A DNA stretch of 57,978 nucleotides from Coriobacteriales bacterium (lineage in GTDB: Bacteria > Actinomycetota > Coriobacteriia > Coriobacteriales > UBA8131), in assembly GCA_031256715.1 (NCBI GenBank), contig JAIRQA010000128.1:1-57978 (forward strand), in the 5' to 3' direction. Positions 1 to 57,978 of the stretch are shown here, one piece after another (position 1 is the stretch's first letter; each line of letters starts with the position of its first letter). Under the pieces are notes generated by a model. It did no database searches. It was not told the origin of the DNA and saw nothing but the letters and a program-made list of their open reading frames with translations. The position numbers were made by a program, and so were the translations under genes.

Positions 1-1
1 G

Positions 2-1036
2 GCAAAAGGTCGCTGGTTGGCAGTACTAGAATCAGATGATTTTGCCTTGCCAAAAATGCTTGAACTCTTATACAATGCCGCAATTAAGCATCAGGTTCAA
101 GTTGTAAAAGGAAACTGTTGGTTTTATTGGAGCGGAAATAAGCTTAAAGATGCATCAGAGCTTAAGAACGCTTCAGACGTTAAAGTGTTCTCTGAGCTTA
201 AGGACGCTTCAGGCGCTAAAGTGGCCTCTGAGCTTAAGGGCGCTTCAGGCGTTAAAGATAAAAAAACAAGACGATCGCGTGAACGCAAAAAATTTGTGAG
301 TCTTGTGCCGCGCAAACAGACAGGCTATGTTTTAGCGCCATTAAGTGGCAAGATTAAAGATACAGAGATCTTTTTTCTACCACCATCAATCTGGTCTGGT
401 CTTTACGAAGTAGAATTCCTTCGCAACAATAACATCCGCTTTTTAGAAACACCTGGTGCGTCTTATCAGGACACTTCGTTTAACTTCAAGGTTTGGGTAC
501 TTGCAAGTAAAGTAAACTTTATAAGCGAAGCTGTTTTGTATTACCGTCAAGATAATGAGTCATCATCTATGAACTCTAAGGCAAAGGCAGACGCTGTTGT
601 CACAGAGTTTTCCGAGATGAAAAGATTTATTCAAGCTTCAGCCAATGATGCATTTCAAGCGCAAGATAAAAGTAAACCTGAGCTAACACTGACCTTAGAC
701 AACGAGCGCTTAAGTTTGCTTTTAGCGGTTTTACGCAAAATGCAATTTGACACTTATCTTTGGAACTACGAGCGTCTTAAAAGCGATTTGCAGCTTACCT
801 TTCTAAAGTTTTTTGCCAAAGAGTTTCAAGAAACCTGTGATATGCATGCAAAAGAAGAACTCTTGTTTTTTGAGGAGTGGAAGGCTAAAGATATGCAGCT
901 GATTGTTGCAGATCCCGATAATTATCATCGCTTACGTTCAGCAGCTGGTCAGTATTCGCAAAAAGGCAAGCTAGTGCACTACTATCGCCTTGGTGGTTTA
1001 AGGCTTTTGCTTAAAATACTACGCTCAAAACTCTAA
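2..1036 (+). CDS. Glycosyltransferase family 2, 5'-truncated by window edge
   Basis: Open frame from base 2 (AKGRWLAVLESDD, GT-A acidic motif); PSIWSGLY, RFLETPGASYQD and YYRQDNESSS motifs typical of GT2; carries a repeat insertion at 141-257. Confidence 0.85.
   Translation, partial: AKGRWLAVLESDDFALPKMLELLYNAAIKHQVQVVKGNCWFYWSGNKLKDASELKNASDVKVFSELKDASGAKVASELKGASGVKDKKTRRSRERKKFVSLVPRKQTGYVLAPLSGKIKDTEIFFLPPSIWSGLYEVEFLRNNNIRFLETPGASYQDTSFNFKVWVLASKVNFISEAVLYYRQDNESSSMNSKAKADAVVTEFSEMKRFIQASANDAFQAQDKSKPELTLTLDNERLSLLLAVLRKMQFDTYLWNYERLKSDLQLTFLKFFAKEFQETCDMHAKEELLFFEEWKAKDMQLIVADPDNYHRLRSAAGQYSQKGKLVHYYRLGGLRLLLKILRSKL
141..257 (+). repeat. In-frame tandem repeat, 18-bp unit with 36-bp higher-order period
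   Basis: LKDASE/LKNASD/VKVFSE/LKDASG/AKVASE/LKGASG. Confidence 0.9.
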
Positions 1037-1263
1037 GGCAGTACAGAAAACAAGTTCCTATACTTCGTGATCTATATCTTGTAATCTATTTTCAGTAATC
1101 TTTGCGGCTTTTGGCTATGTTTTTTGGCTAATATTCATCGTAATCTAATTTCGTCATCTACTTTTCGCTTCGCCAACACTTATGCTGCAACAAACAAACG
1201 GCGCTTAACACTAAACAAACAATGCGAATAAAGGTGCATCAAAGTAAAGTATTATCTATTGTT

Positions 1264-1292
1264 GCAGGGGGGTGGGGCATCTGCTCCCCTGC
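1264..1292 (+). terminator. GC-rich hairpin between convergent genes (terminator without U-tract, or REP-like element)
   Basis: gcagggg...cccctgc stem; the inner 15 nt pair further using G-U. Confidence 0.55.
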
Positions 1293-1296
1293 GCCA

Positions 1297-1423
1297 AAAC
1301 GCTTATGCATAACAAACTACTTATACCAAAAACGATATTACTAACAAACGCTTATACTCGCAAAATGCTTGTACTCGCAAAATGCTTGTACTAGCAAATG
1401 CTTGTACTAGCAAACGCTTATAC
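1297..1423. repeat. Degenerate 16-17 bp tandem array running into the stop codon of the minus-strand GT
   Basis: caaaatgcttgtactcg / caaatgcttgtactag / caaacgcttatac units. Confidence 0.85.
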
Positions 1424-3847
1424 CGGAGCGCCAAAAAACTTGCGATAGAGCCTGGCAGTAAGCTTAAGTAAAGGATAGCTTCTGCAAGCTAGTCGTAGCA
1501 TCATTTTGCGGTTTTTAGGCATAGATGAAGCCAGCAAGAGATTACGATTTTCGCGTACCATTGTAAGCAATTGCTGCGCAGTAGTGCGTTCATCTAACTC
1601 GCTGCTGCAGCCAAATAGAGCCATCTTTACCAAAAGGGTAAAGGGGGCACGATTTATTTTTAGCTCTGCTAAAGCGCGAAGCTCACCAGACTCCATTTTA
1701 CTTAACTCATCTAAGCGCTCGCAAGCAAACAAAAGATCGAAGTCCTTTTTTCTAAGCGGACTAGATGTGATGCCGGCAACATTAAAGAAATAATAATACT
1801 TGGGAAGGTTGCTAAAGACCATACGTTTGGCATGACTTAACGCTATATATCCAGCGGCAATGTCTTCGTTAATGCGTCCGGCGTCAAAGAGAGCAACCTG
1901 AGGAAAAGATGAGTCGTAGCTGCTGTTTTTCTCGACATTATTATTTGTAAAGCTGTCGGCAGTTGCGTCTATCATTACTGTATGTCTTGCATAAAGTCGC
2001 ATCCAAAAACCGTACTCGTTGCGACGCAGAAATTCTTTAAGGATATCCTTATTTGCAAAAACCTCTTCCTTAGGCTTCACGATAGACATCTGATGTTCAC
2101 TTGAGTTTGCAATCTCATATTTACATTCGGCGATATCGCAATCATGTTTTACTATCAAGCCATAAAGATAGCTATACATATCGCTAGCCAGCCAATCATC
2201 ACTATCTACAAATGCGATATAGCTGCCTTTGGCAATAGCAAGTCCTGTGTTACGAGCCACAGACAGTCCACCGTTTTTTCTGTGTACAACAACAATGCGA
2301 TTATCAATTGCGGCATACTGTTCGCAAATTGTTCCAGAGTCATCGGTTGATCCGTCATCAACTAGAATAATCTGCAAGTTGCGATACGTTTGCGCGAGAA
2401 CAGAATCTATACATCGGCGCAGATAACTTTGAACGTTATAAACAGGAATAATTACCGAGATTAATGGCAGTTTATCTTCTTCTAAATAGTTATTGATTTC
2501 TATAGGTGATAAATAATCTGTCGCTGCACGGGAATTGCATAAAGCATCGGCGTTGCTTGTGGGGCCGCAATAGCTTAAAGAATCGGCGCTGCTTGTAGAG
2601 CCGCAATTGCTTAAAGCATCGGCGTTGCTTGTAGAGCCGGAATTGCTAAAAGCATCAGGCTGCAAATTACTTTTTAAATTAAGAGCTGTGCTGTTATCAG
2701 GCGCTATTAGCTTAACTAAACTGGCGATGCCAATTAATGTAGAGACACCATAACTAACATGAATAAGAAAAAAGATGAGTGGCAATGCAAACACGCGTAA
2801 GTTTTTTTGCGCGCCTACCTTTTGCTTGCCTACCTCTTGTGCGTCTACCTTTTGCTTGCCTACCTCTTGCGCGCCTACCTTTTGCATTGTTAAACAAGCA
2901 CGACAACTCATTACAACTGCCGCAAGAAAATAAGCAAAGAACAAGACAGCTAGCGGCAAAGCGCTAATAGAAAAAAATAGTACAGAGCCAATAAGTAGCG
3001 CTAACACAAAAAACATTGGCACTAAATGCATTAAAGAAATGCAATGTGGACTAATACCTAACGTCCGACCAATCCAAAACCCATTCGCGGATTTTTGCCT
3101 AAGCATACTGCGCAATGACGCGCGGACATATTGTTGCGAACGAATACTGGGATCATAACAAATTTTATAGCCAAAAGACCTAATGCGCCAACTCATATCA
3201 TTGTCCTCGGTGCGCAAAAGGCGTTCATTATAATTGCCAACGTTTGCAAAAACTTCACGGCGATAGCAACCATGAAAAACCGAGTTCACATAGGTTTGCT
3301 TAAGACTTGTGCCTTCTTGTCTGTATTTTGCCGGACTAGACCCAAAGGCCGATTCTTCTGCTAAAAGCAAGACTTCACGCCAAGGCGTTGGCTGCTGCAG
3401 AACTGTAGGACGAGGTCCGCCACAACAGTATTGCTGTTTGACATTGTTACTATTGCTACCATTAAGAACAGATATGCAACTACTAATAAAGTCTTTTGGT
3501 ATCCGCGCATGAGCATCTATGCGCACAAATGCCTCACAACTATAAGCATTTAAAGCAATATTGCAGCCAGAGGCAAGAGATTTACGTGGATTACTAATAA
3601 TTTTTATGTCGAGAAAACCCTGGCGCTTTGTGTCCCCTGAACTTATGCAATCACATACGCTATTCTTAAATGCTAGCATAATAGCATGCGTTTCGTCACT
3701 AGACGCGCTATCTATAAGCAGCAACTCTATTAGTTCATGAGGATAATCTTGTGCAGCAATATCTTTAAGAAGCAGTGGCAAACATCCAGCCTCATTATGA
3801 GCAACAACTACCAGACTAATGGTACTTATAGTAGAAAGTTCAGGCAA
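1418..3847 (-). CDS. Two-domain GT2 fusion: ExoA-like GT2 with TM helices, repeat linker, second GT2 domain
   Basis: N-terminal SLVVVAHNE, RIDAH, RTEDND; hydrophobic helices; second domain ISVIIPVYN, VDDGSTD, FVDSDD. Confidence 0.85.
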   Translation of the reverse strand: MPELSTISTISLVVVAHNEAGCLPLLLKDIAAQDYPHELIELLLIDSASSDETHAIMLAFKNSVCDCISSGDTKRQGFLDIKIISNPRKSLASGCNIALNAYSCEAFVRIDAHARIPKDFISSCISVLNGSNSNNVKQQYCCGGPRPTVLQQPTPWREVLLLAEESAFGSSPAKYRQEGTSLKQTYVNSVFHGCYRREVFANVGNYNERLLRTEDNDMSWRIRSFGYKICYDPSIRSQQYVRASLRSMLRQKSANGFWIGRTLGISPHCISLMHLVPMFFVLALLIGSVLFFSISALPLAVLFFAYFLAAVVMSCRACLTMQKVGAQEVGKQKVDAQEVGKQKVGAQKNLRVFALPLIFFLIHVSYGVSTLIGIASLVKLIAPDNSTALNLKSNLQPDAFSNSGSTSNADALSNCGSTSSADSLSYCGPTSNADALCNSRAATDYLSPIEINNYLEEDKLPLISVIIPVYNVQSYLRRCIDSVLAQTYRNLQIILVDDGSTDDSGTICEQYAAIDNRIVVVHRKNGGLSVARNTGLAIAKGSYIAFVDSDDWLASDMYSYLYGLIVKHDCDIAECKYEIANSSEHQMSIVKPKEEVFANKDILKEFLRRNEYGFWMRLYARHTVMIDATADSFTNNNVEKNSSYDSSFPQVALFDAGRINEDIAAGYIALSHAKRMVFSNLPKYYYFFNVAGITSSPLRKKDFDLLFACERLDELSKMESGELRALAELKINRAPFTLLVKMALFGCSSELDERTTAQQLLTMVRENRNLLLASSMPKNRKMMLRLACRSYPLLKLTARLYRKFFGAPV
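2531..2657 (-). repeat. In-frame 36-bp tandem repeat (about 3.5 copies) in the inter-domain linker
   Basis: DAFSNSGSTSNA/DALSNCGSTSSA/DSLSYCGPTSNA/DALCNS. Confidence 0.9.
2807..2885 (-). repeat. In-frame 30-bp (2x15) tandem repeat between TM helices
   Basis: QKVGAQEVGK/QKVDAQEVGK/QKVGAQ. Confidence 0.9.
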
Positions 3848-4658
3848 CTGTGCCCTCTGTTAGGCACTTTAGAGCATTAAAATCATGCGATGCACGCTCA
3901 CTAATATCTTCTGGCTTAGGCTGGCACTTCAAAACGTTAAAATCCTGTGTCGCGTTCTGCTTAATGGCTTCTGTTATTGGCTGGCACTTCTGGGCATTAT
4001 CAGCATGATCTGAGTCAGCAATAAGACGTTTGCCGACAGGAGACTCAAAAACATCGCGTTGCAGCAGCGCAACGATAAATGTGCGCAAGAAAATGCGCAA
4101 ATCAAGCATGAAGCTGATATTTTTTACGTAATAGATATCTAGTGCCAAGCGGTCGTGCCAGGCAATGGCATTGCGACCATGGGTTTGCGCATAGCCTGTA
4201 AGCCCAGGGCGAACCAGTAGCTTTAAGTGTTCTTCCCCCCGATAAAGCGCAACTTCTTCGGGAAGATCTGGCCTTGGGCCAACAAAACTCATATCGCCTT
4301 TTATAATGTTAATTACCTGTGGAACTTCATCTAAACTGGTTTTACGCAAAAATGCGCCTATGCGTGTTTGGCGAGGGTCATCAGGCGCATTGTACGTCGA
4401 TCCATCTGCCTCTTTAATGTCTGGAGCATTTACACGCATCGAACGGTATTTATGCATCACAAAATAACGTCCATCTTTGCCTACGCGAATAGAATCATAC
4501 ATTGCCGGGCCTGCGTCTTCGCTTCTTATAAGCGGCGCAACAACAAGGTGCTCAACTGCAACAACTGGCAATATTGCAACTCCAAATGCTATGTCTAGGG
4601 CTCTTTTTATGTAACGTGCATAAAAACTGTTATGTGGTTCGCTTCTCAGAATAACCAT
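3840..4658 (-). CDS. Priming phosphoglycosyl (sugar) transferase, Bac_transf family
   Basis: KRALDI, KYRSM, DDPRQTRIGAFLRKTSLDEVPQ, GDMSFVGPRP, PGLTGYAQ; C-terminal extension of 60-bp repeats (ggcactt at 3863, 3923, 3983). Confidence 0.92.
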   Translation of the reverse strand: MVILRSEPHNSFYARYIKRALDIAFGVAILPVVAVEHLVVAPLIRSEDAGPAMYDSIRVGKDGRYFVMHKYRSMRVNAPDIKEADGSTYNAPDDPRQTRIGAFLRKTSLDEVPQVINIIKGDMSFVGPRPDLPEEVALYRGEEHLKLLVRPGLTGYAQTHGRNAIAWHDRLALDIYYVKNISFMLDLRIFLRTFIVALLQRDVFESPVGKRLIADSDHADNAQKCQPITEAIKQNATQDFNVLKCQPKPEDISERASHDFNALKCLTEGTVA

Positions 4659-4773
4659 CCTTTCTTTGCCGCCTTTATTTATCTTATTTTAATCATATAT
4701 TTATCTTTATTGTCTTTGCAATCGACTTAAAATATGGCTTTAACTTTTAAACTTAAACTTTAAAGCTCTAACA

Positions 4774-5997
4774 TTAATTAGTATACGCTTTTAATAATGC
4801 ATCTGCAACAAGATTGATATCGTCATCGTCTAGCAAGGTATGCAGTGGTAGTGTAATTTCGTTAGCGTACTGTTTATAAGCGTTGGGAAAGTCAGCTATG
4901 TTAAAGCCTAGTTTTTTGTAAGCTGTTAGCATGGGCAAAGGTTTATAGTGAACGTTGGTGGGAATGCTTTTACTGGCAAGCTTGGCAATAAGAGCATTAC
5001 GATCTGTCTCGCTAAAGCCATTAATGCGTATTGGGTACAAATGACAACTGGATGCAAAATTCTGGTTAAAATGTGCCAGAGTTTGTATGCTGTCATTATT
5101 TACAAGAGCAGATAATGCGGCATCATAAAGTGAGACCAATTCATGTCTTCTTGTAAGTAAAGCATCATAGCGACTGAGTTGGGCCAATCCCAAAGCTGCC
5201 TGTATATCTGTCATATTGCATTTATATAAAGCCGAAACAATATCGTATTCCCAAAGACCGGCACCTTGCTTAGACAGCGCATCCCTATCTTGTCCGTGCA
5301 ATGAATGCAACATCACCTCATGATAAAGCCATTCGTTGTTAAACGGTGTTGGATTGTCGGGCAACTGGTGCCAAGTTAATGCACCACCCTCGGCTGTTGT
5401 AAGATTTTTTACCGCATGAAAACTGAATGCGGTAAAGTCGGCATGCATACCGCTAGAGCGCCCATCTTTTACTGCTCCTAATGAATGTGCGGCGTCAGCT
5501 ATAACTGGTACTCGCAAGAAATTCTCTTGTAAGGTGCCTTTCGTTGGTGTAAAAAGACTTTTAACTGCGTTAAGTTGTGCTATTAAGCTAGTATAATCGC
5601 AAATAACCCCGGCATAGTCTACGGCAATGACTGCTTTTGTACGAGGCGTAACCAAAGCAGCAAGCGCATCATAGTTCATTTGATAAGAACCTGGCTCAGT
5701 ATCGCATAAGACAGGTGTTGCGCCAACGTGACAGATGACACTTGCCGATGCCGTATAAGTATATGCTGTGGTTATCACCTCGTCGCCGCAACCTATGCCT
5801 AAAATGCGCAACGCAGTCTCTAAAGCAGCTGTCGCCGAAGACAAAGCGGCGACACGCGCAGTGCCAGTGATGTCGCAAAGAGCGGCTTCAAATTCTTTGG
5901 TACGCGGACCTGTGGTTATCCAGCCACTGCGCAAAGCATCTACGACAGCTTGAATCTCGGCCTCGGTGATGTCTGGCGGCGAAAATCCATTAAGCAA
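4774..5997 (-). CDS. DegT/DnrJ/EryC1/StrS family sugar aminotransferase
   Basis: GWITTGP, DAAHSLG, FSFHAVKNLTTAEGG (PLP lysine); TTG start preceded by AGGAAGG. Confidence 0.93.
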   Translation of the reverse strand: MLNGFSPPDITEAEIQAVVDALRSGWITTGPRTKEFEAALCDITGTARVAALSSATAALETALRILGIGCGDEVITTAYTYTASASVICHVGATPVLCDTEPGSYQMNYDALAALVTPRTKAVIAVDYAGVICDYTSLIAQLNAVKSLFTPTKGTLQENFLRVPVIADAAHSLGAVKDGRSSGMHADFTAFSFHAVKNLTTAEGGALTWHQLPDNPTPFNNEWLYHEVMLHSLHGQDRDALSKQGAGLWEYDIVSALYKCNMTDIQAALGLAQLSRYDALLTRRHELVSLYDAALSALVNNDSIQTLAHFNQNFASSCHLYPIRINGFSETDRNALIAKLASKSIPTNVHYKPLPMLTAYKKLGFNIADFPNAYKQYANEITLPLHTLLDDDDINLVADALLKAYTN

Positions 5998-6158
5998 GTT
6001 TAAACCTTCCTAACTAAGCTTGGCTAAATAAAGAGCACTTAGCTTGCGTACGTACGAGGAACAGTAAGCAAGTTATTGTTTTCCAAGCGTCACAAAGCGG
6101 CATTGCAAATGGCGACTTGTGGACGAAGAACCATTAAGCAAGTTATTGTTCTCCAAGC
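5987..6158. repeat. Three spaced copies of taagcaagtt (5991, 6065, 6135); copy 1 contains the DegT-family start codon
   Basis: 6065-6088 vs 6135-6158 match at 23/24; ccattaagcaagtt identical at 5987 and 6131. Confidence 0.8.
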
Positions 6159-6393
6159 TATATTCCAATATGATAAAAATATGGTATCATCTTTAAGCGA
6201 AAAAAGCAGCGTGCGCAAAAACATTGCGCGCATCATGTTTCTGGTCACGCCCCCACCGTCATTGCCTGCTTAAACTGCAAGCTAAACAAAATCGCAATGT
6301 TAAGTTAGCAGCATTAACATTTGCATCTTGTATTAGTAAGGATGTGGCACGAAACCAAAGTATAAACAACTACCATAAGGTCTGAAAAGTAAA

Positions 6394-7182
6394 ATGAGAA
6401 AACAACAAAGCTTTCTGCGCGAGCGTTTTGCCAAGGATAGCTATATAATGACAACTTTGGTGTCTAAGGACTTCAAGCTAAAGTACCGCCGTAGCGTTCT
6501 GGGCGTTGCTTGGAGTGTACTTAACCCACTATTAATGATGGTGGCACTTTCGTTGATTTTCTCACATTTTTTTAGATTTCAAATAGAAAACTTTCCGCTT
6601 TACCTAATCTTAGGCAACACGCTTTTCGACTACGTCTCGCGTTCGACAAACTATGGCATGCTCTCTATTATCGACGCCGCGCCACTCATTAAAAAAATTC
6701 GTGTTAATAAGGCAATCTTTCCTTTAGAGAAAGTTCTCTTTGAGTTATTAAGCTTTGCGATATCTCTAATAGCAGTGGCATTAGTTCTGATCTTCTTTCA
6801 GATTATACCAACAGCAAATATACTCTTTCTGCCTTTGCTAATGCTTTATGTTACTCTCTTTGCATCCGGACTTTCTTTTGCGCTTGCTGCCTTCGCAGTT
6901 TATTTTCGCGATTTGGTTTATCTTTGGGGTGTTGTTGTTTTAGTCTGGATGTATGCGACACCAATCTTTTGGCCTATAGATATGCTTCCAGATTATATGC
7001 AAACTGTTATTCAGTTTAACCCCATGTTTCATTTTGTGACTTATTTTCGCCAGATAGTACTTTGGGGAGACACACCCAGCCTATTTTCTAATCTAATTTG
7101 CCTTGGCATGGGTCTTGCTACCTTTGCGGCTGGCTATCTGATATTTCGCAAGCTACAAAGGAGGTTCATCCTTCATGTCTAA
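6394..7182 (+). CDS. wzm: ABC-2 polysaccharide exporter permease (Wzm/RgpC-like)
   Basis: DFKLKYRRSVLGVAWSVLNPL, YATPIFWP, FNPM; about six hydrophobic segments. Confidence 0.9.
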   Translation: MRKQQSFLRERFAKDSYIMTTLVSKDFKLKYRRSVLGVAWSVLNPLLMMVALSLIFSHFFRFQIENFPLYLILGNTLFDYVSRSTNYGMLSIIDAAPLIKKIRVNKAIFPLEKVLFELLSFAISLIAVALVLIFFQIIPTANILFLPLLMLYVTLFASGLSFALAAFAVYFRDLVYLWGVVVLVWMYATPIFWPIDMLPDYMQTVIQFNPMFHFVTYFRQIVLWGDTPSLFSNLICLGMGLATFAAGYLIFRKLQRRFILHV

Positions 7183-8077
7183 GTCACAGCTTACTAATAA
7201 ACACGCCGTTAAGCCAACGTCTGCTATGAACACTTTACAGAGTATGAACGATAACGATGCAATGTCTTTTAATAGCACTAATCATGCCTCAAATGCTTTA
7301 GCAGAAGTTGCTTGTGCGGGTGCGCCAATTGATGCAAGCCTGCCTGATTACGCTATTCAGATAAAAGATGTTAAAATGGTCTTTAATATGGCCTCAGAGC
7401 AGCTAAATAGCTTAAAAGAATATGTCATAAAGCTTATTAAACGTCAGTTATTCTTTTCTGAGCTATTGGCACTAGATGGTATTAACTTAAACATTCAAAG
7501 AGGCGATGTCTTTGGTATTGTTGGCACCAATGGGTCAGGGAAGTCTACACTACTTAAGATTATTGCCGGAGTGCTTGAACCAACAGAGGGCAGCTGTGTT
7601 GTAAATGGTGTTATTGCTCCTCTTATAGAGCTTGGTGCAGGCTTTGATCTTGAGCTTACAGCTCGCGAAAACATTTATCTTAATGGCTCGTTGTTGGGCT
7701 ACTCTAAATCATTCATTCAAGAAAACTTTGATGATATCGTTAGCTTTGCCGAGATGCATGAATTTTTAGACATGCCAATGAAAAACTATTCTTCTGGAAT
7801 GGTTGCCAGAGTAGCTTTTGCGATAGCCACTGTAATTGTCCCTGATATCCTTATCGTAGATGAAACGCTTTCTGTAGGTGATATGTTTTTTCAGGAGAAA
7901 TGTGAAAGACGCATTCAGGAGCTGATAGACAACGAGCATACTACTGTACTTTTTGTCTCGCATTCTATAGAGCAAGTAGAAAGAATTTGCAAAAAAGCAA
8001 TTTGGATAGACAAGGGACACACACAAATGATTGGCGATGTTAATGATGTCTGTGAAACCTACAAAAACTCACAGTGA
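7175..8077 (+). CDS. wzt: Polysaccharide ABC exporter ATPase (Wzt/RgpD-like), no C-terminal carbohydrate-binding domain, about 55-aa N-terminal extension
   Basis: GTNGSGKST, YSSGMVAR, LIVDE, VSH; overlaps the wzm stop. Confidence 0.9.
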   Translation: MSKSQLTNKHAVKPTSAMNTLQSMNDNDAMSFNSTNHASNALAEVACAGAPIDASLPDYAIQIKDVKMVFNMASEQLNSLKEYVIKLIKRQLFFSELLALDGINLNIQRGDVFGIVGTNGSGKSTLLKIIAGVLEPTEGSCVVNGVIAPLIELGAGFDLELTARENIYLNGSLLGYSKSFIQENFDDIVSFAEMHEFLDMPMKNYSSGMVARVAFAIATVIVPDILIVDETLSVGDMFFQEKCERRIQELIDNEHTTVLFVSHSIEQVERICKKAIWIDKGHTQMIGDVNDVCETYKNSQ

Positions 8078-8137
8078 TGCTTTGTTAAGTCTTTGTGCCG
8101 TTGCAAATAACATGGCACTTGCCACATTTTTTAGCGC

Positions 8138-8243
8138 TTCTCTAACTCGCTAATCTTTGCAAGTCGTTCGCCGCATTAGGAGTACCAACTTAAAACGCTA
8201 TCGCAGTTTCTCTAACTCGCTAATCTTTGCAAGTCGTTCGCCG
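8138..8243. repeat. Perfect 36-bp direct repeat (8138-8173, 8208-8243) around a 34-bp spacer, duplicating the rpiB 3' end
   Basis: ttctctaactcgctaatctttgcaagtcgttcgccg occurs twice. Confidence 0.95.
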
Positions 8244-8641
8244 TGACGCCCGCCTACAAAATCAGTGCCAAAAAATGCATCAATGATCGCCTGATTGTCT
8301 TCAACAGAAATAAATCGTGCAGATAATGCTAGTATATTAGCATCGTTATGTTCTCTTGCAAGTTTGGCAAATTCAGGTGTCGTTACATTTGCGGCTCGAA
8401 TCCCGGCAATCTTATTTGCCGCAATTGACATGCCTATGCCGGTGCCGCAGATTAACACTCCCCCATCTGCCTTGTTGGCCAATATTGCCAGAGCAACTGC
8501 TTGAGCATAATCCGGATAATCCACACGTTCGTCATTAGCAGGTCCAAGATCGCAAACAATGTGCCTCTTTTTTTCTAAGTACTTCACAAGGGCTTGTTTC
8601 TGAAAATAACCAGCATGGTCTGAGGCAATAGCAATTCTCAT
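8198..8641 (-). CDS. rpiB: Ribose-5-phosphate isomerase B
   Basis: IASDHAG, VDYPD, CGTGIGMSIAANK, HNDAN, GGRH; ATG 8641 follows GGAG. Confidence 0.93.
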   Translation of the reverse strand: MRIAIASDHAGYFQKQALVKYLEKKRHIVCDLGPANDERVDYPDYAQAVALAILANKADGGVLICGTGIGMSIAANKIAGIRAANVTTPEFAKLAREHNDANILALSARFISVEDNQAIIDAFFGTDFVGGRHGERLAKISELEKLR

Positions 8642-8743
8642 AGTTGTCTCCAATCCTGCACTTCATAGCGGCTAAAACTAAGTATGAAAGTTAACCGGCT
8701 TTTCATGCTTCACCTTTCTGTCTTTTGCCTGTGTCTTGTTAGC

Positions 8744-9331
8744 TTAATCTATGTCTATGTTTATATCAACTTCGCCTCTACGCAAAACTTTTGCTTTAGA
8801 GCCCAAACATGACACGATTGTTGAAGGCGTAGCTAGTGGCAATCTGCCTACATCTACAATTGCATCAACTCTTTTTAATAAGTTAGGACTTAAATCGCTG
8901 ATGTCAGTGACAGCAGCTTCGCCACTAATATTAGCACTACTTGTGGCTAATGGGGCACTTGAGGCCGCAATCAAAGAAAGTGCTATCGCGTTATTGGGCA
9001 TACGCAACGCAATACTGCCATCATCAGCCACAAACTGCAAAGGCACTGCCGTACCTGCTTTTAAAACCAAGGTCAAGGCACCAGGCCAATACTTCGTAGA
9101 AAGTAAATACGCATATTTGGGAACACTGCAAGCATACGTATCTAACGAGGTTTTGTCTGCCACAAGCAAGGGAATTTTTTTCTGTGGCGGCCTTTGCTTA
9201 ATCTGAAATAGCTCGTCTGGGTTATTCTTATCTGTAGCTAACATGCCTATGCCATAAACAGTGTCTGTTGGAAAAATCACAATACCGCCAGACTTAAGTG
9301 CATCAACCGCATTGGCAATCATAGTGTTCAT
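8744..9331 (-). CDS. tsaC: L-threonylcarbamoyladenylate synthase (YrdC/Sua5 family, single domain)
   Basis: FPTDTVYG, KQRP, YWPGALT, TSSANISG, PSTIV. Confidence 0.92.
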   Translation of the reverse strand: MNTMIANAVDALKSGGIVIFPTDTVYGIGMLATDKNNPDELFQIKQRPPQKKIPLLVADKTSLDTYACSVPKYAYLLSTKYWPGALTLVLKAGTAVPLQFVADDGSIALRMPNNAIALSLIAASSAPLATSSANISGEAAVTDISDLSPNLLKRVDAIVDVGRLPLATPSTIVSCLGSKAKVLRRGEVDINIDID

Positions 9332-9388
9332 AAGTGTCCCATCTATAATTTGTTACAATTACAAATAGCTACGGGCAGTCACGAGCAA

Positions 9389-10399
9389 CTAAGAGCAATT
9401 ACGGGCAGTTATAAAGCGCTGCCGTTCTGTAAGGTCGTTATGAATGACTATATCGTTGTAGGCCATGGCAGATAAGATATTGGCAGCACTGTCTAAACAT
9501 TGTTCATGCAGCTCACAAGCCAACAATCCACCTGGTTTTAAAAGCCTAGTTGCTTGTTTAGATAAAAGCTCAAAAACTCGTAAACCATCAACACCTCCGT
9601 CTAAGGCCTGTTTGTTTTCGAAATATCGCACTTCACATGGCAGCGTGTCTATTAAGTCACTGGGGATATAAGGCGGGTTAGAGACAACAACATCAAAACT
9701 CTTCTGATCTTGCGGGCTGGTAAGAAGTGAAGTTGCCAAATCATCCAGTAAAAAAGTGACTCTATTGCTTTGCGTCTTTTCTAGAAGCTGAGCGTTATCT
9801 TTGGCAAGCTCTAAAGCGCAGGCGTCATTATCAGTTGCCACAATTAAACAACACGGATGCTCATGAAGCAAAGAAAGTGCGATGCAACCTGTGCCTGTGC
9901 CCACATCTAGTACCTTTGGCTTGTCAAAAGAAGTTGTCTTCTCTAAATAAACAGCATTTGCATCAGACGTCCTAAAACTAACAGCATTTGCATCAGACGT
10001 CCTAAAGCTAGCCGCATTTTCCTGCGCATCCCCGGAAAAAAAAGCCTTAGTGGCACCGCCACAGACAAGCTCATCTAACACCAACTCTACCAACATCTCT
10101 GTCTCTGGACGTGGAATAAGCACAGGCGAACGCACTATTAACTCAAGGTGACGAAAGGGCGCATAACCCATAATGTATTGCAGAGGTTCATGTGCATCAC
10201 GCCTTTTGATGGCCTCACGCAAAGTAGCTCTTTCGTTAACGCTTAAAGGACGTTCGTAGTCTAAATATAGCTCCAACCGCGAAAGCCCTGTTGCATAAGC
10301 AAGAAGCTGTTGAGAAACAAGCCGCGGGTTATGCTCACCCGCTTTACTGAAGTGGTCAGTCGTCCACTCTAAGGCGGTATGTATGGTCCAGATGCTCAA
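9389..10399 (-). CDS. prmC: Release factor glutamine methyltransferase
   Basis: EPLQYI, LIPRPETE, DVGTGTG, SNPPY, ALDGG; follows prfA; 30-bp repeat insertion at about 9950-10020. Confidence 0.95.
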   Translation of the reverse strand: MSIWTIHTALEWTTDHFSKAGEHNPRLVSQQLLAYATGLSRLELYLDYERPLSVNERATLREAIKRRDAHEPLQYIMGYAPFRHLELIVRSPVLIPRPETEMLVELVLDELVCGGATKAFFSGDAQENAASFRTSDANAVSFRTSDANAVYLEKTTSFDKPKVLDVGTGTGCIALSLLHEHPCCLIVATDNDACALELAKDNAQLLEKTQSNRVTFLLDDLATSLLTSPQDQKSFDVVVSNPPYIPSDLIDTLPCEVRYFENKQALDGGVDGLRVFELLSKQATRLLKPGGLLACELHEQCLDSAANILSAMAYNDIVIHNDLTERQRFITARNCS

Positions 10400-10411
10400 G
10401 TTATACGACCA

Positions 10412-11488
10412 TTAAACTGCCTCAGCCAGACGCTGCGCCCTGTCTGCTGTAATAAGCGCTGTGATAAGCTCTTCTAATCCATTACCGCCAGCGCCTAAAA
10501 GAATGCCATTGTATGTGCCATTATAACCTATACGATGATCTGTAACTCTGTCCTGAGGACCGTTGTAAGTACGTATCTTTTCAGAACGATCTCCGGTGCC
10601 TATCTGCGAACGACGCTCTGCACCCAGCTCGGCTTGCATTTCTGCCAGCATCTTGTCGTAAAGACGAGCTCTAAGCACCTGCATTGCCGCCTCTTTATTT
10701 TGCAGTTGCGACTTTTGATCTTGAGATTGCACAACCAAACCAGTTGGTAAGTGCGTAATGCGAACTGCGGAATCGGTTGTATTCACGCACTGTCCTCCAG
10801 GGCCACCAGCACGGTAAACATCTATACGCAAATCGTTTTGATTAATTTCTACTTCAACTTCATCTGCCTCAGGCAAAACGGCTACTGTTGCCGTAGAAGT
10901 GTGAATGCGTCCTTGACTTTCGGTTTTAGGTACACGCTGCACTCTATGCACGCCACTTTCAAACTTCATCACAGAAAAAACCTTTTCGCCAGTGACTTTA
11001 AATTCAATTTGAGAATAGCCTCCGGCTTCAGAGGAAGAAGAGTCTAGCTGCTCTACGCGCCATTTGTGCTCATCGGCAAAGCGTACATACATCTTATAAA
11101 GATCCCCCGCAAAGATGGCGGCCTCATCTCCACCGGCACCGGCACGTATCTCTACAATAATGTCCTTGTCGTCGTTGGGATCTCCAGGAACCAACATCAG
11201 TTTAATCTCGTCTTCTAATGCCAAAAGACGTTCGCTAAGTAAGGTGATTTCTGCTTGGGCAAAATCCTTCATCTCGGGATCGTTTTCGCTCTTAAGTAAT
11301 TCGCGAGCTTGTTCTAAGTCCTCAGTAGACTGAACAAATTCTTTGGCCAAGCGCGCTAATTCAGACTGGCTAGCATGCTCTTTTGCTAGCCTTGTATACT
11401 CCTTCTGATCAGCTAAAACCTCTGGATCTCCCAGCTTTGCCTCAAGGTCGGCAAAGGTGCCTATAATATTTTGTAATTTATCGTACAC
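10412..11488 (-). CDS. prfA: Peptide chain release factor 1
   Basis: [12 protein letters not shown] (PxT), GGQ, RTYN; probable GTG start at 11488 overlapping the pheT stop (ORF track start 11503). Confidence 0.95.
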
Positions 11489-14333
11489 TTTGTTCACCGT
11501 CACAAGCTATATTGCCTAAAACATTTTCTGCTACATTTTTAACCGCGTTTTCAACTAAATTCTTGGCTGTCCTGTCATCGTCGCGGCCTTCTTCATTTTC
11601 ATGTACTTTACCATCTTCGCTGCCATCTTCACTTCCGCGAACTTTACCACCAGTCGCGGCAGTTAGTTTGCGTAAGACTTTGTTATGCAACTTGTCTACT
11701 TCATCGGCTGTAAGCGTGCGCTCAGAAGAGCGATACTCTAATGCGAATGCCAAAGACTGCTTGTTAACACCTAAGCGTTCAGTGTTTTTATAAACATCAA
11801 ATAGCCTGATGTTATAAAGCAATGCACCGGCCGCAGTGCGAATAACTTGCTCCACGCGCTCACAGCTAATAGCTGTATCTAGCGTGATTGCAATGTCGCG
11901 TTCTACAGCAGGATATTGCGGCACATCTTTATATTCACGCTTGGCATTTGCCGCAACAAGTAAAGCATTAAAATCTAGTTCAAAGGCAAGGACTGAAGCT
12001 TGCACATCAAAGTCACGAAGCACGAGGGGATGAATTTCTCCAACCCATCCTAATTGCAGCGATCCAACTAGAACACTTGCTGCGCGACCAGGTTGCAACC
12101 AAAACTCGTTTTGGCTGGATTCATCATTAGCTTCAATTTTACTTTCTAAAACTTTAAAGCGAGGAGCTTGACAATTTAGTTCACGTAGCAAAGACTGAAT
12201 GATGCCTTTGACGTCAAAGAAATCTATGCGTCGTGCAGTCTCGTTCCATTGTTGCTGATGCCAGCTTCCACAAAGAACGCAAGCTAACATTTTGCGTTCT
12301 CGAGGCAATTTGCGTCCCTCTGATGTAGAGAAAACCACTCCCGCCTCATAAAGGTGAACATCGTTGACACCATGATTAAGGTTATAGGCAACGCTGCGCA
12401 GCAAACCAGGGATAATGCTTTGGCGCATCACGCTTTGGTCGGCATTCATGGGATTAAGAAGTGAAACAGCTTTTTGATCTTTTGGTACAGGCAAGCGTAA
12501 AAGTTGCATGTCTTGCGGACTGGCAAAAGCATAGGTCATTGTTTCATTAATTCCCATTGCTCGCAAGCTTGCACCTATGCGTTCGCTCCTGATTTGTTCG
12601 ATACTAAAAAGCCCAATGCGACCAGCGCCTGTTGGTAAAGTTAAAGGTACGTTTTGCATGCCCCAGATACGTAAAATCTCTTCGTATAGATCAATTTCGC
12701 GCTCAAGGTCTGGGCGAAAGCTAGGTGGCGTAACATTATAAATATCTAAAGAATTGTCATTTGCACAAGAATTATCGTTAGCTGCCCTAGATACACTACA
12801 GCCCAAGCGCTCCAATATTGCTACTGCTTCGTCACTGGCTATGTCTGCGCCAATGAAGCGACGCAACCTATGGCAATCCAAGTTAAGTATTGGTAGTTCT
12901 TTGGGGTTAACATAGACATCTGCCAGACCTTCGCAGACTGTACCCCCCGCAACAAGTGCTATAAGCGCAGCCGCCCTTTGTGCAAAATCGCCACAAGTGG
13001 CTGCGTCTACACCACGCTCATAACGTCCTGCCGCCTCGCTAAAGAGTTGCAAGTTACGACTAGTGCGACTAGTGTGAGAAGAGCTGAATGTTGCTGACTC
13101 TAGAAGAATATTTGTTGTTGAGTTGGTAACCTCAGAGTCTAGACCGCCCATGACACCAGCTAACGCTATTGCCTGTGGTACACAGATAGCATCTGTGTTA
13201 TTTTCATTAGAACAACTGTCGTTACTAGTATTATCTTCAGATCTATATACGCTGTCTAAGTTTTTGTTATTGTTAAAGTTAGCTTTATTAACTTCTAAGA
13301 TAGCATTGCCATCGCTAATTACAGTAATATCGTTGCTTAGCGTGCGCTGAATGCCATCTAAAGTTGTGAACTTCTCGCCATCTATAGCAGCCCTAACAAC
13401 GATCTGCGCTTTACCATGGTCATCTTTTGCCAATGTGTCTAAGTCAAAGGCATGCAGCGGTTGTCCAAGCTCAAACATGATATAGTTTGTAGCGTCTACA
13501 ACATTGTTAATTGAGCGTGCTCCGGCAGCGGTTACGCGTTCAGCTAGCCACTGAGGAGATGGTCCAACTTTAACACCTCGGATGATAGCAGCAGTATAAC
13601 GTGAGCAGCGCGAAGCGTCATCGATCACAACCTTAACGCAATCTGTTGCTTTGCCATCTAGTTTTGGCTCATCAATCTGCTTGCCCAAGCTAAAATCTAC
13701 ATCATAAATAGCAGCGACTTCACGCGCTACGCCTAACATGCTCATGCAGTCTGGGCGATTAGGGGTTATCTCTAAATCAAACACGGTGTCACAGATGTCT
13801 AAGTAGCGAGCTATTGGCATACCAACTGGAGCATCTTTAGGCAAGATAAGTAATCCGGCATGGTCGTCGCCAAGCCCTAACTCTTTGGCAGAACAGTTCA
13901 TACCACAAGACTCTATGCCTCTAAGCTTGGCTTTTTTTATAATAAAATGGCCTTTGTCTTCTGTAGCGCTAGTATTAGGCATAATGGTTCCAACTGTGGC
14001 CACAGGCACCTTATCGCCTGCGTTAAAGTTTTGCGCACCACAAACTATTTGCAGCGGCTCATGAGCTATATTATTGCCAGCTATATTATTGTCGCTACTA
14101 TCATTGCAAGTTTTATTATTAGCGCCAACATCTACAGTAGTTACCCAAAGAGAGTCTGCATTAGGATGTGGTTTCTTTGTTAATATCTGACCTACGACAA
14201 TGCCATCCATTGTCGCACCTGTACTGCTAATGTCCTCAACAGCAGTACCTGTCATGTCTAAACGATCAGCAAACGCAGATATGTCATCTGGCACGCTCAC
14301 CATTGTCTTTAACCATTTATAACTTACTTTCAT
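11478..14333 (-). CDS. pheT: Phenylalanyl-tRNA synthetase beta subunit, enlarged (951 aa) by N/D/S-rich insertions
   Basis: [38 protein letters not shown]. Confidence 0.96.
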
Positions 14334-14573
14334 AAATTCCTCTCTACAAAAGTACTTGTCTGATCACACATTAGCTTATAAGTAAATTCTTGCAGTTTTA
14401 ACATTTGCTAACCAAAAAGCAAGCTAGCTTACTAGCACAATAGCATCATTTTTGGCAATACTCTTAAAATTCTAGATCTGCCAGTTCTATTTAAGGCAGT
14501 AAAATTTCAAGTAAGAAAGTTCTAAGGCGATAAAGTTTCTGCTTCGCAAAATTCGGCAAAATTGTAAAACTAT

Positions 14574-15809
14574 CTAAAACTGACGCAAAAAACGCATATC
14601 ACCTTCAAGCAGCATGCGAAGGTCTGCAATGTCATATTTTAGGCAAGCTATGCGTTCTACTCCTAAACCAAAAGCAAAGCCACTGTAGCGATTAGGGTCG
14701 ATGTTAACAAAACCAAAAACGTTAGGATCAACCATACCACAGCCTAAAATCTCTAACCAACCAGTTCCTTTACAAAATCGGCAGCCGCTGCCGCCACAAA
14801 TGCCACAACTTACGTCTACCTCTGCACTAGGTTCAGTGAATGGGAAATAGTGTGGACGAAAACGCGTCTTGCGATCATTACCAAAAATTGCCTTGCAAAA
14901 ATAGTCTAGCGTACCCTTAAGGTCGGCAAACGTGATTCCTTCATCTACAACAAGTCCTTCAATTTGCGTAAACTGCGGCAGGTGAGAAGGGTCAGCAACA
15001 TCGCGCCTGTAGACTCGCCCAGGAGAAAGTATGTATATAGGCGGCTTCTGTGTCTCCATAACATGAACTTGTCCGCCACTGGTCTGAGTTCTAAGCAAAA
15101 CATCACTCTCTCCCACAACCGCTGTTTTATCGCCAGAAAGGTCTCTTACATAAAAAGTATCCTGTGAGCGTCGTGCCGGATGATCGGGCGTGTAATTTAG
15201 AGCAACAAAGTTGTAGTAGTCTGTTTCGACCTCTGTGCCCTCGTGCACCTGATACCCTATGCCTCTAAAAACATCAACAATTTCGGCAGTTAGGCGAGAT
15301 ATCAGATGCTGACTGCCAATGGTAAAGTTGCGTCCGGGTAAAGTAACATCTATTGCGCTTGCAGAAATTTGCGCTTGAAGTTCCTGAGCGGCAAGTTCTT
15401 CTCCGCGTTTTTTAAGCGCAGACTCTATGACGGTCTTAGTCTCGTTTACCACACGCCCAACCTCGCCACGTTGTTCTTTTGGTATAGAGCCCATACCTCT
15501 AAGAATTGATGTAAGTGAGCCTTTTTTGCCTAGAAATGCGACTCGCACATCATCTAGTATTCGGCTGTCACCTGCTGTCGTAATTGCATTTAGTGCGGCT
15601 TGCTGAATTGCCGGCAGATCTTGCACAGTAATTAACGAAGATTCATCTTGATTGCCGGCTTCAAGCGATAAAGCAAGGTCATGTGTTTTGGCAATTTGTG
15701 GCAAATTTACACATGTATTATTGCCGCGCTCGCCATCACTTAAAGCAACGCCGTCTTCATCAGGCGCGCCCAAGATGTTTGCGCTAGTATCTGATTCTAT
15801 TTCTTGCAC
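14574..15809 (-). CDS. pheS: Phenylalanyl-tRNA synthetase alpha subunit with about 60-aa N-terminal extension
   Basis: HPAR, LLRTQTS, FRPHYFPFTEPSAE, GFAFGLGVER; GTG 15809 preceded by GAGG. Confidence 0.95.
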   Translation of the reverse strand: MQEIESDTSANILGAPDEDGVALSDGERGNNTCVNLPQIAKTHDLALSLEAGNQDESSLITVQDLPAIQQAALNAITTAGDSRILDDVRVAFLGKKGSLTSILRGMGSIPKEQRGEVGRVVNETKTVIESALKKRGEELAAQELQAQISASAIDVTLPGRNFTIGSQHLISRLTAEIVDVFRGIGYQVHEGTEVETDYYNFVALNYTPDHPARRSQDTFYVRDLSGDKTAVVGESDVLLRTQTSGGQVHVMETQKPPIYILSPGRVYRRDVADPSHLPQFTQIEGLVVDEGITFADLKGTLDYFCKAIFGNDRKTRFRPHYFPFTEPSAEVDVSCGICGGSGCRFCKGTGWLEILGCGMVDPNVFGFVNIDPNRYSGFAFGLGVERIACLKYDIADLRMLLEGDMRFLRQF

Positions 15810-16024
15810 GATATACCTCTCTAAGATTGAATGCACTTTGTGTAAAAACACAAAGAGATAATTATACTGTAATGCTTGATAATATACCCAGTCACATTTA
15901 TGTTAAAATGATAATTAATGGGCGCAACAACTGGAATAGCTGAAAGCCTCGCAAAACCGTTAGTTAGAAATGCACAAAAATGCTAATAGATACTAGGATT
16001 TACATTTTAATGCTCTAAGGTGCT

Positions 16025-19000
16025 ATGACGTGCAGTTTTTTAATGTGTCCTGACATGGTAAACGAGCTAGTAGTGGGGAAATTTGTGGCAAAGGATATTA
16101 GAGAGCAACTAAAATTTAAACATCACCCTGTGCGACTGCGTGCATTCTTTACTTTTTCTGTAGCAGCAATCCTTATTATTTGCCTTGCACTAGGCATTGG
16201 CGGCGTGTTTGTCTCACAAAGTTTGCAAAGCACCATTCAAAGCGACTTTCAGATACTTGTTGGCATTGCCGATAAACTAGTTTCTGACGAGATTGATATC
16301 CTTAAAAAGGATGCCGACTTTATTGCTCAAAGGCTAAAGCTTTCGCCAAGCGAGCAAAGACAAGCAATTCTTAATGAGGAATTGTTACGTTTAGACAATA
16401 ACTTTTTAGCACTAACCATACTTAACCGCGAGTCTATTGTCATGGCCGTGGGTGATTACCCAACGTCTGCCGGATTACTTAGCGCACCTTATTTGCAACA
16501 TGCGTTTTCAGGCGAAACAGTCATGTCTACAACGCGTGTAGAAAATGATGGCGCGCTAACTATGCATGTTTGTTCGCCCATAGACAAAGATACCATACTT
16601 TCTGCCACCATAGACGGAATGTATTTTCAGAAACTTTTGGGAGACTTCACGGTTTGGGTAACAGGCGACTTATTTTTGCTGGACGAGACGGGCACAATGC
16701 TTGCCTGTGGCTCTAATGACTGGATAAAAAATCGTTACAACTTTATAGAAATTGCAAAAATAGATCCCGAATTTGCTAGTCGTGCCAAAACTACGCAGCA
16801 AATGATCTCAGAAAATGAAGGCATGAGCACGTTTAAAGTTGGTAGCGAAGAAAACATCCTTGCATTTCGTAAAGTTTCGCGCTCAACTGTTGGCTGGACC
16901 GTTGGAGCTTCGGCGCCTCTTAATGAAGGCCCTATGCAGATTGTTCTAGGCGGAGTGATAGTTATTGGCTTAATTTGTCTAGTCTGCAGCCTTATTGGTG
17001 CTATTATTACTGCTAAAAATGTCGAGAAACCCTATCTTGAGGCAGAACGCAATAAGCAAGAAGCCATAAACGCTAACGAGACAAAAAGCGCTTTTTTGGC
17101 AAACATGAGTCACGAGATGCGAACCCCCCTAAATGCCATTATTGGTTTAACTGAACTAATGCTATCTACAGAAGAGCTGTCAGCAACAGTGCGCGCTAAC
17201 GCAGAGAAGGTTTATTCTTCTGGCATCACTTTACTTGGACTAGTTAATGACATCTTAGATTTATCTAAAGTACAAGCAGGTAAATTAGAGATTATTCCGG
17301 TAGATTATGACACCCCAAGCATTATTAATGATACAGTAGTGCTTAATATGGTGCGCATAGGTTCTAAGCCAATTGAGTTTAAGCTAAATATAAATGAAAA
17401 TCTACCTAGCCGGCTTTATGGGGACGACTTGCGTGTAAAGCAGGTCTTTAACAACTTGTTGTCCAACGCCTTTAAGTATACTAAAGAAGGCGTAGTAGAG
17501 CTTTCTGTTAGCTGCGAGCGTGATAAACTTGATTCACAAACGCTATGGCTAACGGCTAGTATTGCAGATACAGGAATAGGCATTAAGCCAGAGCATATGA
17601 GCAAGCTCTTTAGCGATTATAGTCAAGTTGACACCAAGAGCAATCGCAAAGTAGAAGGTACAGGACTTGGTCTTTCCTTAACTAAACGCCTTGTAGAGCT
17701 AATGGATGGAACAGTTACTGCCAAAAGCACCTACGGAATTGGCAGTATTTTTACCGTGCGCTTTAAGCAAGGCTTTGTTACAGATGTGCCCATTGGCAAA
17801 GAGATTACAGAAAAGCTAACGCAGATACAGTACTCGGATAGCAAGCGTGACCGCTCGTCAAAGCTTGTGCGCGCTCACATTCCCTATGCTCGTGTTTTAG
17901 TTGTTGACGATGTGTCTACTAATCTAGACGTTGCCAAAGGATTGATGCGTCCCTATGGCATGCAAATTGACACAGTAATGAGTGCTGCACAAGCCATTGC
18001 AGCCATTCGCAGCGAGATGCCAACTTACAACGCCATTTTTATGGATCACATGATGCCAGAGATGGATGGCATAGAAGCCACGCAAATTATTCGCAATGAG
18101 ATAAACACAGAATATGCTCGCAATATTCCCATTATTGCACTTACAGCTAATGCCATTGTTGGTAACGAACAAATGTTCCTAGACCACGGATTTCAGGCAT
18201 TTCTATCTAAGCCCATAGATATCATGCTTTTAGATTCTATAATTAATCAGTTCGTTCGCAATCGCAAGCTTGAGCATGAACTAGCCAAGCAAGAAGTAGC
18301 TTTAGGCAAAAATCAGCCTACAGCAATTGAACGCCGAAGCAACAGTGACAGACGTCAAAGCGAACGACGCAGTGGCAAGGATCGCCGCGAAAATGTTAGC
18401 GCTGCCATCATGCCTGATGCGGCTTTCCTTAATAACGAACAGATAACACAGCACGATCTATTAAATCATTGGTGCATTCATGACATAGACCTTAAGCATG
18501 GACTGAAACTATTCGGCGATGATGCAACAACCTATTGGGAGGTTATAGAGTCTTATGTAAAAAACACAAGGAAAATTTTGCATGACCTAAATCATTATCT
18601 AACAGAGGATAAGATGAGTGAATATGGCATAGCCATTCATGGCGTAAAAGGCTCTAGTCGCGCAATTGCGGCCGAGACTTTGGGCACTCATGCCGAAGAG
18701 CTTGAGCATGCAGCAAAGTCGGACAATAGCGTTTTTGTAAGTGAACATCATAAAGAATTTGTAAAAAAGACCACTGTCTTACTTGATGCCTTACAAAAAA
18801 TGCTAGACAGTTATAAAGACACAACAAAAGAGCAAGCACTTGAGGTAAAAGAGCGGCCAGACATAGACATTCTTAAACGCTTGTATGAAGCAGCTTTAAA
18901 CTTTGACATTGACGCAACAGATATAGCTATGGAAGAGCTAGATGCTTATAGGTATAGCAATGACGACGGTTTAAGCACGTGGTTGCATGAGCAGGTAGCG

Positions 19001-19138
19001 GTCGCTGGATTTAAGAAAATTGCTAAGAGATTAGAAGAGTTTATTAAAGCAAACGATCACCGTAGCGATGATGCTATTCGTGAAGCCCTTAAATCCACTA
19101 ATGGTGCTGCAAGTGGTGTTGTTAAAGGTATTGAATGA
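16025..19138 (+). CDS. Hybrid sensor histidine kinase (TM, Cache-like sensor, TM, HisKA, HATPase, REC, Arg-rich linker, Hpt)
   Basis: FLANMSHEMRTPLN, NLLSNAFKYT, DTGIG, GTGLGL, FMDHMMPEMDG, HGVKGSS; true start probably 16056 or 16085. Confidence 0.93.
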   Translation: MTCSFLMCPDMVNELVVGKFVAKDIREQLKFKHHPVRLRAFFTFSVAAILIICLALGIGGVFVSQSLQSTIQSDFQILVGIADKLVSDEIDILKKDADFIAQRLKLSPSEQRQAILNEELLRLDNNFLALTILNRESIVMAVGDYPTSAGLLSAPYLQHAFSGETVMSTTRVENDGALTMHVCSPIDKDTILSATIDGMYFQKLLGDFTVWVTGDLFLLDETGTMLACGSNDWIKNRYNFIEIAKIDPEFASRAKTTQQMISENEGMSTFKVGSEENILAFRKVSRSTVGWTVGASAPLNEGPMQIVLGGVIVIGLICLVCSLIGAIITAKNVEKPYLEAERNKQEAINANETKSAFLANMSHEMRTPLNAIIGLTELMLSTEELSATVRANAEKVYSSGITLLGLVNDILDLSKVQAGKLEIIPVDYDTPSIINDTVVLNMVRIGSKPIEFKLNINENLPSRLYGDDLRVKQVFNNLLSNAFKYTKEGVVELSVSCERDKLDSQTLWLTASIADTGIGIKPEHMSKLFSDYSQVDTKSNRKVEGTGLGLSLTKRLVELMDGTVTAKSTYGIGSIFTVRFKQGFVTDVPIGKEITEKLTQIQYSDSKRDRSSKLVRAHIPYARVLVVDDVSTNLDVAKGLMRPYGMQIDTVMSAAQAIAAIRSEMPTYNAIFMDHMMPEMDGIEATQIIRNEINTEYARNIPIIALTANAIVGNEQMFLDHGFQAFLSKPIDIMLLDSIINQFVRNRKLEHELAKQEVALGKNQPTAIERRSNSDRRQSERRSGKDRRENVSAAIMPDAAFLNNEQITQHDLLNHWCIHDIDLKHGLKLFGDDATTYWEVIESYVKNTRKILHDLNHYLTEDKMSEYGIAIHGVKGSSRAIAAETLGTHAEELEHAAKSDNSVFVSEHHKEFVKKTTVLLDALQKMLDSYKDTTKEQALEVKERPDIDILKRLYEAALNFDIDATDIAMEELDAYRYSNDDGLSTWLHEQVAVAGFKKIAKRLEEFIKANDHRSDDAIREALKSTNGAASGVVKGIE

Positions 19139-19252
19139 TGTTTTACCGGATCTGCAATATTAAATCTGTAGCAACAAGAATTTGCGCTTTTCCCCAGTTA
19201 ACATCTAGTTTAGAAGAAAGATATATATTATTTAATAGCTTTGGAGGCTAGC

Positions 19253-20356
19253 ATGCAAACAAACGAACGTAAAACTATACTATTAGTAGATGACAACCCA
19301 ACTAATCTAACTGTAGGAAAAAGCATACTTAAAGAGAAGTTCAAGGTTTATCCACTACCTTCTGCAGAAGTGATGTTTGATCTTTTAGAAAACCTGATAC
19401 CTGATTTAATACTTTTAGATGTCGAGATGCCAGAAGTTAACGGCTACGAAGCAATACGCAAGATAAAGGCAGACCCAAAACTTAGGCAGATACCAATAAT
19501 TTTTTTGACAGCACTAAACGATGTAAATAGCGAGCTAGAAGGTTTAACACTTGGTGCTGTAGATTATGTTACCAAACCATTTTCTGGTCCATTGTTAATT
19601 CAGCGTATTAATAATCAGCTAGAGCTAGAAGCGCAACGACATGAGCTAGAAATCTTTAATGATAACTTACGCGGTTTAGTAGAGCAACGCACCGAGGAAA
19701 TTCAGAAACTGCAGTTAGCAATGCTAAATGTTATGGCAGATTTAGTTGAATTTCGCGATGCTAATACAGGCGGTCATGTAACACGCACGCAACGATATAT
19801 GCTCATGTTGCTTCATGAAATGAAGCGTCAAGGAGTTTATCAAGCACAGACAGCAGATTGGGATCTAGAAACCATTGCTTTTTCTTCTCAACTTCATGAT
19901 GTAGGCAAAATTGCTATTAGTGACACAATACTAAACAAGCCCTCAAAATTAACAGATGAAGAGTTTGAGATAATGAAAACCCATGTAACTTCTGGAATAA
20001 AAATTATCTTACGAGTTGCAGAAGACGCAGGTGAAAGCGACTTTTTGCATCATGCACTATTAGTGGCAAGTGGGCACCACGAAAAATGGGATGGTACTGG
20101 TTATCCTAATGGAATATCAGGCACAGATATACCATTACAAGGGAGGCTCATGGCGATTGCCGATGTTTATGACGCACTGGTGTCTTCGCGTCCATATAAA
20201 AAGCCCTTTAGCACTGATGCAGCACGAGATATTATTCTAGAAGGCACAAACACCCACTTTGACCCAGAATTGGTAAAGATTTTTGCTAGCGTAGCGAACA
20301 AGTTCGCTGAAATTGCTAAAGACCCAATGCTTCAAGAAGGATTTAATGTTGTATAA
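19253..20356 (+). CDS. Response regulator with HD-GYP cyclic-dinucleotide phosphodiesterase domain (RpfG-like)
   Basis: LLVDD, LLDVEMP; LHDVGKI, HHEKWDGTGYP, ADVYDAL, RPYK; GGAGG before ATG 19253. Confidence 0.93.
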   Translation: MQTNERKTILLVDDNPTNLTVGKSILKEKFKVYPLPSAEVMFDLLENLIPDLILLDVEMPEVNGYEAIRKIKADPKLRQIPIIFLTALNDVNSELEGLTLGAVDYVTKPFSGPLLIQRINNQLELEAQRHELEIFNDNLRGLVEQRTEEIQKLQLAMLNVMADLVEFRDANTGGHVTRTQRYMLMLLHEMKRQGVYQAQTADWDLETIAFSSQLHDVGKIAISDTILNKPSKLTDEEFEIMKTHVTSGIKIILRVAEDAGESDFLHHALLVASGHHEKWDGTGYPNGISGTDIPLQGRLMAIADVYDALVSSRPYKKPFSTDAARDIILEGTNTHFDPELVKIFASVANKFAEIAKDPMLQEGFNVV

Positions 20357-20431
20357 AGTTTTAATTTTTTTGAGAAGGTTATACTGTTCTTTTAGCAGCT
20401 ATTGTTATGCTGGTTTTTAAGCGATTTAAGA

Positions 20432-21550
20432 CTAGATGCCCAAGTTAGTTCGCAAGTTAAGCCAAAGAACCCTTAAGACATCACGCAGCGGTTCAGAAAT
20501 TGCTATTATGCTAGCAACAACAAACAGTGTTGCTAAAAGCACCACCAGTACTTGCCAAGCTGGCGGAGCAGCGCGATATAGCTTGCTTACACCTTTGGCA
20601 TCTACCAATTTTGTACCAACTTTAAGACGCACAAGAAAAGATGATGCCATGCCGCTGCGTCCCTTATCAAGATATTCAACCAAGTTAGAGTGTGTTCCCA
20701 AAGCAACTATCAGCTCCGCTTTCTTCTCCCAAGCTAATAAAAGTGCCAAATCTTCGCTGGTTGCAGAAAGTGGCCAAGGTTCAGCTTGAATGCCAAGACC
20801 TTGCAAGCGCGGTAAAGAAGGGCAAGTGCCATCGGTGTAAGCGTGAGGGATAATCTCGGCACCGCAAAGCAAAGCGTCATCGGTAATAGAATCCATGTCG
20901 CCAATGATTATGTCTGGCTTTAAACCCATCTCTATCAGGGCATCAGCACCGCCGTCTACGGCAATTAAAATCGGTCGCATGTCATGTATATATGGGTTGA
21001 GCATCTTTAAATCAGCCTTGTAATCATAACCGCGAACCACAACTAAAGCCTGACGACCATGCATGTTTGTTTTTATTTCAGGAACGACGGGGTCAAAGAT
21101 TAAGGCTACGGCATCGGCATTTAGATGTTCAACTGTGTTTTTTACAAAGTCAGCCATCATTTTATCCATTGCGCGCTCGGCATGTTTAAGGTAATCTGCA
21201 ATAAGTTTGCCGGTAAGTAAAGTTCCTGTAGCGACAAGCTTAGAATTACAGAAAATCTTTGCGCCCTTAATACATATTTCTGCGCCGTCTTCTATGTTTG
21301 TAAAGACATCATCACCGCAATCGTCTATTAGCAATATTCCGGCTGCATTAATAATGCCAGGTCCAACATTAGGATAGCGCCCGCTAATAGATTTCGCCGC
21401 GTTGATTACAGCCTTTGGTGCTGTTGCAACTAATCCCTCTGCAGATATACGATCGATGTCAGCGTGATCGATGATAGCAATGCTACCTGCTGGTAATTGC
21501 CTTAAAAGATCCTTAGTCTTCTTGCCTTTGTATGCCTTGCCAACAATCAC
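20432..21550 (-). CDS. steA: SteA-like membrane-anchored protein (thiamine pyrophosphokinase-like fold)
   Basis: HADIDR, SGRYPNVGP, VVRGYDYKADL, VDGGADA, LVDAKGVSKLY, C-terminal TM; follows recN as in Actinobacteria. Confidence 0.8.
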   Translation of the reverse strand: MIVGKAYKGKKTKDLLRQLPAGSIAIIDHADIDRISAEGLVATAPKAVINAAKSISGRYPNVGPGIINAAGILLIDDCGDDVFTNIEDGAEICIKGAKIFCNSKLVATGTLLTGKLIADYLKHAERAMDKMMADFVKNTVEHLNADAVALIFDPVVPEIKTNMHGRQALVVVRGYDYKADLKMLNPYIHDMRPILIAVDGGADALIEMGLKPDIIIGDMDSITDDALLCGAEIIPHAYTDGTCPSLPRLQGLGIQAEPWPLSATSEDLALLLAWEKKAELIVALGTHSNLVEYLDKGRSGMASSFLVRLKVGTKLVDAKGVSKLYRAAPPAWQVLVVLLATLFVVASIIAISEPLRDVLRVLWLNLRTNLGI

Positions 21551-23313
21551 TTGAACTCACTAAGTAGTTTGCATGCATGCTCTCTTGAGAGCTTATCAAC
21601 ATTACCAGAGAGCATACGCGCGATCTCGTCTATACGTTCGTCTTCGCCTAATCTACTGATTTGTGTAAACGTCTCACCGTTAACTATGTTTTTAGATACA
21701 AGCCAATGATCGCTTGAGCGTATAGCAATTTGAGGCAGATGCGTGACAACTAAAACCTGATGCGACTTTGCAAGTTGAGCAAGGCGATTAGCAACAGCTA
21801 CGGCTGTAGCGCCACCTATGCCTGCATCAATCTCGTCAAAAACAAGTGTCATGCTGTCGCCTAACTGTGATTGTACGCCACAAGTTGCTTGTTCGTCATG
21901 AGCCAATTGCTCATCATGGGTTGCTTGCTTATCATGTGTCGCTTTTCCGTCGTGTGCCAATTGTTCGTCATGAGCCAATTGCTCATCATGGGTTGCTTGT
22001 TTATCATGGGACAAGCTCTTAAGCGCCAGCATAACACGAGACAGCTCACCACCACTGGCAATTTTTGATAGCGCTCGCGCCTCTATATTTGCTGCGGGAC
22101 TATAAAGAAATTCTATAGACTCAGAGCCATTTGCCGACCAATCTTCAAACTCTAATTCGCTTAAGGAAATCTTAATGCTTGCTCCCGCCATGGCAAGTTC
22201 TTGTAATGCCTCACTTAGCTCAGCGCTAAGCCGTTTGGCAGTCAGTTTGCGTATTTTGCTAAGTTCAGAAGCTGCTTGGCACAAGTCATTTTTAGCGGCA
22301 ATTACTAACTGGCTGTGGCTTTCTAAAATTTGCTCGTAATTGTCGCTTCGCTCTAAAACCTGCTGTGCATCCTGAAAACGCGTAAAAACATCATTTATGC
22401 CAGGTCCAAAGCGCTTGCGAAGACCGTCTAGGGCATGAAGACGCTCAAATGTTTCCTGAAGGTCTTCAGCATTAAACTCTTTGTCCTTAGCATAGTCGCG
22501 AATGCTTATGGCTATTTCTTGCACAAGTGCCTCTATGTCTGTAAGTTGTTGTGCTATAGGCAACACGGTAGCATCAATAGCGGCAAGTTGAGCTGTCGCT
22601 TGCACGGCCTCTGCCAACTTATCGCGCGCTCCATCTTCTGCGTTTAGGGAGTTTAAGGCACGTTGGGCGCAATCGGCTATAGTGGCACCATTTTGCATTA
22701 AAGGCAACTGTTTTTCTAGGTTCTCGTACTCCCCCTCTTGCGGCGAAACCGCACCAATCTCATGTATTAAAAATTCGGCACGCTCCCGCTTGTCTTGCAG
22801 GTCATCTGCCTCAGACTTTAAGACTTCTAAAGCTTGCTTCGCATTTTGAAACGCTATATAGCTATCTTTATAGTATGCTAGCGAATCCTTAAGATCTGTG
22901 TCACCAAAACTATCTAAAACTTTACGGTGCGATGCGGCTTTTAGCAATGATTGATGCTCATGTTGTCCATAAAGATCTATACTGGAACCTAAAAGTGAGG
23001 CTAGCTCGCCAACACTTGCCAACTGGCCATCAAGTTTGCAGCGCGATCGACCATCTGCGCTAAGTTTGCGTGAAACAATATGTTCGCAACTGTCATCGAT
23101 CCATGCAATTGCCTCTACCTGTGCATCCTGACAGCCGCTTCGCACCATTGTAGAATCACCGCGTTCGCCAATTAAAAGTTTCAATGCGCTTAAAAGCGCT
23201 GTCTTGCCAGCACCAGTTTCACCAGTAAAAACAATTAAACCAGGCTCAGGCTTAAGCTCTAAAATGGCGTCTTTTATTAACGCAAGATCTTTTACATGCA
23301 AAAATTCAATCAT
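21547..23313 (-). CDS. recN: DNA repair protein RecN
   Basis: TGETGAGKT, GQHEHQ, SGGELSR, VFDEIDAG, VTHLPQ, EIARML. Confidence 0.96.
   Translation of the reverse strand: MIEFLHVKDLALIKDAILELKPEPGLIVFTGETGAGKTALLSALKLLIGERGDSTMVRSGCQDAQVEAIAWIDDSCEHIVSRKLSADGRSRCKLDGQLASVGELASLLGSSIDLYGQHEHQSLLKAASHRKVLDSFGDTDLKDSLAYYKDSYIAFQNAKQALEVLKSEADDLQDKRERAEFLIHEIGAVSPQEGEYENLEKQLPLMQNGATIADCAQRALNSLNAEDGARDKLAEAVQATAQLAAIDATVLPIAQQLTDIEALVQEIAISIRDYAKDKEFNAEDLQETFERLHALDGLRKRFGPGINDVFTRFQDAQQVLERSDNYEQILESHSQLVIAAKNDLCQAASELSKIRKLTAKRLSAELSEALQELAMAGASIKISLSELEFEDWSANGSESIEFLYSPAANIEARALSKIASGGELSRVMLALKSLSHDKQATHDEQLAHDEQLAHDGKATHDKQATHDEQLAHDEQATCGVQSQLGDSMTLVFDEIDAGIGGATAVAVANRLAQLAKSHQVLVVTHLPQIAIRSSDHWLVSKNIVNGETFTQISRLGEDERIDEIARMLSGNVDKLSREHACKLLSEFK
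21883..22008 (-). repeat. 7 x 18-bp in-frame repeat (HD[EKG][QK][LA][AT]) inside RecN
   Basis: HDKQAT HDEQLA HDEQLA HDGKAT HDKQAT HDEQLA HDEQAT; 72-bp higher-order period. Confidence 0.95.
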
Positions 23314-23316
23314 AGT

Positions 23317-24189
23317 CTACCTTTTAAAAAAAGCATTTGCGGCACGTTCATAAAAGGCGGGTGCATCATAGCGCAAAAGCGTCAACTGTTCACTTGCCGG
23401 TAAAACTGTTATCCCTATGATCTCTGTCTGCAACTGCTCGTCTGTCGTATCTAGAGGGTATGCAGTTTGCCCATCAAGCCAAAGCATGATGCCTCTAGAG
23501 CTAACATCAGGCATTTGTACTTCGACACAGTCAAGCTGGCCGGTAACGATGCTTCGCGTATGCAAGCTGTGAGGGTTAAGAGGAACAACACATAAGCCAC
23601 GATGCGTTGGAGAAACTATCGGTCCGCCAGCAGAAAGAGCATAAGCAGTTGAGCCAGTGGCAGTAGCAACAATAAGACCATCGCCGCGAAAATCTAAAAT
23701 GGCGTCGCCATTAATTCCCAGCATTAGGCGGATTGCTCTTCCCTGATCTCCTCGTCCTACAACAAGCTCATTTAAAGCTAGCAGTTCGTCAGTTTTGCCA
23801 TTAGCATAACTAACTTTAGCTTTAAGTAAACAACGATTCTCGGCAACTATTTCGTTAGCTAAAAATGCCTCTAGTGCAACAAAAGCTAAGTCTGCACTTG
23901 TGCCCGTTAAAAAGCCCAGCTCGCCATAATTAATGCCAAGCAGTGGAACACCGCTAACGCCAATGGCATGTGCTGTTCTAAGTATTGTGCCATCGCCACC
24001 AAAACAACAAACTAGATCGAATTTTTGAATCTCTTGAGCCAAACCGGTTGCCCTAATATTGGTGCCAGTTAATTCGTTTGCTGTGGCAGTTTTGCTAGAT
24101 ATCCCCCGTTCATTTAACCACAGATTTACAGACTGCATGGCAGCATAAGCATCAGACTTAATTGAGTTGGCAACAAGAAAGACGTTCAC
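23317..24189 (-). CDS. nadK: NAD kinase
   Basis: GGDGT, GELGFL, LNE, DGLIVATATGSTAYALSAGGP. Confidence 0.95.
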   Translation of the reverse strand: MNVFLVANSIKSDAYAAMQSVNLWLNERGISSKTATANELTGTNIRATGLAQEIQKFDLVCCFGGDGTILRTAHAIGVSGVPLLGINYGELGFLTGTSADLAFVALEAFLANEIVAENRCLLKAKVSYANGKTDELLALNELVVGRGDQGRAIRLMLGINGDAILDFRGDGLIVATATGSTAYALSAGGPIVSPTHRGLCVVPLNPHSLHTRSIVTGQLDCVEVQMPDVSSRGIMLWLDGQTAYPLDTTDEQLQTEIIGITVLPASEQLTLLRYDAPAFYERAANAFFKR

Positions 24190-24203
24190 CTTAAGTGTCC
24201 TTA

Positions 24204-25127
24204 CTAACGATTATTAAATCTAGCATGCGCATCTAAAACAGTTGCGCTAACATCTATGTTAACATGATTTGCGGCTGTGTCTAGACCTTGAGTCTGTACA
24301 AATTGCATAAGAAAAAAGAATTCTATATTGCCCTTTGGACCGCGTAAATGTGAAACAGATAGCATTTTGGGCTGCCACCTGCTCTTTTGCGCTGCGTTAA
24401 GTACTTGACTTAATGCTTGTTCGTGCGCTTTAGCATCGATGATCACACCATCTTTAACCATCGATTTTGGCAATTCAAACTGAGGCTTACAAAGAGCTAT
24501 CAGAAAACTATCAAAATTATTACATGCGTCCACGTTATCTGCAGACACACCATGTTCTAAAGTTTCTGCAGACACACCGCGATTCACGACATCTGCGATC
24601 GCATCATGACCCAGATCACCGGCAAACTTCTGCAATATAGGCAACAAGCGTGAAAGTGGACTGAAGCTTACATCGGCAACTATCAAATTAAAGTGCGTAT
24701 TGCCTAGTTTAGAAAGTTCAATTTTAGAAATATTGCAACGTTCATATACACTAACACGCGCATCTTGTCGTAATTGCCAAGCAAGCTGACCATATGCAAC
24801 ATCTACAGCGGTAACATGCGCTGCGCCATGCTGCAAAAGGCAATCTGTAAAGCCTCCTGTAGAAGCACCAACATCTAAACAATTAAGACCTGAAACATCA
24901 AAATCAAAGTCAGACAAGGCACCTTCAAGTTTTATGCCACCACGAGAAACATATCTCTTCTCAACAATTACAGCTAAGTCGGCATCGGTTGCTATACGCA
25001 TTGCAGGGTGCTGTAAAACATCTGTACCACAGCGAACTTTTCCGGCATGTATTGCTCTACTGGCATCATCTATGCTAGCATAATAGCCTTTTTTAACCAA
25101 TAACTCGTCTAGCCGCAGCTTATTCAT
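24204..25127 (-). CDS. tlyA: TlyA family rRNA 2'-O-methyltransferase
   Basis: RLD, YVSRGGIKL, DVGASTGGFTD, DVSF, KPQFE, GNIEF; insertion with 27-bp period repeat at 24538-24578. Confidence 0.94.
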   Translation of the reverse strand: MNKLRLDELLVKKGYYASIDDASRAIHAGKVRCGTDVLQHPAMRIATDADLAVIVEKRYVSRGGIKLEGALSDFDFDVSGLNCLDVGASTGGFTDCLLQHGAAHVTAVDVAYGQLAWQLRQDARVSVYERCNISKIELSKLGNTHFNLIVADVSFSPLSRLLPILQKFAGDLGHDAIADVVNRGVSAETLEHGVSADNVDACNNFDSFLIALCKPQFELPKSMVKDGVIIDAKAHEQALSQVLNAAQKSRWQPKMLSVSHLRGPKGNIEFFFLMQFVQTQGLDTAANHVNIDVSATVLDAHARFNNR

Positions 25128-25133
25128 ATACGA

Positions 25134-27092
25134 TTATTTGCCTAACATCGTCTTAACGTCTGCAGCAATCACTTCTGGTGTAAGACCAAGGTGCTCAAAC
25201 AATGCCTCAACCTTGCCATGAACTGTAAAGCTGTCTGGCAAACCAAGCTGCATTAAGGGTGGCGTTTTTGTTTTAGTAGCCTTTTTATCTAATGGCGCAA
25301 ATCCTTTAGATACGATACCGGCAACAGAGCTACCAAATCCACCACTAACAGATCCATCTTCAAGGGTAACAACCAAGTCGGCTGAACAAGCGTGCTTAAT
25401 AGCGTCAACATCTAAAGGTTTTGCCCAAATCATGTTATATACCAAGGTACAAAAATGCTCATCGGCTAGCAGATCTGATACCTGCCTTGCCAAACTCACA
25501 AAGCGACCAATAGCAAGAATGGCTACATCGGGTTTAATCTGAGGAACCTCTGTATCTTTAGAATCTATAGTCCAGTTGCCAATGCGCACTAGCCTAGCCT
25601 TACCAAAAGGCAAAATCTTGGGACAGCGCTCTGTTGGAGCCTTTATCACTGTACCTCTTGGATAACGTACAGCAACAGGCCCACCGTTAAGCGCCAATGC
25701 CGTATGCAGACTATCGCGTAAATCGTCTGCTGATGCCGGAGCAAGAATACGCATACCTGGAATACTACTTAAGTAGGCAAGATCGAAGGCTCCGTTGTGA
25801 GTCTGCCCATCTTCGCCCACCAGACCTGCGCGATCGATAGCAAAAACAACATGCTGCTTTTGTTGAGCAACATCAATTAGCATTTGGTCGTAGGCACGCT
25901 GCAAAAACGTAGAATAGATTGCACAAACAGGCAGAAGTCCGCCTAATGCCATTCCTGCCGCAAATCCAACAGCATGCTCTTCGGCGATACCAACATCAAA
26001 AAAGCGCTGAGGAAACTCGCTGGAAAATTCTTTTAACCCTGTACCATCTGTCATCGCTGCTGTGATTGCAACAAGTTTAGAGTTTATGCGCGCCTCTTCG
26101 CAAAGAGCGTTAGCAAAAACTTGTGTATATGTTGGCAGCAAGTCAGAGTTGTCGCGCCGCACAAGCTCGCCAGTCTCGCCATTAAACGCACCTACGCCAT
26201 GAAAGACATCAGGCATTCTTTCTGCGGGAGCGTAGCCAGAACCTTTGCGCGTCACTGCATGTATAATTACCGGTCCAGAAACACTACGTGCTGCCGCAAG
26301 AGCATCTAACAATGCCGCAATGTTATGACCATCTATAGGTCCGATATACTTTATACCCATATCCTCAAAAAACATGCCTGGAACCAAAAGTTTTTTTACC
26401 GAACTTTTTGCCAGTTCACCAGCACCAACCAATACCCTGCCTAATTTTCCAACACGAGAAAGCCCACTTTCTAAAGTGTCACGAGTGTGAGTATACGGTT
26501 TTGAGGTTCGGATTTTGCCCAGATAAAGAGAAAGTGCGCCAACATTTCGTGAGATGCTCATCTCGTTGTCGTTAAGAACTATGTTTACATCTAGACATTC
26601 ATGACCAATGTGATTTAGAGCCTCAAATGCCATGCCGCCAGATAATGACGCATCACCTATAATGGCAACAATCTGCTCTGCCGTGCCCTTAAGGTCACGA
26701 GCCAGTGCCATGCCTGCCGCAATAGAAAGTGAATCAGATGCGTGACCAGCATCATAGGCATCATAGATGCTCTCGTCTCGACGTGGAAAACCACAAATAC
26801 CACCAAAGGTACGTAAAGTATCAAATCTGTTATTGCGCCCGGTAATTAGTTTGTGTGCATAGGACTGGTGCCCGACATCAAAAAGTAACCTGTCTGTACT
26901 AAAGTCAAAAAGCTTATGTAAAGCCAAGATAATCTCGATTGCACCCAAAGATGAAGCCAAATGCCCACCTGTAACAGAGGTCACTTGCACAAGTCGCTCC
27001 CGAATCTCGTGTGCAAGCACATTTAAAGCATCTGGAGTTAATGATGCAATATCAGATGGCTGATGGATGTTTTCTAGTATACTTGCTGTCAT
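25134..27092 (-). CDS. dxs: 1-deoxy-D-xylulose-5-phosphate synthase
   Basis: GGHLASSLG, DVGHQSYAHK, LNDNEMSI, DVGIAEEH, YSTFLQR, DRAG. Confidence 0.96.
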   Translation of the reverse strand: MTASILENIHQPSDIASLTPDALNVLAHEIRERLVQVTSVTGGHLASSLGAIEIILALHKLFDFSTDRLLFDVGHQSYAHKLITGRNNRFDTLRTFGGICGFPRRDESIYDAYDAGHASDSLSIAAGMALARDLKGTAEQIVAIIGDASLSGGMAFEALNHIGHECLDVNIVLNDNEMSISRNVGALSLYLGKIRTSKPYTHTRDTLESGLSRVGKLGRVLVGAGELAKSSVKKLLVPGMFFEDMGIKYIGPIDGHNIAALLDALAAARSVSGPVIIHAVTRKGSGYAPAERMPDVFHGVGAFNGETGELVRRDNSDLLPTYTQVFANALCEEARINSKLVAITAAMTDGTGLKEFSSEFPQRFFDVGIAEEHAVGFAAGMALGGLLPVCAIYSTFLQRAYDQMLIDVAQQKQHVVFAIDRAGLVGEDGQTHNGAFDLAYLSSIPGMRILAPASADDLRDSLHTALALNGGPVAVRYPRGTVIKAPTERCPKILPFGKARLVRIGNWTIDSKDTEVPQIKPDVAILAIGRFVSLARQVSDLLADEHFCTLVYNMIWAKPLDVDAIKHACSADLVVTLEDGSVSGGFGSSVAGIVSKGFAPLDKKATKTKTPPLMQLGLPDSFTVHGKVEALFEHLGLTPEVIAADVKTMLGK

Positions 27093-27109
27093 TAGAAATT
27101 AGTTTCAGA

Positions 27110-27535
27110 TTACTCGTCACACGAATTATTTAATGTGTCGTCATAAAAAGTATCGTTTTGTTCATTTTCGCTATCGTCTTCCATGTCTGAAGAAATATCA
27201 TCATTAGAAGCGCCACTTTGCCCTTCTTCTATAAAATCCGACTTTTCATCAGAAATATCATGTTGAGAAGTGCCAACCTCAACAGCGTTTGTCACGTCGC
27301 TGTTATCTTCTGTGGTGCCGCTTTTGCCTTCGTCATCATTTAACCAACCAACAGCTTCAAGCTCTTCAGCTGTAAAATCGGTGCGATCGATAAGCTCGAC
27401 ACAGCGACCGCCAAGTCGTAAGGCTTCCTCATAAAGCTCAAGGCTCTTCTCTAAAGAAAGATCTTTTTGACGTACTGATGTAACAATCTCTTCTAGCCTA
27501 TCCTTTAGGCGCGAATACGAATTCTGGTCATCCAT
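27110..27535 (-). CDS. xseB: Exodeoxyribonuclease VII small subunit with long acidic tail
   Basis: RLEEIV...LSLEKSLELYEE; position between nusB and dxs. Confidence 0.8.
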   Translation of the reverse strand: MDDQNSYSRLKDRLEEIVTSVRQKDLSLEKSLELYEEALRLGGRCVELIDRTDFTAEELEAVGWLNDDEGKSGTTEDNSDVTNAVEVGTSQHDISDEKSDFIEEGQSGASNDDISSDMEDDSENEQNDTFYDDTLNNSCDE

Positions 27536-27537
27536 TA

Positions 27538-28137
27538 TTAAACATCTACCTCGCTCTTTGCCGTAATACTTGACTTACCCGCGCTATCAGGCACGTCAGC
27601 GCTCGTGTTATCCGTTGCGGGATCTTGACTTATGGTAAATTCACCATCTAAAAATCTGTTGTACTCATCAGCGCTCGTGTTATCCGTTGCTTGTTGTTGC
27701 TTGGCATCATCAACAAGTTCCTTGGCAATTTTTCCCAAAACCCCATTAACAAACTTAGATGACAAATCGTCACCACCATAGTCTTTAGCAAGCTCAACTG
27801 CCTCATTTATAGTAACGCTAAAAGGAACATCCTCTACATAAATCATCTCGAAAACTGCCAAGCGCAAAATATTTAAATCGATCAGCGGCATACGCTCGAC
27901 ACTCCAATTTGCCGAAGTCTTAGCTATAAGATCATCTATCTCATGAAGGTTACATTCGGTGCCTAATGCTAGCATGCTAGTAAACTCACAAGGCAGCCCA
28001 ATTTCATCTTGAATATAGAGCTCTTTGTGAATAATCTCATGAATAGATAGCTCTGAAATCTGCGACTGATAAAGCATCTGCAACGCCTTACGGCGGGCAG
28101 CAGTGCGGGTCTGAAACATTTTTTGCTTATTTTTCAT
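27538..28137 (-). CDS. nusB: Transcription antitermination factor NusB with acidic C-terminal extension
   Basis: ARRKALQMLY, WSVERM, ILRLA, INEAVELAK, FVNGVL. Confidence 0.95.
   Translation of the reverse strand: MKNKQKMFQTRTAARRKALQMLYQSQISELSIHEIIHKELYIQDEIGLPCEFTSMLALGTECNLHEIDDLIAKTSANWSVERMPLIDLNILRLAVFEMIYVEDVPFSVTINEAVELAKDYGGDDLSSKFVNGVLGKIAKELVDDAKQQQATDNTSADEYNRFLDGEFTISQDPATDNTSADVPDSAGKSSITAKSEVDV
27596..27690. repeat. Perfect 23-bp direct repeat with 72-bp period in the nusB tail
   Basis: tcagcgctcgtgttatccgttgc at 27596 and 27668 (ATDNTSAD twice). Confidence 0.9.
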
Positions 28138-28169
28138 CTGTAAAGGAGCGTTTTCCGGTTATGATCTGC

Positions 28170-28550
28170 CTATGCAGCAAATTGCACGGCCTCTATAAAG
28201 ACATTTACCTCTGTCACGCTAATGTTTACCTGCGAGAGCAAAGCGTCAGTCACGCTGGCACGAATATTTGCCGCAACTTCGGGAAGCACAAAGCCATAAA
28301 AGACATGCACATGTACATCTACCTTTATGGTACCTTCCTCCTCATAGATAAAAATACCCGGATGGCTATTTTTTGTAAGGATTGCACGCAAAAACTTCTG
28401 TGGCGTAATTGTTGTGAGCGAACTGACACCCTCAACCTCAAGTACTGCCATGCTGGCAATAGTCTCTAAAACACCTGGTGCAATTGTTAGTTCGGTGTTA
28501 GCATATGCCTGCTCGTTTGCAATTATGTTCGTTTGATCATTTGTGCTCAT
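28170..28550 (-). CDS. Asp23/Gls24 family protein (YqhY-like)
   Basis: IAPGVLETIA, VEGV, EVAANIRASV, EVNVFI; conserved position between accC and nusB. Confidence 0.88.
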   Translation of the reverse strand: MSTNDQTNIIANEQAYANTELTIAPGVLETIASMAVLEVEGVSSLTTITPQKFLRAILTKNSHPGIFIYEEEGTIKVDVHVHVFYGFVLPEVAANIRASVTDALLSQVNISVTEVNVFIEAVQFAA

Positions 28551-28568
28551 TGAAGTCTCCTATGTCTC

Positions 28569-29939
28569 CTAAACACAACTAATGGGATAACGCTCAAGAA
28601 AATCGGTTTGCACATCGCCGCTAACGAAGGCAGGTATCTCTAGTAGCGCTCTATGAAAACCAATGGTAGTATGAATGCCACCAATAACAAACTCGTCTAA
28701 AGCACGCTTTGCTCTATTAATGGCAACATCGCGTGTCTCACCCCAAACTACAAGTTTAGCAACTAGCGAATCATATGTTGGTGGCACTGTATAACCGGTA
28801 TACAAATGTGTATCTACACGAACTCCAGGACCTCCAGGTAAACGCAGCTCTGTAATCGTACCAGGCGACGGCCAGAAGTTTTTAGCGGGATCTTCGGCGT
28901 TAATGCGAAACTCTATAGCGTGTCCCTTAGGCACAGCTGGTATATCAAGTGACTTATTCGCAATAAAGCTAATTGGCGCTCCCGCCGCAATTCGAATCTG
29001 CTCACAGATAATATCTGTAGACGTTATCTGTTCGGTTACGGGGTGTTCAACCTGAACGCGGGTGTTCATCTCCATAAAATAAAAATCACCGTTTTCATCA
29101 AGCAAAAACTCTACAGTGCCAGCATTTGTGTAACCTACTTCACGCACAGCCGCCAGAGCAGCTTTGCCCATACGTTCACGCAAATCAGAACTAAGTGCTG
29201 GTGAAGGCGCTTCTTCTAGTAGTTTTTGATGCCTTCTTTGAATAGAACAATCGCGCTCGCAAAGATGTACACTATTACCATGTGTGTCTGCAAGTACCTG
29301 AATTTCTACATGGCGAGGACGCAAAATAAGTTTTTCTAGATAAACCTCGCCGTTGCCAAATGCCGCAGTTGCTTCGGCACGAGCGGCATCAAAGGCTGCT
29401 TGCATCTCTTGTGGAGCATGCACCTCACGCATGCCGCGTCCGCCCCCGCCAGCGCTAGCTTTTATAAGAACCGGGTAACCAACTTCACTAGCAAAGCGTG
29501 AAGCTTCATCGGCAGACTTAATGGGGCCATCAGAACCTGGCACAGTTGGAACGCCAATGCGCATCATAGTCTCACGCGCCACACTTTTGTCGCCCATCAT
29601 CTCTATGGCTTCTGGTTCAGGACCAATCCAAACGAGGTCATTTTCTTTTACGGCTCGCACAAATGCAGCATTTTCTGCCAAAAAACCATAGCCGGGGTGT
29701 ATGGCTTGTGCTCCACGCGAAGTTGCAGCTCCAATGAGATTGGCAAAATTGAGGTATGATTGAGCAGATTGCGCAGGCCCTATGCATACTGCCTCATCGG
29801 CAAGTTGCACTGCCAAAGTGTTACGATCGATATCCGAGTAGACCACAAGGCTCAAAACGCCAAGGTCGCGACATGCACGAACAATACGCACTGCAACCTC
29901 GCCGCGGTTTGCTATGAGTATCTTATCAAACAGTGCCAC
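28569..29939 (-). CDS. accC: Biotin carboxylase subunit
   Basis: IANRGE, HPGYGFLAE, GGGGRGM, ERDCSIQRRHQK, EMNTRVQVEH, RINAED. Confidence 0.96.
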   Translation of the reverse strand: MALFDKILIANRGEVAVRIVRACRDLGVLSLVVYSDIDRNTLAVQLADEAVCIGPAQSAQSYLNFANLIGAATSRGAQAIHPGYGFLAENAAFVRAVKENDLVWIGPEPEAIEMMGDKSVARETMMRIGVPTVPGSDGPIKSADEASRFASEVGYPVLIKASAGGGGRGMREVHAPQEMQAAFDAARAEATAAFGNGEVYLEKLILRPRHVEIQVLADTHGNSVHLCERDCSIQRRHQKLLEEAPSPALSSDLRERMGKAALAAVREVGYTNAGTVEFLLDENGDFYFMEMNTRVQVEHPVTEQITSTDIICEQIRIAAGAPISFIANKSLDIPAVPKGHAIEFRINAEDPAKNFWPSPGTITELRLPGGPGVRVDTHLYTGYTVPPTYDSLVAKLVVWGETRDVAINRAKRALDEFVIGGIHTTIGFHRALLEIPAFVSGDVQTDFLERYPISCV

Positions 29940-31909
29940 TAGGCCACCGTGTCTTCTAAACTTGAGGTTGGTTGATCACAAACAGGCTCTAAATAAAATA
30001 GCACCGAGCCAAACTCTACAGGACTGGCGTTTTCTACACAGACCTCGCGTATAATTCCCATTTGTTCAGCAGTAATCTCATTCATTAATTTCATAGCTTC
30101 TACAATACATAATGCTTGACCAGCCATAACTTCATCATTTACTTGCACATAGGGGGGCTTATCCGGAGCAGGTGCAGCATAAAAGGTGCCAACCATAGGC
30201 GCCATAACAGGTATCCAAGATGAAGGGCGACTGGCAGCAGACATAGCATTGCCGCCCGCATTGCCCAAAACAGATTGTCCTGCACCACTGTGCGTTAAAG
30301 TGCTAGCAGAAGCACCGGCAAGGTCCTTCTCGACATTATAAGCGCTTACTGCAGCAGATGCTTGCTGGATAGCATTACCATTAGCACCTGCGGCATGCTC
30401 TGCTACAGATTGCGAACGCACGGTAATCTTGGTGCCGGCTTCTTCAACTGTGACTTCGCCAACGCCAGTTTCTTCGACAACCCTAATAAGGTCTCGTATC
30501 TGATTGATATCCACGACTTGCTCCTCCTTTGTGGCAGCCGACTCCTCCTCCAACAAAAATGCAGTCTTTTCGGACGTGCGATGTTTGCTTAAATACGCAC
30601 GCGCTTCGTTGGGAAAAAGCGCCCACATTAACACATCTTCTTCGCTTTGAGCCAACTCGCCTGCCTCTGTGGCGACTTCATCATAGCTGGTGGTAACCAG
30701 CGAAGATGGCGCAACATCATCTGGCAATGCCTCGCGCGCACCTAATACCTTGCGAGCAATCTCCATGTCTAAAGGTCCTGGAGCCTTGCCATATAGCCCT
30801 GCAATATAATCCTTCATTTCTGTAGAAACTACACTCCAGCGCTTGCCGGTAAGCACATTAAAGACAGCTTGAGTACCTACAATCTGGCTCATAGGTGTTA
30901 CCAGTGGAGGGTAGCCAACCTCTGCACGAACACGCGGAATTTCATCCATAACATCGTCTAGACGATCAGCTGCCTTTTGAACTTCTAACTGGCTAATTAG
31001 ATTGCTCATCATACCACCGGGAACTTGATGCGAATAAACTTGCATGTGGATAAGGGATGTCACGCCGCGCTTGTAGCCACCACGCATGCGTACATCTTCC
31101 CAGTAGCGACTAATCTCGAAGAGTAGGTCTAGGTCTAGGTCTGTATCGTAACCAGACTCTTTTAATGCCGAGACTATCATCTCTACCGCTGGTTGCGAAT
31201 TGCCAAAAGCTAGAGGTGCGCTCGCGGTATCTACAATAGCCGCACCAGCTTCTGCCGCCTTTAGATAATTAGCAGGCGCCATGCCGCCAACATAATGACA
31301 GTGTACATGAATGGGTAATCCAACCTCTTCGCGCAAAGCCCGCACCATACGCTCTGTACGATAAGGAGTAAGCATGCCCGCCATGTCTTTAATGCAGATT
31401 GAGTCGGCACCTAATTCTTTTAATTGCAAGGAGTATTCGATATAACTATCTAATGTATGCACAGGACTCATGGTGTAAGATAAGGCACCCTCAAAATGCG
31501 CATCCGCCTCTTTTATGGCAATAGCGCAATCGCGTACATTACGAATATCATTTAGGGCATCAAAGACACGAAAAACATCTATCCCATTGCGATTACTTGC
31601 TTTAATAAAACGACTGACGATTTCTTGCGAATAATGGTGATAGCCAACAAGATTCTGACCACGCACCAACATAGAAAGCGGTGTTTTTGGGCAATGTTTT
31701 TTAATAGCACGCAGTCGTTCCCACGGATTTTCATCTAAAAAACGTAGACAGGTGTCAAAAGTAGCACCGCCCCAAGCCTCGATGGCCCAATAGCCAACAC
31801 GATCCATTTTGCTTAGGATGGGCAACATCTCGCCAATACCCATTCGCGTGGCCCAAAGCGACTGGTGCGCATCGCGAATCGTGGTGTCCATTATGCACAG
31901 TTTTCTCAT
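29939..31909 (-). CDS. Pyruvate/oxaloacetate carboxyltransferase (PycB/OadA-like) fused to a full AccB-type biotin carrier
   Basis: DTTIRDAHQS, WGGATFD, IKDMAG, HCH, QVPGGM, LVTPMSQIVG; C-terminal APMVGTFY and EAMKLMNEI; ATG 31909 follows GGAGG. Confidence 0.92.
   Translation of the reverse strand: MRKLCIMDTTIRDAHQSLWATRMGIGEMLPILSKMDRVGYWAIEAWGGATFDTCLRFLDENPWERLRAIKKHCPKTPLSMLVRGQNLVGYHHYSQEIVSRFIKASNRNGIDVFRVFDALNDIRNVRDCAIAIKEADAHFEGALSYTMSPVHTLDSYIEYSLQLKELGADSICIKDMAGMLTPYRTERMVRALREEVGLPIHVHCHYVGGMAPANYLKAAEAGAAIVDTASAPLAFGNSQPAVEMIVSALKESGYDTDLDLDLLFEISRYWEDVRMRGGYKRGVTSLIHMQVYSHQVPGGMMSNLISQLEVQKAADRLDDVMDEIPRVRAEVGYPPLVTPMSQIVGTQAVFNVLTGKRWSVVSTEMKDYIAGLYGKAPGPLDMEIARKVLGAREALPDDVAPSSLVTTSYDEVATEAGELAQSEEDVLMWALFPNEARAYLSKHRTSEKTAFLLEEESAATKEEQVVDINQIRDLIRVVEETGVGEVTVEEAGTKITVRSQSVAEHAAGANGNAIQQASAAVSAYNVEKDLAGASASTLTHSGAGQSVLGNAGGNAMSAASRPSSWIPVMAPMVGTFYAAPAPDKPPYVQVNDEVMAGQALCIVEAMKLMNEITAEQMGIIREVCVENASPVEFGSVLFYLEPVCDQPTSSLEDTVA
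30512..30530 (-). promoter_or_regulatory. Candidate internal RBS and in-frame GTG start at the AccB domain boundary
   Basis: Minus strand AAAGGAGGAG-CAAGTC-GTG GAT ATC AAT. Confidence 0.55.
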
Positions 31910-32142
31910 AGCACCTCCCTTTGGGCGTAGAATTATAATGTTGATAAGTACCATCTGCTCTTAAGCATCCACTAAAGGAAGCATGTCGCAGTCTGCCGAA
32001 CTTCTGGCAAAAAAGTGGTGAAAATTTCATCGCAACCATTTTGTTTTCTAGGCGGCAAACAAGCTTCTTGCAAAAGCCACGGGCACAGTCCCGAAACCGA
32101 GCAAGCAAAATAGCTTGACGAACCCAGAAGGCAAAATAGTGA

Positions 32143-32216
32143 TGGCTGGGGCAGCAGGATTCGAACCTACATAGCTGGCACCAAAAACCAGAGTCCTGCC
32201 ATTGGACGATGCCCCA
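32143..32216 (-). tRNA. tRNA-Gln (anticodon UUG), CCA encoded
   Basis: tggggca acceptor, gtcc/ggac D-arm, ctggt-ttTTGgt-gccag anticodon arm, GTTCGAAT T-loop, tgcccca-g-cca. Confidence 0.96.
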
Positions 32217-32228
32217 ATGGAACTTTCT

Positions 32229-32257
32229 ATTCTACCACAGCTGTTTGATTCAAACAA
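32229..32257 (-). promoter_or_regulatory. Housekeeping-sigma promoter for tRNA-Gln
   Basis: TTGTTT-17 nt-TAGAAT with extended -10 TG. Confidence 0.55.
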
Positions 32258-32438
32258 AAGCAATTGGCAGATGCCACCGCCGAGCGGCAATGAGCGGCTT
32301 TAAATCGCACGTTAAATCTATCACCTGTAGTTAAACACACAAAACAAAACACAAGGAAACAGACACCAAAAAACTGTTTTTTGCTTAAACAAGACAATGG
32401 TTTCTTGCTTAACTACGACCTAATACCCTTAAAACCTA

Positions 32439-35400
32439 CTATATGACTTGGGCATCTTTGCCAATGTTGCCTGTCTTAGTTTCGATGCTCACTAAATTTT
32501 TATCAGTCTGAGGCTCAGGGTTTTTCTTAGCATTATTTTCCTTTCGCCTACGGAAAACAACATATACGATTATGGCAGCAACAAAAAGTAAGAAAAGCAA
32601 AACTACAATAGGCGTATAAAAGTTTATCCAAACTACAGCACCATCTGGCCAATCTAAAATAGCCCAAACAATAACAGTAGCCAGCGCAATTGCCATTGCC
32701 AAAAAACGACTTATGACAATGCTTAAGCACGCATTACGATTTCTTATAGACTGAACCAAAAGGATGATAAAGCTAATTGCGGCAATTAATGCTAAGATCA
32801 GATTAAGCAGTGACCAGACCATTACGGCATTAAAACTGCCTAATGGGATTTTGCCATCAAACAAATCTTTTAATAGATTGCCACTTTGGCTCATTAGTAA
32901 TTCGGCGTCAGTTTCGCTAAAGCCAGCATCAACATAGGGATTGCCTGGAGCAGTTGGCGTAGCTGGTGGCGCAACAACTGTGCTATTGGCCTTATACTGA
33001 GCTATGACATCTAAGTCAGACTGTATGTTGTCAAATGCTGGTAGCCAACCAATAAACGTATATCCTGCTCTTTTGGGGCTTGGCGGAGCAGTAGCACTAC
33101 CGCCCTTTAAAACCTGTTCGGTCTTTAGTTCTTTTTTATCCCAATCTAAGAAATTTACGGTAAAGTAGACCTCGTTGTCTTTGTCAGCATCACTTCCGCC
33201 GCCAGAGCCTCCATTACCTCCGCCGTTGTCGCCGCCGCCAGAGCCACCATTACCTCCGCCGTTGTTGCCGCCACCGCCATTTCCACCGTTTCCTCCATCT
33301 CCGCCGCCGTTGTCGCCGCCGCCAGAGCCTCCATTACCTCCACCGCCAGAGCCAATATAAGTAAATTGCGCATATGTATCAACATTTGCCTGAACGTTAT
33401 TGTATGGGACAGACCAACCTGTAAATCTATAGTCAGTTCTATTTGGCACTGTAGGGGCAATCGCCGAGCCACCCTGAATCACAGTCTGAGAACTAAGGAT
33501 AGCGCCATCCCAATTAATGAAACGCACTGTAAAGTAGATATCAGTAGAAACATCAAGAAGTCTATATTGTGCCCAAGTGTCTATATCTGCTTTAACATTG
33601 TTAAAAGGTAGCGACCAACCAGTGAACACATAGCCTGTCCTAAAGGGGTTTGTTGGAGCAACAGCTATGCCACCGTAACCAATATTTTGGGAACTAAGCA
33701 ATGTCCCGTCCCAATCTAAAAAGCGTACTTTATAGGTATTTAAGCTGTACCGAGCATAAACGTCTAAATCAGTAGTCACATTTGCAAATTGCTTGTCCCA
33801 GCCAATGAAGGTGTATCCCTGATGCGCTGGCACAATAAAGTTTACTTGAGCACCTAATCCATGTAAAACTTGCATCTGTGCTAGCATGCTATTATCTAAA
33901 GAATCAAAAAATCGAACAGTGTGATATTGCGGTGGAGCTTGCTCTATAACTATTCGAAAACTCTTTTGCGCCGCAAAATTGCCACTTAAATCAGCAACAT
34001 TTACATAAACCAGATACTCGCCAGGTTGACTATCATCTAAAGCTGCAAAGCCTCCTGTCACATAAACATTTGCTGGCGTTGACACACGATAATATTTAAA
34101 AGTGACTGTCGACGTTAAGTCGCCTTGGTACGAATCTAGCGCGCTAACGCCAAGTGCACTTTCTGTAGTAGGTAATCCGCCAACACTATAGTGTAATGCC
34201 GCAGGTGCTGTAATCACAGGCGCAATATTATCTACAACTTTAACGCGAATCTCTACTGTACTTTCGTCGCCATTATCAAATGTAGCTTTTACAGTTACTA
34301 ATTTATCAAAGCCATTTGTAACATATCTATAATCATTATCGCTAAGAAGCGTATAGCTTAACTGGGGCGTAACATTTACAGCATACCCTTGCCTCCAAAA
34401 CTTCGCTTTATCTATTGCCTCTTGTTTAATTTTGGCATTGTTGGCGGCGGTGTGCAGCAGCGGTTGCGGCGTAGCATATTGCTCGTTAACAGGTAGCTCA
34501 AACTTGGTTGTCTCTATAGTCATAGAAAAGCTATTACTGCCATCATCCCAAACGGCAACAAGAGTAAAAGATGATGAAACCGCAGAATCAAAGTCATAAG
34601 CGGTATTGGGGTCAGCGCCTTTTACATACCAGCGCACAAAAGTATGACCTGTCCTTGTGGGGTCTTGAGGCTTAACAACCTTACCACCAGTGGGAATAAC
34701 TTGTGCTTGGGGGGCTGTGCCATCGCCACCATTAATGTCAAAGTCCACTACATTTGCAGATACCTGAATAGTTAATGTTGCGGGCACAGAAGGATTGCCC
34801 GCAGGATCTATATAATCTATGCGATACTTATATGTGCCTGGCACTGCTGTATCTAAACTTGAGCCTAGAGCGGTAAATGTTAGCTTAGAGCGGTCAAGTG
34901 AGTCTTGGGTGTCAAAGAAATTTACTCCCGCTTTAACAAGATTAGCAAAATCATTTGATGTTAAGTTAGGTGAGTTCACTGCCACAGTGTGGGAAATATC
35001 TTTAAGAGTTGCAGAAATAGTGTCACGAACAATAATCTTGCGTTCAGCTTTGGCAACTTGCCCATCATCATCTGCTGTAGATGTGTAGACGATAGTATAT
35101 TCGCCTTTTATAGCATTTGAAATTGTGGTGTTATCAATAAATGAAAACTGCGTATCGGGTGCTAGTGTTAAAGGATTGTGAGTAATTGCACTACTATTAA
35201 TAGTAGCAAGAAGTGTACCAGTTGCACCTCCGCTCATGACTTCAACCTTCTGAACACCTACAGGACTTTTGTCGTCTCTAACTTTGCCGCGTGTCCACTC
35301 GGGAACAGGTCCCAATTTATACTCGACATTAGCGTTGCTTATTAACGCATCAAACCAAGGCGCTCCGGTCTTTTTTAACTTAACGCCAGCTGTACGACCT

Positions 35401-38400
35401 GCGCTAGACTTCAAAACATCGCCTGAAGCGTCTGTAAAGCTATATATAGTGCGACCTAAAGCTGCTTGTCCATATAAAACATTATTGCCATTAACTGCGG
35501 GAGAAACAAAACCAAAGGTAGCTTCATAAAGGTTGTTTCCATCTACTGTTGGTAAAGACCCTGATTCAAACTTCAGAGCCGAAACATTTTGTGGCAAGGT
35601 GCTTCCTGGTGTGTATAGCGTCCAGCTTAAACTTGTATCAGTGTTGTCTGCAAGCTGCATTGCCAAGGCATCATCTGTTGGGTCTGCCGCATCAGTTGTA
35701 TACCAAACATTAAAACCAAGTGCAGCGCCTTTCTGTACCGTAATGTTGCCATCAGCTGTTAGCGGCCAACTATTTGCGCCAACGCCATTATATCTGGGTA
35801 AGATAAAGTATGCTGTGGGATTATTAAACTCTTCGCCTGATGAGTTTAAAAGACGAATACGAAATTGCCCTGTATCACCAGCAATGATTTCGGGAACATC
35901 CCCACCAGCTTGATAGGTGCGAAAAACGGTGGTGTCATAAGGAGTTGTGTTGTAAACATCAACACCAACCTCTGCTTCGGCAAAAGACGATGACTTTAGA
36001 TCGATACCGCCACCTGTAAGGTATGCTCCGCCAGACGCAGCCGGCAACCATGTAGAGCCCGTCTTTAACAATGCGGCTTCAGAGATATCACGATAATAGA
36101 TTCCCTGAACAGTGTTGTTTGCGTAATAACCGGCATGTTCCCAATCGCTAGTTGCCACAAGACCAAAAGCGCCAATCTTGCCTGACATAGAATCAGCCAC
36201 AAAAAGATCCAAAGAAACGCCAATGGTATTGTCTAACCATGTCCACTTTGTTCCGGTGTTAGGATCGACATAAACGCTATTATATTTATTGTCAACTGTT
36301 AGACCCTTAAACTCTACAGCAACAACATACGAAGCAGTCGCCGAACCTAAGCTATATTGCACTGGCTTACCGTTTGCATCAAGCAAAAGACGAACATTAA
36401 AATCACTTTTGTCTACTTCACGAGCACTGCGATTACCAGAAGCGTCTACATCGGCAATCCAGGCAGACACAGAATCCTTTAAATTGCTTGGCAGCTGCAA
36501 GCCTTTAGGAACCAGAAAAAGGGCAACGGGGTCATGGTAAGCATAATAACCACTCCCCTGATACGATCCTGTTACCACATCGCGATGCAACACAGAAACC
36601 TCACCATAAAGACTAACTTTACCCCCAAGCGAAACATCACTTAGCGAAGTCCCCCATTCGTCAGCTGGTTTTGCGTAATCATGAAGTTGCATATTGCTAA
36701 CATAATATGTCTGACTTAAACGTTTTGTAATGGTGATAGCTTGCTTATTGTGTTCGTTGTTACTATCATCATAAGAGACATACCCGCCCGCTTCTATAAT
36801 GCTACTGTCGCCTTCGGGCAGTAAAACGCCATTAACCTCTATAGATGCTTGCGTATAAGCAACATCGCCATTAATGTCCCATGTAGCATCAACACGACCG
36901 TACATCTCAAATAGTGCGTTACTAAGGCCATAAGCGCCCTCCCAAGAACCACTCTTCCAATATGGATTTCCAAAAGCAATCTTTTCTATATGCTCAAAAG
37001 TCAAGTTATAATAATTACCTGTGGTCAGAGCTGGAAGTCCATGGGCAGAAAAATCGATATAGGTTTCAGACGCTTTATTTATCACAAAATCGCGTGTGTT
37101 ACCAAGACTGTCACTGTAGCGCACTATACCGGTAGTGCCATTATCATTATATAAGCCTATTTTGCCATCAGCCGCATTAAAGTTTATGCCTTGAACATAA
37201 GTATCGCCAGGCAAGCTGGGATTATCAAGTATATCTACTTTAATTGAAACATCTTTTACTGCAGGATCAAATTCTTTTAAATAAAGACGTGTAAGATATT
37301 GTCGGTCTTGACCACGGTAAATATAACCAAAACCATCGTTGTCATTTGTTCCTGGGCGCATCCATGACTGAGTGTGTGGAGCCATATATAAATCGAAAGG
37401 CAGATTTACTAAACGCACAGACAAGGCTGGCAAGTTACTGTTTACCAAGGCTTCTTGCTCTGCCGGTAGATTATCGCCAAAGCCATTGTGCTTAGCACTA
37501 AAATGCAAGGCCTCAGTTAAAAATTGCAATGTGACATTGGCGCTACTAGGAAAGACATCCAAAACTGTTAATTTAAAGGGAACAGATACCTTAGAACCAT
37601 AGCTTAAATCACCAAGATAAACACGGCTGGCGCCAGGAATTTTGTAAGTTAAAACGCCATTGTTTAAGTCCCAGCTAGCACCTGAGGGCAAGTTATCTGG
37701 TTGTTCAACCTTTAAGACTTGGTCAAGCGATAAGCCATTAGCACTAAGAAAGTCGGCAATTGCAACTGAACCTGTTCCGGTATCAATCATAAGCTTGTTA
37801 AAGTCTATGCTTACAACATTATCTTGCAGTGCACCAGACCACGAATTAAGACTATAAACAGAGTCCGTAAGCGAATCAGCAGGAAAACCTGATGCCAAGA
37901 CATCTAGGTTTACTTGCATTGTAGAGCCATCACGTCTAAAAATGTTATTGGGATAATCTGCAGAAGTGAAGCAATCATAGAGCTTCTGAGTAGTAGATAC
38001 ATATGTTGCCTTAAGAGTATTTTGCTTAGGACTTAGGCTTTCTTCTGCAAATGCTGCATTAATATCAAGGTAGTCACCGCTCATGCCATTAAAGACCTTA
38101 TCCGGCAATAATCTAAATACCACTCTGGCAGACGTTCTAATGGTAGAGCCAGATGACTTAAAATTGTAGGTAATTGTTTTTTGCGATCCATTCTGACCCA
38201 TAGTTGGCGCGCCAACCATTCCCACAGGTGTATTAGCTAAAATGGCCTGATAGCAATCGGGATAAGAAATTGTTAGCGAATACTTGGTGTCAACCTTTGC
38301 AAAGTTTAAAACATGTTCACTTAGATACTGGTATTGCGGCGACGCGCCATAAGGGTCATAAGACTTTGTAACATCAAAGGCAACCATGCTTTGAGCAACA

Positions 38401-39209
38401 CCATTTACTGCCCACGCACTCTGAAAGCCATCGGCAAACGGCTGCAGAAATGATGTTGGCAAAACTAAACCACGAAGATTATCGTCATTTACTGGCGCGC
38501 CAACATCAACGACATCAAATTGCTCATTTTTAGCTGCTGTCTCTTCCTGTGAACTTTCCTCACTTTGTTCACTATGCGCACCTAACTCACCTAACCCATT
38601 TTGCAGATTAAAATCGCCGCCCTCATTTAACTCTTCTTTTGTCGCAGACTCATTACTTAAGGCCTCAGACTGCCCTTCCGTAGTTTCATCATTATTTTTA
38701 TGTTGAGAAAAACTAACATCTTCGTTATCTGTTTGTGCATCGTTAGTTTCTGAACCGATAGGGGCAAGTAAGTTCTCGCCAAAGCTTTCTTCATCTGCTG
38801 AGCTACTGTCGACAGATTGCACATCTGTGCCTGACGATAAAACCACAGGTACGCCACTAACCTCATACTGCTCGCTTGCAGTCAACTCAGAGTTTGCCTG
38901 TGAATCGCTGATAACATTGGCATTCAGAGAAACTAGATCGCTTGGGGCGCGCGTCGCATCTAGTGTAGCTTGCTCATCTTGTTCTAAGACATTTTCGCCT
39001 CCCGCAAATGCCAGTGCCGGAATTATAGAAAGCAGCAGCAAAAAAGATAGTAAATACATTACTGCGCTTCGCGAAAAAGTTCTCTTTTTTGGTTTTATAG
39101 CCATTCTTTTATTGCAATGTCTTGACTGCTCTAAATTAATGTCATCCATAATTTCGTCCTGCATTTGCTCCTGCGTCTGTTTACGAAAGCTCAATTTGCT
39201 CTCCCTCAT
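32439..39209 (-). CDS. Giant cell-surface protein: signal peptide, Ig-like domains, about 5 InlB B-repeat/Flg_new-like domains, Gly-rich tract, three C-terminal TM helices
   Basis: KPKKR...IIPALAFA; repeats Y.V.F.DWDG...P..P.R.GY.F.GW; DNIAPVI...PGEY.V...DLSGN; start codon uncertain. Confidence 0.8.
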   Translation of the reverse strand: MRESKLSFRKQTQEQMQDEIMDDINLEQSRHCNKRMAIKPKKRTFSRSAVMYLLSFLLLLSIIPALAFAGGENVLEQDEQATLDATRAPSDLVSLNANVISDSQANSELTASEQYEVSGVPVVLSSGTDVQSVDSSSADEESFGENLLAPIGSETNDAQTDNEDVSFSQHKNNDETTEGQSEALSNESATKEELNEGGDFNLQNGLGELGAHSEQSEESSQEETAAKNEQFDVVDVGAPVNDDNLRGLVLPTSFLQPFADGFQSAWAVNGVAQSMVAFDVTKSYDPYGASPQYQYLSEHVLNFAKVDTKYSLTISYPDCYQAILANTPVGMVGAPTMGQNGSQKTITYNFKSSGSTIRTSARVVFRLLPDKVFNGMSGDYLDINAAFAEESLSPKQNTLKATYVSTTQKLYDCFTSADYPNNIFRRDGSTMQVNLDVLASGFPADSLTDSVYSLNSWSGALQDNVVSIDFNKLMIDTGTGSVAIADFLSANGLSLDQVLKVEQPDNLPSGASWDLNNGVLTYKIPGASRVYLGDLSYGSKVSVPFKLTVLDVFPSSANVTLQFLTEALHFSAKHNGFGDNLPAEQEALVNSNLPALSVRLVNLPFDLYMAPHTQSWMRPGTNDNDGFGYIYRGQDRQYLTRLYLKEFDPAVKDVSIKVDILDNPSLPGDTYVQGINFNAADGKIGLYNDNGTTGIVRYSDSLGNTRDFVINKASETYIDFSAHGLPALTTGNYYNLTFEHIEKIAFGNPYWKSGSWEGAYGLSNALFEMYGRVDATWDINGDVAYTQASIEVNGVLLPEGDSSIIEAGGYVSYDDSNNEHNKQAITITKRLSQTYYVSNMQLHDYAKPADEWGTSLSDVSLGGKVSLYGEVSVLHRDVVTGSYQGSGYYAYHDPVALFLVPKGLQLPSNLKDSVSAWIADVDASGNRSAREVDKSDFNVRLLLDANGKPVQYSLGSATASYVVAVEFKGLTVDNKYNSVYVDPNTGTKWTWLDNTIGVSLDLFVADSMSGKIGAFGLVATSDWEHAGYYANNTVQGIYYRDISEAALLKTGSTWLPAASGGAYLTGGGIDLKSSSFAEAEVGVDVYNTTPYDTTVFRTYQAGGDVPEIIAGDTGQFRIRLLNSSGEEFNNPTAYFILPRYNGVGANSWPLTADGNITVQKGAALGFNVWYTTDAADPTDDALAMQLADNTDTSLSWTLYTPGSTLPQNVSALKFESGSLPTVDGNNLYEATFGFVSPAVNGNNVLYGQAALGRTIYSFTDASGDVLKSSAGRTAGVKLKKTGAPWFDALISNANVEYKLGPVPEWTRGKVRDDKSPVGVQKVEVMSGGATGTLLATINSSAITHNPLTLAPDTQFSFIDNTTISNAIKGEYTIVYTSTADDDGQVAKAERKIIVRDTISATLKDISHTVAVNSPNLTSNDFANLVKAGVNFFDTQDSLDRSKLTFTALGSSLDTAVPGTYKYRIDYIDPAGNPSVPATLTIQVSANVVDFDINGGDGTAPQAQVIPTGGKVVKPQDPTRTGHTFVRWYVKGADPNTAYDFDSAVSSSFTLVAVWDDGSNSFSMTIETTKFELPVNEQYATPQPLLHTAANNAKIKQEAIDKAKFWRQGYAVNVTPQLSYTLLSDNDYRYVTNGFDKLVTVKATFDNGDESTVEIRVKVVDNIAPVITAPAALHYSVGGLPTTESALGVSALDSYQGDLTSTVTFKYYRVSTPANVYVTGGFAALDDSQPGEYLVYVNVADLSGNFAAQKSFRIVIEQAPPQYHTVRFFDSLDNSMLAQMQVLHGLGAQVNFIVPAHQGYTFIGWDKQFANVTTDLDVYARYSLNTYKVRFLDWDGTLLSSQNIGYGGIAVAPTNPFRTGYVFTGWSLPFNNVKADIDTWAQYRLLDVSTDIYFTVRFINWDGAILSSQTVIQGGSAIAPTVPNRTDYRFTGWSVPYNNVQANVDTYAQFTYIGSGGGGNGGSGGGDNGGGDGGNGGNGGGGNNGGGNGGSGGGDNGGGNGGSGGGSDADKDNEVYFTVNFLDWDKKELKTEQVLKGGSATAPPSPKRAGYTFIGWLPAFDNIQSDLDVIAQYKANSTVVAPPATPTAPGNPYVDAGFSETDAELLMSQSGNLLKDLFDGKIPLGSFNAVMVWSLLNLILALIAAISFIILLVQSIRNRNACLSIVISRFLAMAIALATVIVWAILDWPDGAVVWINFYTPIVVLLFLLFVAAIIVYVVFRRRKENNAKKNPEPQTDKNLVSIETKTGNIGKDAQVI
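33195..33352 (-). repeat. Gly-rich repeat (about 36-bp units, GSGGGDNGGGNG)
   Basis: ccgccagagcc(t/a)ccattacctcc recurs three times. Confidence 0.9.
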
Positions 39210-39377
39210 TAATCAACTCGCCCTATCTACAATCTACAATTATCTAAAATTATTTCCCTTAAGATCCCCATACAGCTCATAGCTAAATAACTATTAGCCA
39301 CATACAATAGACTCTACCATAATTTATTATTTTGTCTTTACAAATCTAGCGTTTTATTTGATCTAATCGGCAAAAGG

Positions 39378-40232
39378 TTAATTATTAGCAAATTTGGTAG
39401 CCGCCTGCACCACATGCTTACACAAAACGCTAGTTGTCACTTTGCCAATGCCACCAGGAACAGGTGTTATTGCATCAACAATATTTACAGCAGCGGAAAA
39501 ATCTACGTCACCAACGAGTTGCCCGTTATTCTCGACATTAATTCCTACATCAATAACGGTTTGCCCTGGACGCAAATGATTGGCGTCAACTAATCTGGCG
39601 CGACCAACAGCGGCAATGACCAAGTCGGCCTGACGCACAATTTCTGGTAAGTTAATACTGCGCGAGTGTGCAATTGTTACTGTCGAATTACGATCGAGCA
39701 TCATCATGGCAACAGGCTTGCCCACAACCAAACTACGACCAACAACTACCGCATTTTTGCCAGAAAAGTCATAGTTGTAATGTTCAAGAAGTTCGATGCA
39801 AGACTGTGCGGTGCAAGGTGCGAAGCCTACATTTTCACCAGCATAAACAGAAGCAATAGACTTGTCGGTTATGCCATCGACATCTTTATCTGGATTTATA
39901 GCGTTGCGTACAACATCTTCATCTATATGCGCCGGAAGCGGACAGAGCAAAAGTATGCCGTGAATGCTAGCATCATCGTTTAATCTTATAATGGTATCTA
40001 AGACCTGCTTTTGCGTTGCGTCTTTAGAAAGTAGGTATTTGCTTGTTGCCACGCCCACATCCTCGCAGCGCTTTATAGCACCTCGCTCGTAAGCAATTTC
40101 GTCTTTAAGTTCACCTACCCTAACAATTGCTAGTGTAGGCTTAACGCCTCGTTGCTCTAGCTCTTTAACACTTTTTGTCGTGTCGGCGTTCATTACCTCT
40201 ACAACATCACGGCCATTAAGCAGTTTTGTCAT
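39378..40232 (-). CDS. folD: Methylene-THF dehydrogenase FolD, probably monofunctional
   Basis: KDVDG, PCT, GRSLVVGKP, IDVGIN, GDVDF, TPVPGGIG; YxxxK reads YERGA. Confidence 0.93.
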   Translation of the reverse strand: MTKLLNGRDVVEVMNADTTKSVKELEQRGVKPTLAIVRVGELKDEIAYERGAIKRCEDVGVATSKYLLSKDATQKQVLDTIIRLNDDASIHGILLLCPLPAHIDEDVVRNAINPDKDVDGITDKSIASVYAGENVGFAPCTAQSCIELLEHYNYDFSGKNAVVVGRSLVVGKPVAMMMLDRNSTVTIAHSRSINLPEIVRQADLVIAAVGRARLVDANHLRPGQTVIDVGINVENNGQLVGDVDFSAAVNIVDAITPVPGGIGKVTTSVLCKHVVQAATKFANN

Positions 40233-40322
40233 TTACATCCTCCTCCAATTACCCCGCGGCTAAGTTTATGCCACAGATTGTACATTAAACTTTGTATTAA
40301 AGTTCATTACCCCGACATACCC

Positions 40323-41054
40323 TCATTTATTAGAATCCGTTAAAAAGTTAATGACATCACAATAAACTTTAGATGCCATACGGGAATTTTCTAACAGCGC
40401 TTCTACTTCACTATTTGCAGACAAGGCTTTGTTGCGATCTTTCATAAGCTTTGTGTTCGCAAAGGCACTAAGTGCCGCTGCCTTAAGAGCTGCGTTAGCA
40501 AAAATAGCACAACAACCAGCATCAGAAATAGCCAATCTAGTTCCCTTTTTGGTATATTCGGCTGCAAGCTCTATAACCTTATAAGACTCTTGCATGATAT
40601 GTAATGATGTCAAGTAGCAGTCGTCAAGTGCAAGCTCTATTTTATCTGCTTTTTCTTTTTTTTGTTGGTCATTTTCGCCAGATAAAGAATAGGCCAACAT
40701 TAGTGAATCAAAGGCTTTGCCGTCTTTATCTACAAGTTCTAATAGTCTGTCTTGCAAGGACTTAGCTCGCTGATTTAAAGCAATAATATCGTCTTGTACT
40801 TGGACATATTTTTCTTTACCAACAGTTAGCGAGCCAACCATGTTACCTAATGCCGCGGCTATAGCAGCAACTAAGGCAGCAGCTCCGCCTCCACCTGGAG
40901 TAGGTGCCTTAGAGGCTAAAACGCTTACAAATTGCTTACATGAAAGATTGATCGCTTGCTCAGCTAATACGTTTCCGCATGCTTGCTCGTCTGCGACATT
41001 GTTGTTGCATGCTTGCTCGTCTGCGACATTGTTGTTGCTTGGTTGCTCGCTCAT
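40323..41054 (-). CDS. fchA: Methenyl-THF cyclohydrolase (FTCD_C family)
   Basis: LASKAPTPGGG, MVGSLTVGK, AISDAG; between fhs and folD; N-terminal 30-bp repeat at about 40954-41038. Confidence 0.88.
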   Translation of the reverse strand: MSEQPSNNNVADEQACNNNVADEQACGNVLAEQAINLSCKQFVSVLASKAPTPGGGGAAALVAAIAAALGNMVGSLTVGKEKYVQVQDDIIALNQRAKSLQDRLLELVDKDGKAFDSLMLAYSLSGENDQQKKEKADKIELALDDCYLTSLHIMQESYKVIELAAEYTKKGTRLAISDAGCCAIFANAALKAAALSAFANTKLMKDRNKALSANSEVEALLENSRMASKVYCDVINFLTDSNK

Positions 41055-41123
41055 TATTTTGCCCTATCTTCTTAATGTAAGAAATCAAACACTATTAGCT
41101 TAACTTTGTTAAAACGTGGCTTT

Positions 41124-42803
41124 TTAAAAAAGACCGCTAATCTTTCCTGTTTCATCTACATCTATGCGTTCAGCTGCCGGAACCTTAGGCAAGCCTGGCA
41201 TTGTCATAATGTCACCTGTTAATGCCACAATAAATCCGGCACCAGCAGACACTTTTAAGCTACGGACGGTGATATTAAAGCCGCTTGGAGCGCCTAATAA
41301 TGCTGGGTCATCAGAAAAAGAATATTGTGTTTTTGCCATGCAGATAGGCAAGTGACCAAAGCCAAGCTCTGTGAGACGTTTTGCTTGTGCGCGAGCAGCA
41401 GGTAATATGTCAACGCCATCGGCGTGATAGATGCGCGTAGCAATGGCATTAATTTTTTGCTCAATAGAATTATCTTCGTCATAGGCAAATTGCATTTGGG
41501 AATCCTGCTCTACCAAACGCACAACCTCATTAGCAAGCGCAACGCCACCCTCGCCACCTTTAGCCCAAACGTCAGATAAAGCCACATTTACTCCAAGCTC
41601 GCGACAACGCTCATCTACCAATGCAAGCTCTGCCGCAGTATCTGTGGCAAACGCATTTATGGCAACTACTGCGGGTAACTTGTACACCTGAGTAATGTTA
41701 TGCACGTGTTGTAAGAGGTTGGCTAGTCCTGCCTCTAAGGCATTAAGATTTTCGTTTGCAAGTTCTGCCTTTGCAACGCCACCGTGATTCTTAAGTGCTC
41801 GCACGGTAGCCACAATAACAACGGCAGAAGGACGAAGATTAGCCAAACGACATTTAATATCTAAGAACTTCTCGGCACCAAGGTCGGCACCAAAACCGGC
41901 TTCAGTAACAGCATAGTCACCTAGCTTCATAGCTAATCTGGTTGCCATTACCGAGTTACAACCATGCGCAATGTTGGCAAAAGGCCCACCATGTATAAAT
42001 GCCGGCGTTCCTTCCAGCGTTTGCACCAGATTGGGTTTTAATGCGTCTTTTAAAAGCGCTGCCATCGCCCCATGAGCTTTTAGGTCTGCGGCTGTAACCG
42101 GCTTACCTGAGCGGTCATAAGCTACGACTATGCGGGCAAGCCTTTGCTTTAAGTCTGTAATTGAAGAAGCCAGACAAAGTATCGCCATGACCTCGGATGC
42201 AACTGTAATGTCAAAGCCATCCTCGCGAGGTACTCCTTGTGCAGATCCACCAAGACCATCAATAATATTGCGTAGCTGGCGGTCGTTCATATCTAACGCA
42301 CGGCGCCAAACTATACTCTTAGTGTCTATGTCTAGGGAATTTCCTTGCTGAATATGATTGTCCAACATCGCGGCAAGTAAATTGTTAGCAGCACCAATAG
42401 CGTGAAAGTCTCCCGTAAAGTGCAAGTTAATGTCTTCCATTGGCACTACCTGCGCAAAGCCCCCGCCCGCAGCACCTCCTTTTACGCCAAAAACCGGACC
42501 TAACGAGGGTTCACGTAAAGCAACAACAACATTTTTGCCAATGCGTGATAGTCCATCTGCTAAGCCCACAGTTGTTGTTGTCTTGCCTTCACCGGCAGGT
42601 GTAGGGTTTATCGCCGTTACAAGTATCAGCTTGCCATCTTTAGCATCAGACAGAGAACCAGATAAAATGTTGTAGTCTATCTTGGCTTTGTAGTCGCCAT
42701 AAAGCTCAAGGTATTCACTACTTACGCCAATGCTATTAGCAATTTGCGTAATTGGTTTAGGCGTAACTGATTGGGCAATCTCAATGTCAGATTTAATTGT
42801 CAT
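41124..42803 (-). CDS. fhs: Formate-tetrahydrofolate ligase
   Basis: [54 protein letters not shown]. Confidence 0.97.
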
Positions 42804-42857
42804 AGCAAAACTTCCTTAGAACGGCAACTTACAGTTATGAAATATTTATGAATAATA

Positions 42858-45266
42858 TTACTCCAGATGCTCTTCGATATCTAGCTCCATCATAGCAACA
42901 TTATCAAAAAGCTTTGCAGCTGTTTCTCTGGAAATACGCCCATGCTCCTGATATGAACGAATGGCTTCACGCTCAAAGGCAAGCGCGGCAGACTCGACAT
43001 CTGCCAGATGCATTTCATATTCTTTATTCTTGTGTACCGAAATACCTGTTAGAGGTCTACCAAATGTCTCTGTGCGCGACAAGCGACGGCGAAAATCACT
43101 AACAACCATATTTATGGCACGTATAGGTGCACCAGGTTCTGCCATAAGCGTATCTAGCTTGCGTAAGACATTGCGGTAGTTAACCCTTTGCAGTTCTTGC
43201 AAGCTAATAGCCATACTGTGTCGTCCCATCTTTGCGGCTTCGCCACGCAAAGCTTGACGTTGCTCTTTAGAGGGCTCTGACGCATTTAAGGCAGATTCTT
43301 TGTTGGCTCTGAATCTGCGAGCCAAAAAGCGGTGGCGCAATTGATCAAAGAAACCTTTAAGTAACCATTGCCTCTCGCCATGATGCTCGATATGCGACAA
43401 CATACGACTAAGCTGATATAAATACATGGTTCCCACAACCAAAGAAACCTTATCTTCATCTATAAGTTCTAAGGTATACTCGCGTTCCCAAGCTATAATA
43501 CGACGTCTAAGTTCGTCTTCATCAGGGTCGCTGATATTATTGTTTTGCTTGTATGTTATTAGGCGATTGTTGTATTGTCTAATAACACTTTCGCTAGCTT
43601 GCTTGTTTTGTGGCGTCATTTGTTCTGAAAGCCTATGTATGACGTTTCTGCAGATGTCCATAATTGCGCGTACTTCATCTTCTGGTTGTAAAGCTTCATG
43701 CACTTTTGGAGCTATAAGCGGAAGGACAAAGTTGGCAAGCAGGAGCGAAAGCATGATGATACATGACGCCAAAAAGAGTAAAAGACTTCGCTGCGGAAAA
43801 TCTGCTCCATCGCTTAATGTTAAAGGTATCGTAAGCAACAAAGCTAAGGTAATAGCACCTTTTACACCTGTTAATGAAAGCACTAAAGCATCGTGAACAT
43901 GTGCTTTAAAATAACCGGGAGCGCTGCGTTCGGCGGCAATGGCTGCGCGTCGTTGCGCCTTAACATCAAGCTTAGATTGTTCGCGCTCCTGCGTACGTAA
44001 AGTGTGACGTGCTTCAGCCATTTCCTCGATAGTTGTGATAGATTCATCTACTTGCGTCATAGAAGGCGTAGAATCAAAGGTCATAGGAAATGCAGAATAC
44101 GTAGCTTGTTGCGTCACCTCAGCTGCATTAGCTACACCTGTAACTTGCGTCACCTCAGCTGCATTAGCTACACCTGTAACTTGCGGCGACAGCGGTAGAT
44201 GCGCTTTTCTCGTTACAATAATACTATTGCGATGCATAACAAAGACCCAAATAAGGCGCAACAACATTATCGCTGCCAATATGGCAACAACGGCAACAAT
44301 CAGGCGTAGGTGACCTACCTCTGAAAACTGCCAAAGGTGCATCGTTAAACCAGGAAGTTGAGTGCCCAAAATTAGAAAGACTACACCATTAAGAGCATAA
44401 CCAATTACACTCCAAACACTACCTGAAACGATGTTTTGCATGGCTTTTGTTGGTGTTTGACTGCGACCACCAAAAGAGTGCGCAATGCCTGCGGTGACTA
44501 CAGCAATGATGCCGGAAACATGCAGAGCCTCGGCAATAAGAAAAACAATAAAAGGTGTAACAATCTCAAAAAGAACGTGAAAAGTAATGCTATCTACACC
44601 TCTTGCGCGCAAAAAGCGCACCAATGCATAACGCAATAACATTAGAACTATTCCTGTGGCAACGCCACCCAAAAACATGACAGCAAAGGTTATGGCAACA
44701 TCGCCAAAAAATACTAATCCAGGCTCGCCAGCCGCTGCGGCAAAAGGACCTACAGCCAAAGCTGCTAATGCAAACTGAAAAGAAACGATAGATGAAGCGT
44801 CATTAAAAAGTGCCTCGCCCTGTAAAAGCCCTTCCTGATCTTCTGTGATGGTAATGCTCTCTTTTAAAGAAGATACAGCTACAGCATCTGTAGGCGCTAA
44901 TGCTGCAGCTAGCGCAATGGCAGCGGCAAGCGGAATGGCAGGGACTAACCAGTTCACAAAACCGCCCACTGCCAAACAGGTAGTAAAAACCAAGCCTAGT
45001 GCCAGCAAAAGAATCGGCCGCTTAAGTCGCCAAAGCATAGGTTTATTGGCTTTCTTTGCGTCTTCAAAAAGTAAGGGAGCTATAAATAATACCAAGAAAA
45101 GTTCTGGGTCTAAGCTCATGTCAAAATGCAGAAAAGGCATCAGCGCAATTGCTATGCCTAGACCAATTTGGATTAATGGTGTAGAGATGCGCGGAAACCT
45201 TTGGCTAATAAGATTACTTAGAAGCACAGCGCCAAGCATTACCAATATGTATTCAAAAGAGTGCAT
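42858..45266 (-). CDS. CPA1-family Na+/H+ antiporter with long cytoplasmic C-terminus
   Basis: PLLFED, LAPTDAVAV, GEALFNDA, GVKGAITLA; insertion containing a perfect 36-bp duplication. Confidence 0.88.
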   Translation of the reverse strand: MHSFEYILVMLGAVLLSNLISQRFPRISTPLIQIGLGIAIALMPFLHFDMSLDPELFLVLFIAPLLFEDAKKANKPMLWRLKRPILLLALGLVFTTCLAVGGFVNWLVPAIPLAAAIALAAALAPTDAVAVSSLKESITITEDQEGLLQGEALFNDASSIVSFQFALAALAVGPFAAAAGEPGLVFFGDVAITFAVMFLGGVATGIVLMLLRYALVRFLRARGVDSITFHVLFEIVTPFIVFLIAEALHVSGIIAVVTAGIAHSFGGRSQTPTKAMQNIVSGSVWSVIGYALNGVVFLILGTQLPGLTMHLWQFSEVGHLRLIVAVVAILAAIMLLRLIWVFVMHRNSIIVTRKAHLPLSPQVTGVANAAEVTQVTGVANAAEVTQQATYSAFPMTFDSTPSMTQVDESITTIEEMAEARHTLRTQEREQSKLDVKAQRRAAIAAERSAPGYFKAHVHDALVLSLTGVKGAITLALLLTIPLTLSDGADFPQRSLLLFLASCIIMLSLLLANFVLPLIAPKVHEALQPEDEVRAIMDICRNVIHRLSEQMTPQNKQASESVIRQYNNRLITYKQNNNISDPDEDELRRRIIAWEREYTLELIDEDKVSLVVGTMYLYQLSRMLSHIEHHGERQWLLKGFFDQLRHRFLARRFRANKESALNASEPSKEQRQALRGEAAKMGRHSMAISLQELQRVNYRNVLRKLDTLMAEPGAPIRAINMVVSDFRRRLSRTETFGRPLTGISVHKNKEYEMHLADVESAALAFEREAIRSYQEHGRISRETAAKLFDNVAMMELDIEEHLE
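44109..44185 (-). repeat. Perfect 2 x 36-bp in-frame tandem duplication
   Basis: QVTGVANAAEVT twice. Confidence 0.95.
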
Positions 45267-45404
45267 TATTGTATTCTAAGCGATTTTATTACAAAATTTT
45301 AGCGCCATTGCGGTATCATTATTTCAACGGAAATGAGTCTTACGCCAAAATATAAAGCAAGACGCAACCTTTTAACTAAAACCTTAGGCACTTAAGGAGT
45401 AAGC

Positions 45405-45770
45405 ATGGCAACACCAATTGTGGGGATAGACTTTAATGCTGCATTGGCTCAATTTAAGCTAGAGAGAGTTTTTTTGCGCATTCTAACAAAGTATCGCGAT
45501 AGCATTCCCGACGTCTTAGAACAACTAAGTAATTATGTAGAGAAGAAAACCCCTGTTGAAGGTCTTGATGACTACATAACAACTGTGCATGGACTAAAAG
45601 GGGCAAGCTATGGCATTTTTGCCAATGATTTAGGCGATTTAGCTAAAGATTTAGAGTTTGCCGCAAGGGATGGGCGCCTTGACTTTGTAAGTAGCAACAA
45701 TGGCAAGCTTGTATTGGAAACCAATGCTTTACTTAAGCGAATCGATAGTTATTTAAATGCAGCATCCTAG
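45405..45770 (+). CDS. Stand-alone Hpt (histidine phosphotransfer) domain protein
   Basis: YITTVHGLKGAS...A..L...AKDLE.AA, matching the Hpt of the kinase at 16025; AAGGAG RBS. Confidence 0.82.
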   Translation: MATPIVGIDFNAALAQFKLERVFLRILTKYRDSIPDVLEQLSNYVEKKTPVEGLDDYITTVHGLKGASYGIFANDLGDLAKDLEFAARDGRLDFVSSNNGKLVLETNALLKRIDSYLNAAS

Positions 45771-46689
45771 CATATCAATATGCTATCTTAATAGCGTAGA
45801 CTCTACCAATGACTACTGCAAACGCCTGCTTGCTAAAGATGGTGTTTTAAAATGCGCACAAAAAAATGCCCAAGACACTGTGCAGACAAGAGCAGAGAAT
45901 TTTTCGCAAAATAATGCAGATGAATTTGTACGAACAACAGAAGCAATAAAGTTGCCTTTTGCAGTAGTTGCCCTAGAACAGACCAAAGGTCGCGGTCGGC
46001 TTGGTCGCAAATGGCACTCCCCTCCTGGTGGTGCATATATATCATTGGCACTAATGGTTAATCATCCCAACGAAAATCCAGACGCATTAGCTGCCGTCTC
46101 GCCACTAAGCGCATTAGCTGTTTGCAAGGCTCTAGAGAAATATCGCTGTGCTAGTGTGAAATGGCCAAATGACGTTGTCTGCGCAAACGAAAAACTGGCG
46201 GGAATATTGGTTGAACGCATTGGCACTGTAAAAAATGACAGCGCAATAATAGTTATAGGTGTTGGCGTAAATGTGGTAGACACAAATTTTGCAGACTTAA
46301 AATTAACAAGTAAAGACAAAATACAGCTATCGCCAACCTTTGTTACCAATGGTCAGCAGCCAACTGGCTTTAATAACCCTAATAGGCAAAGCAACGAAAA
46401 CAATCTCAACAATTTAATTTACGAACTTTCAGAAACAATAATCGCCTCACTACATGATCATATTTGCGAATGGCAAGAAAATGGCCACTTGTTTTCTAGG
46501 TTTATTAGTGACTACAAAGCCAAACTTGTCACATTGGGACAAGATGTTATTGTGCGCAACGCACTTGGCGAAGTTATCGCCTCGGGCAAAGCTATAGATG
46601 TAGGCGCAAATGGCGAGCTTGTCTTAAGGTCTGGTGACGTCGTAAGTAAAGTTGCCACTGGCGAAGTCACTTTACGCGATATTGCTTAA
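45757..46689 (+). CDS. birA: Biotin protein ligase without HTH (class I BirA)
   Basis: VDSTN, QTKGRGRLGRKW, KWPND, KLAGIL, GVGVN. Confidence 0.92.
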   Translation: MQHPSISICYLNSVDSTNDYCKRLLAKDGVLKCAQKNAQDTVQTRAENFSQNNADEFVRTTEAIKLPFAVVALEQTKGRGRLGRKWHSPPGGAYISLALMVNHPNENPDALAAVSPLSALAVCKALEKYRCASVKWPNDVVCANEKLAGILVERIGTVKNDSAIIVIGVGVNVVDTNFADLKLTSKDKIQLSPTFVTNGQQPTGFNNPNRQSNENNLNNLIYELSETIIASLHDHICEWQENGHLFSRFISDYKAKLVTLGQDVIVRNALGEVIASGKAIDVGANGELVLRSGDVVSKVATGEVTLRDIA

Positions 46690-46729
46690 TGACAGCACAA
46701 ATTGCATTTTTCTGCGTTATACTAGAAAT

Positions 46730-48202
46730 ATGAGTGAATCTAAATCCAATACACAAGTAGATATTCAAGAGAATATTAACGCCAAACAGGTTAACCGTTT
46801 AGGAACAGCAAAAATTTCGCGGCTATTGCTGGAGTTTGCCATACCTTCTATTATTGGCTTAGTGGTTAATGGGCTTTACAACCTTGTAGACTCGATATTT
46901 TTAGGTCATGGTGTAGGCGAAGTTGGGTTGGCAACCGCTACTGTTGCGATGCCAACAATGATTTTTTCGATGGCTATGGGTGTGCTTATAGGTGCTGGTG
47001 GCAATGCTTTGGCAGCACTAAAGCTAGGTGAGGGCAAACATGATGATGCAGAGAAAGTTTTGGGCAATGCCTTTACATTAACTGTTGTTGCGGCGGTAGT
47101 CTGCATGCTTTTGGTAAATGTCTTCATGGACCCGGTGTTACGGATTTCTGGCGCTACAGAGGTTACTTGGGAACACGCTCATACTTTTGTTCGCATCATC
47201 TCTTTTGGCTTTATCTTGCAGTTCTTTGGCATGGGTTTTAATAACTTCATTCGTACTGCGGGCGATCCAAACCGTGCGCTTTACACAATGGTGGCAGGTA
47301 CGGTACTTTGCATCATTTTAAATTATTTATTTGTTATTGTCTTTAAATGGGGAATTGCCGGTTCTGCCTGGGCTACTGTTATTGGTCAAGCACTTAGCGC
47401 CGGCCTTGTGCTTTGGTACTTTGCATTCTCGCGCAAAGCGCCATTTAAGCTTAAGCGCAAACATCTACCTATTGTTCCGCGCTTAGTTGGCTCGATATTT
47501 GCCTTGGGCTCTGCCTCTTTTGTGCTGCAAATTGCAGCGGCAATATTAAATCTGATACTTAACAATCAACTTGTATACTACGGCGGTTTAGATCCTATTG
47601 GCGCCGAAGGCGCACAGGCAGCAATAGGTGTTGTTCAGCGTGTGGCAATGTTTGCATTTTTTCCCATACTTGGCGTAGCCATGGCAGCTGCCCCACTGTT
47701 TGGTTATAACTATGGAGCTCAGAACTTTGTTCGTGTACGTTCTGCTATCTTGCTTTCTATGGCTTGGGTTGCAGCCATTGGCGTATTCTTCTGGATTCTA
47801 ATTCATCTTTTTCCGGAACAAATATGCATTATCTTTGGCATTAAAGACGAACTTTTGCTCTTTACCATAGATGCACTTAAGGTTCAGGTTTTCTTTATGC
47901 CCTTAGTTGGTCTTCAGGTTGTTGCAGCAAACTACTTCCAGTCTTCAGGGCAACCATTAAAGAGCATGTTTTTGTCATTAACGCGGCAATTGCTGTACCT
48001 GATACCACTTTTGTATCTACTGCCTCTTTTAGCGACACATCTTAATGTGCCTGGACTATCGGCAATGGACAGTCCCCTAGAGGGTTTGTATTATGCGTTT
48101 CCCATTGCTGATATTTTATCTATTGTTACAGCAGGAACATTAATGCTTCTAGAATTTCGCAAACTTGGACGCAGAATTTCCTTATCCACACAAATAACAT
48201 GA
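46730..48202 (+). CDS. MATE family efflux transporter (MepA-like)
   Basis: LYNLVDSIFLG, GIAGSAWATVIGQ, GYNYGA; about 12 hydrophobic segments; ATG 46730. Confidence 0.92.
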   Translation: MSESKSNTQVDIQENINAKQVNRLGTAKISRLLLEFAIPSIIGLVVNGLYNLVDSIFLGHGVGEVGLATATVAMPTMIFSMAMGVLIGAGGNALAALKLGEGKHDDAEKVLGNAFTLTVVAAVVCMLLVNVFMDPVLRISGATEVTWEHAHTFVRIISFGFILQFFGMGFNNFIRTAGDPNRALYTMVAGTVLCIILNYLFVIVFKWGIAGSAWATVIGQALSAGLVLWYFAFSRKAPFKLKRKHLPIVPRLVGSIFALGSASFVLQIAAAILNLILNNQLVYYGGLDPIGAEGAQAAIGVVQRVAMFAFFPILGVAMAAAPLFGYNYGAQNFVRVRSAILLSMAWVAAIGVFFWILIHLFPEQICIIFGIKDELLLFTIDALKVQVFFMPLVGLQVVAANYFQSSGQPLKSMFLSLTRQLLYLIPLLYLLPLLATHLNVPGLSAMDSPLEGLYYAFPIADILSIVTAGTLMLLEFRKLGRRISLSTQIT

Positions 48203-48382
48203 TATTATGCTAGCTATAAAGCTGCACTTGCTTTTCTTGTTGCCAGCAAAAATTAAAAGTCGCAGCGTATTACATCATCTAGAACTAAAAAAACACGACT
48301 GCACTTAAAAAATCCACTATAAGTTGCATCACGTTGCCCCCGCTTAACTAGCACTTAACAGCTTTTGCCATACATTTTTTGT

Positions 48383-48411
48383 TTGCCAAGTTTGTTTTTA
48401 AGTGGTATTCT
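48383..48411 (+). promoter_or_regulatory. Housekeeping-sigma promoter of the pilin gene
   Basis: TTGCCA-17 nt-TATTCT with extended -10 TG. Confidence 0.6.
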
Positions 48412-48428
48412 GATTGCAATATGGGAGC

Positions 48429-48510
48429 GGGTGGTTTGCTAGCACACTATTATTGTCAGATTTTATGTGGTCTAACAATGTCTGAAATTAGGTGTGTGTG
48501 TAAGCAACCC
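48429..48510 (+). ncRNA. Candidate structured 5' leader of the pilin mRNA
   Basis: gggtggtttgc..gcacac pairs with gtgtgt..gtaagcaaccc, enclosing an attgtcaga/tctaacaat hairpin. Confidence 0.4.
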
Positions 48511-48533
48511 AATAATCTTAGAAAGGAATCATC

Positions 48534-49118
48534 ATGTGGGAGTTGATTAAGCAAAAAACAGATTTACGGGCGGAATCACAGACAGATTTACAGGCAAATT
48601 TACAAGCAACTTTACGCAAGAAAAACGCAAGAAAAGGCTTCACGCTAATTGAAGTCATCGTAGTTTTGGTAATTTTGGCAATCCTTGCTGCTATTGCCAT
48701 TCCAGCGCTAACAGGATACATCGACAAAGCAGATCAGCGGGCGGTGATTTCGCAGGCAGCAACAGTAAGAACAGCATTGCAGGCGATTGCCTCAGATAGC
48801 TATTCTGCTGGGGGCAGCAGCTTAGATGACACCTACAGTGGCTCAACAAACTTAAATAGTGGGCCTGAGCCTGCAACTCCTGCTGCAGACACTATTTATG
48901 GCTATAATCCGGTTTCTGGAGCTGCGCCTTCTGCTGGTAATCCAAAAACTTCGACTATTGCCGCAGAGGTCACCGCACTTAATGGCAGCACAACCATTGC
49001 TCCGGCAGATTTAACAGGAATAGAATACGATGGACGTACATTAACTAATTTTGAAATTAAGATTAGCGGCAAAACGGTTACTTTTGACAGCGGTAACTAT
49101 ACTGTGAGCACGCCATAA
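48534..49118 (+). CDS. Type IV pilin-like protein (class III signal)
   Basis: KG/FTLIEVIVVLVILAILAAIAIP; GAAAGGA RBS; no Cys. Confidence 0.9.
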   Translation: MWELIKQKTDLRAESQTDLQANLQATLRKKNARKGFTLIEVIVVLVILAILAAIAIPALTGYIDKADQRAVISQAATVRTALQAIASDSYSAGGSSLDDTYSGSTNLNSGPEPATPAADTIYGYNPVSGAAPSAGNPKTSTIAAEVTALNGSTTIAPADLTGIEYDGRTLTNFEIKISGKTVTFDSGNYTVSTP

Positions 49119-49127
49119 TTAACGCAA

Positions 49128-49245
49128 TTAGGCTTTGATGTTAGCATGACTTTGTTGTTAATTAGGTTTTGCTGCTTACGTGACTTTGTCGTTACCAAGG
49201 CTTTTTCGTTAACAAGGTTTTGTTGTTAACAAGGTTTGTTGTTAA
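49128..49245. repeat. Degenerate 16-17 bp tandem array downstream of the pilin
   Basis: aacaaggttttgttgtt-like units, about 7 copies. Confidence 0.8.
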
Positions 49246-49342
49246 GCATGAACGTAGGGGGTATGCAGTCGGTGGGGCGCAAGCAACAGAAAGCGTGCGA
49301 GCAGGTTTGTTGTTAAGCATGAACGTAGGGGGTATGCAGTCG
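49232..49342. repeat. Perfect 40-bp direct repeat (49232-49271, 49303-49342) around a 31-bp spacer
   Basis: aggtttgttgttaagcatgaacgtagggggtatgcagtcg occurs twice. Confidence 0.95.
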
Positions 49343-49356
49343 CGTGCCCCCTACGT
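49323..49356 (+). terminator. Strong hairpin between convergent genes (terminator or REP-like element)
   Basis: acgtagggggtatgc-agtc-gcgtgccccctacgt, 15-bp stem with two G-U pairs. Confidence 0.65.
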
Positions 49357-49400
49357 CAAGGCATTAAGAAGTACAAGTATCAAACAACACCTAAACTTCA

Positions 49401-49979
49401 TTAAGGAATAACTTTAGAAAGTTGTGCTTGCAGATTGCTAACTAGGTCGCTACTGCCCGCTATTGGCACAAAACCAAATTCATCTGAAATTAGAAAACAA
49501 GCATTGGCTTTGCTTAATAATTCTGCACACGAAGCCACAGCCTTTACGGGAATTTTTTGTGTCTGAGCCAAATCGCGTGTAAGAGTGTCCATTGCACAAA
49601 CAAGTTCATCTGTTGCAGCAATAAGTTCATCTTCATAATGCAACCAAACAGTTCCTGCATAATTAGCAAGTTTAATCCCTTGATTTTCTGTGCAGATAAT
49701 ATCTTCTAAACTTAATATTGGGCGTTCAGAAACGTCTTCTAACGAGACCGTTATCTCTTTTTTTGGGTCTATATGCAAACAAAGCACTGCGTCGCGCTTG
49801 CTATTGTCTAAGAGGTTGGCTTGCGCCCATTCAAGTCGCTCGTGTACCCAAGCATGCAATGGAGCAGGTAGGTCTAGAGGCAATAGCGAGCGCAAGTGTC
49901 GTTGACGCAATGGCAGATTTCCCGCAACAACACGCCAACGTAAATCTATAGCATTATTTTGTAAGTCTTCTTTAGGCAC
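49401..49979 (-). CDS. Hypothetical protein, possibly a degenerate class IV aminotransferase/PabC-like fold
   Basis: RHLRSL and ANACFLISDEFGFVPI recall class IV motifs; starts 11 bp after the purH stop. Confidence 0.5.
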   Translation of the reverse strand: MPKEDLQNNAIDLRWRVVAGNLPLRQRHLRSLLPLDLPAPLHAWVHERLEWAQANLLDNSKRDAVLCLHIDPKKEITVSLEDVSERPILSLEDIICTENQGIKLANYAGTVWLHYEDELIAATDELVCAMDTLTRDLAQTQKIPVKAVASCAELLSKANACFLISDEFGFVPIAGSSDLVSNLQAQLSKVIP

Positions 49980-49990
49980 AAGACACCACT

Positions 49991-51898
49991 TTAATGCCGA
50001 AAGTGACGATGACCGGTAAAGACAAGTGCAATGCCAGCTTCGTTAGCGGCAGCTATGACTTCCTCGTCACGAACAGAACCGCCGGGTTGAATTACGGCAA
50101 CAACGCCACCATCAGTTAACACTTTAAGTGAATCTGCAAATGGCATAAACGCGTCGCTGGCGGCTACAGCACCTTGAGCTAAATCACCAGCTTGTTTTAT
50201 GGCAAGCTCTGCCGAATTAACACGATTTGGCTGACCGGCTCCAATACCTATACTAGCATAATCTTTAGCTATTAAAATAGCATTGCTTTTAACTGACTTG
50301 CAAGCACGCCAGGCAAACAGTAACTCATCAAATTGTTCTGGTGTTGGCTTTACATCTGTAGGAAAAGAAAACTCGGCAGGATTTTCGTTTACAGAGTCGG
50401 CGGTCATAGCAAGTATGCCACCTTCTATACTGCGATATTCTAGCGACGCACCTGCAGGATTTATGCCCCCTGTTACAAGTATACGAGCACTAGGTTTTTG
50501 TTTAAGCAACTCTAACGCGCCATCTTCATACTCTGGCGCAACCATAGCCTCAATAAACTGACCGTTGTTAAAAATTGCTTGTACCAGTTCTGTTGTCACT
50601 GTTCTATTAAAAGCCATAACTCCGCCAAATGCGCTAACCGGGTCGCAATCATGTGCTTTTTGATAAGCAGCTGTTATGGAACTGTCTAAAGCTATTCCAC
50701 ATGGCGTAAGGTGCTTAACAATCACTGCCGCTGGCTTATCATTGGCACTGCAAAACTCTCGAACTGCCGCCCAAGCAGCATCTAGATCTAAATAATTATT
50801 GTAAGAAAGCTCCTTACCCTGAAGTTGCTTTGCGTTGGCAAGCAAATATTCGCTATTCTGCTTACCACAATCTGTGCTTGACCCAACGTAAAATGCTGCC
50901 TGCTGGTGCGGATTTTCTCCATAGCGTAAATTGGCGGACTTTCGTAAAAAGAGACGCTTATCGTTAGCAAAACTGTTAGTAAAACTGTTAGCAAAGCTGT
51001 TAGCAAAGCTGTCGCGTTGTGAATCGTCACCCTTTTGTGCATCATCACCCTTTTGCACATAACCACCATTTTGCGAATCACTACCCTGTGTGGCAAGCCA
51101 ACTATAAATAGCATTGTCATAGGCAGATGTTAGTTTAAATACCTCTAAAGCTAAGCTTTGACGCGTAGCATAACTTAAGCAACCGCCAAGCTCATGCATC
51201 TCTGCTATTATGCTAGCATAACTTTCGGGTGCAGTTACAACCGCAACCGATGCATGGTTTTTGGCAGCAGAGCGCAACATAGACGGTCCGCCGATATCTA
51301 TATTTTCTATGGCAAGTTCATAAGTAACGTCTGCGCGAGCAATTGTGGCTTCGAAGGCGTAAAGATTAACCACTACCATGTCTATCATGCCTATACCATG
51401 CTCGCTAGCTTGTTGCATGTGCTCTTGCAAGTCGCGCCTTGCAAGTAGACCACCATGTACGCGCGGGTGTAAAGTCTTTACTCGCCCATCCATCATCTCG
51501 GGAAAGCCGGTTAGTTCATCGATGGTCTTAACTGGCAATCCCGCATCTATTAATACCTTAGCTGTACCTCCGGTAGAGACAAGCTCCACAGCAAATTGCT
51601 CATGTAAGGCTTTAGCGAAGTTAACTATGCCTGATTTGTTGGTAACAGAGAGCAATGCGCGCTTAATTATCGGCTCTGATTTTAGGTCAGATTTGGTCTT
51701 TGTATCCAAATCCAGCTTAAGACCAGAATCTAGATTTGCGCAAGCGTCAGACTTAAGGTCAGAATCGGTATTTGCGCAAGCGTCAGACTTAAGACCAGAA
51801 TCGGGATTTGCGCAAGCGTCAGAATTAAGACCAGAATCGGGATTTGCGCAAGCGTCAGACCTAAGGTTGTATTCGGTTTTATTAAGAGCATCAGACAT
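49991..51898 (-). CDS. purH: Bifunctional AICAR transformylase/IMP cyclohydrolase
   Basis: RALLSV, STGGT, GRVKTLHP, IDIGGP, LRYGENPHQ, LSYNN, KSNA, SDAF, QPGGS, RHFRH. Confidence 0.97.
   Translation of the reverse strand: MSDALNKTEYNLRSDACANPDSGLNSDACANPDSGLKSDACANTDSDLKSDACANLDSGLKLDLDTKTKSDLKSEPIIKRALLSVTNKSGIVNFAKALHEQFAVELVSTGGTAKVLIDAGLPVKTIDELTGFPEMMDGRVKTLHPRVHGGLLARRDLQEHMQQASEHGIGMIDMVVVNLYAFEATIARADVTYELAIENIDIGGPSMLRSAAKNHASVAVVTAPESYASIIAEMHELGGCLSYATRQSLALEVFKLTSAYDNAIYSWLATQGSDSQNGGYVQKGDDAQKGDDSQRDSFANSFANSFTNSFANDKRLFLRKSANLRYGENPHQQAAFYVGSSTDCGKQNSEYLLANAKQLQGKELSYNNYLDLDAAWAAVREFCSANDKPAAVIVKHLTPCGIALDSSITAAYQKAHDCDPVSAFGGVMAFNRTVTTELVQAIFNNGQFIEAMVAPEYEDGALELLKQKPSARILVTGGINPAGASLEYRSIEGGILAMTADSVNENPAEFSFPTDVKPTPEQFDELLFAWRACKSVKSNAILIAKDYASIGIGAGQPNRVNSAELAIKQAGDLAQGAVAASDAFMPFADSLKVLTDGGVVAVIQPGGSVRDEEVIAAANEAGIALVFTGHRHFRH
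50963..51058 (-). repeat. In-frame 18-bp and 12-bp repeats in the PurH inter-domain linker
   Basis: QKGDDA QKGDDS; SFAN SFAN SFTN SFAN. Confidence 0.9.
51676..51865 (-). repeat. About 5 x 36-bp in-frame repeat forming the PurH N-terminal extension
   Basis: L[RNK]SDACAN[PTL]DS[GD] four times plus a degenerate copy. Confidence 0.95.
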
Positions 51899-51920
51899 AA
51901 TTTGTAGCTATCCTTTCTTC

Positions 51921-52790
51921 CTAACACAATATGCCAAATAGTAACAGCATTACAACTATTGTCAGAGTGCTAATTAGCTCGCAAACGGTGAGTTGTGTGT
52001 TAGCAAGGCGTGTGCGGTTCTCGCCTTGATAACAACGACTCTCCATAGCAAGAGCTAACGTGTCGGCACGCCTAAATAGACTAACAAAAAGCGGAATTAA
52101 AACAGGCACATAGGCACGAAGTCGACGTATGGGACCGCCCTGATTAAAGCGTTGCCCGCGTGCAGACATGGCAAAGACCAACTTTTCTGCCTGCTCTGAA
52201 ATTAAGGGAATAAAGCGCAACGCAATAGAAAACATCATGGCAACATCTTCAACTGGCACTTTGATGCGAGCAAGCGGACGTAAAAGTTGCGAGATAGAAC
52301 TGGTAAGTGTAACAATAGAGCTTGTTATTGTTAACAGCGTTGTGGCAGAAATCAAAGCAAAGATACGCGTGACAAAGAAGAGTCCCTCTAAAGCTCCAAC
52401 CGGTTTAAAAGCAAAGCTTCCCCAAATAGGAACAAAATCAGGAATACCATCAAGAAAAACGCTCGCAAAAAAATCAGGAATTAAAGGCGGCAGATTAAGT
52501 GGCTCTGCTGTTGTCACAGAAGGGTCATACGTAAGTGTAAACGCATGTGCGCAAAAAGTAAAAGCTAGGATAAATGCCACAGGTAGCAACCCTCTAAAGG
52601 CCATAACGAGTGAAATCCGCGCAATAAAATAGCATGCTAGCAAGATAGCAACACCTATTATCATTGCAAGCGAAGTTTGAATCAAAAAAAGTGCTGCCAC
52701 ATAAGCAGCGAGTAACAGTAATTTCATGCGAGCATCAAGTCGGTGCAGTATGCTATCGCCAGCGATATATTGTCCAAGTGGCATGCGCAT
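51921..52790 (-). CDS. ecfT: ECF transporter transmembrane component T
   Basis: GQYIAGDSILHRLDARMK, SIALRFIP, ARG, LALAMESRCY. Confidence 0.92.
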   Translation of the reverse strand: MRMPLGQYIAGDSILHRLDARMKLLLLAAYVAALFLIQTSLAMIIGVAILLACYFIARISLVMAFRGLLPVAFILAFTFCAHAFTLTYDPSVTTAEPLNLPPLIPDFFASVFLDGIPDFVPIWGSFAFKPVGALEGLFFVTRIFALISATTLLTITSSIVTLTSSISQLLRPLARIKVPVEDVAMMFSIALRFIPLISEQAEKLVFAMSARGQRFNQGGPIRRLRAYVPVLIPLFVSLFRRADTLALAMESRCYQGENRTRLANTQLTVCELISTLTIVVMLLLFGILC

Positions 52791-54991
52791 TACAAGCCTG
52801 CCCTGACTGCATGATATCTGCTATTTATTCTTAGCGCACGACTGGCTACTGTCGCTACATCTAAACTATATTCATTGGGCGACATACCCATACGCTGCTG
52901 AAAATCCAAAAGCGCCGGTAGCTTTAAGCCAGCATCAACCAATGTAAACGCAGAGGCAACCAATTCAGCCGCAGAGCCGGAAAACGTCACCCTACCATGC
53001 TTTAGTACACTCACTTTATCGGCCAATGGTAAAAAGGCGTCAATATCGTGGCTAACAAGCACAACGGCTACGCCGCTTGCGCGAAGTTTCATTAGCATAC
53101 CAACAATCTGAGCGACACCATGACTATCTAAGCCTGAAGTAGGTTCATCAAATAGCACTACACGCTGCCGCATTGCCAAGACAGTTGCAATAGCGACGCG
53201 TCGAGCCTGCCCGCCACTTAGTGTAAATGGCGAGCGTGAAGAAAAATCACTAGGACTTAAGGCAACATCTTCTAAAGCGTCGTTAACGTATTCGCGCAAA
53301 AGAGCAGCATCGTTACCGCGACCTGTATTGCGAAGACCAAATGCGATATCGTCAAAAACAGTGGTGGCAAATAGCTGATCTTCAGGATTTTGAAAAACCA
53401 AACCAATATCGCCTGGCAGTGGTGCAATACCAGAGTCGCAAAGAGTTACACTCCCGCAAGAAGGTGGCAAAAGACCCGCAGCTATTCTTAGAAGCGTCGA
53501 TTTCCCCGAACCATTTACACCAACCAAAAGATGAAGTTCGCCCGCCGCAATTTTAAGATTTACGTTATTTAACACTTTTTTGCTTACGTCAACTTTTTTG
53601 CTACCCGCTTCGCTGTAGGCAAATGAAACATTTTTTATGTTGAGAAGCACCTCGCGCTGCTTAAAGCCATCGCTGTTGTTGCTCTTAGTTATGTTGAGAA
53701 GTGCCTCACGCTCTTTAGTGTCGCCGCTGTCGCTAGCCTTAATGTCTAGAGTCTCGCGCTGTTCTAAAGCACCATTATTGTTAGTTAATGAGCTTAAAGC
53801 CTCGCTGTGACATTTAGCGCCATAGACTGAGGTCTTCTCGACATTAAAAATTTTTACTTCATGTTGCTTGTCATTGCAGCAATGTAAGTGCGATGCGTGT
53901 TGCGACATATTAGTTTGCTTTGCGCCGGTATGGCTTAAATCTCTGTTTGCGGCATCAATTTTAGAGGTAGCGATCGCATTAGCTCCTCTAAGTATGGCGT
54001 TTGTTAAACCTGCAGGTGAAAGTTGCTTAGTGTTAATAGACAGACCAAAACTAGAAAGTTGATGCGCCAATTGCAAAAGCGGACTAACGCTTATAGCCAG
54101 CGACTTAAACTCTTGTGTGTTTTGCAAGTATAGCTCCCACAATTTTTTGCTGCTTCCACTGAATGCAACCTGTCCATTTTGCAGCACCACTACTTCATCT
54201 GCGCGCAAGGCTTCATCTAAGCTGTGGGTAACAAGCAGCAGCCCATGCCCACTAGCACTAAGCACAGCAAGCGCTTTTTGAACTTCGCTTGCGGCAGTAG
54301 TATCTAACATCGAGGTTGGCTCATCTAATACCAGATAGTCAGGCTGCATAGACAGACAAGAGGCTATCACTAACCTCTGCTTTTGACCACCGCTAAGACT
54401 ATTAGGGTCGCGCTTGCCAAAATCTTCAGTTGTAAAACCTACAGAAACCAGTGCCTGTGCCACGCGTTTTTCTATCTCGTCTGCTGGCACACAAAGATTT
54501 TGAGGCCCAAAAGCAACTTCGTCTTTTACAGATGTCGTAAGAATCTGGTCATCTGGATCTTGCATGACTAATGCGACATGGCGGCGTATTGATTCATAAT
54601 TTGTAATGTCTGCCGCATCTGCTACGTCATTTGTCATAACGCTAACATGCGTTTCTGTTTTTTCTTCGGTTGTTTTTATAACTGCTGCTTTTGCTGCAGC
54701 ACCTGCAAAAGCATCAAAAACAGCAACGTCTGCTGAGTTGTGCAAAGCGTCGCCAACAGAGTAGTCTACAGGGTTGTTCACAGGATTGTCCGCGGCATCG
54801 GCTATGATGCTAACAGTGCCGCTGTCAGGAATTAAGAGTGCGTTTGCCAATCTAGCAAGTGTAGATTTTCCAGAGCCATTAGCACCTAAAATTGCAAGGG
54901 TACTTCCTTTTGCTACAGCGCACGAAACATGCTTTAGCGCTGGAATAGTGTCAGTTGGATATGTAAATGTTATAGCATTAAAACTTAGCAT
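52790..54991 (-). CDS. ecfA: Fused tandem ECF ATPase (EcfA-EcfA')
   Basis: Two ABC cassettes (GxNGSGKST, LSGGQ, DEPTS each); likely start MLSFNAITFTY at 54991; repeat insertions at about 53637-53760 and 54683-54800. Confidence 0.88.
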   Translation of the reverse strand: MLSFNAITFTYPTDTIPALKHVSCAVAKGSTLAILGANGSGKSTLARLANALLIPDSGTVSIIADAADNPVNNPVDYSVGDALHNSADVAVFDAFAGAAAKAAVIKTTEEKTETHVSVMTNDVADAADITNYESIRRHVALVMQDPDDQILTTSVKDEVAFGPQNLCVPADEIEKRVAQALVSVGFTTEDFGKRDPNSLSGGQKQRLVIASCLSMQPDYLVLDEPTSMLDTTAASEVQKALAVLSASGHGLLLVTHSLDEALRADEVVVLQNGQVAFSGSSKKLWELYLQNTQEFKSLAISVSPLLQLAHQLSSFGLSINTKQLSPAGLTNAILRGANAIATSKIDAANRDLSHTGAKQTNMSQHASHLHCCNDKQHEVKIFNVEKTSVYGAKCHSEALSSLTNNNGALEQRETLDIKASDSGDTKEREALLNITKSNNSDGFKQREVLLNIKNVSFAYSEAGSKKVDVSKKVLNNVNLKIAAGELHLLVGVNGSGKSTLLRIAAGLLPPSCGSVTLCDSGIAPLPGDIGLVFQNPEDQLFATTVFDDIAFGLRNTGRGNDAALLREYVNDALEDVALSPSDFSSRSPFTLSGGQARRVAIATVLAMRQRVVLFDEPTSGLDSHGVAQIVGMLMKLRASGVAVVLVSHDIDAFLPLADKVSVLKHGRVTFSGSAAELVASAFTLVDAGLKLPALLDFQQRMGMSPNEYSLDVATVASRALRINSRYHAVRAGL

Positions 54992-55162
54992 TTTTTGTAT
55001 TTTTACGCCTAATAATCTGTTCTGGCACTTCTTATTTGCCTGTTGTCGGGTACAATATAATCGGTTCATAACATGGTACCAAATTTGTATTATAAGCAAT
55101 GTTGCTAGAAATGCACCAATTTGATTGATGGCAAAATCTTGTGGAGCACCCACGCTATCGCC

Positions 55163-55230
55163 TATGCAATCATGCACGCAGTCTTGCGTACAGACATGCA
55201 CGCAGATATGCATACAGATATGCATACAGA
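55163..55230. repeat. 12-bp tandem array in the divergent ecfA/antiporter intergenic region
   Basis: atgcacgcagat / atgcatacagat units. Confidence 0.85.
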
Positions 55231-55275
55231 CAACTTTGTCACCAACTTTTATTGATGCTTTTCAGAAAGAGGCAT

Positions 55276-56895
55276 ATGTTTACCGCACTAATACTTGGTT
55301 CGTTAATAGTTATAGTCTGCATTGCCGCGTCATCTACACTTAAGCGCTTTGGCGTTCCGGCACTAATTATGTTTTTAATTTTGGGACTTTTGGCAGGCTG
55401 GGTTGGTCCATGGGGACCAATTTATTATGACGATTATGAATTTGCCGAAAACATCTGCTCTATAGCTTTAGTCTTTATAATATTTTATGGCGGCTTTGGC
55501 ACCAACTGGAAGACCGCAAGACCAGTTCTTGGCGAAAGCATAATATATTCGACACTAGGTGTTTTAATAACTGCGGGCATAGTTACACTTTTCATGCATT
55601 TTGTCTTTGCCATTGGCTGGGCAGAGAGTTTCTTAATTGGCTCTGTTGTTTCTTGTATAGATGCGGCTTCTATCTTTTCTATCCTTCGCTCAGAGAAACT
55701 TTCGTTGCGCTTTAACACTGCATCGGTTTTAGAGATTGAAGGCGGTTGCAATGATTTACCTGCCTATATACTTACACTTGCGGCATTAATTATTCTTATT
55801 GGCGAAAATGCCACAACTGTTTTTACTAGCATGCTAGTACAACTTATTGTTGGTGTCTGCGTAGGAATTGTTATTGCCATAGGTACCGTTTGGATATTAA
55901 AAAAAGTTGGACATCACCTACATGAAGGCATGAACTTGCTTTTAGTTCTTGCGGTCTCTGTACTATCCTATGCCTTGGCAGAATTCTTTAGTGGAGCAGG
56001 CTATTTAGCAACTTATCTTTGCGGAATTATCTTAGGTAATGCAAAAATCCCAAAAAGAGCGCATATTGTTACCCTGTTTGACTCTATAGACTGGTTAGCG
56101 CAGATTATGATTTTTTTCTTGTTGGGTTTAATGGCTGTGCCAGAACGTCTGCCCTCAATGATAGTTCCCGCTCTGACTCTTACTATATTTCTAGTAGTAG
56201 TTGCAAGACCAATTGCCACTTTTGCCATATTCCCACTGTTTAAACCTGATGGCATTCGCAATGGTTGGCGCAAATGTCTGTTTATATCTTGGGCAGGCAT
56301 ACGCGGCGCGGCATCCATTGTTTTTGTCTTTCTTGCGTTGTCGTCTGAGGCACATTTGCAAACCGATCTTTTTTCCTTAATCTTTATTGTCGCTTTACTT
56401 TCTATAACCGTTCAGGGTACGCTTTTTCCGCAAATGGCTAAATGGCTAAATATGGTGGACACAGAAAGTGATTATCATCTTTCGTTTAACGACTTTCAGG
56501 AACAGAGCGCACATTCGTTTTTTCGCATTGCCATTAATGAAGAACATGGTTGGGCCAACCGCCAAATAAAGGAGATTCCAGTTGGCGACAGCTTGCTTAT
56601 AGTAATGATTAAACGTGGTTCGCGCACGGTGACACCACGGGGCGACACAAAAATATTGCCAGGCGATGTCGTGGTTTTATCTGGTGAGCAATATACAGGC
56701 GATGCTAACACACAAATAACTCAGTTTTTAGTTGAGGCAAATAGCGAATGGTCTGATAAACAGATTAAGGATTTAACTATTCCCGCAAACACTTTAATAG
56801 TTAGTGTTGTGCGCGAAGATGGCAGTGCAGTAACGCCTAAAGGTTGGGTGCGCATACACACAGGTGACACATTGACACTCTTTAATTGGGATTAG
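55276..56895 (+). CDS. K+/H+ antiporter (CvrA/NhaP2-like) with two C-terminal RCK_C domains
   Basis: IIFYGGFGT, DAASIFSILR, LEIEGGCND, WAGIRGA, PRGDT and PKG; AGAGG before ATG 55276. Confidence 0.88.
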   Translation: MFTALILGSLIVIVCIAASSTLKRFGVPALIMFLILGLLAGWVGPWGPIYYDDYEFAENICSIALVFIIFYGGFGTNWKTARPVLGESIIYSTLGVLITAGIVTLFMHFVFAIGWAESFLIGSVVSCIDAASIFSILRSEKLSLRFNTASVLEIEGGCNDLPAYILTLAALIILIGENATTVFTSMLVQLIVGVCVGIVIAIGTVWILKKVGHHLHEGMNLLLVLAVSVLSYALAEFFSGAGYLATYLCGIILGNAKIPKRAHIVTLFDSIDWLAQIMIFFLLGLMAVPERLPSMIVPALTLTIFLVVVARPIATFAIFPLFKPDGIRNGWRKCLFISWAGIRGAASIVFVFLALSSEAHLQTDLFSLIFIVALLSITVQGTLFPQMAKWLNMVDTESDYHLSFNDFQEQSAHSFFRIAINEEHGWANRQIKEIPVGDSLLIVMIKRGSRTVTPRGDTKILPGDVVVLSGEQYTGDANTQITQFLVEANSEWSDKQIKDLTIPANTLIVSVVREDGSAVTPKGWVRIHTGDTLTLFNWD

Positions 56896-56913
56896 CCCTT
56901 TTGGGCTCATGGC

Positions 56914-57978
56914 TTAAACGTTAGTTGCTAGCCACGCCTCAGCATCTTCAAGGATCTTCTCTAAATCATCTTCTGAAAGTATAGGAACACCTAGCTGTTG
57001 GGCACGAGTTAACTTTGAGCCAGCAGACGCGCCAGCAACAACATAGGAGGTCTTGGCCGATACAGAACCTGACGCCTTGGCGCCTAATGTCACAAGCGAA
57101 GCCTCGGCAGCACTACGGGCATGACGTTGAAGCGTACCGGTAAGCACAAATGTTAAACCTGCTAGAGGTTTAGGCGCTGCGGCCTGCTTTTGCTCTTCGT
57201 CGTTTAACTGCATGTTAAGGCCAAGCTCTTCTAGCTCGCTAATGAGCGCTAGATTTTGCTCGGTCTTAAAGAAATCTAATAAGGTTTGAGCAATTACTGG
57301 GCCTACACCCTCTATACACTCAATCTGCTCTAATGAGGCCTTAGACAAGGCGCTCATGCTACCAAAATGTTGTGCCAAGACGTCTGCTAACTGTTTGCCT
57401 ATATTGCGAATGCCTAATCCAAATAGCAATCTGGCAAATGGCCGATTTCTACTGGCAGCTATCTGCTCGTAGACTTTAGTAGCAACGGTCTTACCCACAA
57501 GACAAGGTTCAGTTTCATAATCGCCTGTCTTCTCGCGCTTCTCTAAAGACATCGAACGTACAAACTTCTGCTCCCCTGTTGGCGTGGCAGCGATTTGGCT
57601 CACACTAAGCTTATAAAAGTCACAAATATTGCTTAGCAGACCCTGCTCTACTAGTTTCTCTATTAGTTTAGAGCCCAAGCCATCAATATCCATGGCGCCA
57701 CGGCTTACCCAATGCTCCAGACGTTCTTGTGCCTGAGCCGGGCATTCGGCACTTAGGCAGCGCCAAGCAACTGCGTCCTCGTCTTTGTAAACCTTTGACC
57801 CACAAGAAGGACATATAGATGGCATTTGCCATACAGCTGCAGATGCAGGACGCAAAGACAAAACAGGGCCTAGCACCTCAGGTATAACATCACCTGCCTT
57901 GCGAATGATTATAGTGTCGCCAACGCGAACATCTTTTCGCTGTACTTCGTCGGCGTTGTGCAAAGTAGCACGAGCGAC
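56914..57978 (-). CDS. ligA: NAD-dependent DNA ligase, 3' part (start lies beyond the window)
   Basis: RATLHN, KAGDVIPE, CPSCGS zinc finger, MDIDGLG, HhH motifs, BRCT (FVLTG, SVSAKT, GSKL). Confidence 0.96.
   Translation of the reverse strand, partial: VARATLHNADEVQRKDVRVGDTIIIRKAGDVIPEVLGPVLSLRPASAAVWQMPSICPSCGSKVYKDEDAVAWRCLSAECPAQAQERLEHWVSRGAMDIDGLGSKLIEKLVEQGLLSNICDFYKLSVSQIAATPTGEQKFVRSMSLEKREKTGDYETEPCLVGKTVATKVYEQIAASRNRPFARLLFGLGIRNIGKQLADVLAQHFGSMSALSKASLEQIECIEGVGPVIAQTLLDFFKTEQNLALISELEELGLNMQLNDEEQKQAAAPKPLAGLTFVLTGTLQRHARSAAEASLVTLGAKASGSVSAKTSYVVAGASAGSKLTRAQQLGVPILSEDDLEKILEDAEAWLATNV

Follow-up and report, generated by a model that had tools for sequence, protein, structure and literature searches.

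Introduction

By analogy, the closest described counterpart of the system reported here is the tandem repeat complement of Borgs, giant linear extrachromosomal elements of Methanoperedens. In the portions of the Borg study drawn on here, every repeat unit within genes, or nearly every one, has a length divisible by three, as compared with 14-38% of intergenic units, and the arrays carry partial flanking repeats, have independent origins, vary within populations and encode disordered protein segments (Schoelmerich et al., 2023; PMC9879509). The same portions describe Borg repeats as essentially perfect and enriched in A (PMC9879509). The sections used from a survey of prokaryotic satellites report medians of 0-3 satellites/Mb, with 23/Mb for the top bacterial replicon, a Burkholderia chromosome whose satellites are mostly derived from 6-8-nt microsatellites (Subirana and Messeguer, 2019; PMC6749651). 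Like bacterial minisatellites and VNTRs, the arrays described below are arranged head-to-tail and use locus-private units of about 9-100 bp, and the two differ in magnitude.

The contingency loci of host-adapted pathogens have 1-8-nt units whose copy-number changes shift the reading frame and switch genes on or off. Although these loci also place slippage-prone repeats inside the genes of host-associated bacteria, phase variation was rejected as a description of the present arrays because their units are at least 9 bp long and 94% of the coding arrays keep frame. In yeast rad27 mutants and E. coli polA 5′-nuclease mutants, short direct repeats flank the short duplications that arise, and such duplications resemble those found here. 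The tandem duplicator phenotype of cancer, which involves kilobase-to-megabase duplications linked to BRCA1, CDK12 or CCNE1, shares only its name with this system, as its scale and mechanism are unrelated.

Repeat load of the genome

The window, the whole 57,978-nucleotide stretch analysed, belongs to a 2.66-Mb metagenome-assembled genome (MAG) of an uncultured Coriobacteriales bacterium (G000) that is 78% complete in 145 contigs and whose nearest relatives are likewise Coriobacteriia MAGs. Its habitat is the termite gut, as run X1 contains 96% of the sampled words. Tandem Repeats Finder (TRF) returns 1290 arrays at a score of at least 50, which amounts to 485/Mb and 4.0% of bases, compared with 5/Mb for a first-order Markov simulation. 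An earlier note, made from the sequence of the window, had suspected an unusual duplication process and proposed a genome-wide comparison of TRF density. At a score of at least 80, this comparison gives 297/Mb for G000, whereas unrelated bacterial loci (459 kb in total) give 15/Mb and representatives of two other families of the same order (G024 and G025) give 5-10/Mb. TRF hits are generally more numerous in high-GC relatives. Similarly, perfect duplications with a period of at least 12 bp reach 145/Mb, versus 5-15/Mb in the comparison sets. The repeat load is thus about 20 times that of typical bacteria, and roughly one quarter of genes carry in-frame additions, those for core enzymes included. 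An approximate re-implementation of the survey criterion (a 10-mer occurring four times at constant spacing; not the survey's own program, and thus a rough comparison) yields 25.2/Mb for G000 and 20.3/Mb for G004, a member of another genus of the same family, whereas the remaining five sets sampled at 200 kb or more yield 0-4/Mb. By this rough measure, G000 stands against the 23/Mb given as the top bacterial value in the sections of the survey used.

The trait is spread genome-wide, given that 72 of the 75 contigs of at least 15 kb have at least 60 arrays/Mb, and density is uniform among contigs, whose GC content ranges from 42.8% to 47.9%. The window itself, with 16 arrays (276/Mb) at a score of at least 50 and 190/Mb at a score of at least 80, falls in the lower quartile of its own genome at the latter score (contig median 293/Mb). 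The window is not special, and the property belongs to the whole genome. In this regard G000 differs from the Borgs, as portrayed in the portions of that study cited above, because it is a bacterial chromosome-scale MAG, with repeat-bearing bacterial housekeeping genes on 72 of 75 large contigs, rather than an archaeal extrachromosomal element.

Arrays within the window

The window was scanned with TRF at a score of at least 30 (52 rows) and with our own offset scan for decayed duplications, and its gene names were checked against NCBIfam. These scans recovered nearly every item listed in the earlier note, which described locally copied repeats in about 15 genes. ORF calling was crude, such that some arrays given as intergenic may be coding and some at N-termini may lie outside the translated region.

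144..257, plus strand: GT2 glycosyltransferase, 36-bp array with 18-bp sub-period, 3.2 copies (TRF, 83% match, score 158)
1058..1101, intergenic: 14-bp array (TRF)
1297..1423, intergenic: 16/17/33-bp array (TRF), with perfect sub-stretches at 1355-1414 (perfect-run scan)
2533..2656, minus strand: 809-aa glycosyltransferase fusion, 36-bp array with 18-bp sub-period (TRF, 87%, score 192)
2805..2885, minus strand: the same glycosyltransferase fusion, 30/15-bp array (TRF, 91%)
3871..3990, minus strand: C-terminal tail of the priming glycosylphosphotransferase, decayed 60-bp duplication (own scan, 68%)
8103..8242, no strand assigned: decayed 70-bp duplication (own scan, 66%)
9950..10019, minus strand: prmC, residues 127-150, 30-bp x 2.3 (TRF, 92%)
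11576..11660, minus strand: pheT C-terminal extension, 36-bp x 2.3 (TRF, 75%)
13057..13074, minus strand: pheT, 9-bp array
14064..14120, minus strand: pheT near the N-terminus, residues 72-90, 15/30-bp array (TRF)
21869..22012, minus strand: recN, 72-bp duplication of 18-bp units (TRF, 18 bp x 5.8; own scan, 72 bp, 79%)
24528..24581, minus strand: tlyA, decayed 27-bp duplication within an insertion (own scan, 70%)
27556..27699, minus strand: nusB C-terminal extension, strongly decayed 72-bp duplication (own scan, 56%)
33196..33345, minus strand: 2256-aa surface protein, Pro/Gly-rich 36/45-bp array (TRF)
40977..41049, minus strand: fchA N-terminus, 30-bp x 2.4, two copies perfect (TRF)
44109..44185, minus strand: CPA1 antiporter, perfect 36-bp x 2.1 with a 5-nt partial third copy (TRF, 100%)
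48578..48635, plus strand: long prepilin leader, 12- and 11-bp arrays (TRF and translation)
49126..49251, intergenic: 17/34-bp array (TRF, own scan)
49200..49341, intergenic: 71-bp array (TRF, own scan)
50963..51073, minus strand: purH inter-domain linker, residues 276-312, 12-bp x 4.2 (50963-51012) and 18-bp x 3.2 (51017-51073) (TRF, alignment)
51716..51865, minus strand: purH N-terminal extension, residues 12-61, 36-bp x 4.2 (TRF, 90%, score 251)
53634..53741, minus strand: ecfA-ecfA fusion, between the two ATPase halves, decayed 54-bp duplication (own scan, 70%)
55171..55232, minus strand: ecfA N-terminus and start region, 24/12-bp array (TRF)

Alignment of orthologues, a check also proposed in the earlier note, places several of these insertions opposite gaps. 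Specifically, the pheT arrays at 11576..11660 and 14064..14120 are each at least 50% gapped in 12 of 12 orthologues, and the purH N-terminal extension is absent from 10 of 12. The prmC array, which lies between the N-terminal and methyltransferase domains, is at least 50% gapped in two of three homologues. Both homologues of recN and both of the priming glycosylphosphotransferase are gapped at the respective arrays, the latter of which shows a repeated peptide motif in translation, and the 2533..2656 array of the glycosyltransferase fusion faces a gap in the sole homologue found (n=1). The 8103..8242 duplication is intergenic in its left part, whereas its right end enters the 3′ end of the rpiB ORF (8198-8653, minus strand).

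Weak, decayed cases are represented by tlyA and nusB. The NCBIfam match of tlyA is interrupted after residue 168, and the NusB profile stops at residue 141 of 199, with one amino-acid motif recurring 24 residues apart in the protein.

For purH, the only protein modelled, confidence is high except at residues 1-72, 276-290, 300-302 and 304-306 (pLDDT <50), the last three segments of which fall inside the linker repeats; the N-terminal extension has a pLDDT of about 30 and the linker repeats 45-51. Whether the N-terminal arrays of purH, fchA and the pilin are translated depends on which start codon is used. In purH, the upstream ATG at 51898 is preceded, at a distance of about 12 nt, by a Shine-Dalgarno-like AAAGGA, which makes translation of its array likely. 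Together, the orthologue alignments and the purH model agree with the proposal that termini and linkers of conserved proteins have been inflated. The low-pLDDT segments of purH, along with the genome-wide polar composition described below, suggest that repeat segments are disordered, as are those of Borg proteins in the portions of that study used.

Frame, position and composition

Repeat units are private to their own locus in 1125 of 1187 cases, which sustains the earlier view that no single dispersed element is involved. Periods are multiples of three in 609 of 649 coding arrays (94%), leaving only 40 exceptions, versus 201 of 506 intergenic arrays (40%, where a value above 33% may reflect ORF miscalls). 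A frame filter therefore operates in coding DNA only, as had been proposed, and the occurrence of repeats in both genes and spacers with this asymmetry parallels the Borg pattern as given in the portions cited.

The further idea that arrays are filtered only for reading frame holds for the frame but not for the "only". Array density is 4.4-fold lower in coding DNA (287/Mb) than in intergenic DNA (1276/Mb), and arrays sit preferentially near N-termini. S, Q, N, T, A and P are overrepresented 1.3-1.6-fold among repeat residues, which are polar overall, whereas I, F, W, Y and L are depleted 2-3-fold. On the coding strand, repeats are T-poor and C-rich (T 17.4% vs 27.2%; C 27.0% vs 21.2%; A 29.7% vs 27.4%), and non-coding units have background composition; G000 thus differs from the A-enriched Borg repeats as the cited portions describe them. 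Housekeeping enzymes are affected, another difference from that description, with repeats making up 1.5-2.7% of their residues in orthologue pairs versus 2.65% for the proteome overall. Across orthologues, 56-64% of repeat residues lie opposite gaps, versus 8-13% of other residues, a share that follows from local copying of pre-existing sequence and is expected if one of two or three copies is ancestral.

Period spectrum and array age

Copies range from perfect to decayed, as first noticed in the window, with 137 of the 1290 arrays at 100% match, 1153 below that, 696 below 90% and 230 below 80%. This spread, in which most arrays are decayed and re-duplicated, sets G000 apart from the Borg repeats of the cited portions. 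A preferred primary mutational length of 18, 36 or 72 bp, suggested previously, gives way to nested re-duplication of 12- and 18-bp units. Sub-periods of 9, 12, 18 or 24 bp occur in 72 of 126 period-36 arrays, and the autocorrelation of the 36-bp units rises from a baseline of 0.23-0.31 to 0.43 and 0.41 at shifts of 12 and 18, respectively. Moreover, young perfect duplications (n=683 genome-wide) are most often 9-14 bp long, and those in non-coding DNA show no 36-bp peak. In 38-68% of perfect two-copy duplications, at least 3 nt of a partial third copy is also present, where chance predicts about 2% by our own calculation. The microhomology sequences have background composition, and no recurrent motif was found among them. 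Such partial flanking copies, together with independent arising and near absence from the compared genomes, are features in common with Borg arrays as reported in those portions.

Repeat-rich and repeat-poor relatives

High density at a score of at least 80 extends to further genera of the family, including G004 (183/Mb), G007 (363/Mb) and G008, G010, G011, G017 and G018 (about 107-149/Mb), although for several relatives no more than 19-85 kb was sampled and their densities are noisy. Each genus has its own arrays, and the trait is therefore not lineage-specific in the sense first supposed. Repeat residues of G004 lie opposite gaps in G000 in 50% of cases, versus 5.7% of its other residues, which indicates that arrays arose independently in sister genera. 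In a comparison of intergenic array density, G000 has 1260/Mb and G004 948/Mb, versus 92-179/Mb in repeat-poor relatives and background. This intergenic excess in both G000 and G004 points to input, rather than to protein-level tolerance only.

Origin of the arrays

We consider it likely that the arrays stem from genome-wide duplication of the slippage type at microhomologies, either occurring at an elevated rate or being retained more often, followed by re-duplication and selection. Short stretches, mostly 9-18 bp when new, would be copied in tandem at any sequence, blind to frame and gene, most likely when replication slips, or the template misaligns, between short direct repeats. Arrays would then diverge, and multi-unit blocks would be re-duplicated to give higher-order periods of 24, 30, 36, 48 and 72 bp. 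Selection would purge most genic events, such that survivors are in frame, polar, disordered and located in termini or inter-domain linkers. The slippage step is suggested by the pattern, and flap ligation or other duplication routes would be expected to leave the same footprint. We infer an elevated supply of duplications, or less removal of them, in preference to relaxed selection on its own. If slippage input were ordinary, relaxation of purifying selection, together with drift in a small population tied to its host, might retain slightly deleterious insertions, as would be allowed by the termite-gut habitat, a coding fraction of 0.849 (0.86-0.91 in relatives), proteins that exceed their orthologues in length by 0.5-9% and, in four of five comparisons, a higher share of gap-facing non-repeat residues than in the partner. 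This account is unlikely, however, because the excess is equally large (7-14-fold) between genes, where selection is weak in every genome, because the strong filters on frame, composition and position indicate that protein-level selection is still effective, and because some MAGs of comparable size and quality within the family are repeat-poor. Retention of the repeats as useful disordered linkers, surface variation or regulatory arrays between genes is very unlikely. Arrays do occur in envelope and surface proteins of the window (glycosyltransferases, pilin, the 2256-aa protein), and selection on amino-acid tandem repeats is argued for in the portions of the Borg study used (PMC9879509), but density is highest outside genes, where frame preference is lacking, arrays decay by point mutation, units are mutually unrelated, and the frequency of repeats in housekeeping enzymes is close to that in the average protein. 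Least probable by far is an artefact of short-read assembly or binning. For the probable source run, Logan contigs are interrupted at four of the arrays (fchA, antiporter, intergenic 17-mer, purH N-terminus) and the assembly is in 145 contigs, yet in most arrays the copies have diverged, a pattern that assemblers do not create, X3 contigs, from a second study, cross the purH linker and ecfA arrays gap-free, density is uniform across contigs, and the coding frame rule is biological.

A heritable change in lagging-strand or single-stranded DNA processing (flap removal, ssDNA exonucleases or polymerase processivity) could also act as a short-duplication mutator. The footprint, 9-70-bp duplications bounded by short direct repeats, fits such a defect, as does the similar density of sister pairs with measured values in a single-gene purH tree, and xseA was not found in the repeat-rich G004 (91% complete). 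Nevertheless, we judge a processing defect rather improbable given the genes present. The 5′-nuclease domain of Pol I (PF02739) appears complete in G000, at 181.6 bits over 1-164/164 versus 184.3 in repeat-poor G024, so that its loss was rejected as a cause and G000 seems to differ here from the flap-endonuclease mutants. RecJ, XseA, a DnaQ-like exonuclease, RecA and UvrD-type helicases are also present in G000, although presence is no measure of activity. MutS1 and NucS exceed the cut-off in 0 of 31 relatives each, repeat-poor G024 and G025 included, and MutL in 0 of 5 genomes. Because MutS1 and NucS are missing from repeat-poor relatives too, their absence does not explain the trait, and a mismatch-repair-deficient mutator was set aside as non-discriminating across the sampled order. 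PolB, the family-B polymerase, was found in 0 of 31 genomes, a further difference from Borgs within the portions cited, and a Y-family polymerase in 30 of 31. Among the replication and repair genes inventoried, no difference tracks repeat-rich versus repeat-poor relatives; the altered replication or repair conjectured in the earlier note gains no support from these genes, and the raised mutation input favored above has no molecular correlate among them.

It is possible, and we offer this tentatively, that a short-tandem-duplication mutator state, heritable and affecting the replisome or lagging-strand processing, is shared by several genera of one uncultured Coriobacteriia family from insect guts. 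If so, a Borg-like repeat-forming process would operate on a bacterial chromosome and keep adding fresh disordered segments to about one protein in four, core enzymes included, and the repeat-rich and repeat-poor sister genera would form a natural contrast for finding the responsible factor.

Variation between related strains

The proposal that the process is ongoing finds support in the 683 perfect duplications and in one copy-number difference between strains, a single case that may correspond to the strain-to-strain polymorphism of minisatellites and VNTRs. The purH linker and ecfA N-terminal arrays have the same length, with no gaps, in the related-strain contigs of X3. In the X2 contig of a related strain, fchA has exactly one 30-bp unit fewer, as read at a single contig end with 13 loose letters, and this one unit in one contig may be a counterpart of the within-population variation described in the cited portions of the Borg study.

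Tandem repeats across the window and the genome

About 15 genes of the window were described in the earlier note as carrying locally copied, in-frame repeat insertions. Tandem Repeats Finder (TRF) returns 52 rows in the 57,978-bp window at a score of at least 30 and, together with a simple offset scan that adds decayed repeats, recovers nearly all of those insertions, in genes whose names match NCBIfam. The weakest are in tlyA (27 bp, 70% identical) and nusB (72 bp, 56%), the latter seen chiefly as a peptide motif recurring 24 residues apart. At a score of at least 50 the window holds 16 arrays (merged tandem-repeat calls), or 276/Mb, against a chance level of 5 arrays/Mb in a first-order Markov simulation. 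Many window proteins clearly exceed the length of their family profile.

Lengths of window proteins and of their family profiles
purH: 635 aa; profile 510 aa
pheT: 951 aa; profile 798 aa
nusB: 199 aa; profile 131 aa
xseB: 141 aa; 57-81 aa (range of the four xseB profiles matched)

Several further features of the window bear mention:

27110-27535 (-), xseB, exonuclease VII small subunit
32146-32216 (-), tRNA
32439-39209 (-), surface protein gene, 2256 aa
52790-55225 (-), ECF transporter ATPase (ecfA), two ATPase halves fused, 811 aa

The xseB family match spans only about residues 4-53 and is followed by a long acidic Ser/Asp/Glu-rich tail with no clear tandem repeat, which may consist of fully decayed repeats. 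In the fused ECF ATPase, repeats lie at the N-terminus and in the linker between the halves. The surface protein has a single family match, to a Listeria/Bacteroides-type repeat, and the tRNA immediately downstream of its gene is the sole Rfam match in the window; none of the window's intergenic arrays overlies an Rfam family.

The same parameters were applied to the whole assembly of the window's genome, G000 (2.66 Mb, 145 contigs, 45% GC, rated 78% complete), where 1971 TRF rows merge into 1290 arrays, corresponding to 485/Mb and to 4.0% of the assembled sequence. The 75 contigs that reach 15 kb have a median density of 293/Mb at a score of at least 80 (quartiles 216-403), and only three of them fall below 60/Mb. 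The window's own contig (C139), at 190/Mb, belongs to the lower quartile. This even density, combined with a narrow GC range over the same contigs (42.8-47.9%), speaks against both a local island and a binning mixture. Thus, the repeats are a property of the entire genome.

Repeat density among relatives and other bacteria

Related genomes were sampled and scored with the same pipeline. High-GC DNA raises the number of low-scoring TRF matches, such that two loci of 69-71% GC reach about 450/Mb at a score of at least 50; the densities compared below are for scores of at least 80.

Array density at a TRF score of at least 80 (values from the small relative samples are noisy)
G000: 2.66 Mb sampled; 297 arrays/Mb
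G007 (same family): 60.6 kb; 363 arrays/Mb
G004 (same family): 394 kb; 183 arrays/Mb
G008, G010, G011, G017, G018 (same family): 36-82 kb each; 107-149 arrays/Mb
G003 (same family): 22 kb; 93 arrays/Mb
G012 (same family): 84 kb; 71 arrays/Mb
G001, G002, G005, G006, G009, G013-G016 (same family): 19-322 kb each; 0-48 arrays/Mb
G024 (another family of the order): 205 kb; 5 arrays/Mb
G025 (another family of the order): 204 kb; 10 arrays/Mb
Non-Coriobacteriia loci around pheT: 459 kb; 15 arrays/Mb

Contrary to the earlier proposal, the trait is therefore not confined to one lineage but occurs patchily within the family. The ranking is unchanged when only perfect duplications with periods of at least 12 bp are counted (145/Mb in G000, 89/Mb in G004, and 5-15/Mb in G024, G025 and the background). 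In a purH tree, densities are mostly alike within sister pairs (G004 with G010, G009 with G016, and G005 with G002), a pattern compatible with a heritable trait that shifted several times, although a single gene with many open forks offers only a hint.

Table 1 of a 2019 satellite survey of 119 reference bacteria lists medians of 0-3 satellites/Mb and 23 satellites/Mb for the richest bacterial replicon (PMC6749651). Under an approximate re-implementation of the survey criterion, distinct from the authors' program, G000 has 25.2/Mb and G004 has 20.3/Mb, and the five other sets of at least 200 kb (G009, G005, G024, G025 and the background) have 0-4/Mb. Among four small samples, three have none and G007 has one locus in 34 kb (29/Mb). 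By this rough comparison with the survey's Table 1, G000 equals or surpasses the richest bacterial replicon. We found no description of this lineage's repeats in literature searches covering tandem repeats in termite Coriobacteriia, prokaryotic repeat density and duplication mutators, and the parts of a 2023 paper on low-complexity regions considered here hold no taxon-level data (PMC10120016).

Arrays arise locally and are re-duplicated

A single dispersed element can be rejected as the source of the arrays, as no match to another array exists for 1125 of the 1187 consensus units with 12 bp or more, and the other 62 form 10 small dispersed families. Intergenic families of this kind (17, 12, 10, 7 and 6 arrays; on contigs C107, C118, C124, C131, C135, C12, C120 and others) have GC-rich, hairpin-like cores and look like REP- or MITE-type elements, separate from the private tandem duplications. 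Many arrays of G007 (loci L177-L223) have in common a dispersed motif, CCCCCACTGTCATCCCGAG, and its variants, indicating that part of the G007 repeat load is of another type.

Perfect duplications with periods of at least 9 bp number 683 in total, comprising 614 with two copies, 64 with three and five with more. In non-coding DNA, periods between 9 and 14 bp are about equally common, and longer ones become rarer. Transposon footprints are rejected because this spectrum is broad, rather than centered on one fixed length. Inside open reading frames (ORFs), 309 of 334 periods are multiples of three. Two-copy duplications are often followed by 3 nt or more of an incomplete third copy (38% for periods of 9-11 bp, 62% for 12-14, 68% for 15-23 and 48% for at least 24), compared to about 2% expected by chance according to our calculation. 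No recurrent motif was detected at the duplication borders or in their short flanks, whose composition is that of the background. Array match ranges from 100% (137 arrays) to below 70% (46 arrays).

A preferred mutational length of 18, 36 or 72 bp had also been suggested. Indeed, the G000 spectrum has a 36-bp peak of 126 arrays, but 72 of these also carry TRF rows at 9, 12, 18 or 24 bp, and the 36-bp consensus sequences correlate with themselves at shifts of 12 (0.43) and 18 (0.41) over a baseline of 0.23-0.31. Units of 24, 30 and 48 bp self-correlate likewise at half their length, and the peak is missing in G004 (5 of 148 arrays). Both the multiples of six and the 18/36/72 series are thus explained by units of 9, 12, 15 and 18 bp being doubled or tripled. 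The 36-bp peak is largely a higher-order product, and nested duplication displaces a primary 36-bp preference as its source.

Insertions seen against orthologues

Reciprocal-best-hit pairs between G000 and five relatives (57-161 pairs each) reveal that 56-64% of G000 repeat residues lie opposite a gap, compared to 8-13% of other residues. Such a share is expected when each array of two or three copies includes a single ancestral one. In the opposite direction, G000 is gapped at 50% of G004 repeat residues and at 5.7% of the other G004 residues, demonstrating that the two repeat-rich genomes built their arrays independently. Conserved orthologues are also affected, with 1.5-2.7% of their residues encoded by repeats. 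Gaps likewise face most of the window's arrays in the homologues found; ecfA has no homologue among these sequences and is left out of the count.

Homologues with a gap facing the window's arrays
pheT, both arrays: 12 of 12
purH arrays: 9 of 12 and 10 of 12
recN array: 2 of 2
Priming transferase array: 2 of 2
prmC array: 2 of 3
Antiporter array: 0 of 1
Pilin array: 0 of 2

An AlphaFold2 model of purH, built from a 28-sequence alignment, is confident overall (mean pLDDT 79). Values below 50 occur at residues 1-72, 276-290, 300-302 and 304-306, and block means over 271-310 are 45-51; these predicted low-confidence segments coincide with the N-terminal 36-bp array and the linker arrays. The N-terminal extension is probably translated, judging from the ATG at 51898, which lies 22 nt past the stop of the preceding gene and is preceded, at a distance of about 12 nt, by the Shine-Dalgarno-like AAAGGA. 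The purH of G007 (locus L020) has a long Ala/Gly-rich insertion of its own in the inter-domain linker where G000 carries its linker arrays, such that one permissive site has been used independently in the two genomes.

Selection filters the duplications

A crude ORF caller yields 1936 ORFs of at least 100 aa covering 85% of bases, of which 462 carry at least one array. Within ORFs there are 649 arrays (287/Mb), 609 with a period that is a multiple of three, compared to 201 of the 506 arrays between ORFs (1276/Mb); another 135 straddle an ORF border. Repeat-encoded residues (19,433 of 732,733, or 2.65%) are enriched 1.3-1.6-fold in S, Q, N, T, A and P and depleted to 0.31-0.52 in I, F, W, Y, L and M. 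Their frequency peaks within the first fifth of the protein length, a bias that is partly uncertain because the caller picks the most upstream start. The proposal that the insertions are filtered only for reading frame therefore holds for the frame and fails on "only", as composition and position are filtered too. These filters show that selection is still effective.

Between genes, G000 has 1260 arrays/Mb and G004 has 948/Mb, compared to 92-179/Mb in G009, G005, G024, G025 and the unrelated background. Because the G000 excess is equally large outside and inside genes, we favor a raised input of duplications, or their lowered removal, over relaxed protein-level selection alone. Local duplication would occur without regard to frame and selection would then filter the products, inflating the termini and linkers of core proteins. 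In this outline the original reading was right.

No repair or replication gene tested tracks repeat density, and no repair defect was found. Among the 31 genomes sampled (G000-G030; 13 families of the order, 14 genomes at least 90% complete), none has a match over cut-off to MutS1 (TIGR01070) or NucS (PF01939), and the sampled order seems to be devoid of both known mismatch-repair sensors. MutL is likewise not over cut-off in any of five genomes. Since these deficits are common to repeat-poor genomes, they cannot explain the trait. A family-B polymerase was found in none of the 31 genomes and Ku in none of five, and 30 of the 31 have a Y-family polymerase. G000 retains an intact, full-length Pol I 5'-nuclease domain (181.6 bits) along with RecJ, RecA, UvrD-type helicases and DnaQ-like exonuclease domains. 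Gene absences are in any case weak evidence in this MAG, which is 78% complete. XseA is present in G000 and was not found in G004 (91% complete). One additional ORF was noted:

G000:C39:1889-2542 (-), MutS-like ORF, 69.6 bits, far under the MutS1 cut-off, with one in-frame TAA within the match

This ORF is probably a MutS paralogue.

Arrays in metagenome contigs

The termite-gut run X1, probably the source run, contains 96% of the sampled words; for four runs of another gut study the share is 14-18%. Contigs from three of these four (X2-X4) are mostly 95-99% identical to the window, and over 40001-56000 the differences of this strain are mainly transitions. Copy number was compared in contigs only. 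Those of X1 break off at four arrays, which is usual for k-mer assemblies when a repeat exceeds k, and cannot show copy number. In contrast, contigs of the second study cross two regions without gaps:

50866-51149, purH linker arrays
55063-55384, ecfA N-terminal array

These contigs independently support that both sets of arrays are real. One X2 contig reaches 41019 and continues with 13 letters that equal the window from 41050, exactly one 30-bp fchA unit fewer; this contig end is the sole direct sign of a copy-number difference between strains. The loose end of X2 at 44133, in the antiporter array, has no match in the stretch compared upstream of the array.

Relation to known repeat systems

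In kind, the G000 arrays equal ordinary bacterial VNTRs, which occur at far lower density. Contingency loci are set apart by their unit size and by a logic of frame shifting. The "tandem duplicator phenotype" of cancer has only its name in common with this trait. We file the repeats as an extreme case of slippage-made minisatellites. Tandem repeats made by slippage are ordinary; what is unusual is that they cover 4% of a bacterium's DNA and occur in about a quarter of its ORFs.

Among described phenomena, the pervasive tandem repeats of Borg elements come closest; their published account describes genic units divisible by three (intergenic units only 14-38%), flanking partial repeats, independent origins, population variability and disordered amino acid tandem repeats (PMC9879509). 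Unlike those of Borgs, the G000 arrays reside on a bacterial chromosome, range from perfect to strongly decayed with nested re-duplication, lack adenine enrichment and affect housekeeping enzymes, and no family-B polymerase was found in their genome. G000 presents a chromosomal, bacterial counterpart of the Borg repeats.

Both repeat-poor and repeat-rich genera occur among the relatives, and their arrays are independent. The family therefore provides a comparative handle on what sets the rate or retention of short duplications, and on the entry of new disordered regions into conserved enzymes. In practice, annotation and orthology pipelines will meet inflated proteins laden with low-complexity sequence in these MAGs, and short-read assemblies will break at arrays.

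Follow-up and report, generated by a model that had tools for sequence, protein, structure and literature searches.

What kind of process writes the last few dozen bases of a gene twice, and places between the two copies a short stretch of DNA that aligns with neither of them nor with the surrounding sequence? The question is raised by the 3' end of rpiB in the window considered here, that is the whole stretch of 57,978 nucleotides that was analysed, which is the entire contig C139 of G000, a 2,658,392-base assembly of a Coriobacteriales bacterium (145 contigs, 78% complete, no N). An earlier note, made from the letters of this stretch, had described the unit at rpiB as having a CRISPR-like geometry outside any array and had proposed that a ruler-like integration, of the kind performed by Cas1-Cas2, acts at many sites.

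The duplicated end of rpiB

The gene for ribose-5-phosphate isomerase B occupies positions 8198..8653 on the minus strand as an open reading frame of 151 amino acids (Pfam LacAB_rpiB, E 3.8e-53), the product of which aligns with solved RpiB chains through residue 149 of 151. At its end, the stretches 8138-8173 and 8208-8243 are identical in 36 of 36 nucleotides and lie 70 nt apart from start to start, being separated by the 34 nt of 8174-8207. The perfect duplication around a 34-bp insert which holds the rpiB stop is therefore as the earlier note had described it (identity 100%, period 70), and a perfect repeat of a 36-mer within 58 kb is not a matter of chance. The gene-proximal copy (8208..8243, minus strand) encodes GERLAKISELEK, the last 12 conserved codons of rpiB, after which the spacer-like insert (8174..8207) supplies the new codons L and R together with a stop, such that the frame ends ...GERLAKISELEKLR-TAG with its stop at 8198-8200, within the insert. 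The distal copy (8138..8173, minus strand), recognised by sequence identity, is now untranslated; it reads on in frame to R-TAA, as had also been claimed, the bases GCGC-TAA at 8131..8137 (minus strand) forming a putative ancestral gene end, ...ELEKR-stop. In this regard, the TAA would be the ancestral rpiB stop on the basis of a hairpin that comes directly after it, which folds with an 8-bp stem and a 4-nt loop and is followed by a U-rich run (8109..8128, minus strand). This hairpin, between convergent genes, is probably the rpiB terminator, the assignment being a weak one since a simple terminator scan did not call it. As predicted from the DNA, the RpiB protein is intact and changed at its last residues only, with LR-stop in the place of R-stop.

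At an offset of 70 the identity is 36/36 within the repeat and is at chance level beyond both of its edges. As a bona fide CRISPR array the unit was rejected, its repeat being rpiB coding sequence with only two copies in G000 and no others. In none of four orientations does the insert give a significant local alignment with either flank or with the repeat, which disposes of the caveat in the earlier note that part of the spacer resembles adjacent rpiB sequence and would favour a decayed tandem duplication. A mirror or complement relation was likewise set aside: the reversed insert shares its first six bases with the sequence after copy 2, and a comparison of 49 units in four orientations gave no systematic signal, such that the shared bases are attributed to chance.

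Relatives of this locus are distant. Among 41 related genomes searched, G000 is the sole member of its genus and the best match, at 76% identity, is to the neighbouring ABC transporter gene only; a scan of metagenome_contigs for RpiB gave a closest relative that is 60% identical. Contigs of four runs were also aligned to the window and there is, among the matches listed, no joint or piece over 8138-8213, an outcome which bears neither way on the existence of an empty allele. Nearby, between rpiB and the next gene, 24 nt are inserted behind position 8726 in contigs from runs X3 and X4 (another study) relative to the window, which is strain-level length variation adjoining the rpiB unit. In-frame tandem repeats with a period of 30 or 36 nt are numerous in the window (144-257, 2533-2656, 9945-10004, 40977-41049, 44109-44185 and 51716-51865); the one at 9945-10004 lies within prmC and has the peptide (A)VSFRTSDANA twice in tandem.

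Native CRISPR-Cas systems of the genome

The earlier note had pointed to cas1 and cas2, and to the lengths of native repeats and spacers, as matters on which its reading would turn. Both genes are present at three loci (on contigs C47, C97 and C22), in frames that are open without stops. On C47 a CRISPR array (1-1171) with 16 repeats, all exact but for one that has four mismatches, is directly adjoined by cas2, cas1 (TIGR00287, E 2e-71), two csm6-like genes and type III RAMP genes including csx10. The repeat of this array is 36 nt long, begins with GTT and ends with AAC, and its spacers are 33-37 nt long with a mode of 34. In other words, the duplication at rpiB has the length of the native repeat and the insert has the modal length of a native spacer (36+34).

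Contigs C97 and C22 each carry a type II-A set of cas9, cas1, cas2 and csn2, and the small arrays on C97 have a period of 66. The cas9 of C97 (C97:2110-6908) reads as two open reading frames, of 909 and 654 aa, and the II-A cas1 of C22 (C22:25007-26098) matches its model in two stretches that are some 65 residues apart, close to a tandem repeat of 36 nt. The II-A systems of G000 may be damaged.

Copies of the native repeat with nine mismatches or fewer are found only on C47, C11 and C28. On the last two of these contigs (C11:9019-9120 and C28:296-391) lies the same composite, in which two identical REP-like hairpins (~31 nt) surround a 38-nt stretch that is a degenerate copy of the C47 repeat, with 9 mismatches in 36. 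These composites could represent a hairpin target that was hit by a repeat-derived spacer, or else a small mobile composite.

A genome-wide class of units with a period near 70

The peak in period near 70 that the earlier note had anticipated across the genome is indeed present. Isolated exact direct repeats of at least 20 nt with a spacer number 14, 12, 7 and 16 at offsets of 69, 70, 71 and 72, respectively, as against 1-5 at each of the offsets 66-68 and 73-75. With mismatches allowed, 96 isolated rows are obtained at offsets 68-74 (35 perfect, 37 with one or two mismatches and 24 with more), other offsets giving ~1-4 rows each, and higher numbers at some multiples of 3. The repeat lengths of these 96 rows have their mode at 37 nt (16 rows), followed by 34 (9), 28 (8) and 36 (7); at control offsets the equivalent histogram is flat. 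Repeats of 33-38 nt contribute 11, 9, 10, 7 and 4 rows at periods 69 to 73, 41 rows altogether, and only 0-2 at other offsets apart from a period of 66. At the latter, a second small cluster of five rows with repeats of 33-38 nt appears in the period-by-length table, three of which (C57:2009, C108:302 and C110:1054) are exactly a 36-nt duplication with a 30-nt insert, and this cluster (36+30) matches the period of the II-A arrays.

The 41 rows, in which repeats measure 33-38 nt and inserts 31-39 nt, are termed the core class in what follows. They correspond to 40 loci, two rows sharing one three-repeat locus, and a filter for REP-like hairpins removed none of them (0/41). Some of the in-frame rows resemble ordinary low-complexity coding repeats (for example C51:3383 and C120:11618), such that 41 is an upper figure. 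When the units are stacked for comparison, sharp edges recur at ~40 loci.

At C123:15840-16015 a stretch of 36-37 nt occurs three times, with a period of 70, around two different inserts of 33-34 nt; the repeated stretch contains the 3' end and the stop of a 2436-nt minus-strand gene. Three copies with two different inserts mean that the neo-repeat has been used twice, and the locus looks like a neo-CRISPR mini-array that took a second spacer.

Target ends, placement and age

When the 82 ends of the 41 core targets are read inward, G/T is enriched at position 1, T is found at positions 2 and 3 in 35 and 39 of the 82 ends, and A is depleted at positions 1-3 (10, 10 and 9 of 82). The core ends thereby resemble the GTT...AAC ends of the native repeat. 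Expressed as an end score, which measures how far the six outermost bases on either side agree with those of the native repeat, the core targets reach 4.83, compared with 3.75 +/- 0.22 in sets drawn from local flanks (120-400 nt away), of which 0 of 2000 reach the core value; windows shifted by 6-12 nt score between 2.98 and 3.98. The rpiB target itself, with ends TTC and CGG, has an end score of 3, which is the random level.

The placement of the units follows the reading frame, as judged from a simple map of ORFs of at least 450 nt that covers 82% of the genome. None of the 23 core rows with a period that is not a multiple of 3 is found inside an ORF; ten are at ORF 3' ends, 11 are intergenic and two are at ORF 5' ends. 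For the 18 rows with a period of 69 or 72 the corresponding figures are ten inside ORFs, two at 3' ends, six intergenic and none at 5' ends, and in all ten of the rows within ORFs the reading frame is open through the insert. This frame-dependent placement is the filtering by selection of real DNA. The in-frame units include one in GalU, where 23 additional residues coincide with a gap when the protein is aligned to solved GalU structures, one in an ATPase_2/DUF234 protein, where a P-loop segment is duplicated, and one in a HipA-like protein. Elsewhere, gene 3' ends, with the stop codon included, often form the first copy of the repeat. A length-neutral overwrite, in which a patch of sequence is copied to a place 70 nt away, was considered and rejected: within ORFs divisibility by 3 is a property of the period and not of the length of the repeat, and GalU has extra residues relative to the solved structures.

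With respect to age, the two copies of the core rows differ by 0, 1, 2, 3, 4, 5 and 6 mismatches in 9, 11, 11, 5, 1, 3 and 1 rows, respectively, a spread which marks them as scars of different ages. The rpiB unit has no mismatches between its copies and is among the youngest of the scars in G000.

Uniqueness and source of the inserts

Each of the core targets is unique to its own locus, and 36 of the 41 core inserts occur nowhere else in G000, the other five having only weak partial matches. Beyond chance matches of 10 nt, the 41 inserts have nothing in common with one another or with the native spacers. A transposable element was rejected as their origin, there being neither a shared element sequence nor common ends among them. 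The rpiB insert likewise has no second place in G000, and it has no exact match in viral_contigs and genome_contigs. The search against genome and virome that the earlier note had proposed thus established that the insert is unique in its genome and returned no source for it. Moreover, exact scans of viral_contigs with three inserts and two native spacers gave 0 matches in each case; since the two native spacers are also without a match there, the exact-match test of a viral source has no power, and the search of G000 itself is the only test of source that has.

Probable off-target integration by the native Cas1-Cas2

The rpiB unit is probably the product of an off-target (ectopic) full-site integration of a spacer by the organism's own Cas1-Cas2. 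This reading rests on the geometry of the unit, the native array with its cas genes, the genome-wide class, the preference at the target ends, the spread of ages and the filter of selection. The responsible integrase would most likely be the one encoded next to the type III locus of C47, and the evidence suggests that the rpiB scar is one of ~40 scars of off-target spacer integration in G000. In the origin and order of events that we infer, a prespacer of 34 nt would have been joined by the integrase through both of its 3' ends, one to each strand, at points which are 36 bp from each other and enclose the 36 nt that precede the final rpiB codon; gap filling would then have copied the 36-nt target on both sides of the insert, giving target-insert-target, and translation would pass from the proximal copy into the insert to end in LR-stop instead of R-stop. 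As the RpiB enzyme is essentially unchanged, the scar appears to be tolerated.

The presence of such a system is not alone enough to give this load of scars, as is evident from the relative G004. This genome has a Cas1 that is 60% identical to the Cas1 of C47 and an array of the same kind with at least 33 repeats, and in the 400 kb of it that were scanned there are 0 core-class units as against ~6 expected at the density of G000; the same 400 kb contain one isolated unit of period 70, with a repeat of 24 nt. The HU/IHF (DNABII) family, as represented by one model, PF00216, was found in none of 25 Coriobacteriales genomes (G000-G015 and G025-G033), complete ones included, and 9 of 14 control genomes responded to the same model; an absence of the family across these genomes would be surprising if true. 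A lack of HU/IHF as the cause of low fidelity in G000 was rejected, since PF00216 is equally not found in the clean genome G004.

Short-repeat units and the possibility of a fixed-length process

The recurrences of the period that the earlier note had listed in the window are borne out, and they are of more than one kind. A second long unit, intergenic at 49232..49342, consists of a 40-nt perfect duplication and a 31-nt insert (49232/49303, period 71); its duplicated target ends inside a REP-like palindrome, in the loop (ACGTAGGGGG...CCCCCTACGT), and directly upstream of the 40+31+40 unit lies a tandem array of 17/34 nt with ~7 copies (49126-49251). A unit at 27596..27690 on the minus strand has an exact repeat of 23 nt with a period of 72 (27596/27668, 23+49), in frame within a 200-aa ORF. 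A third, at 6057..6158 and upstream of a minus-strand gene, is imperfect, with 32 nt at 88% identity and a period of 70 (6057/6127), and its subclass is uncertain. The proposal of a Cas1-Cas2-type ruler at many sites is upheld by the geometry, the peak in period and the cas genes; it does not carry over to the units at 27596 (23+49) and 6065 (24+46), which belong to a short-repeat subclass outside the prediction of a simple Cas1-Cas2 ruler.

This subclass is found across the genome. Rows with repeats of 18-32 nt number 36 at periods 69-73, as against an expectation of ~3.6 based on neighbouring offsets; removal of REP-like rows and of two fragments of the C123 locus leaves 31. The short-repeat units have sharp edges and longer inserts, are relatively often perfect, and resemble the core class in their locations, being found at the 3' ends of genes and in intergenic DNA. 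Their edges carry no end motif, and their inserts are neither unusually structured nor biased towards hairpins. That they are hidden 36-mers was rejected on three grounds: the edges are sharp, identity in the flanks is only slightly above chance and the end motif is absent. A few units with repeats of 40-46 nt keep the same period of ~70 nt.

What is constant in these units is, therefore, the sum of repeat and insert. A constant sum is not what a fixed ruler for the repeat, combined with a spacer of fixed length, would predict, such that a second process may act in this genome, and this could in principle have made the rpiB unit too. One alternative reading is that an undescribed process, unrelated to Cas1-Cas2, adds a fixed length of ~70 nt, made up of a variable insert and a compensating duplication of the target, and has produced both classes. 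Such a process would account directly for the shared period of short, core and longer repeats, and for the short units, sharp-edged and relatively often perfect, in similar locations. It would not, on the other hand, be expected to reproduce the native array, whereas the mode of the repeat lengths at 36-37 nt is that of the native repeat, the period equals that of the native array, the end motif follows the ends of the native repeat and the second cluster fits the II-A geometry. Moreover, some of the short-repeat rows at periods 69 and 72 may represent coding repeats of an ordinary kind, or harmonics of the 36-nt tandem repeats that are frequent here, even though ~10 rows at period 70 are neither. 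An origin of the rpiB unit in a fixed-length process of this kind is on balance unlikely. The short-repeat class may be the part of the data that hides something new.

Artefact and tandem duplication

An artefact of assembly or library preparation in a low-coverage metagenome bin is a very improbable source of the units. There is some ground for raising it: G000 is fragmented and incomplete, with a coverage of ~7x in the termite-gut run X1, nine of the core rows (rpiB included) have perfect copies, and a better-assembled relative shows no core-class units. An artefact would not, however, keep frame-shifting units out of ORFs (0/23) and admit in-frame ones, nor is there a technical explanation for the end motif and the match to native geometry, and the copies differ by up to six mismatches. 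The contigs of X1 match G000 without differences. In addition, an independent k=31 contig of this run begins exactly 30 nt before the end of copy 2 of the rpiB unit, as it should where reads continue from the 36-mer in two ways, and both copies of the 27596 unit are spanned by contigs of X1 and by contigs of another study's run, X2, the latter with 5 differences in 289 nt.

Least probable of all is the decay of a tandem duplication of a 70-nt unit, generated by slippage or unequal crossing-over, for while the genome is rich in short tandem duplications, and a few units of period 69 are truly of this type (for example C113:847, C63:4866 and C69:3591), at rpiB a perfect 36 nt adjoins 34 nt with no more than chance similarity to either flank, edges as sharp as these are seen from locus to locus, and 100% identity beside identity at random level rules out uniform decay.

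Meaning of the scars

With the rpiB unit taken as a product of off-target spacer integration, G000 is unusual for the many scars it holds and the gradation in their age, for the selective filter that can be seen in their placement, for enzymes with in-frame insertions and for the nascent array. G000 offers a natural record of how often off-target spacer integration occurs and of what it costs. In this record the placement of the scars makes the fitness cost of CRISPR adaptation measurable from sequence, and the natural target sites allow the intrinsic preference of the integrase to be read, with one array born from a gene 3' end. For annotation, it follows that short 'mini-arrays' and odd inserts of 23-24 residues in genomes of this type may be integrase scars. 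A more far-reaching proposal, which is advanced tentatively and is itself rather doubtful, is that CRISPR adaptation is here a chronic mutagen across the genome, leaving dozens of inherited scars, adding 23-24 residues in frame to enzymes, rewriting gene 3' ends and seeding the array on C123, and that the ~30 short-repeat units reveal either an integration that measures the sum of repeat and insert or an undescribed fixed-length insertion.

Comparison with known systems

Transposons and insertion sequences typically generate target-site duplications of 2-14 bp around an element that has terminal inverted repeats and usually encodes a transposase. The rpiB unit is like these in that a direct duplication of the target flanks inserted DNA, and unlike them in the 36 bp of its duplication and the 34 nt of its insert; across G000, moreover, the inserts differ from locus to locus and share no ends. 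Short tandem duplications at gene ends, such as MIRU-like arrays, offer a second likeness, in that the 3' end of a gene with its stop is often the first copy. A tandem duplication copies its unit in full, whereas in G000 the copying is confined to 33-38 nt and the remainder of the 70 nt is unrelated sequence. Orphan or mini CRISPR arrays, which Shmakov et al. (2020) reportedly described away from cas genes, share with the units of G000 the two or three repeats, the unique spacers and the distance from cas genes. They differ in that fragments of host genes (rpiB, galU, an ATPase) serve as the repeats in G000, each confined to its own locus, and no leader-bearing repeat family is present.

The closest likeness is to off-target integration by Cas1-Cas2. 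Nivala, Shipman and Church are said to have described, in Nat Microbiol in 2018, a non-canonical off-target integration by Cas1-Cas2 that gives rise to 'neo-CRISPR' loci. According to a preprint that cites it, the work used the type I-E system of E. coli with cas1-cas2 up-regulated (bioRxiv 10.1101/148544). The scars in G000 resemble these loci in the duplication of a repeat-length target around a spacer-length insert outside any array, in sites that resemble repeat borders, and in the capacity of a neo-repeat to take a further spacer, here on C123. Unlike the E. coli loci, they are natural, number ~40 in one genome, have aged and have been filtered by selection; their geometry is that associated with type III (36+34) and with II-A (36+30), and some of them lie in frame within protein genes.

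Work in vitro gives a similar picture. Work on Cas1-Cas2 of Pyrococcus furiosus (PMC6698737) and on the II-A system of Streptococcus thermophilus (PMC6895254) describes off-target sites that resemble, or share features with, the borders of the repeat, with a ruler that sets the second site; in the latter source, off-target events in plasmid assays are mostly half-sites. In a study of Thermotoga profunda, III-A Cas1-Cas2 alone gives substantial off-target integration in vitro, with low fidelity (PMC13769266), and in these three in-vitro sources taken as a group the HU/IHF family is named as a fidelity factor in integration (PMC6698737, PMC6895254, PMC13769266). Compared with plasmid assays in vitro, the products seen in G000 are completed and inherited insertions in a chromosome. 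On the best explanation, the rpiB unit is an example from nature of a process that is known from over-expression in E. coli and from work in vitro.
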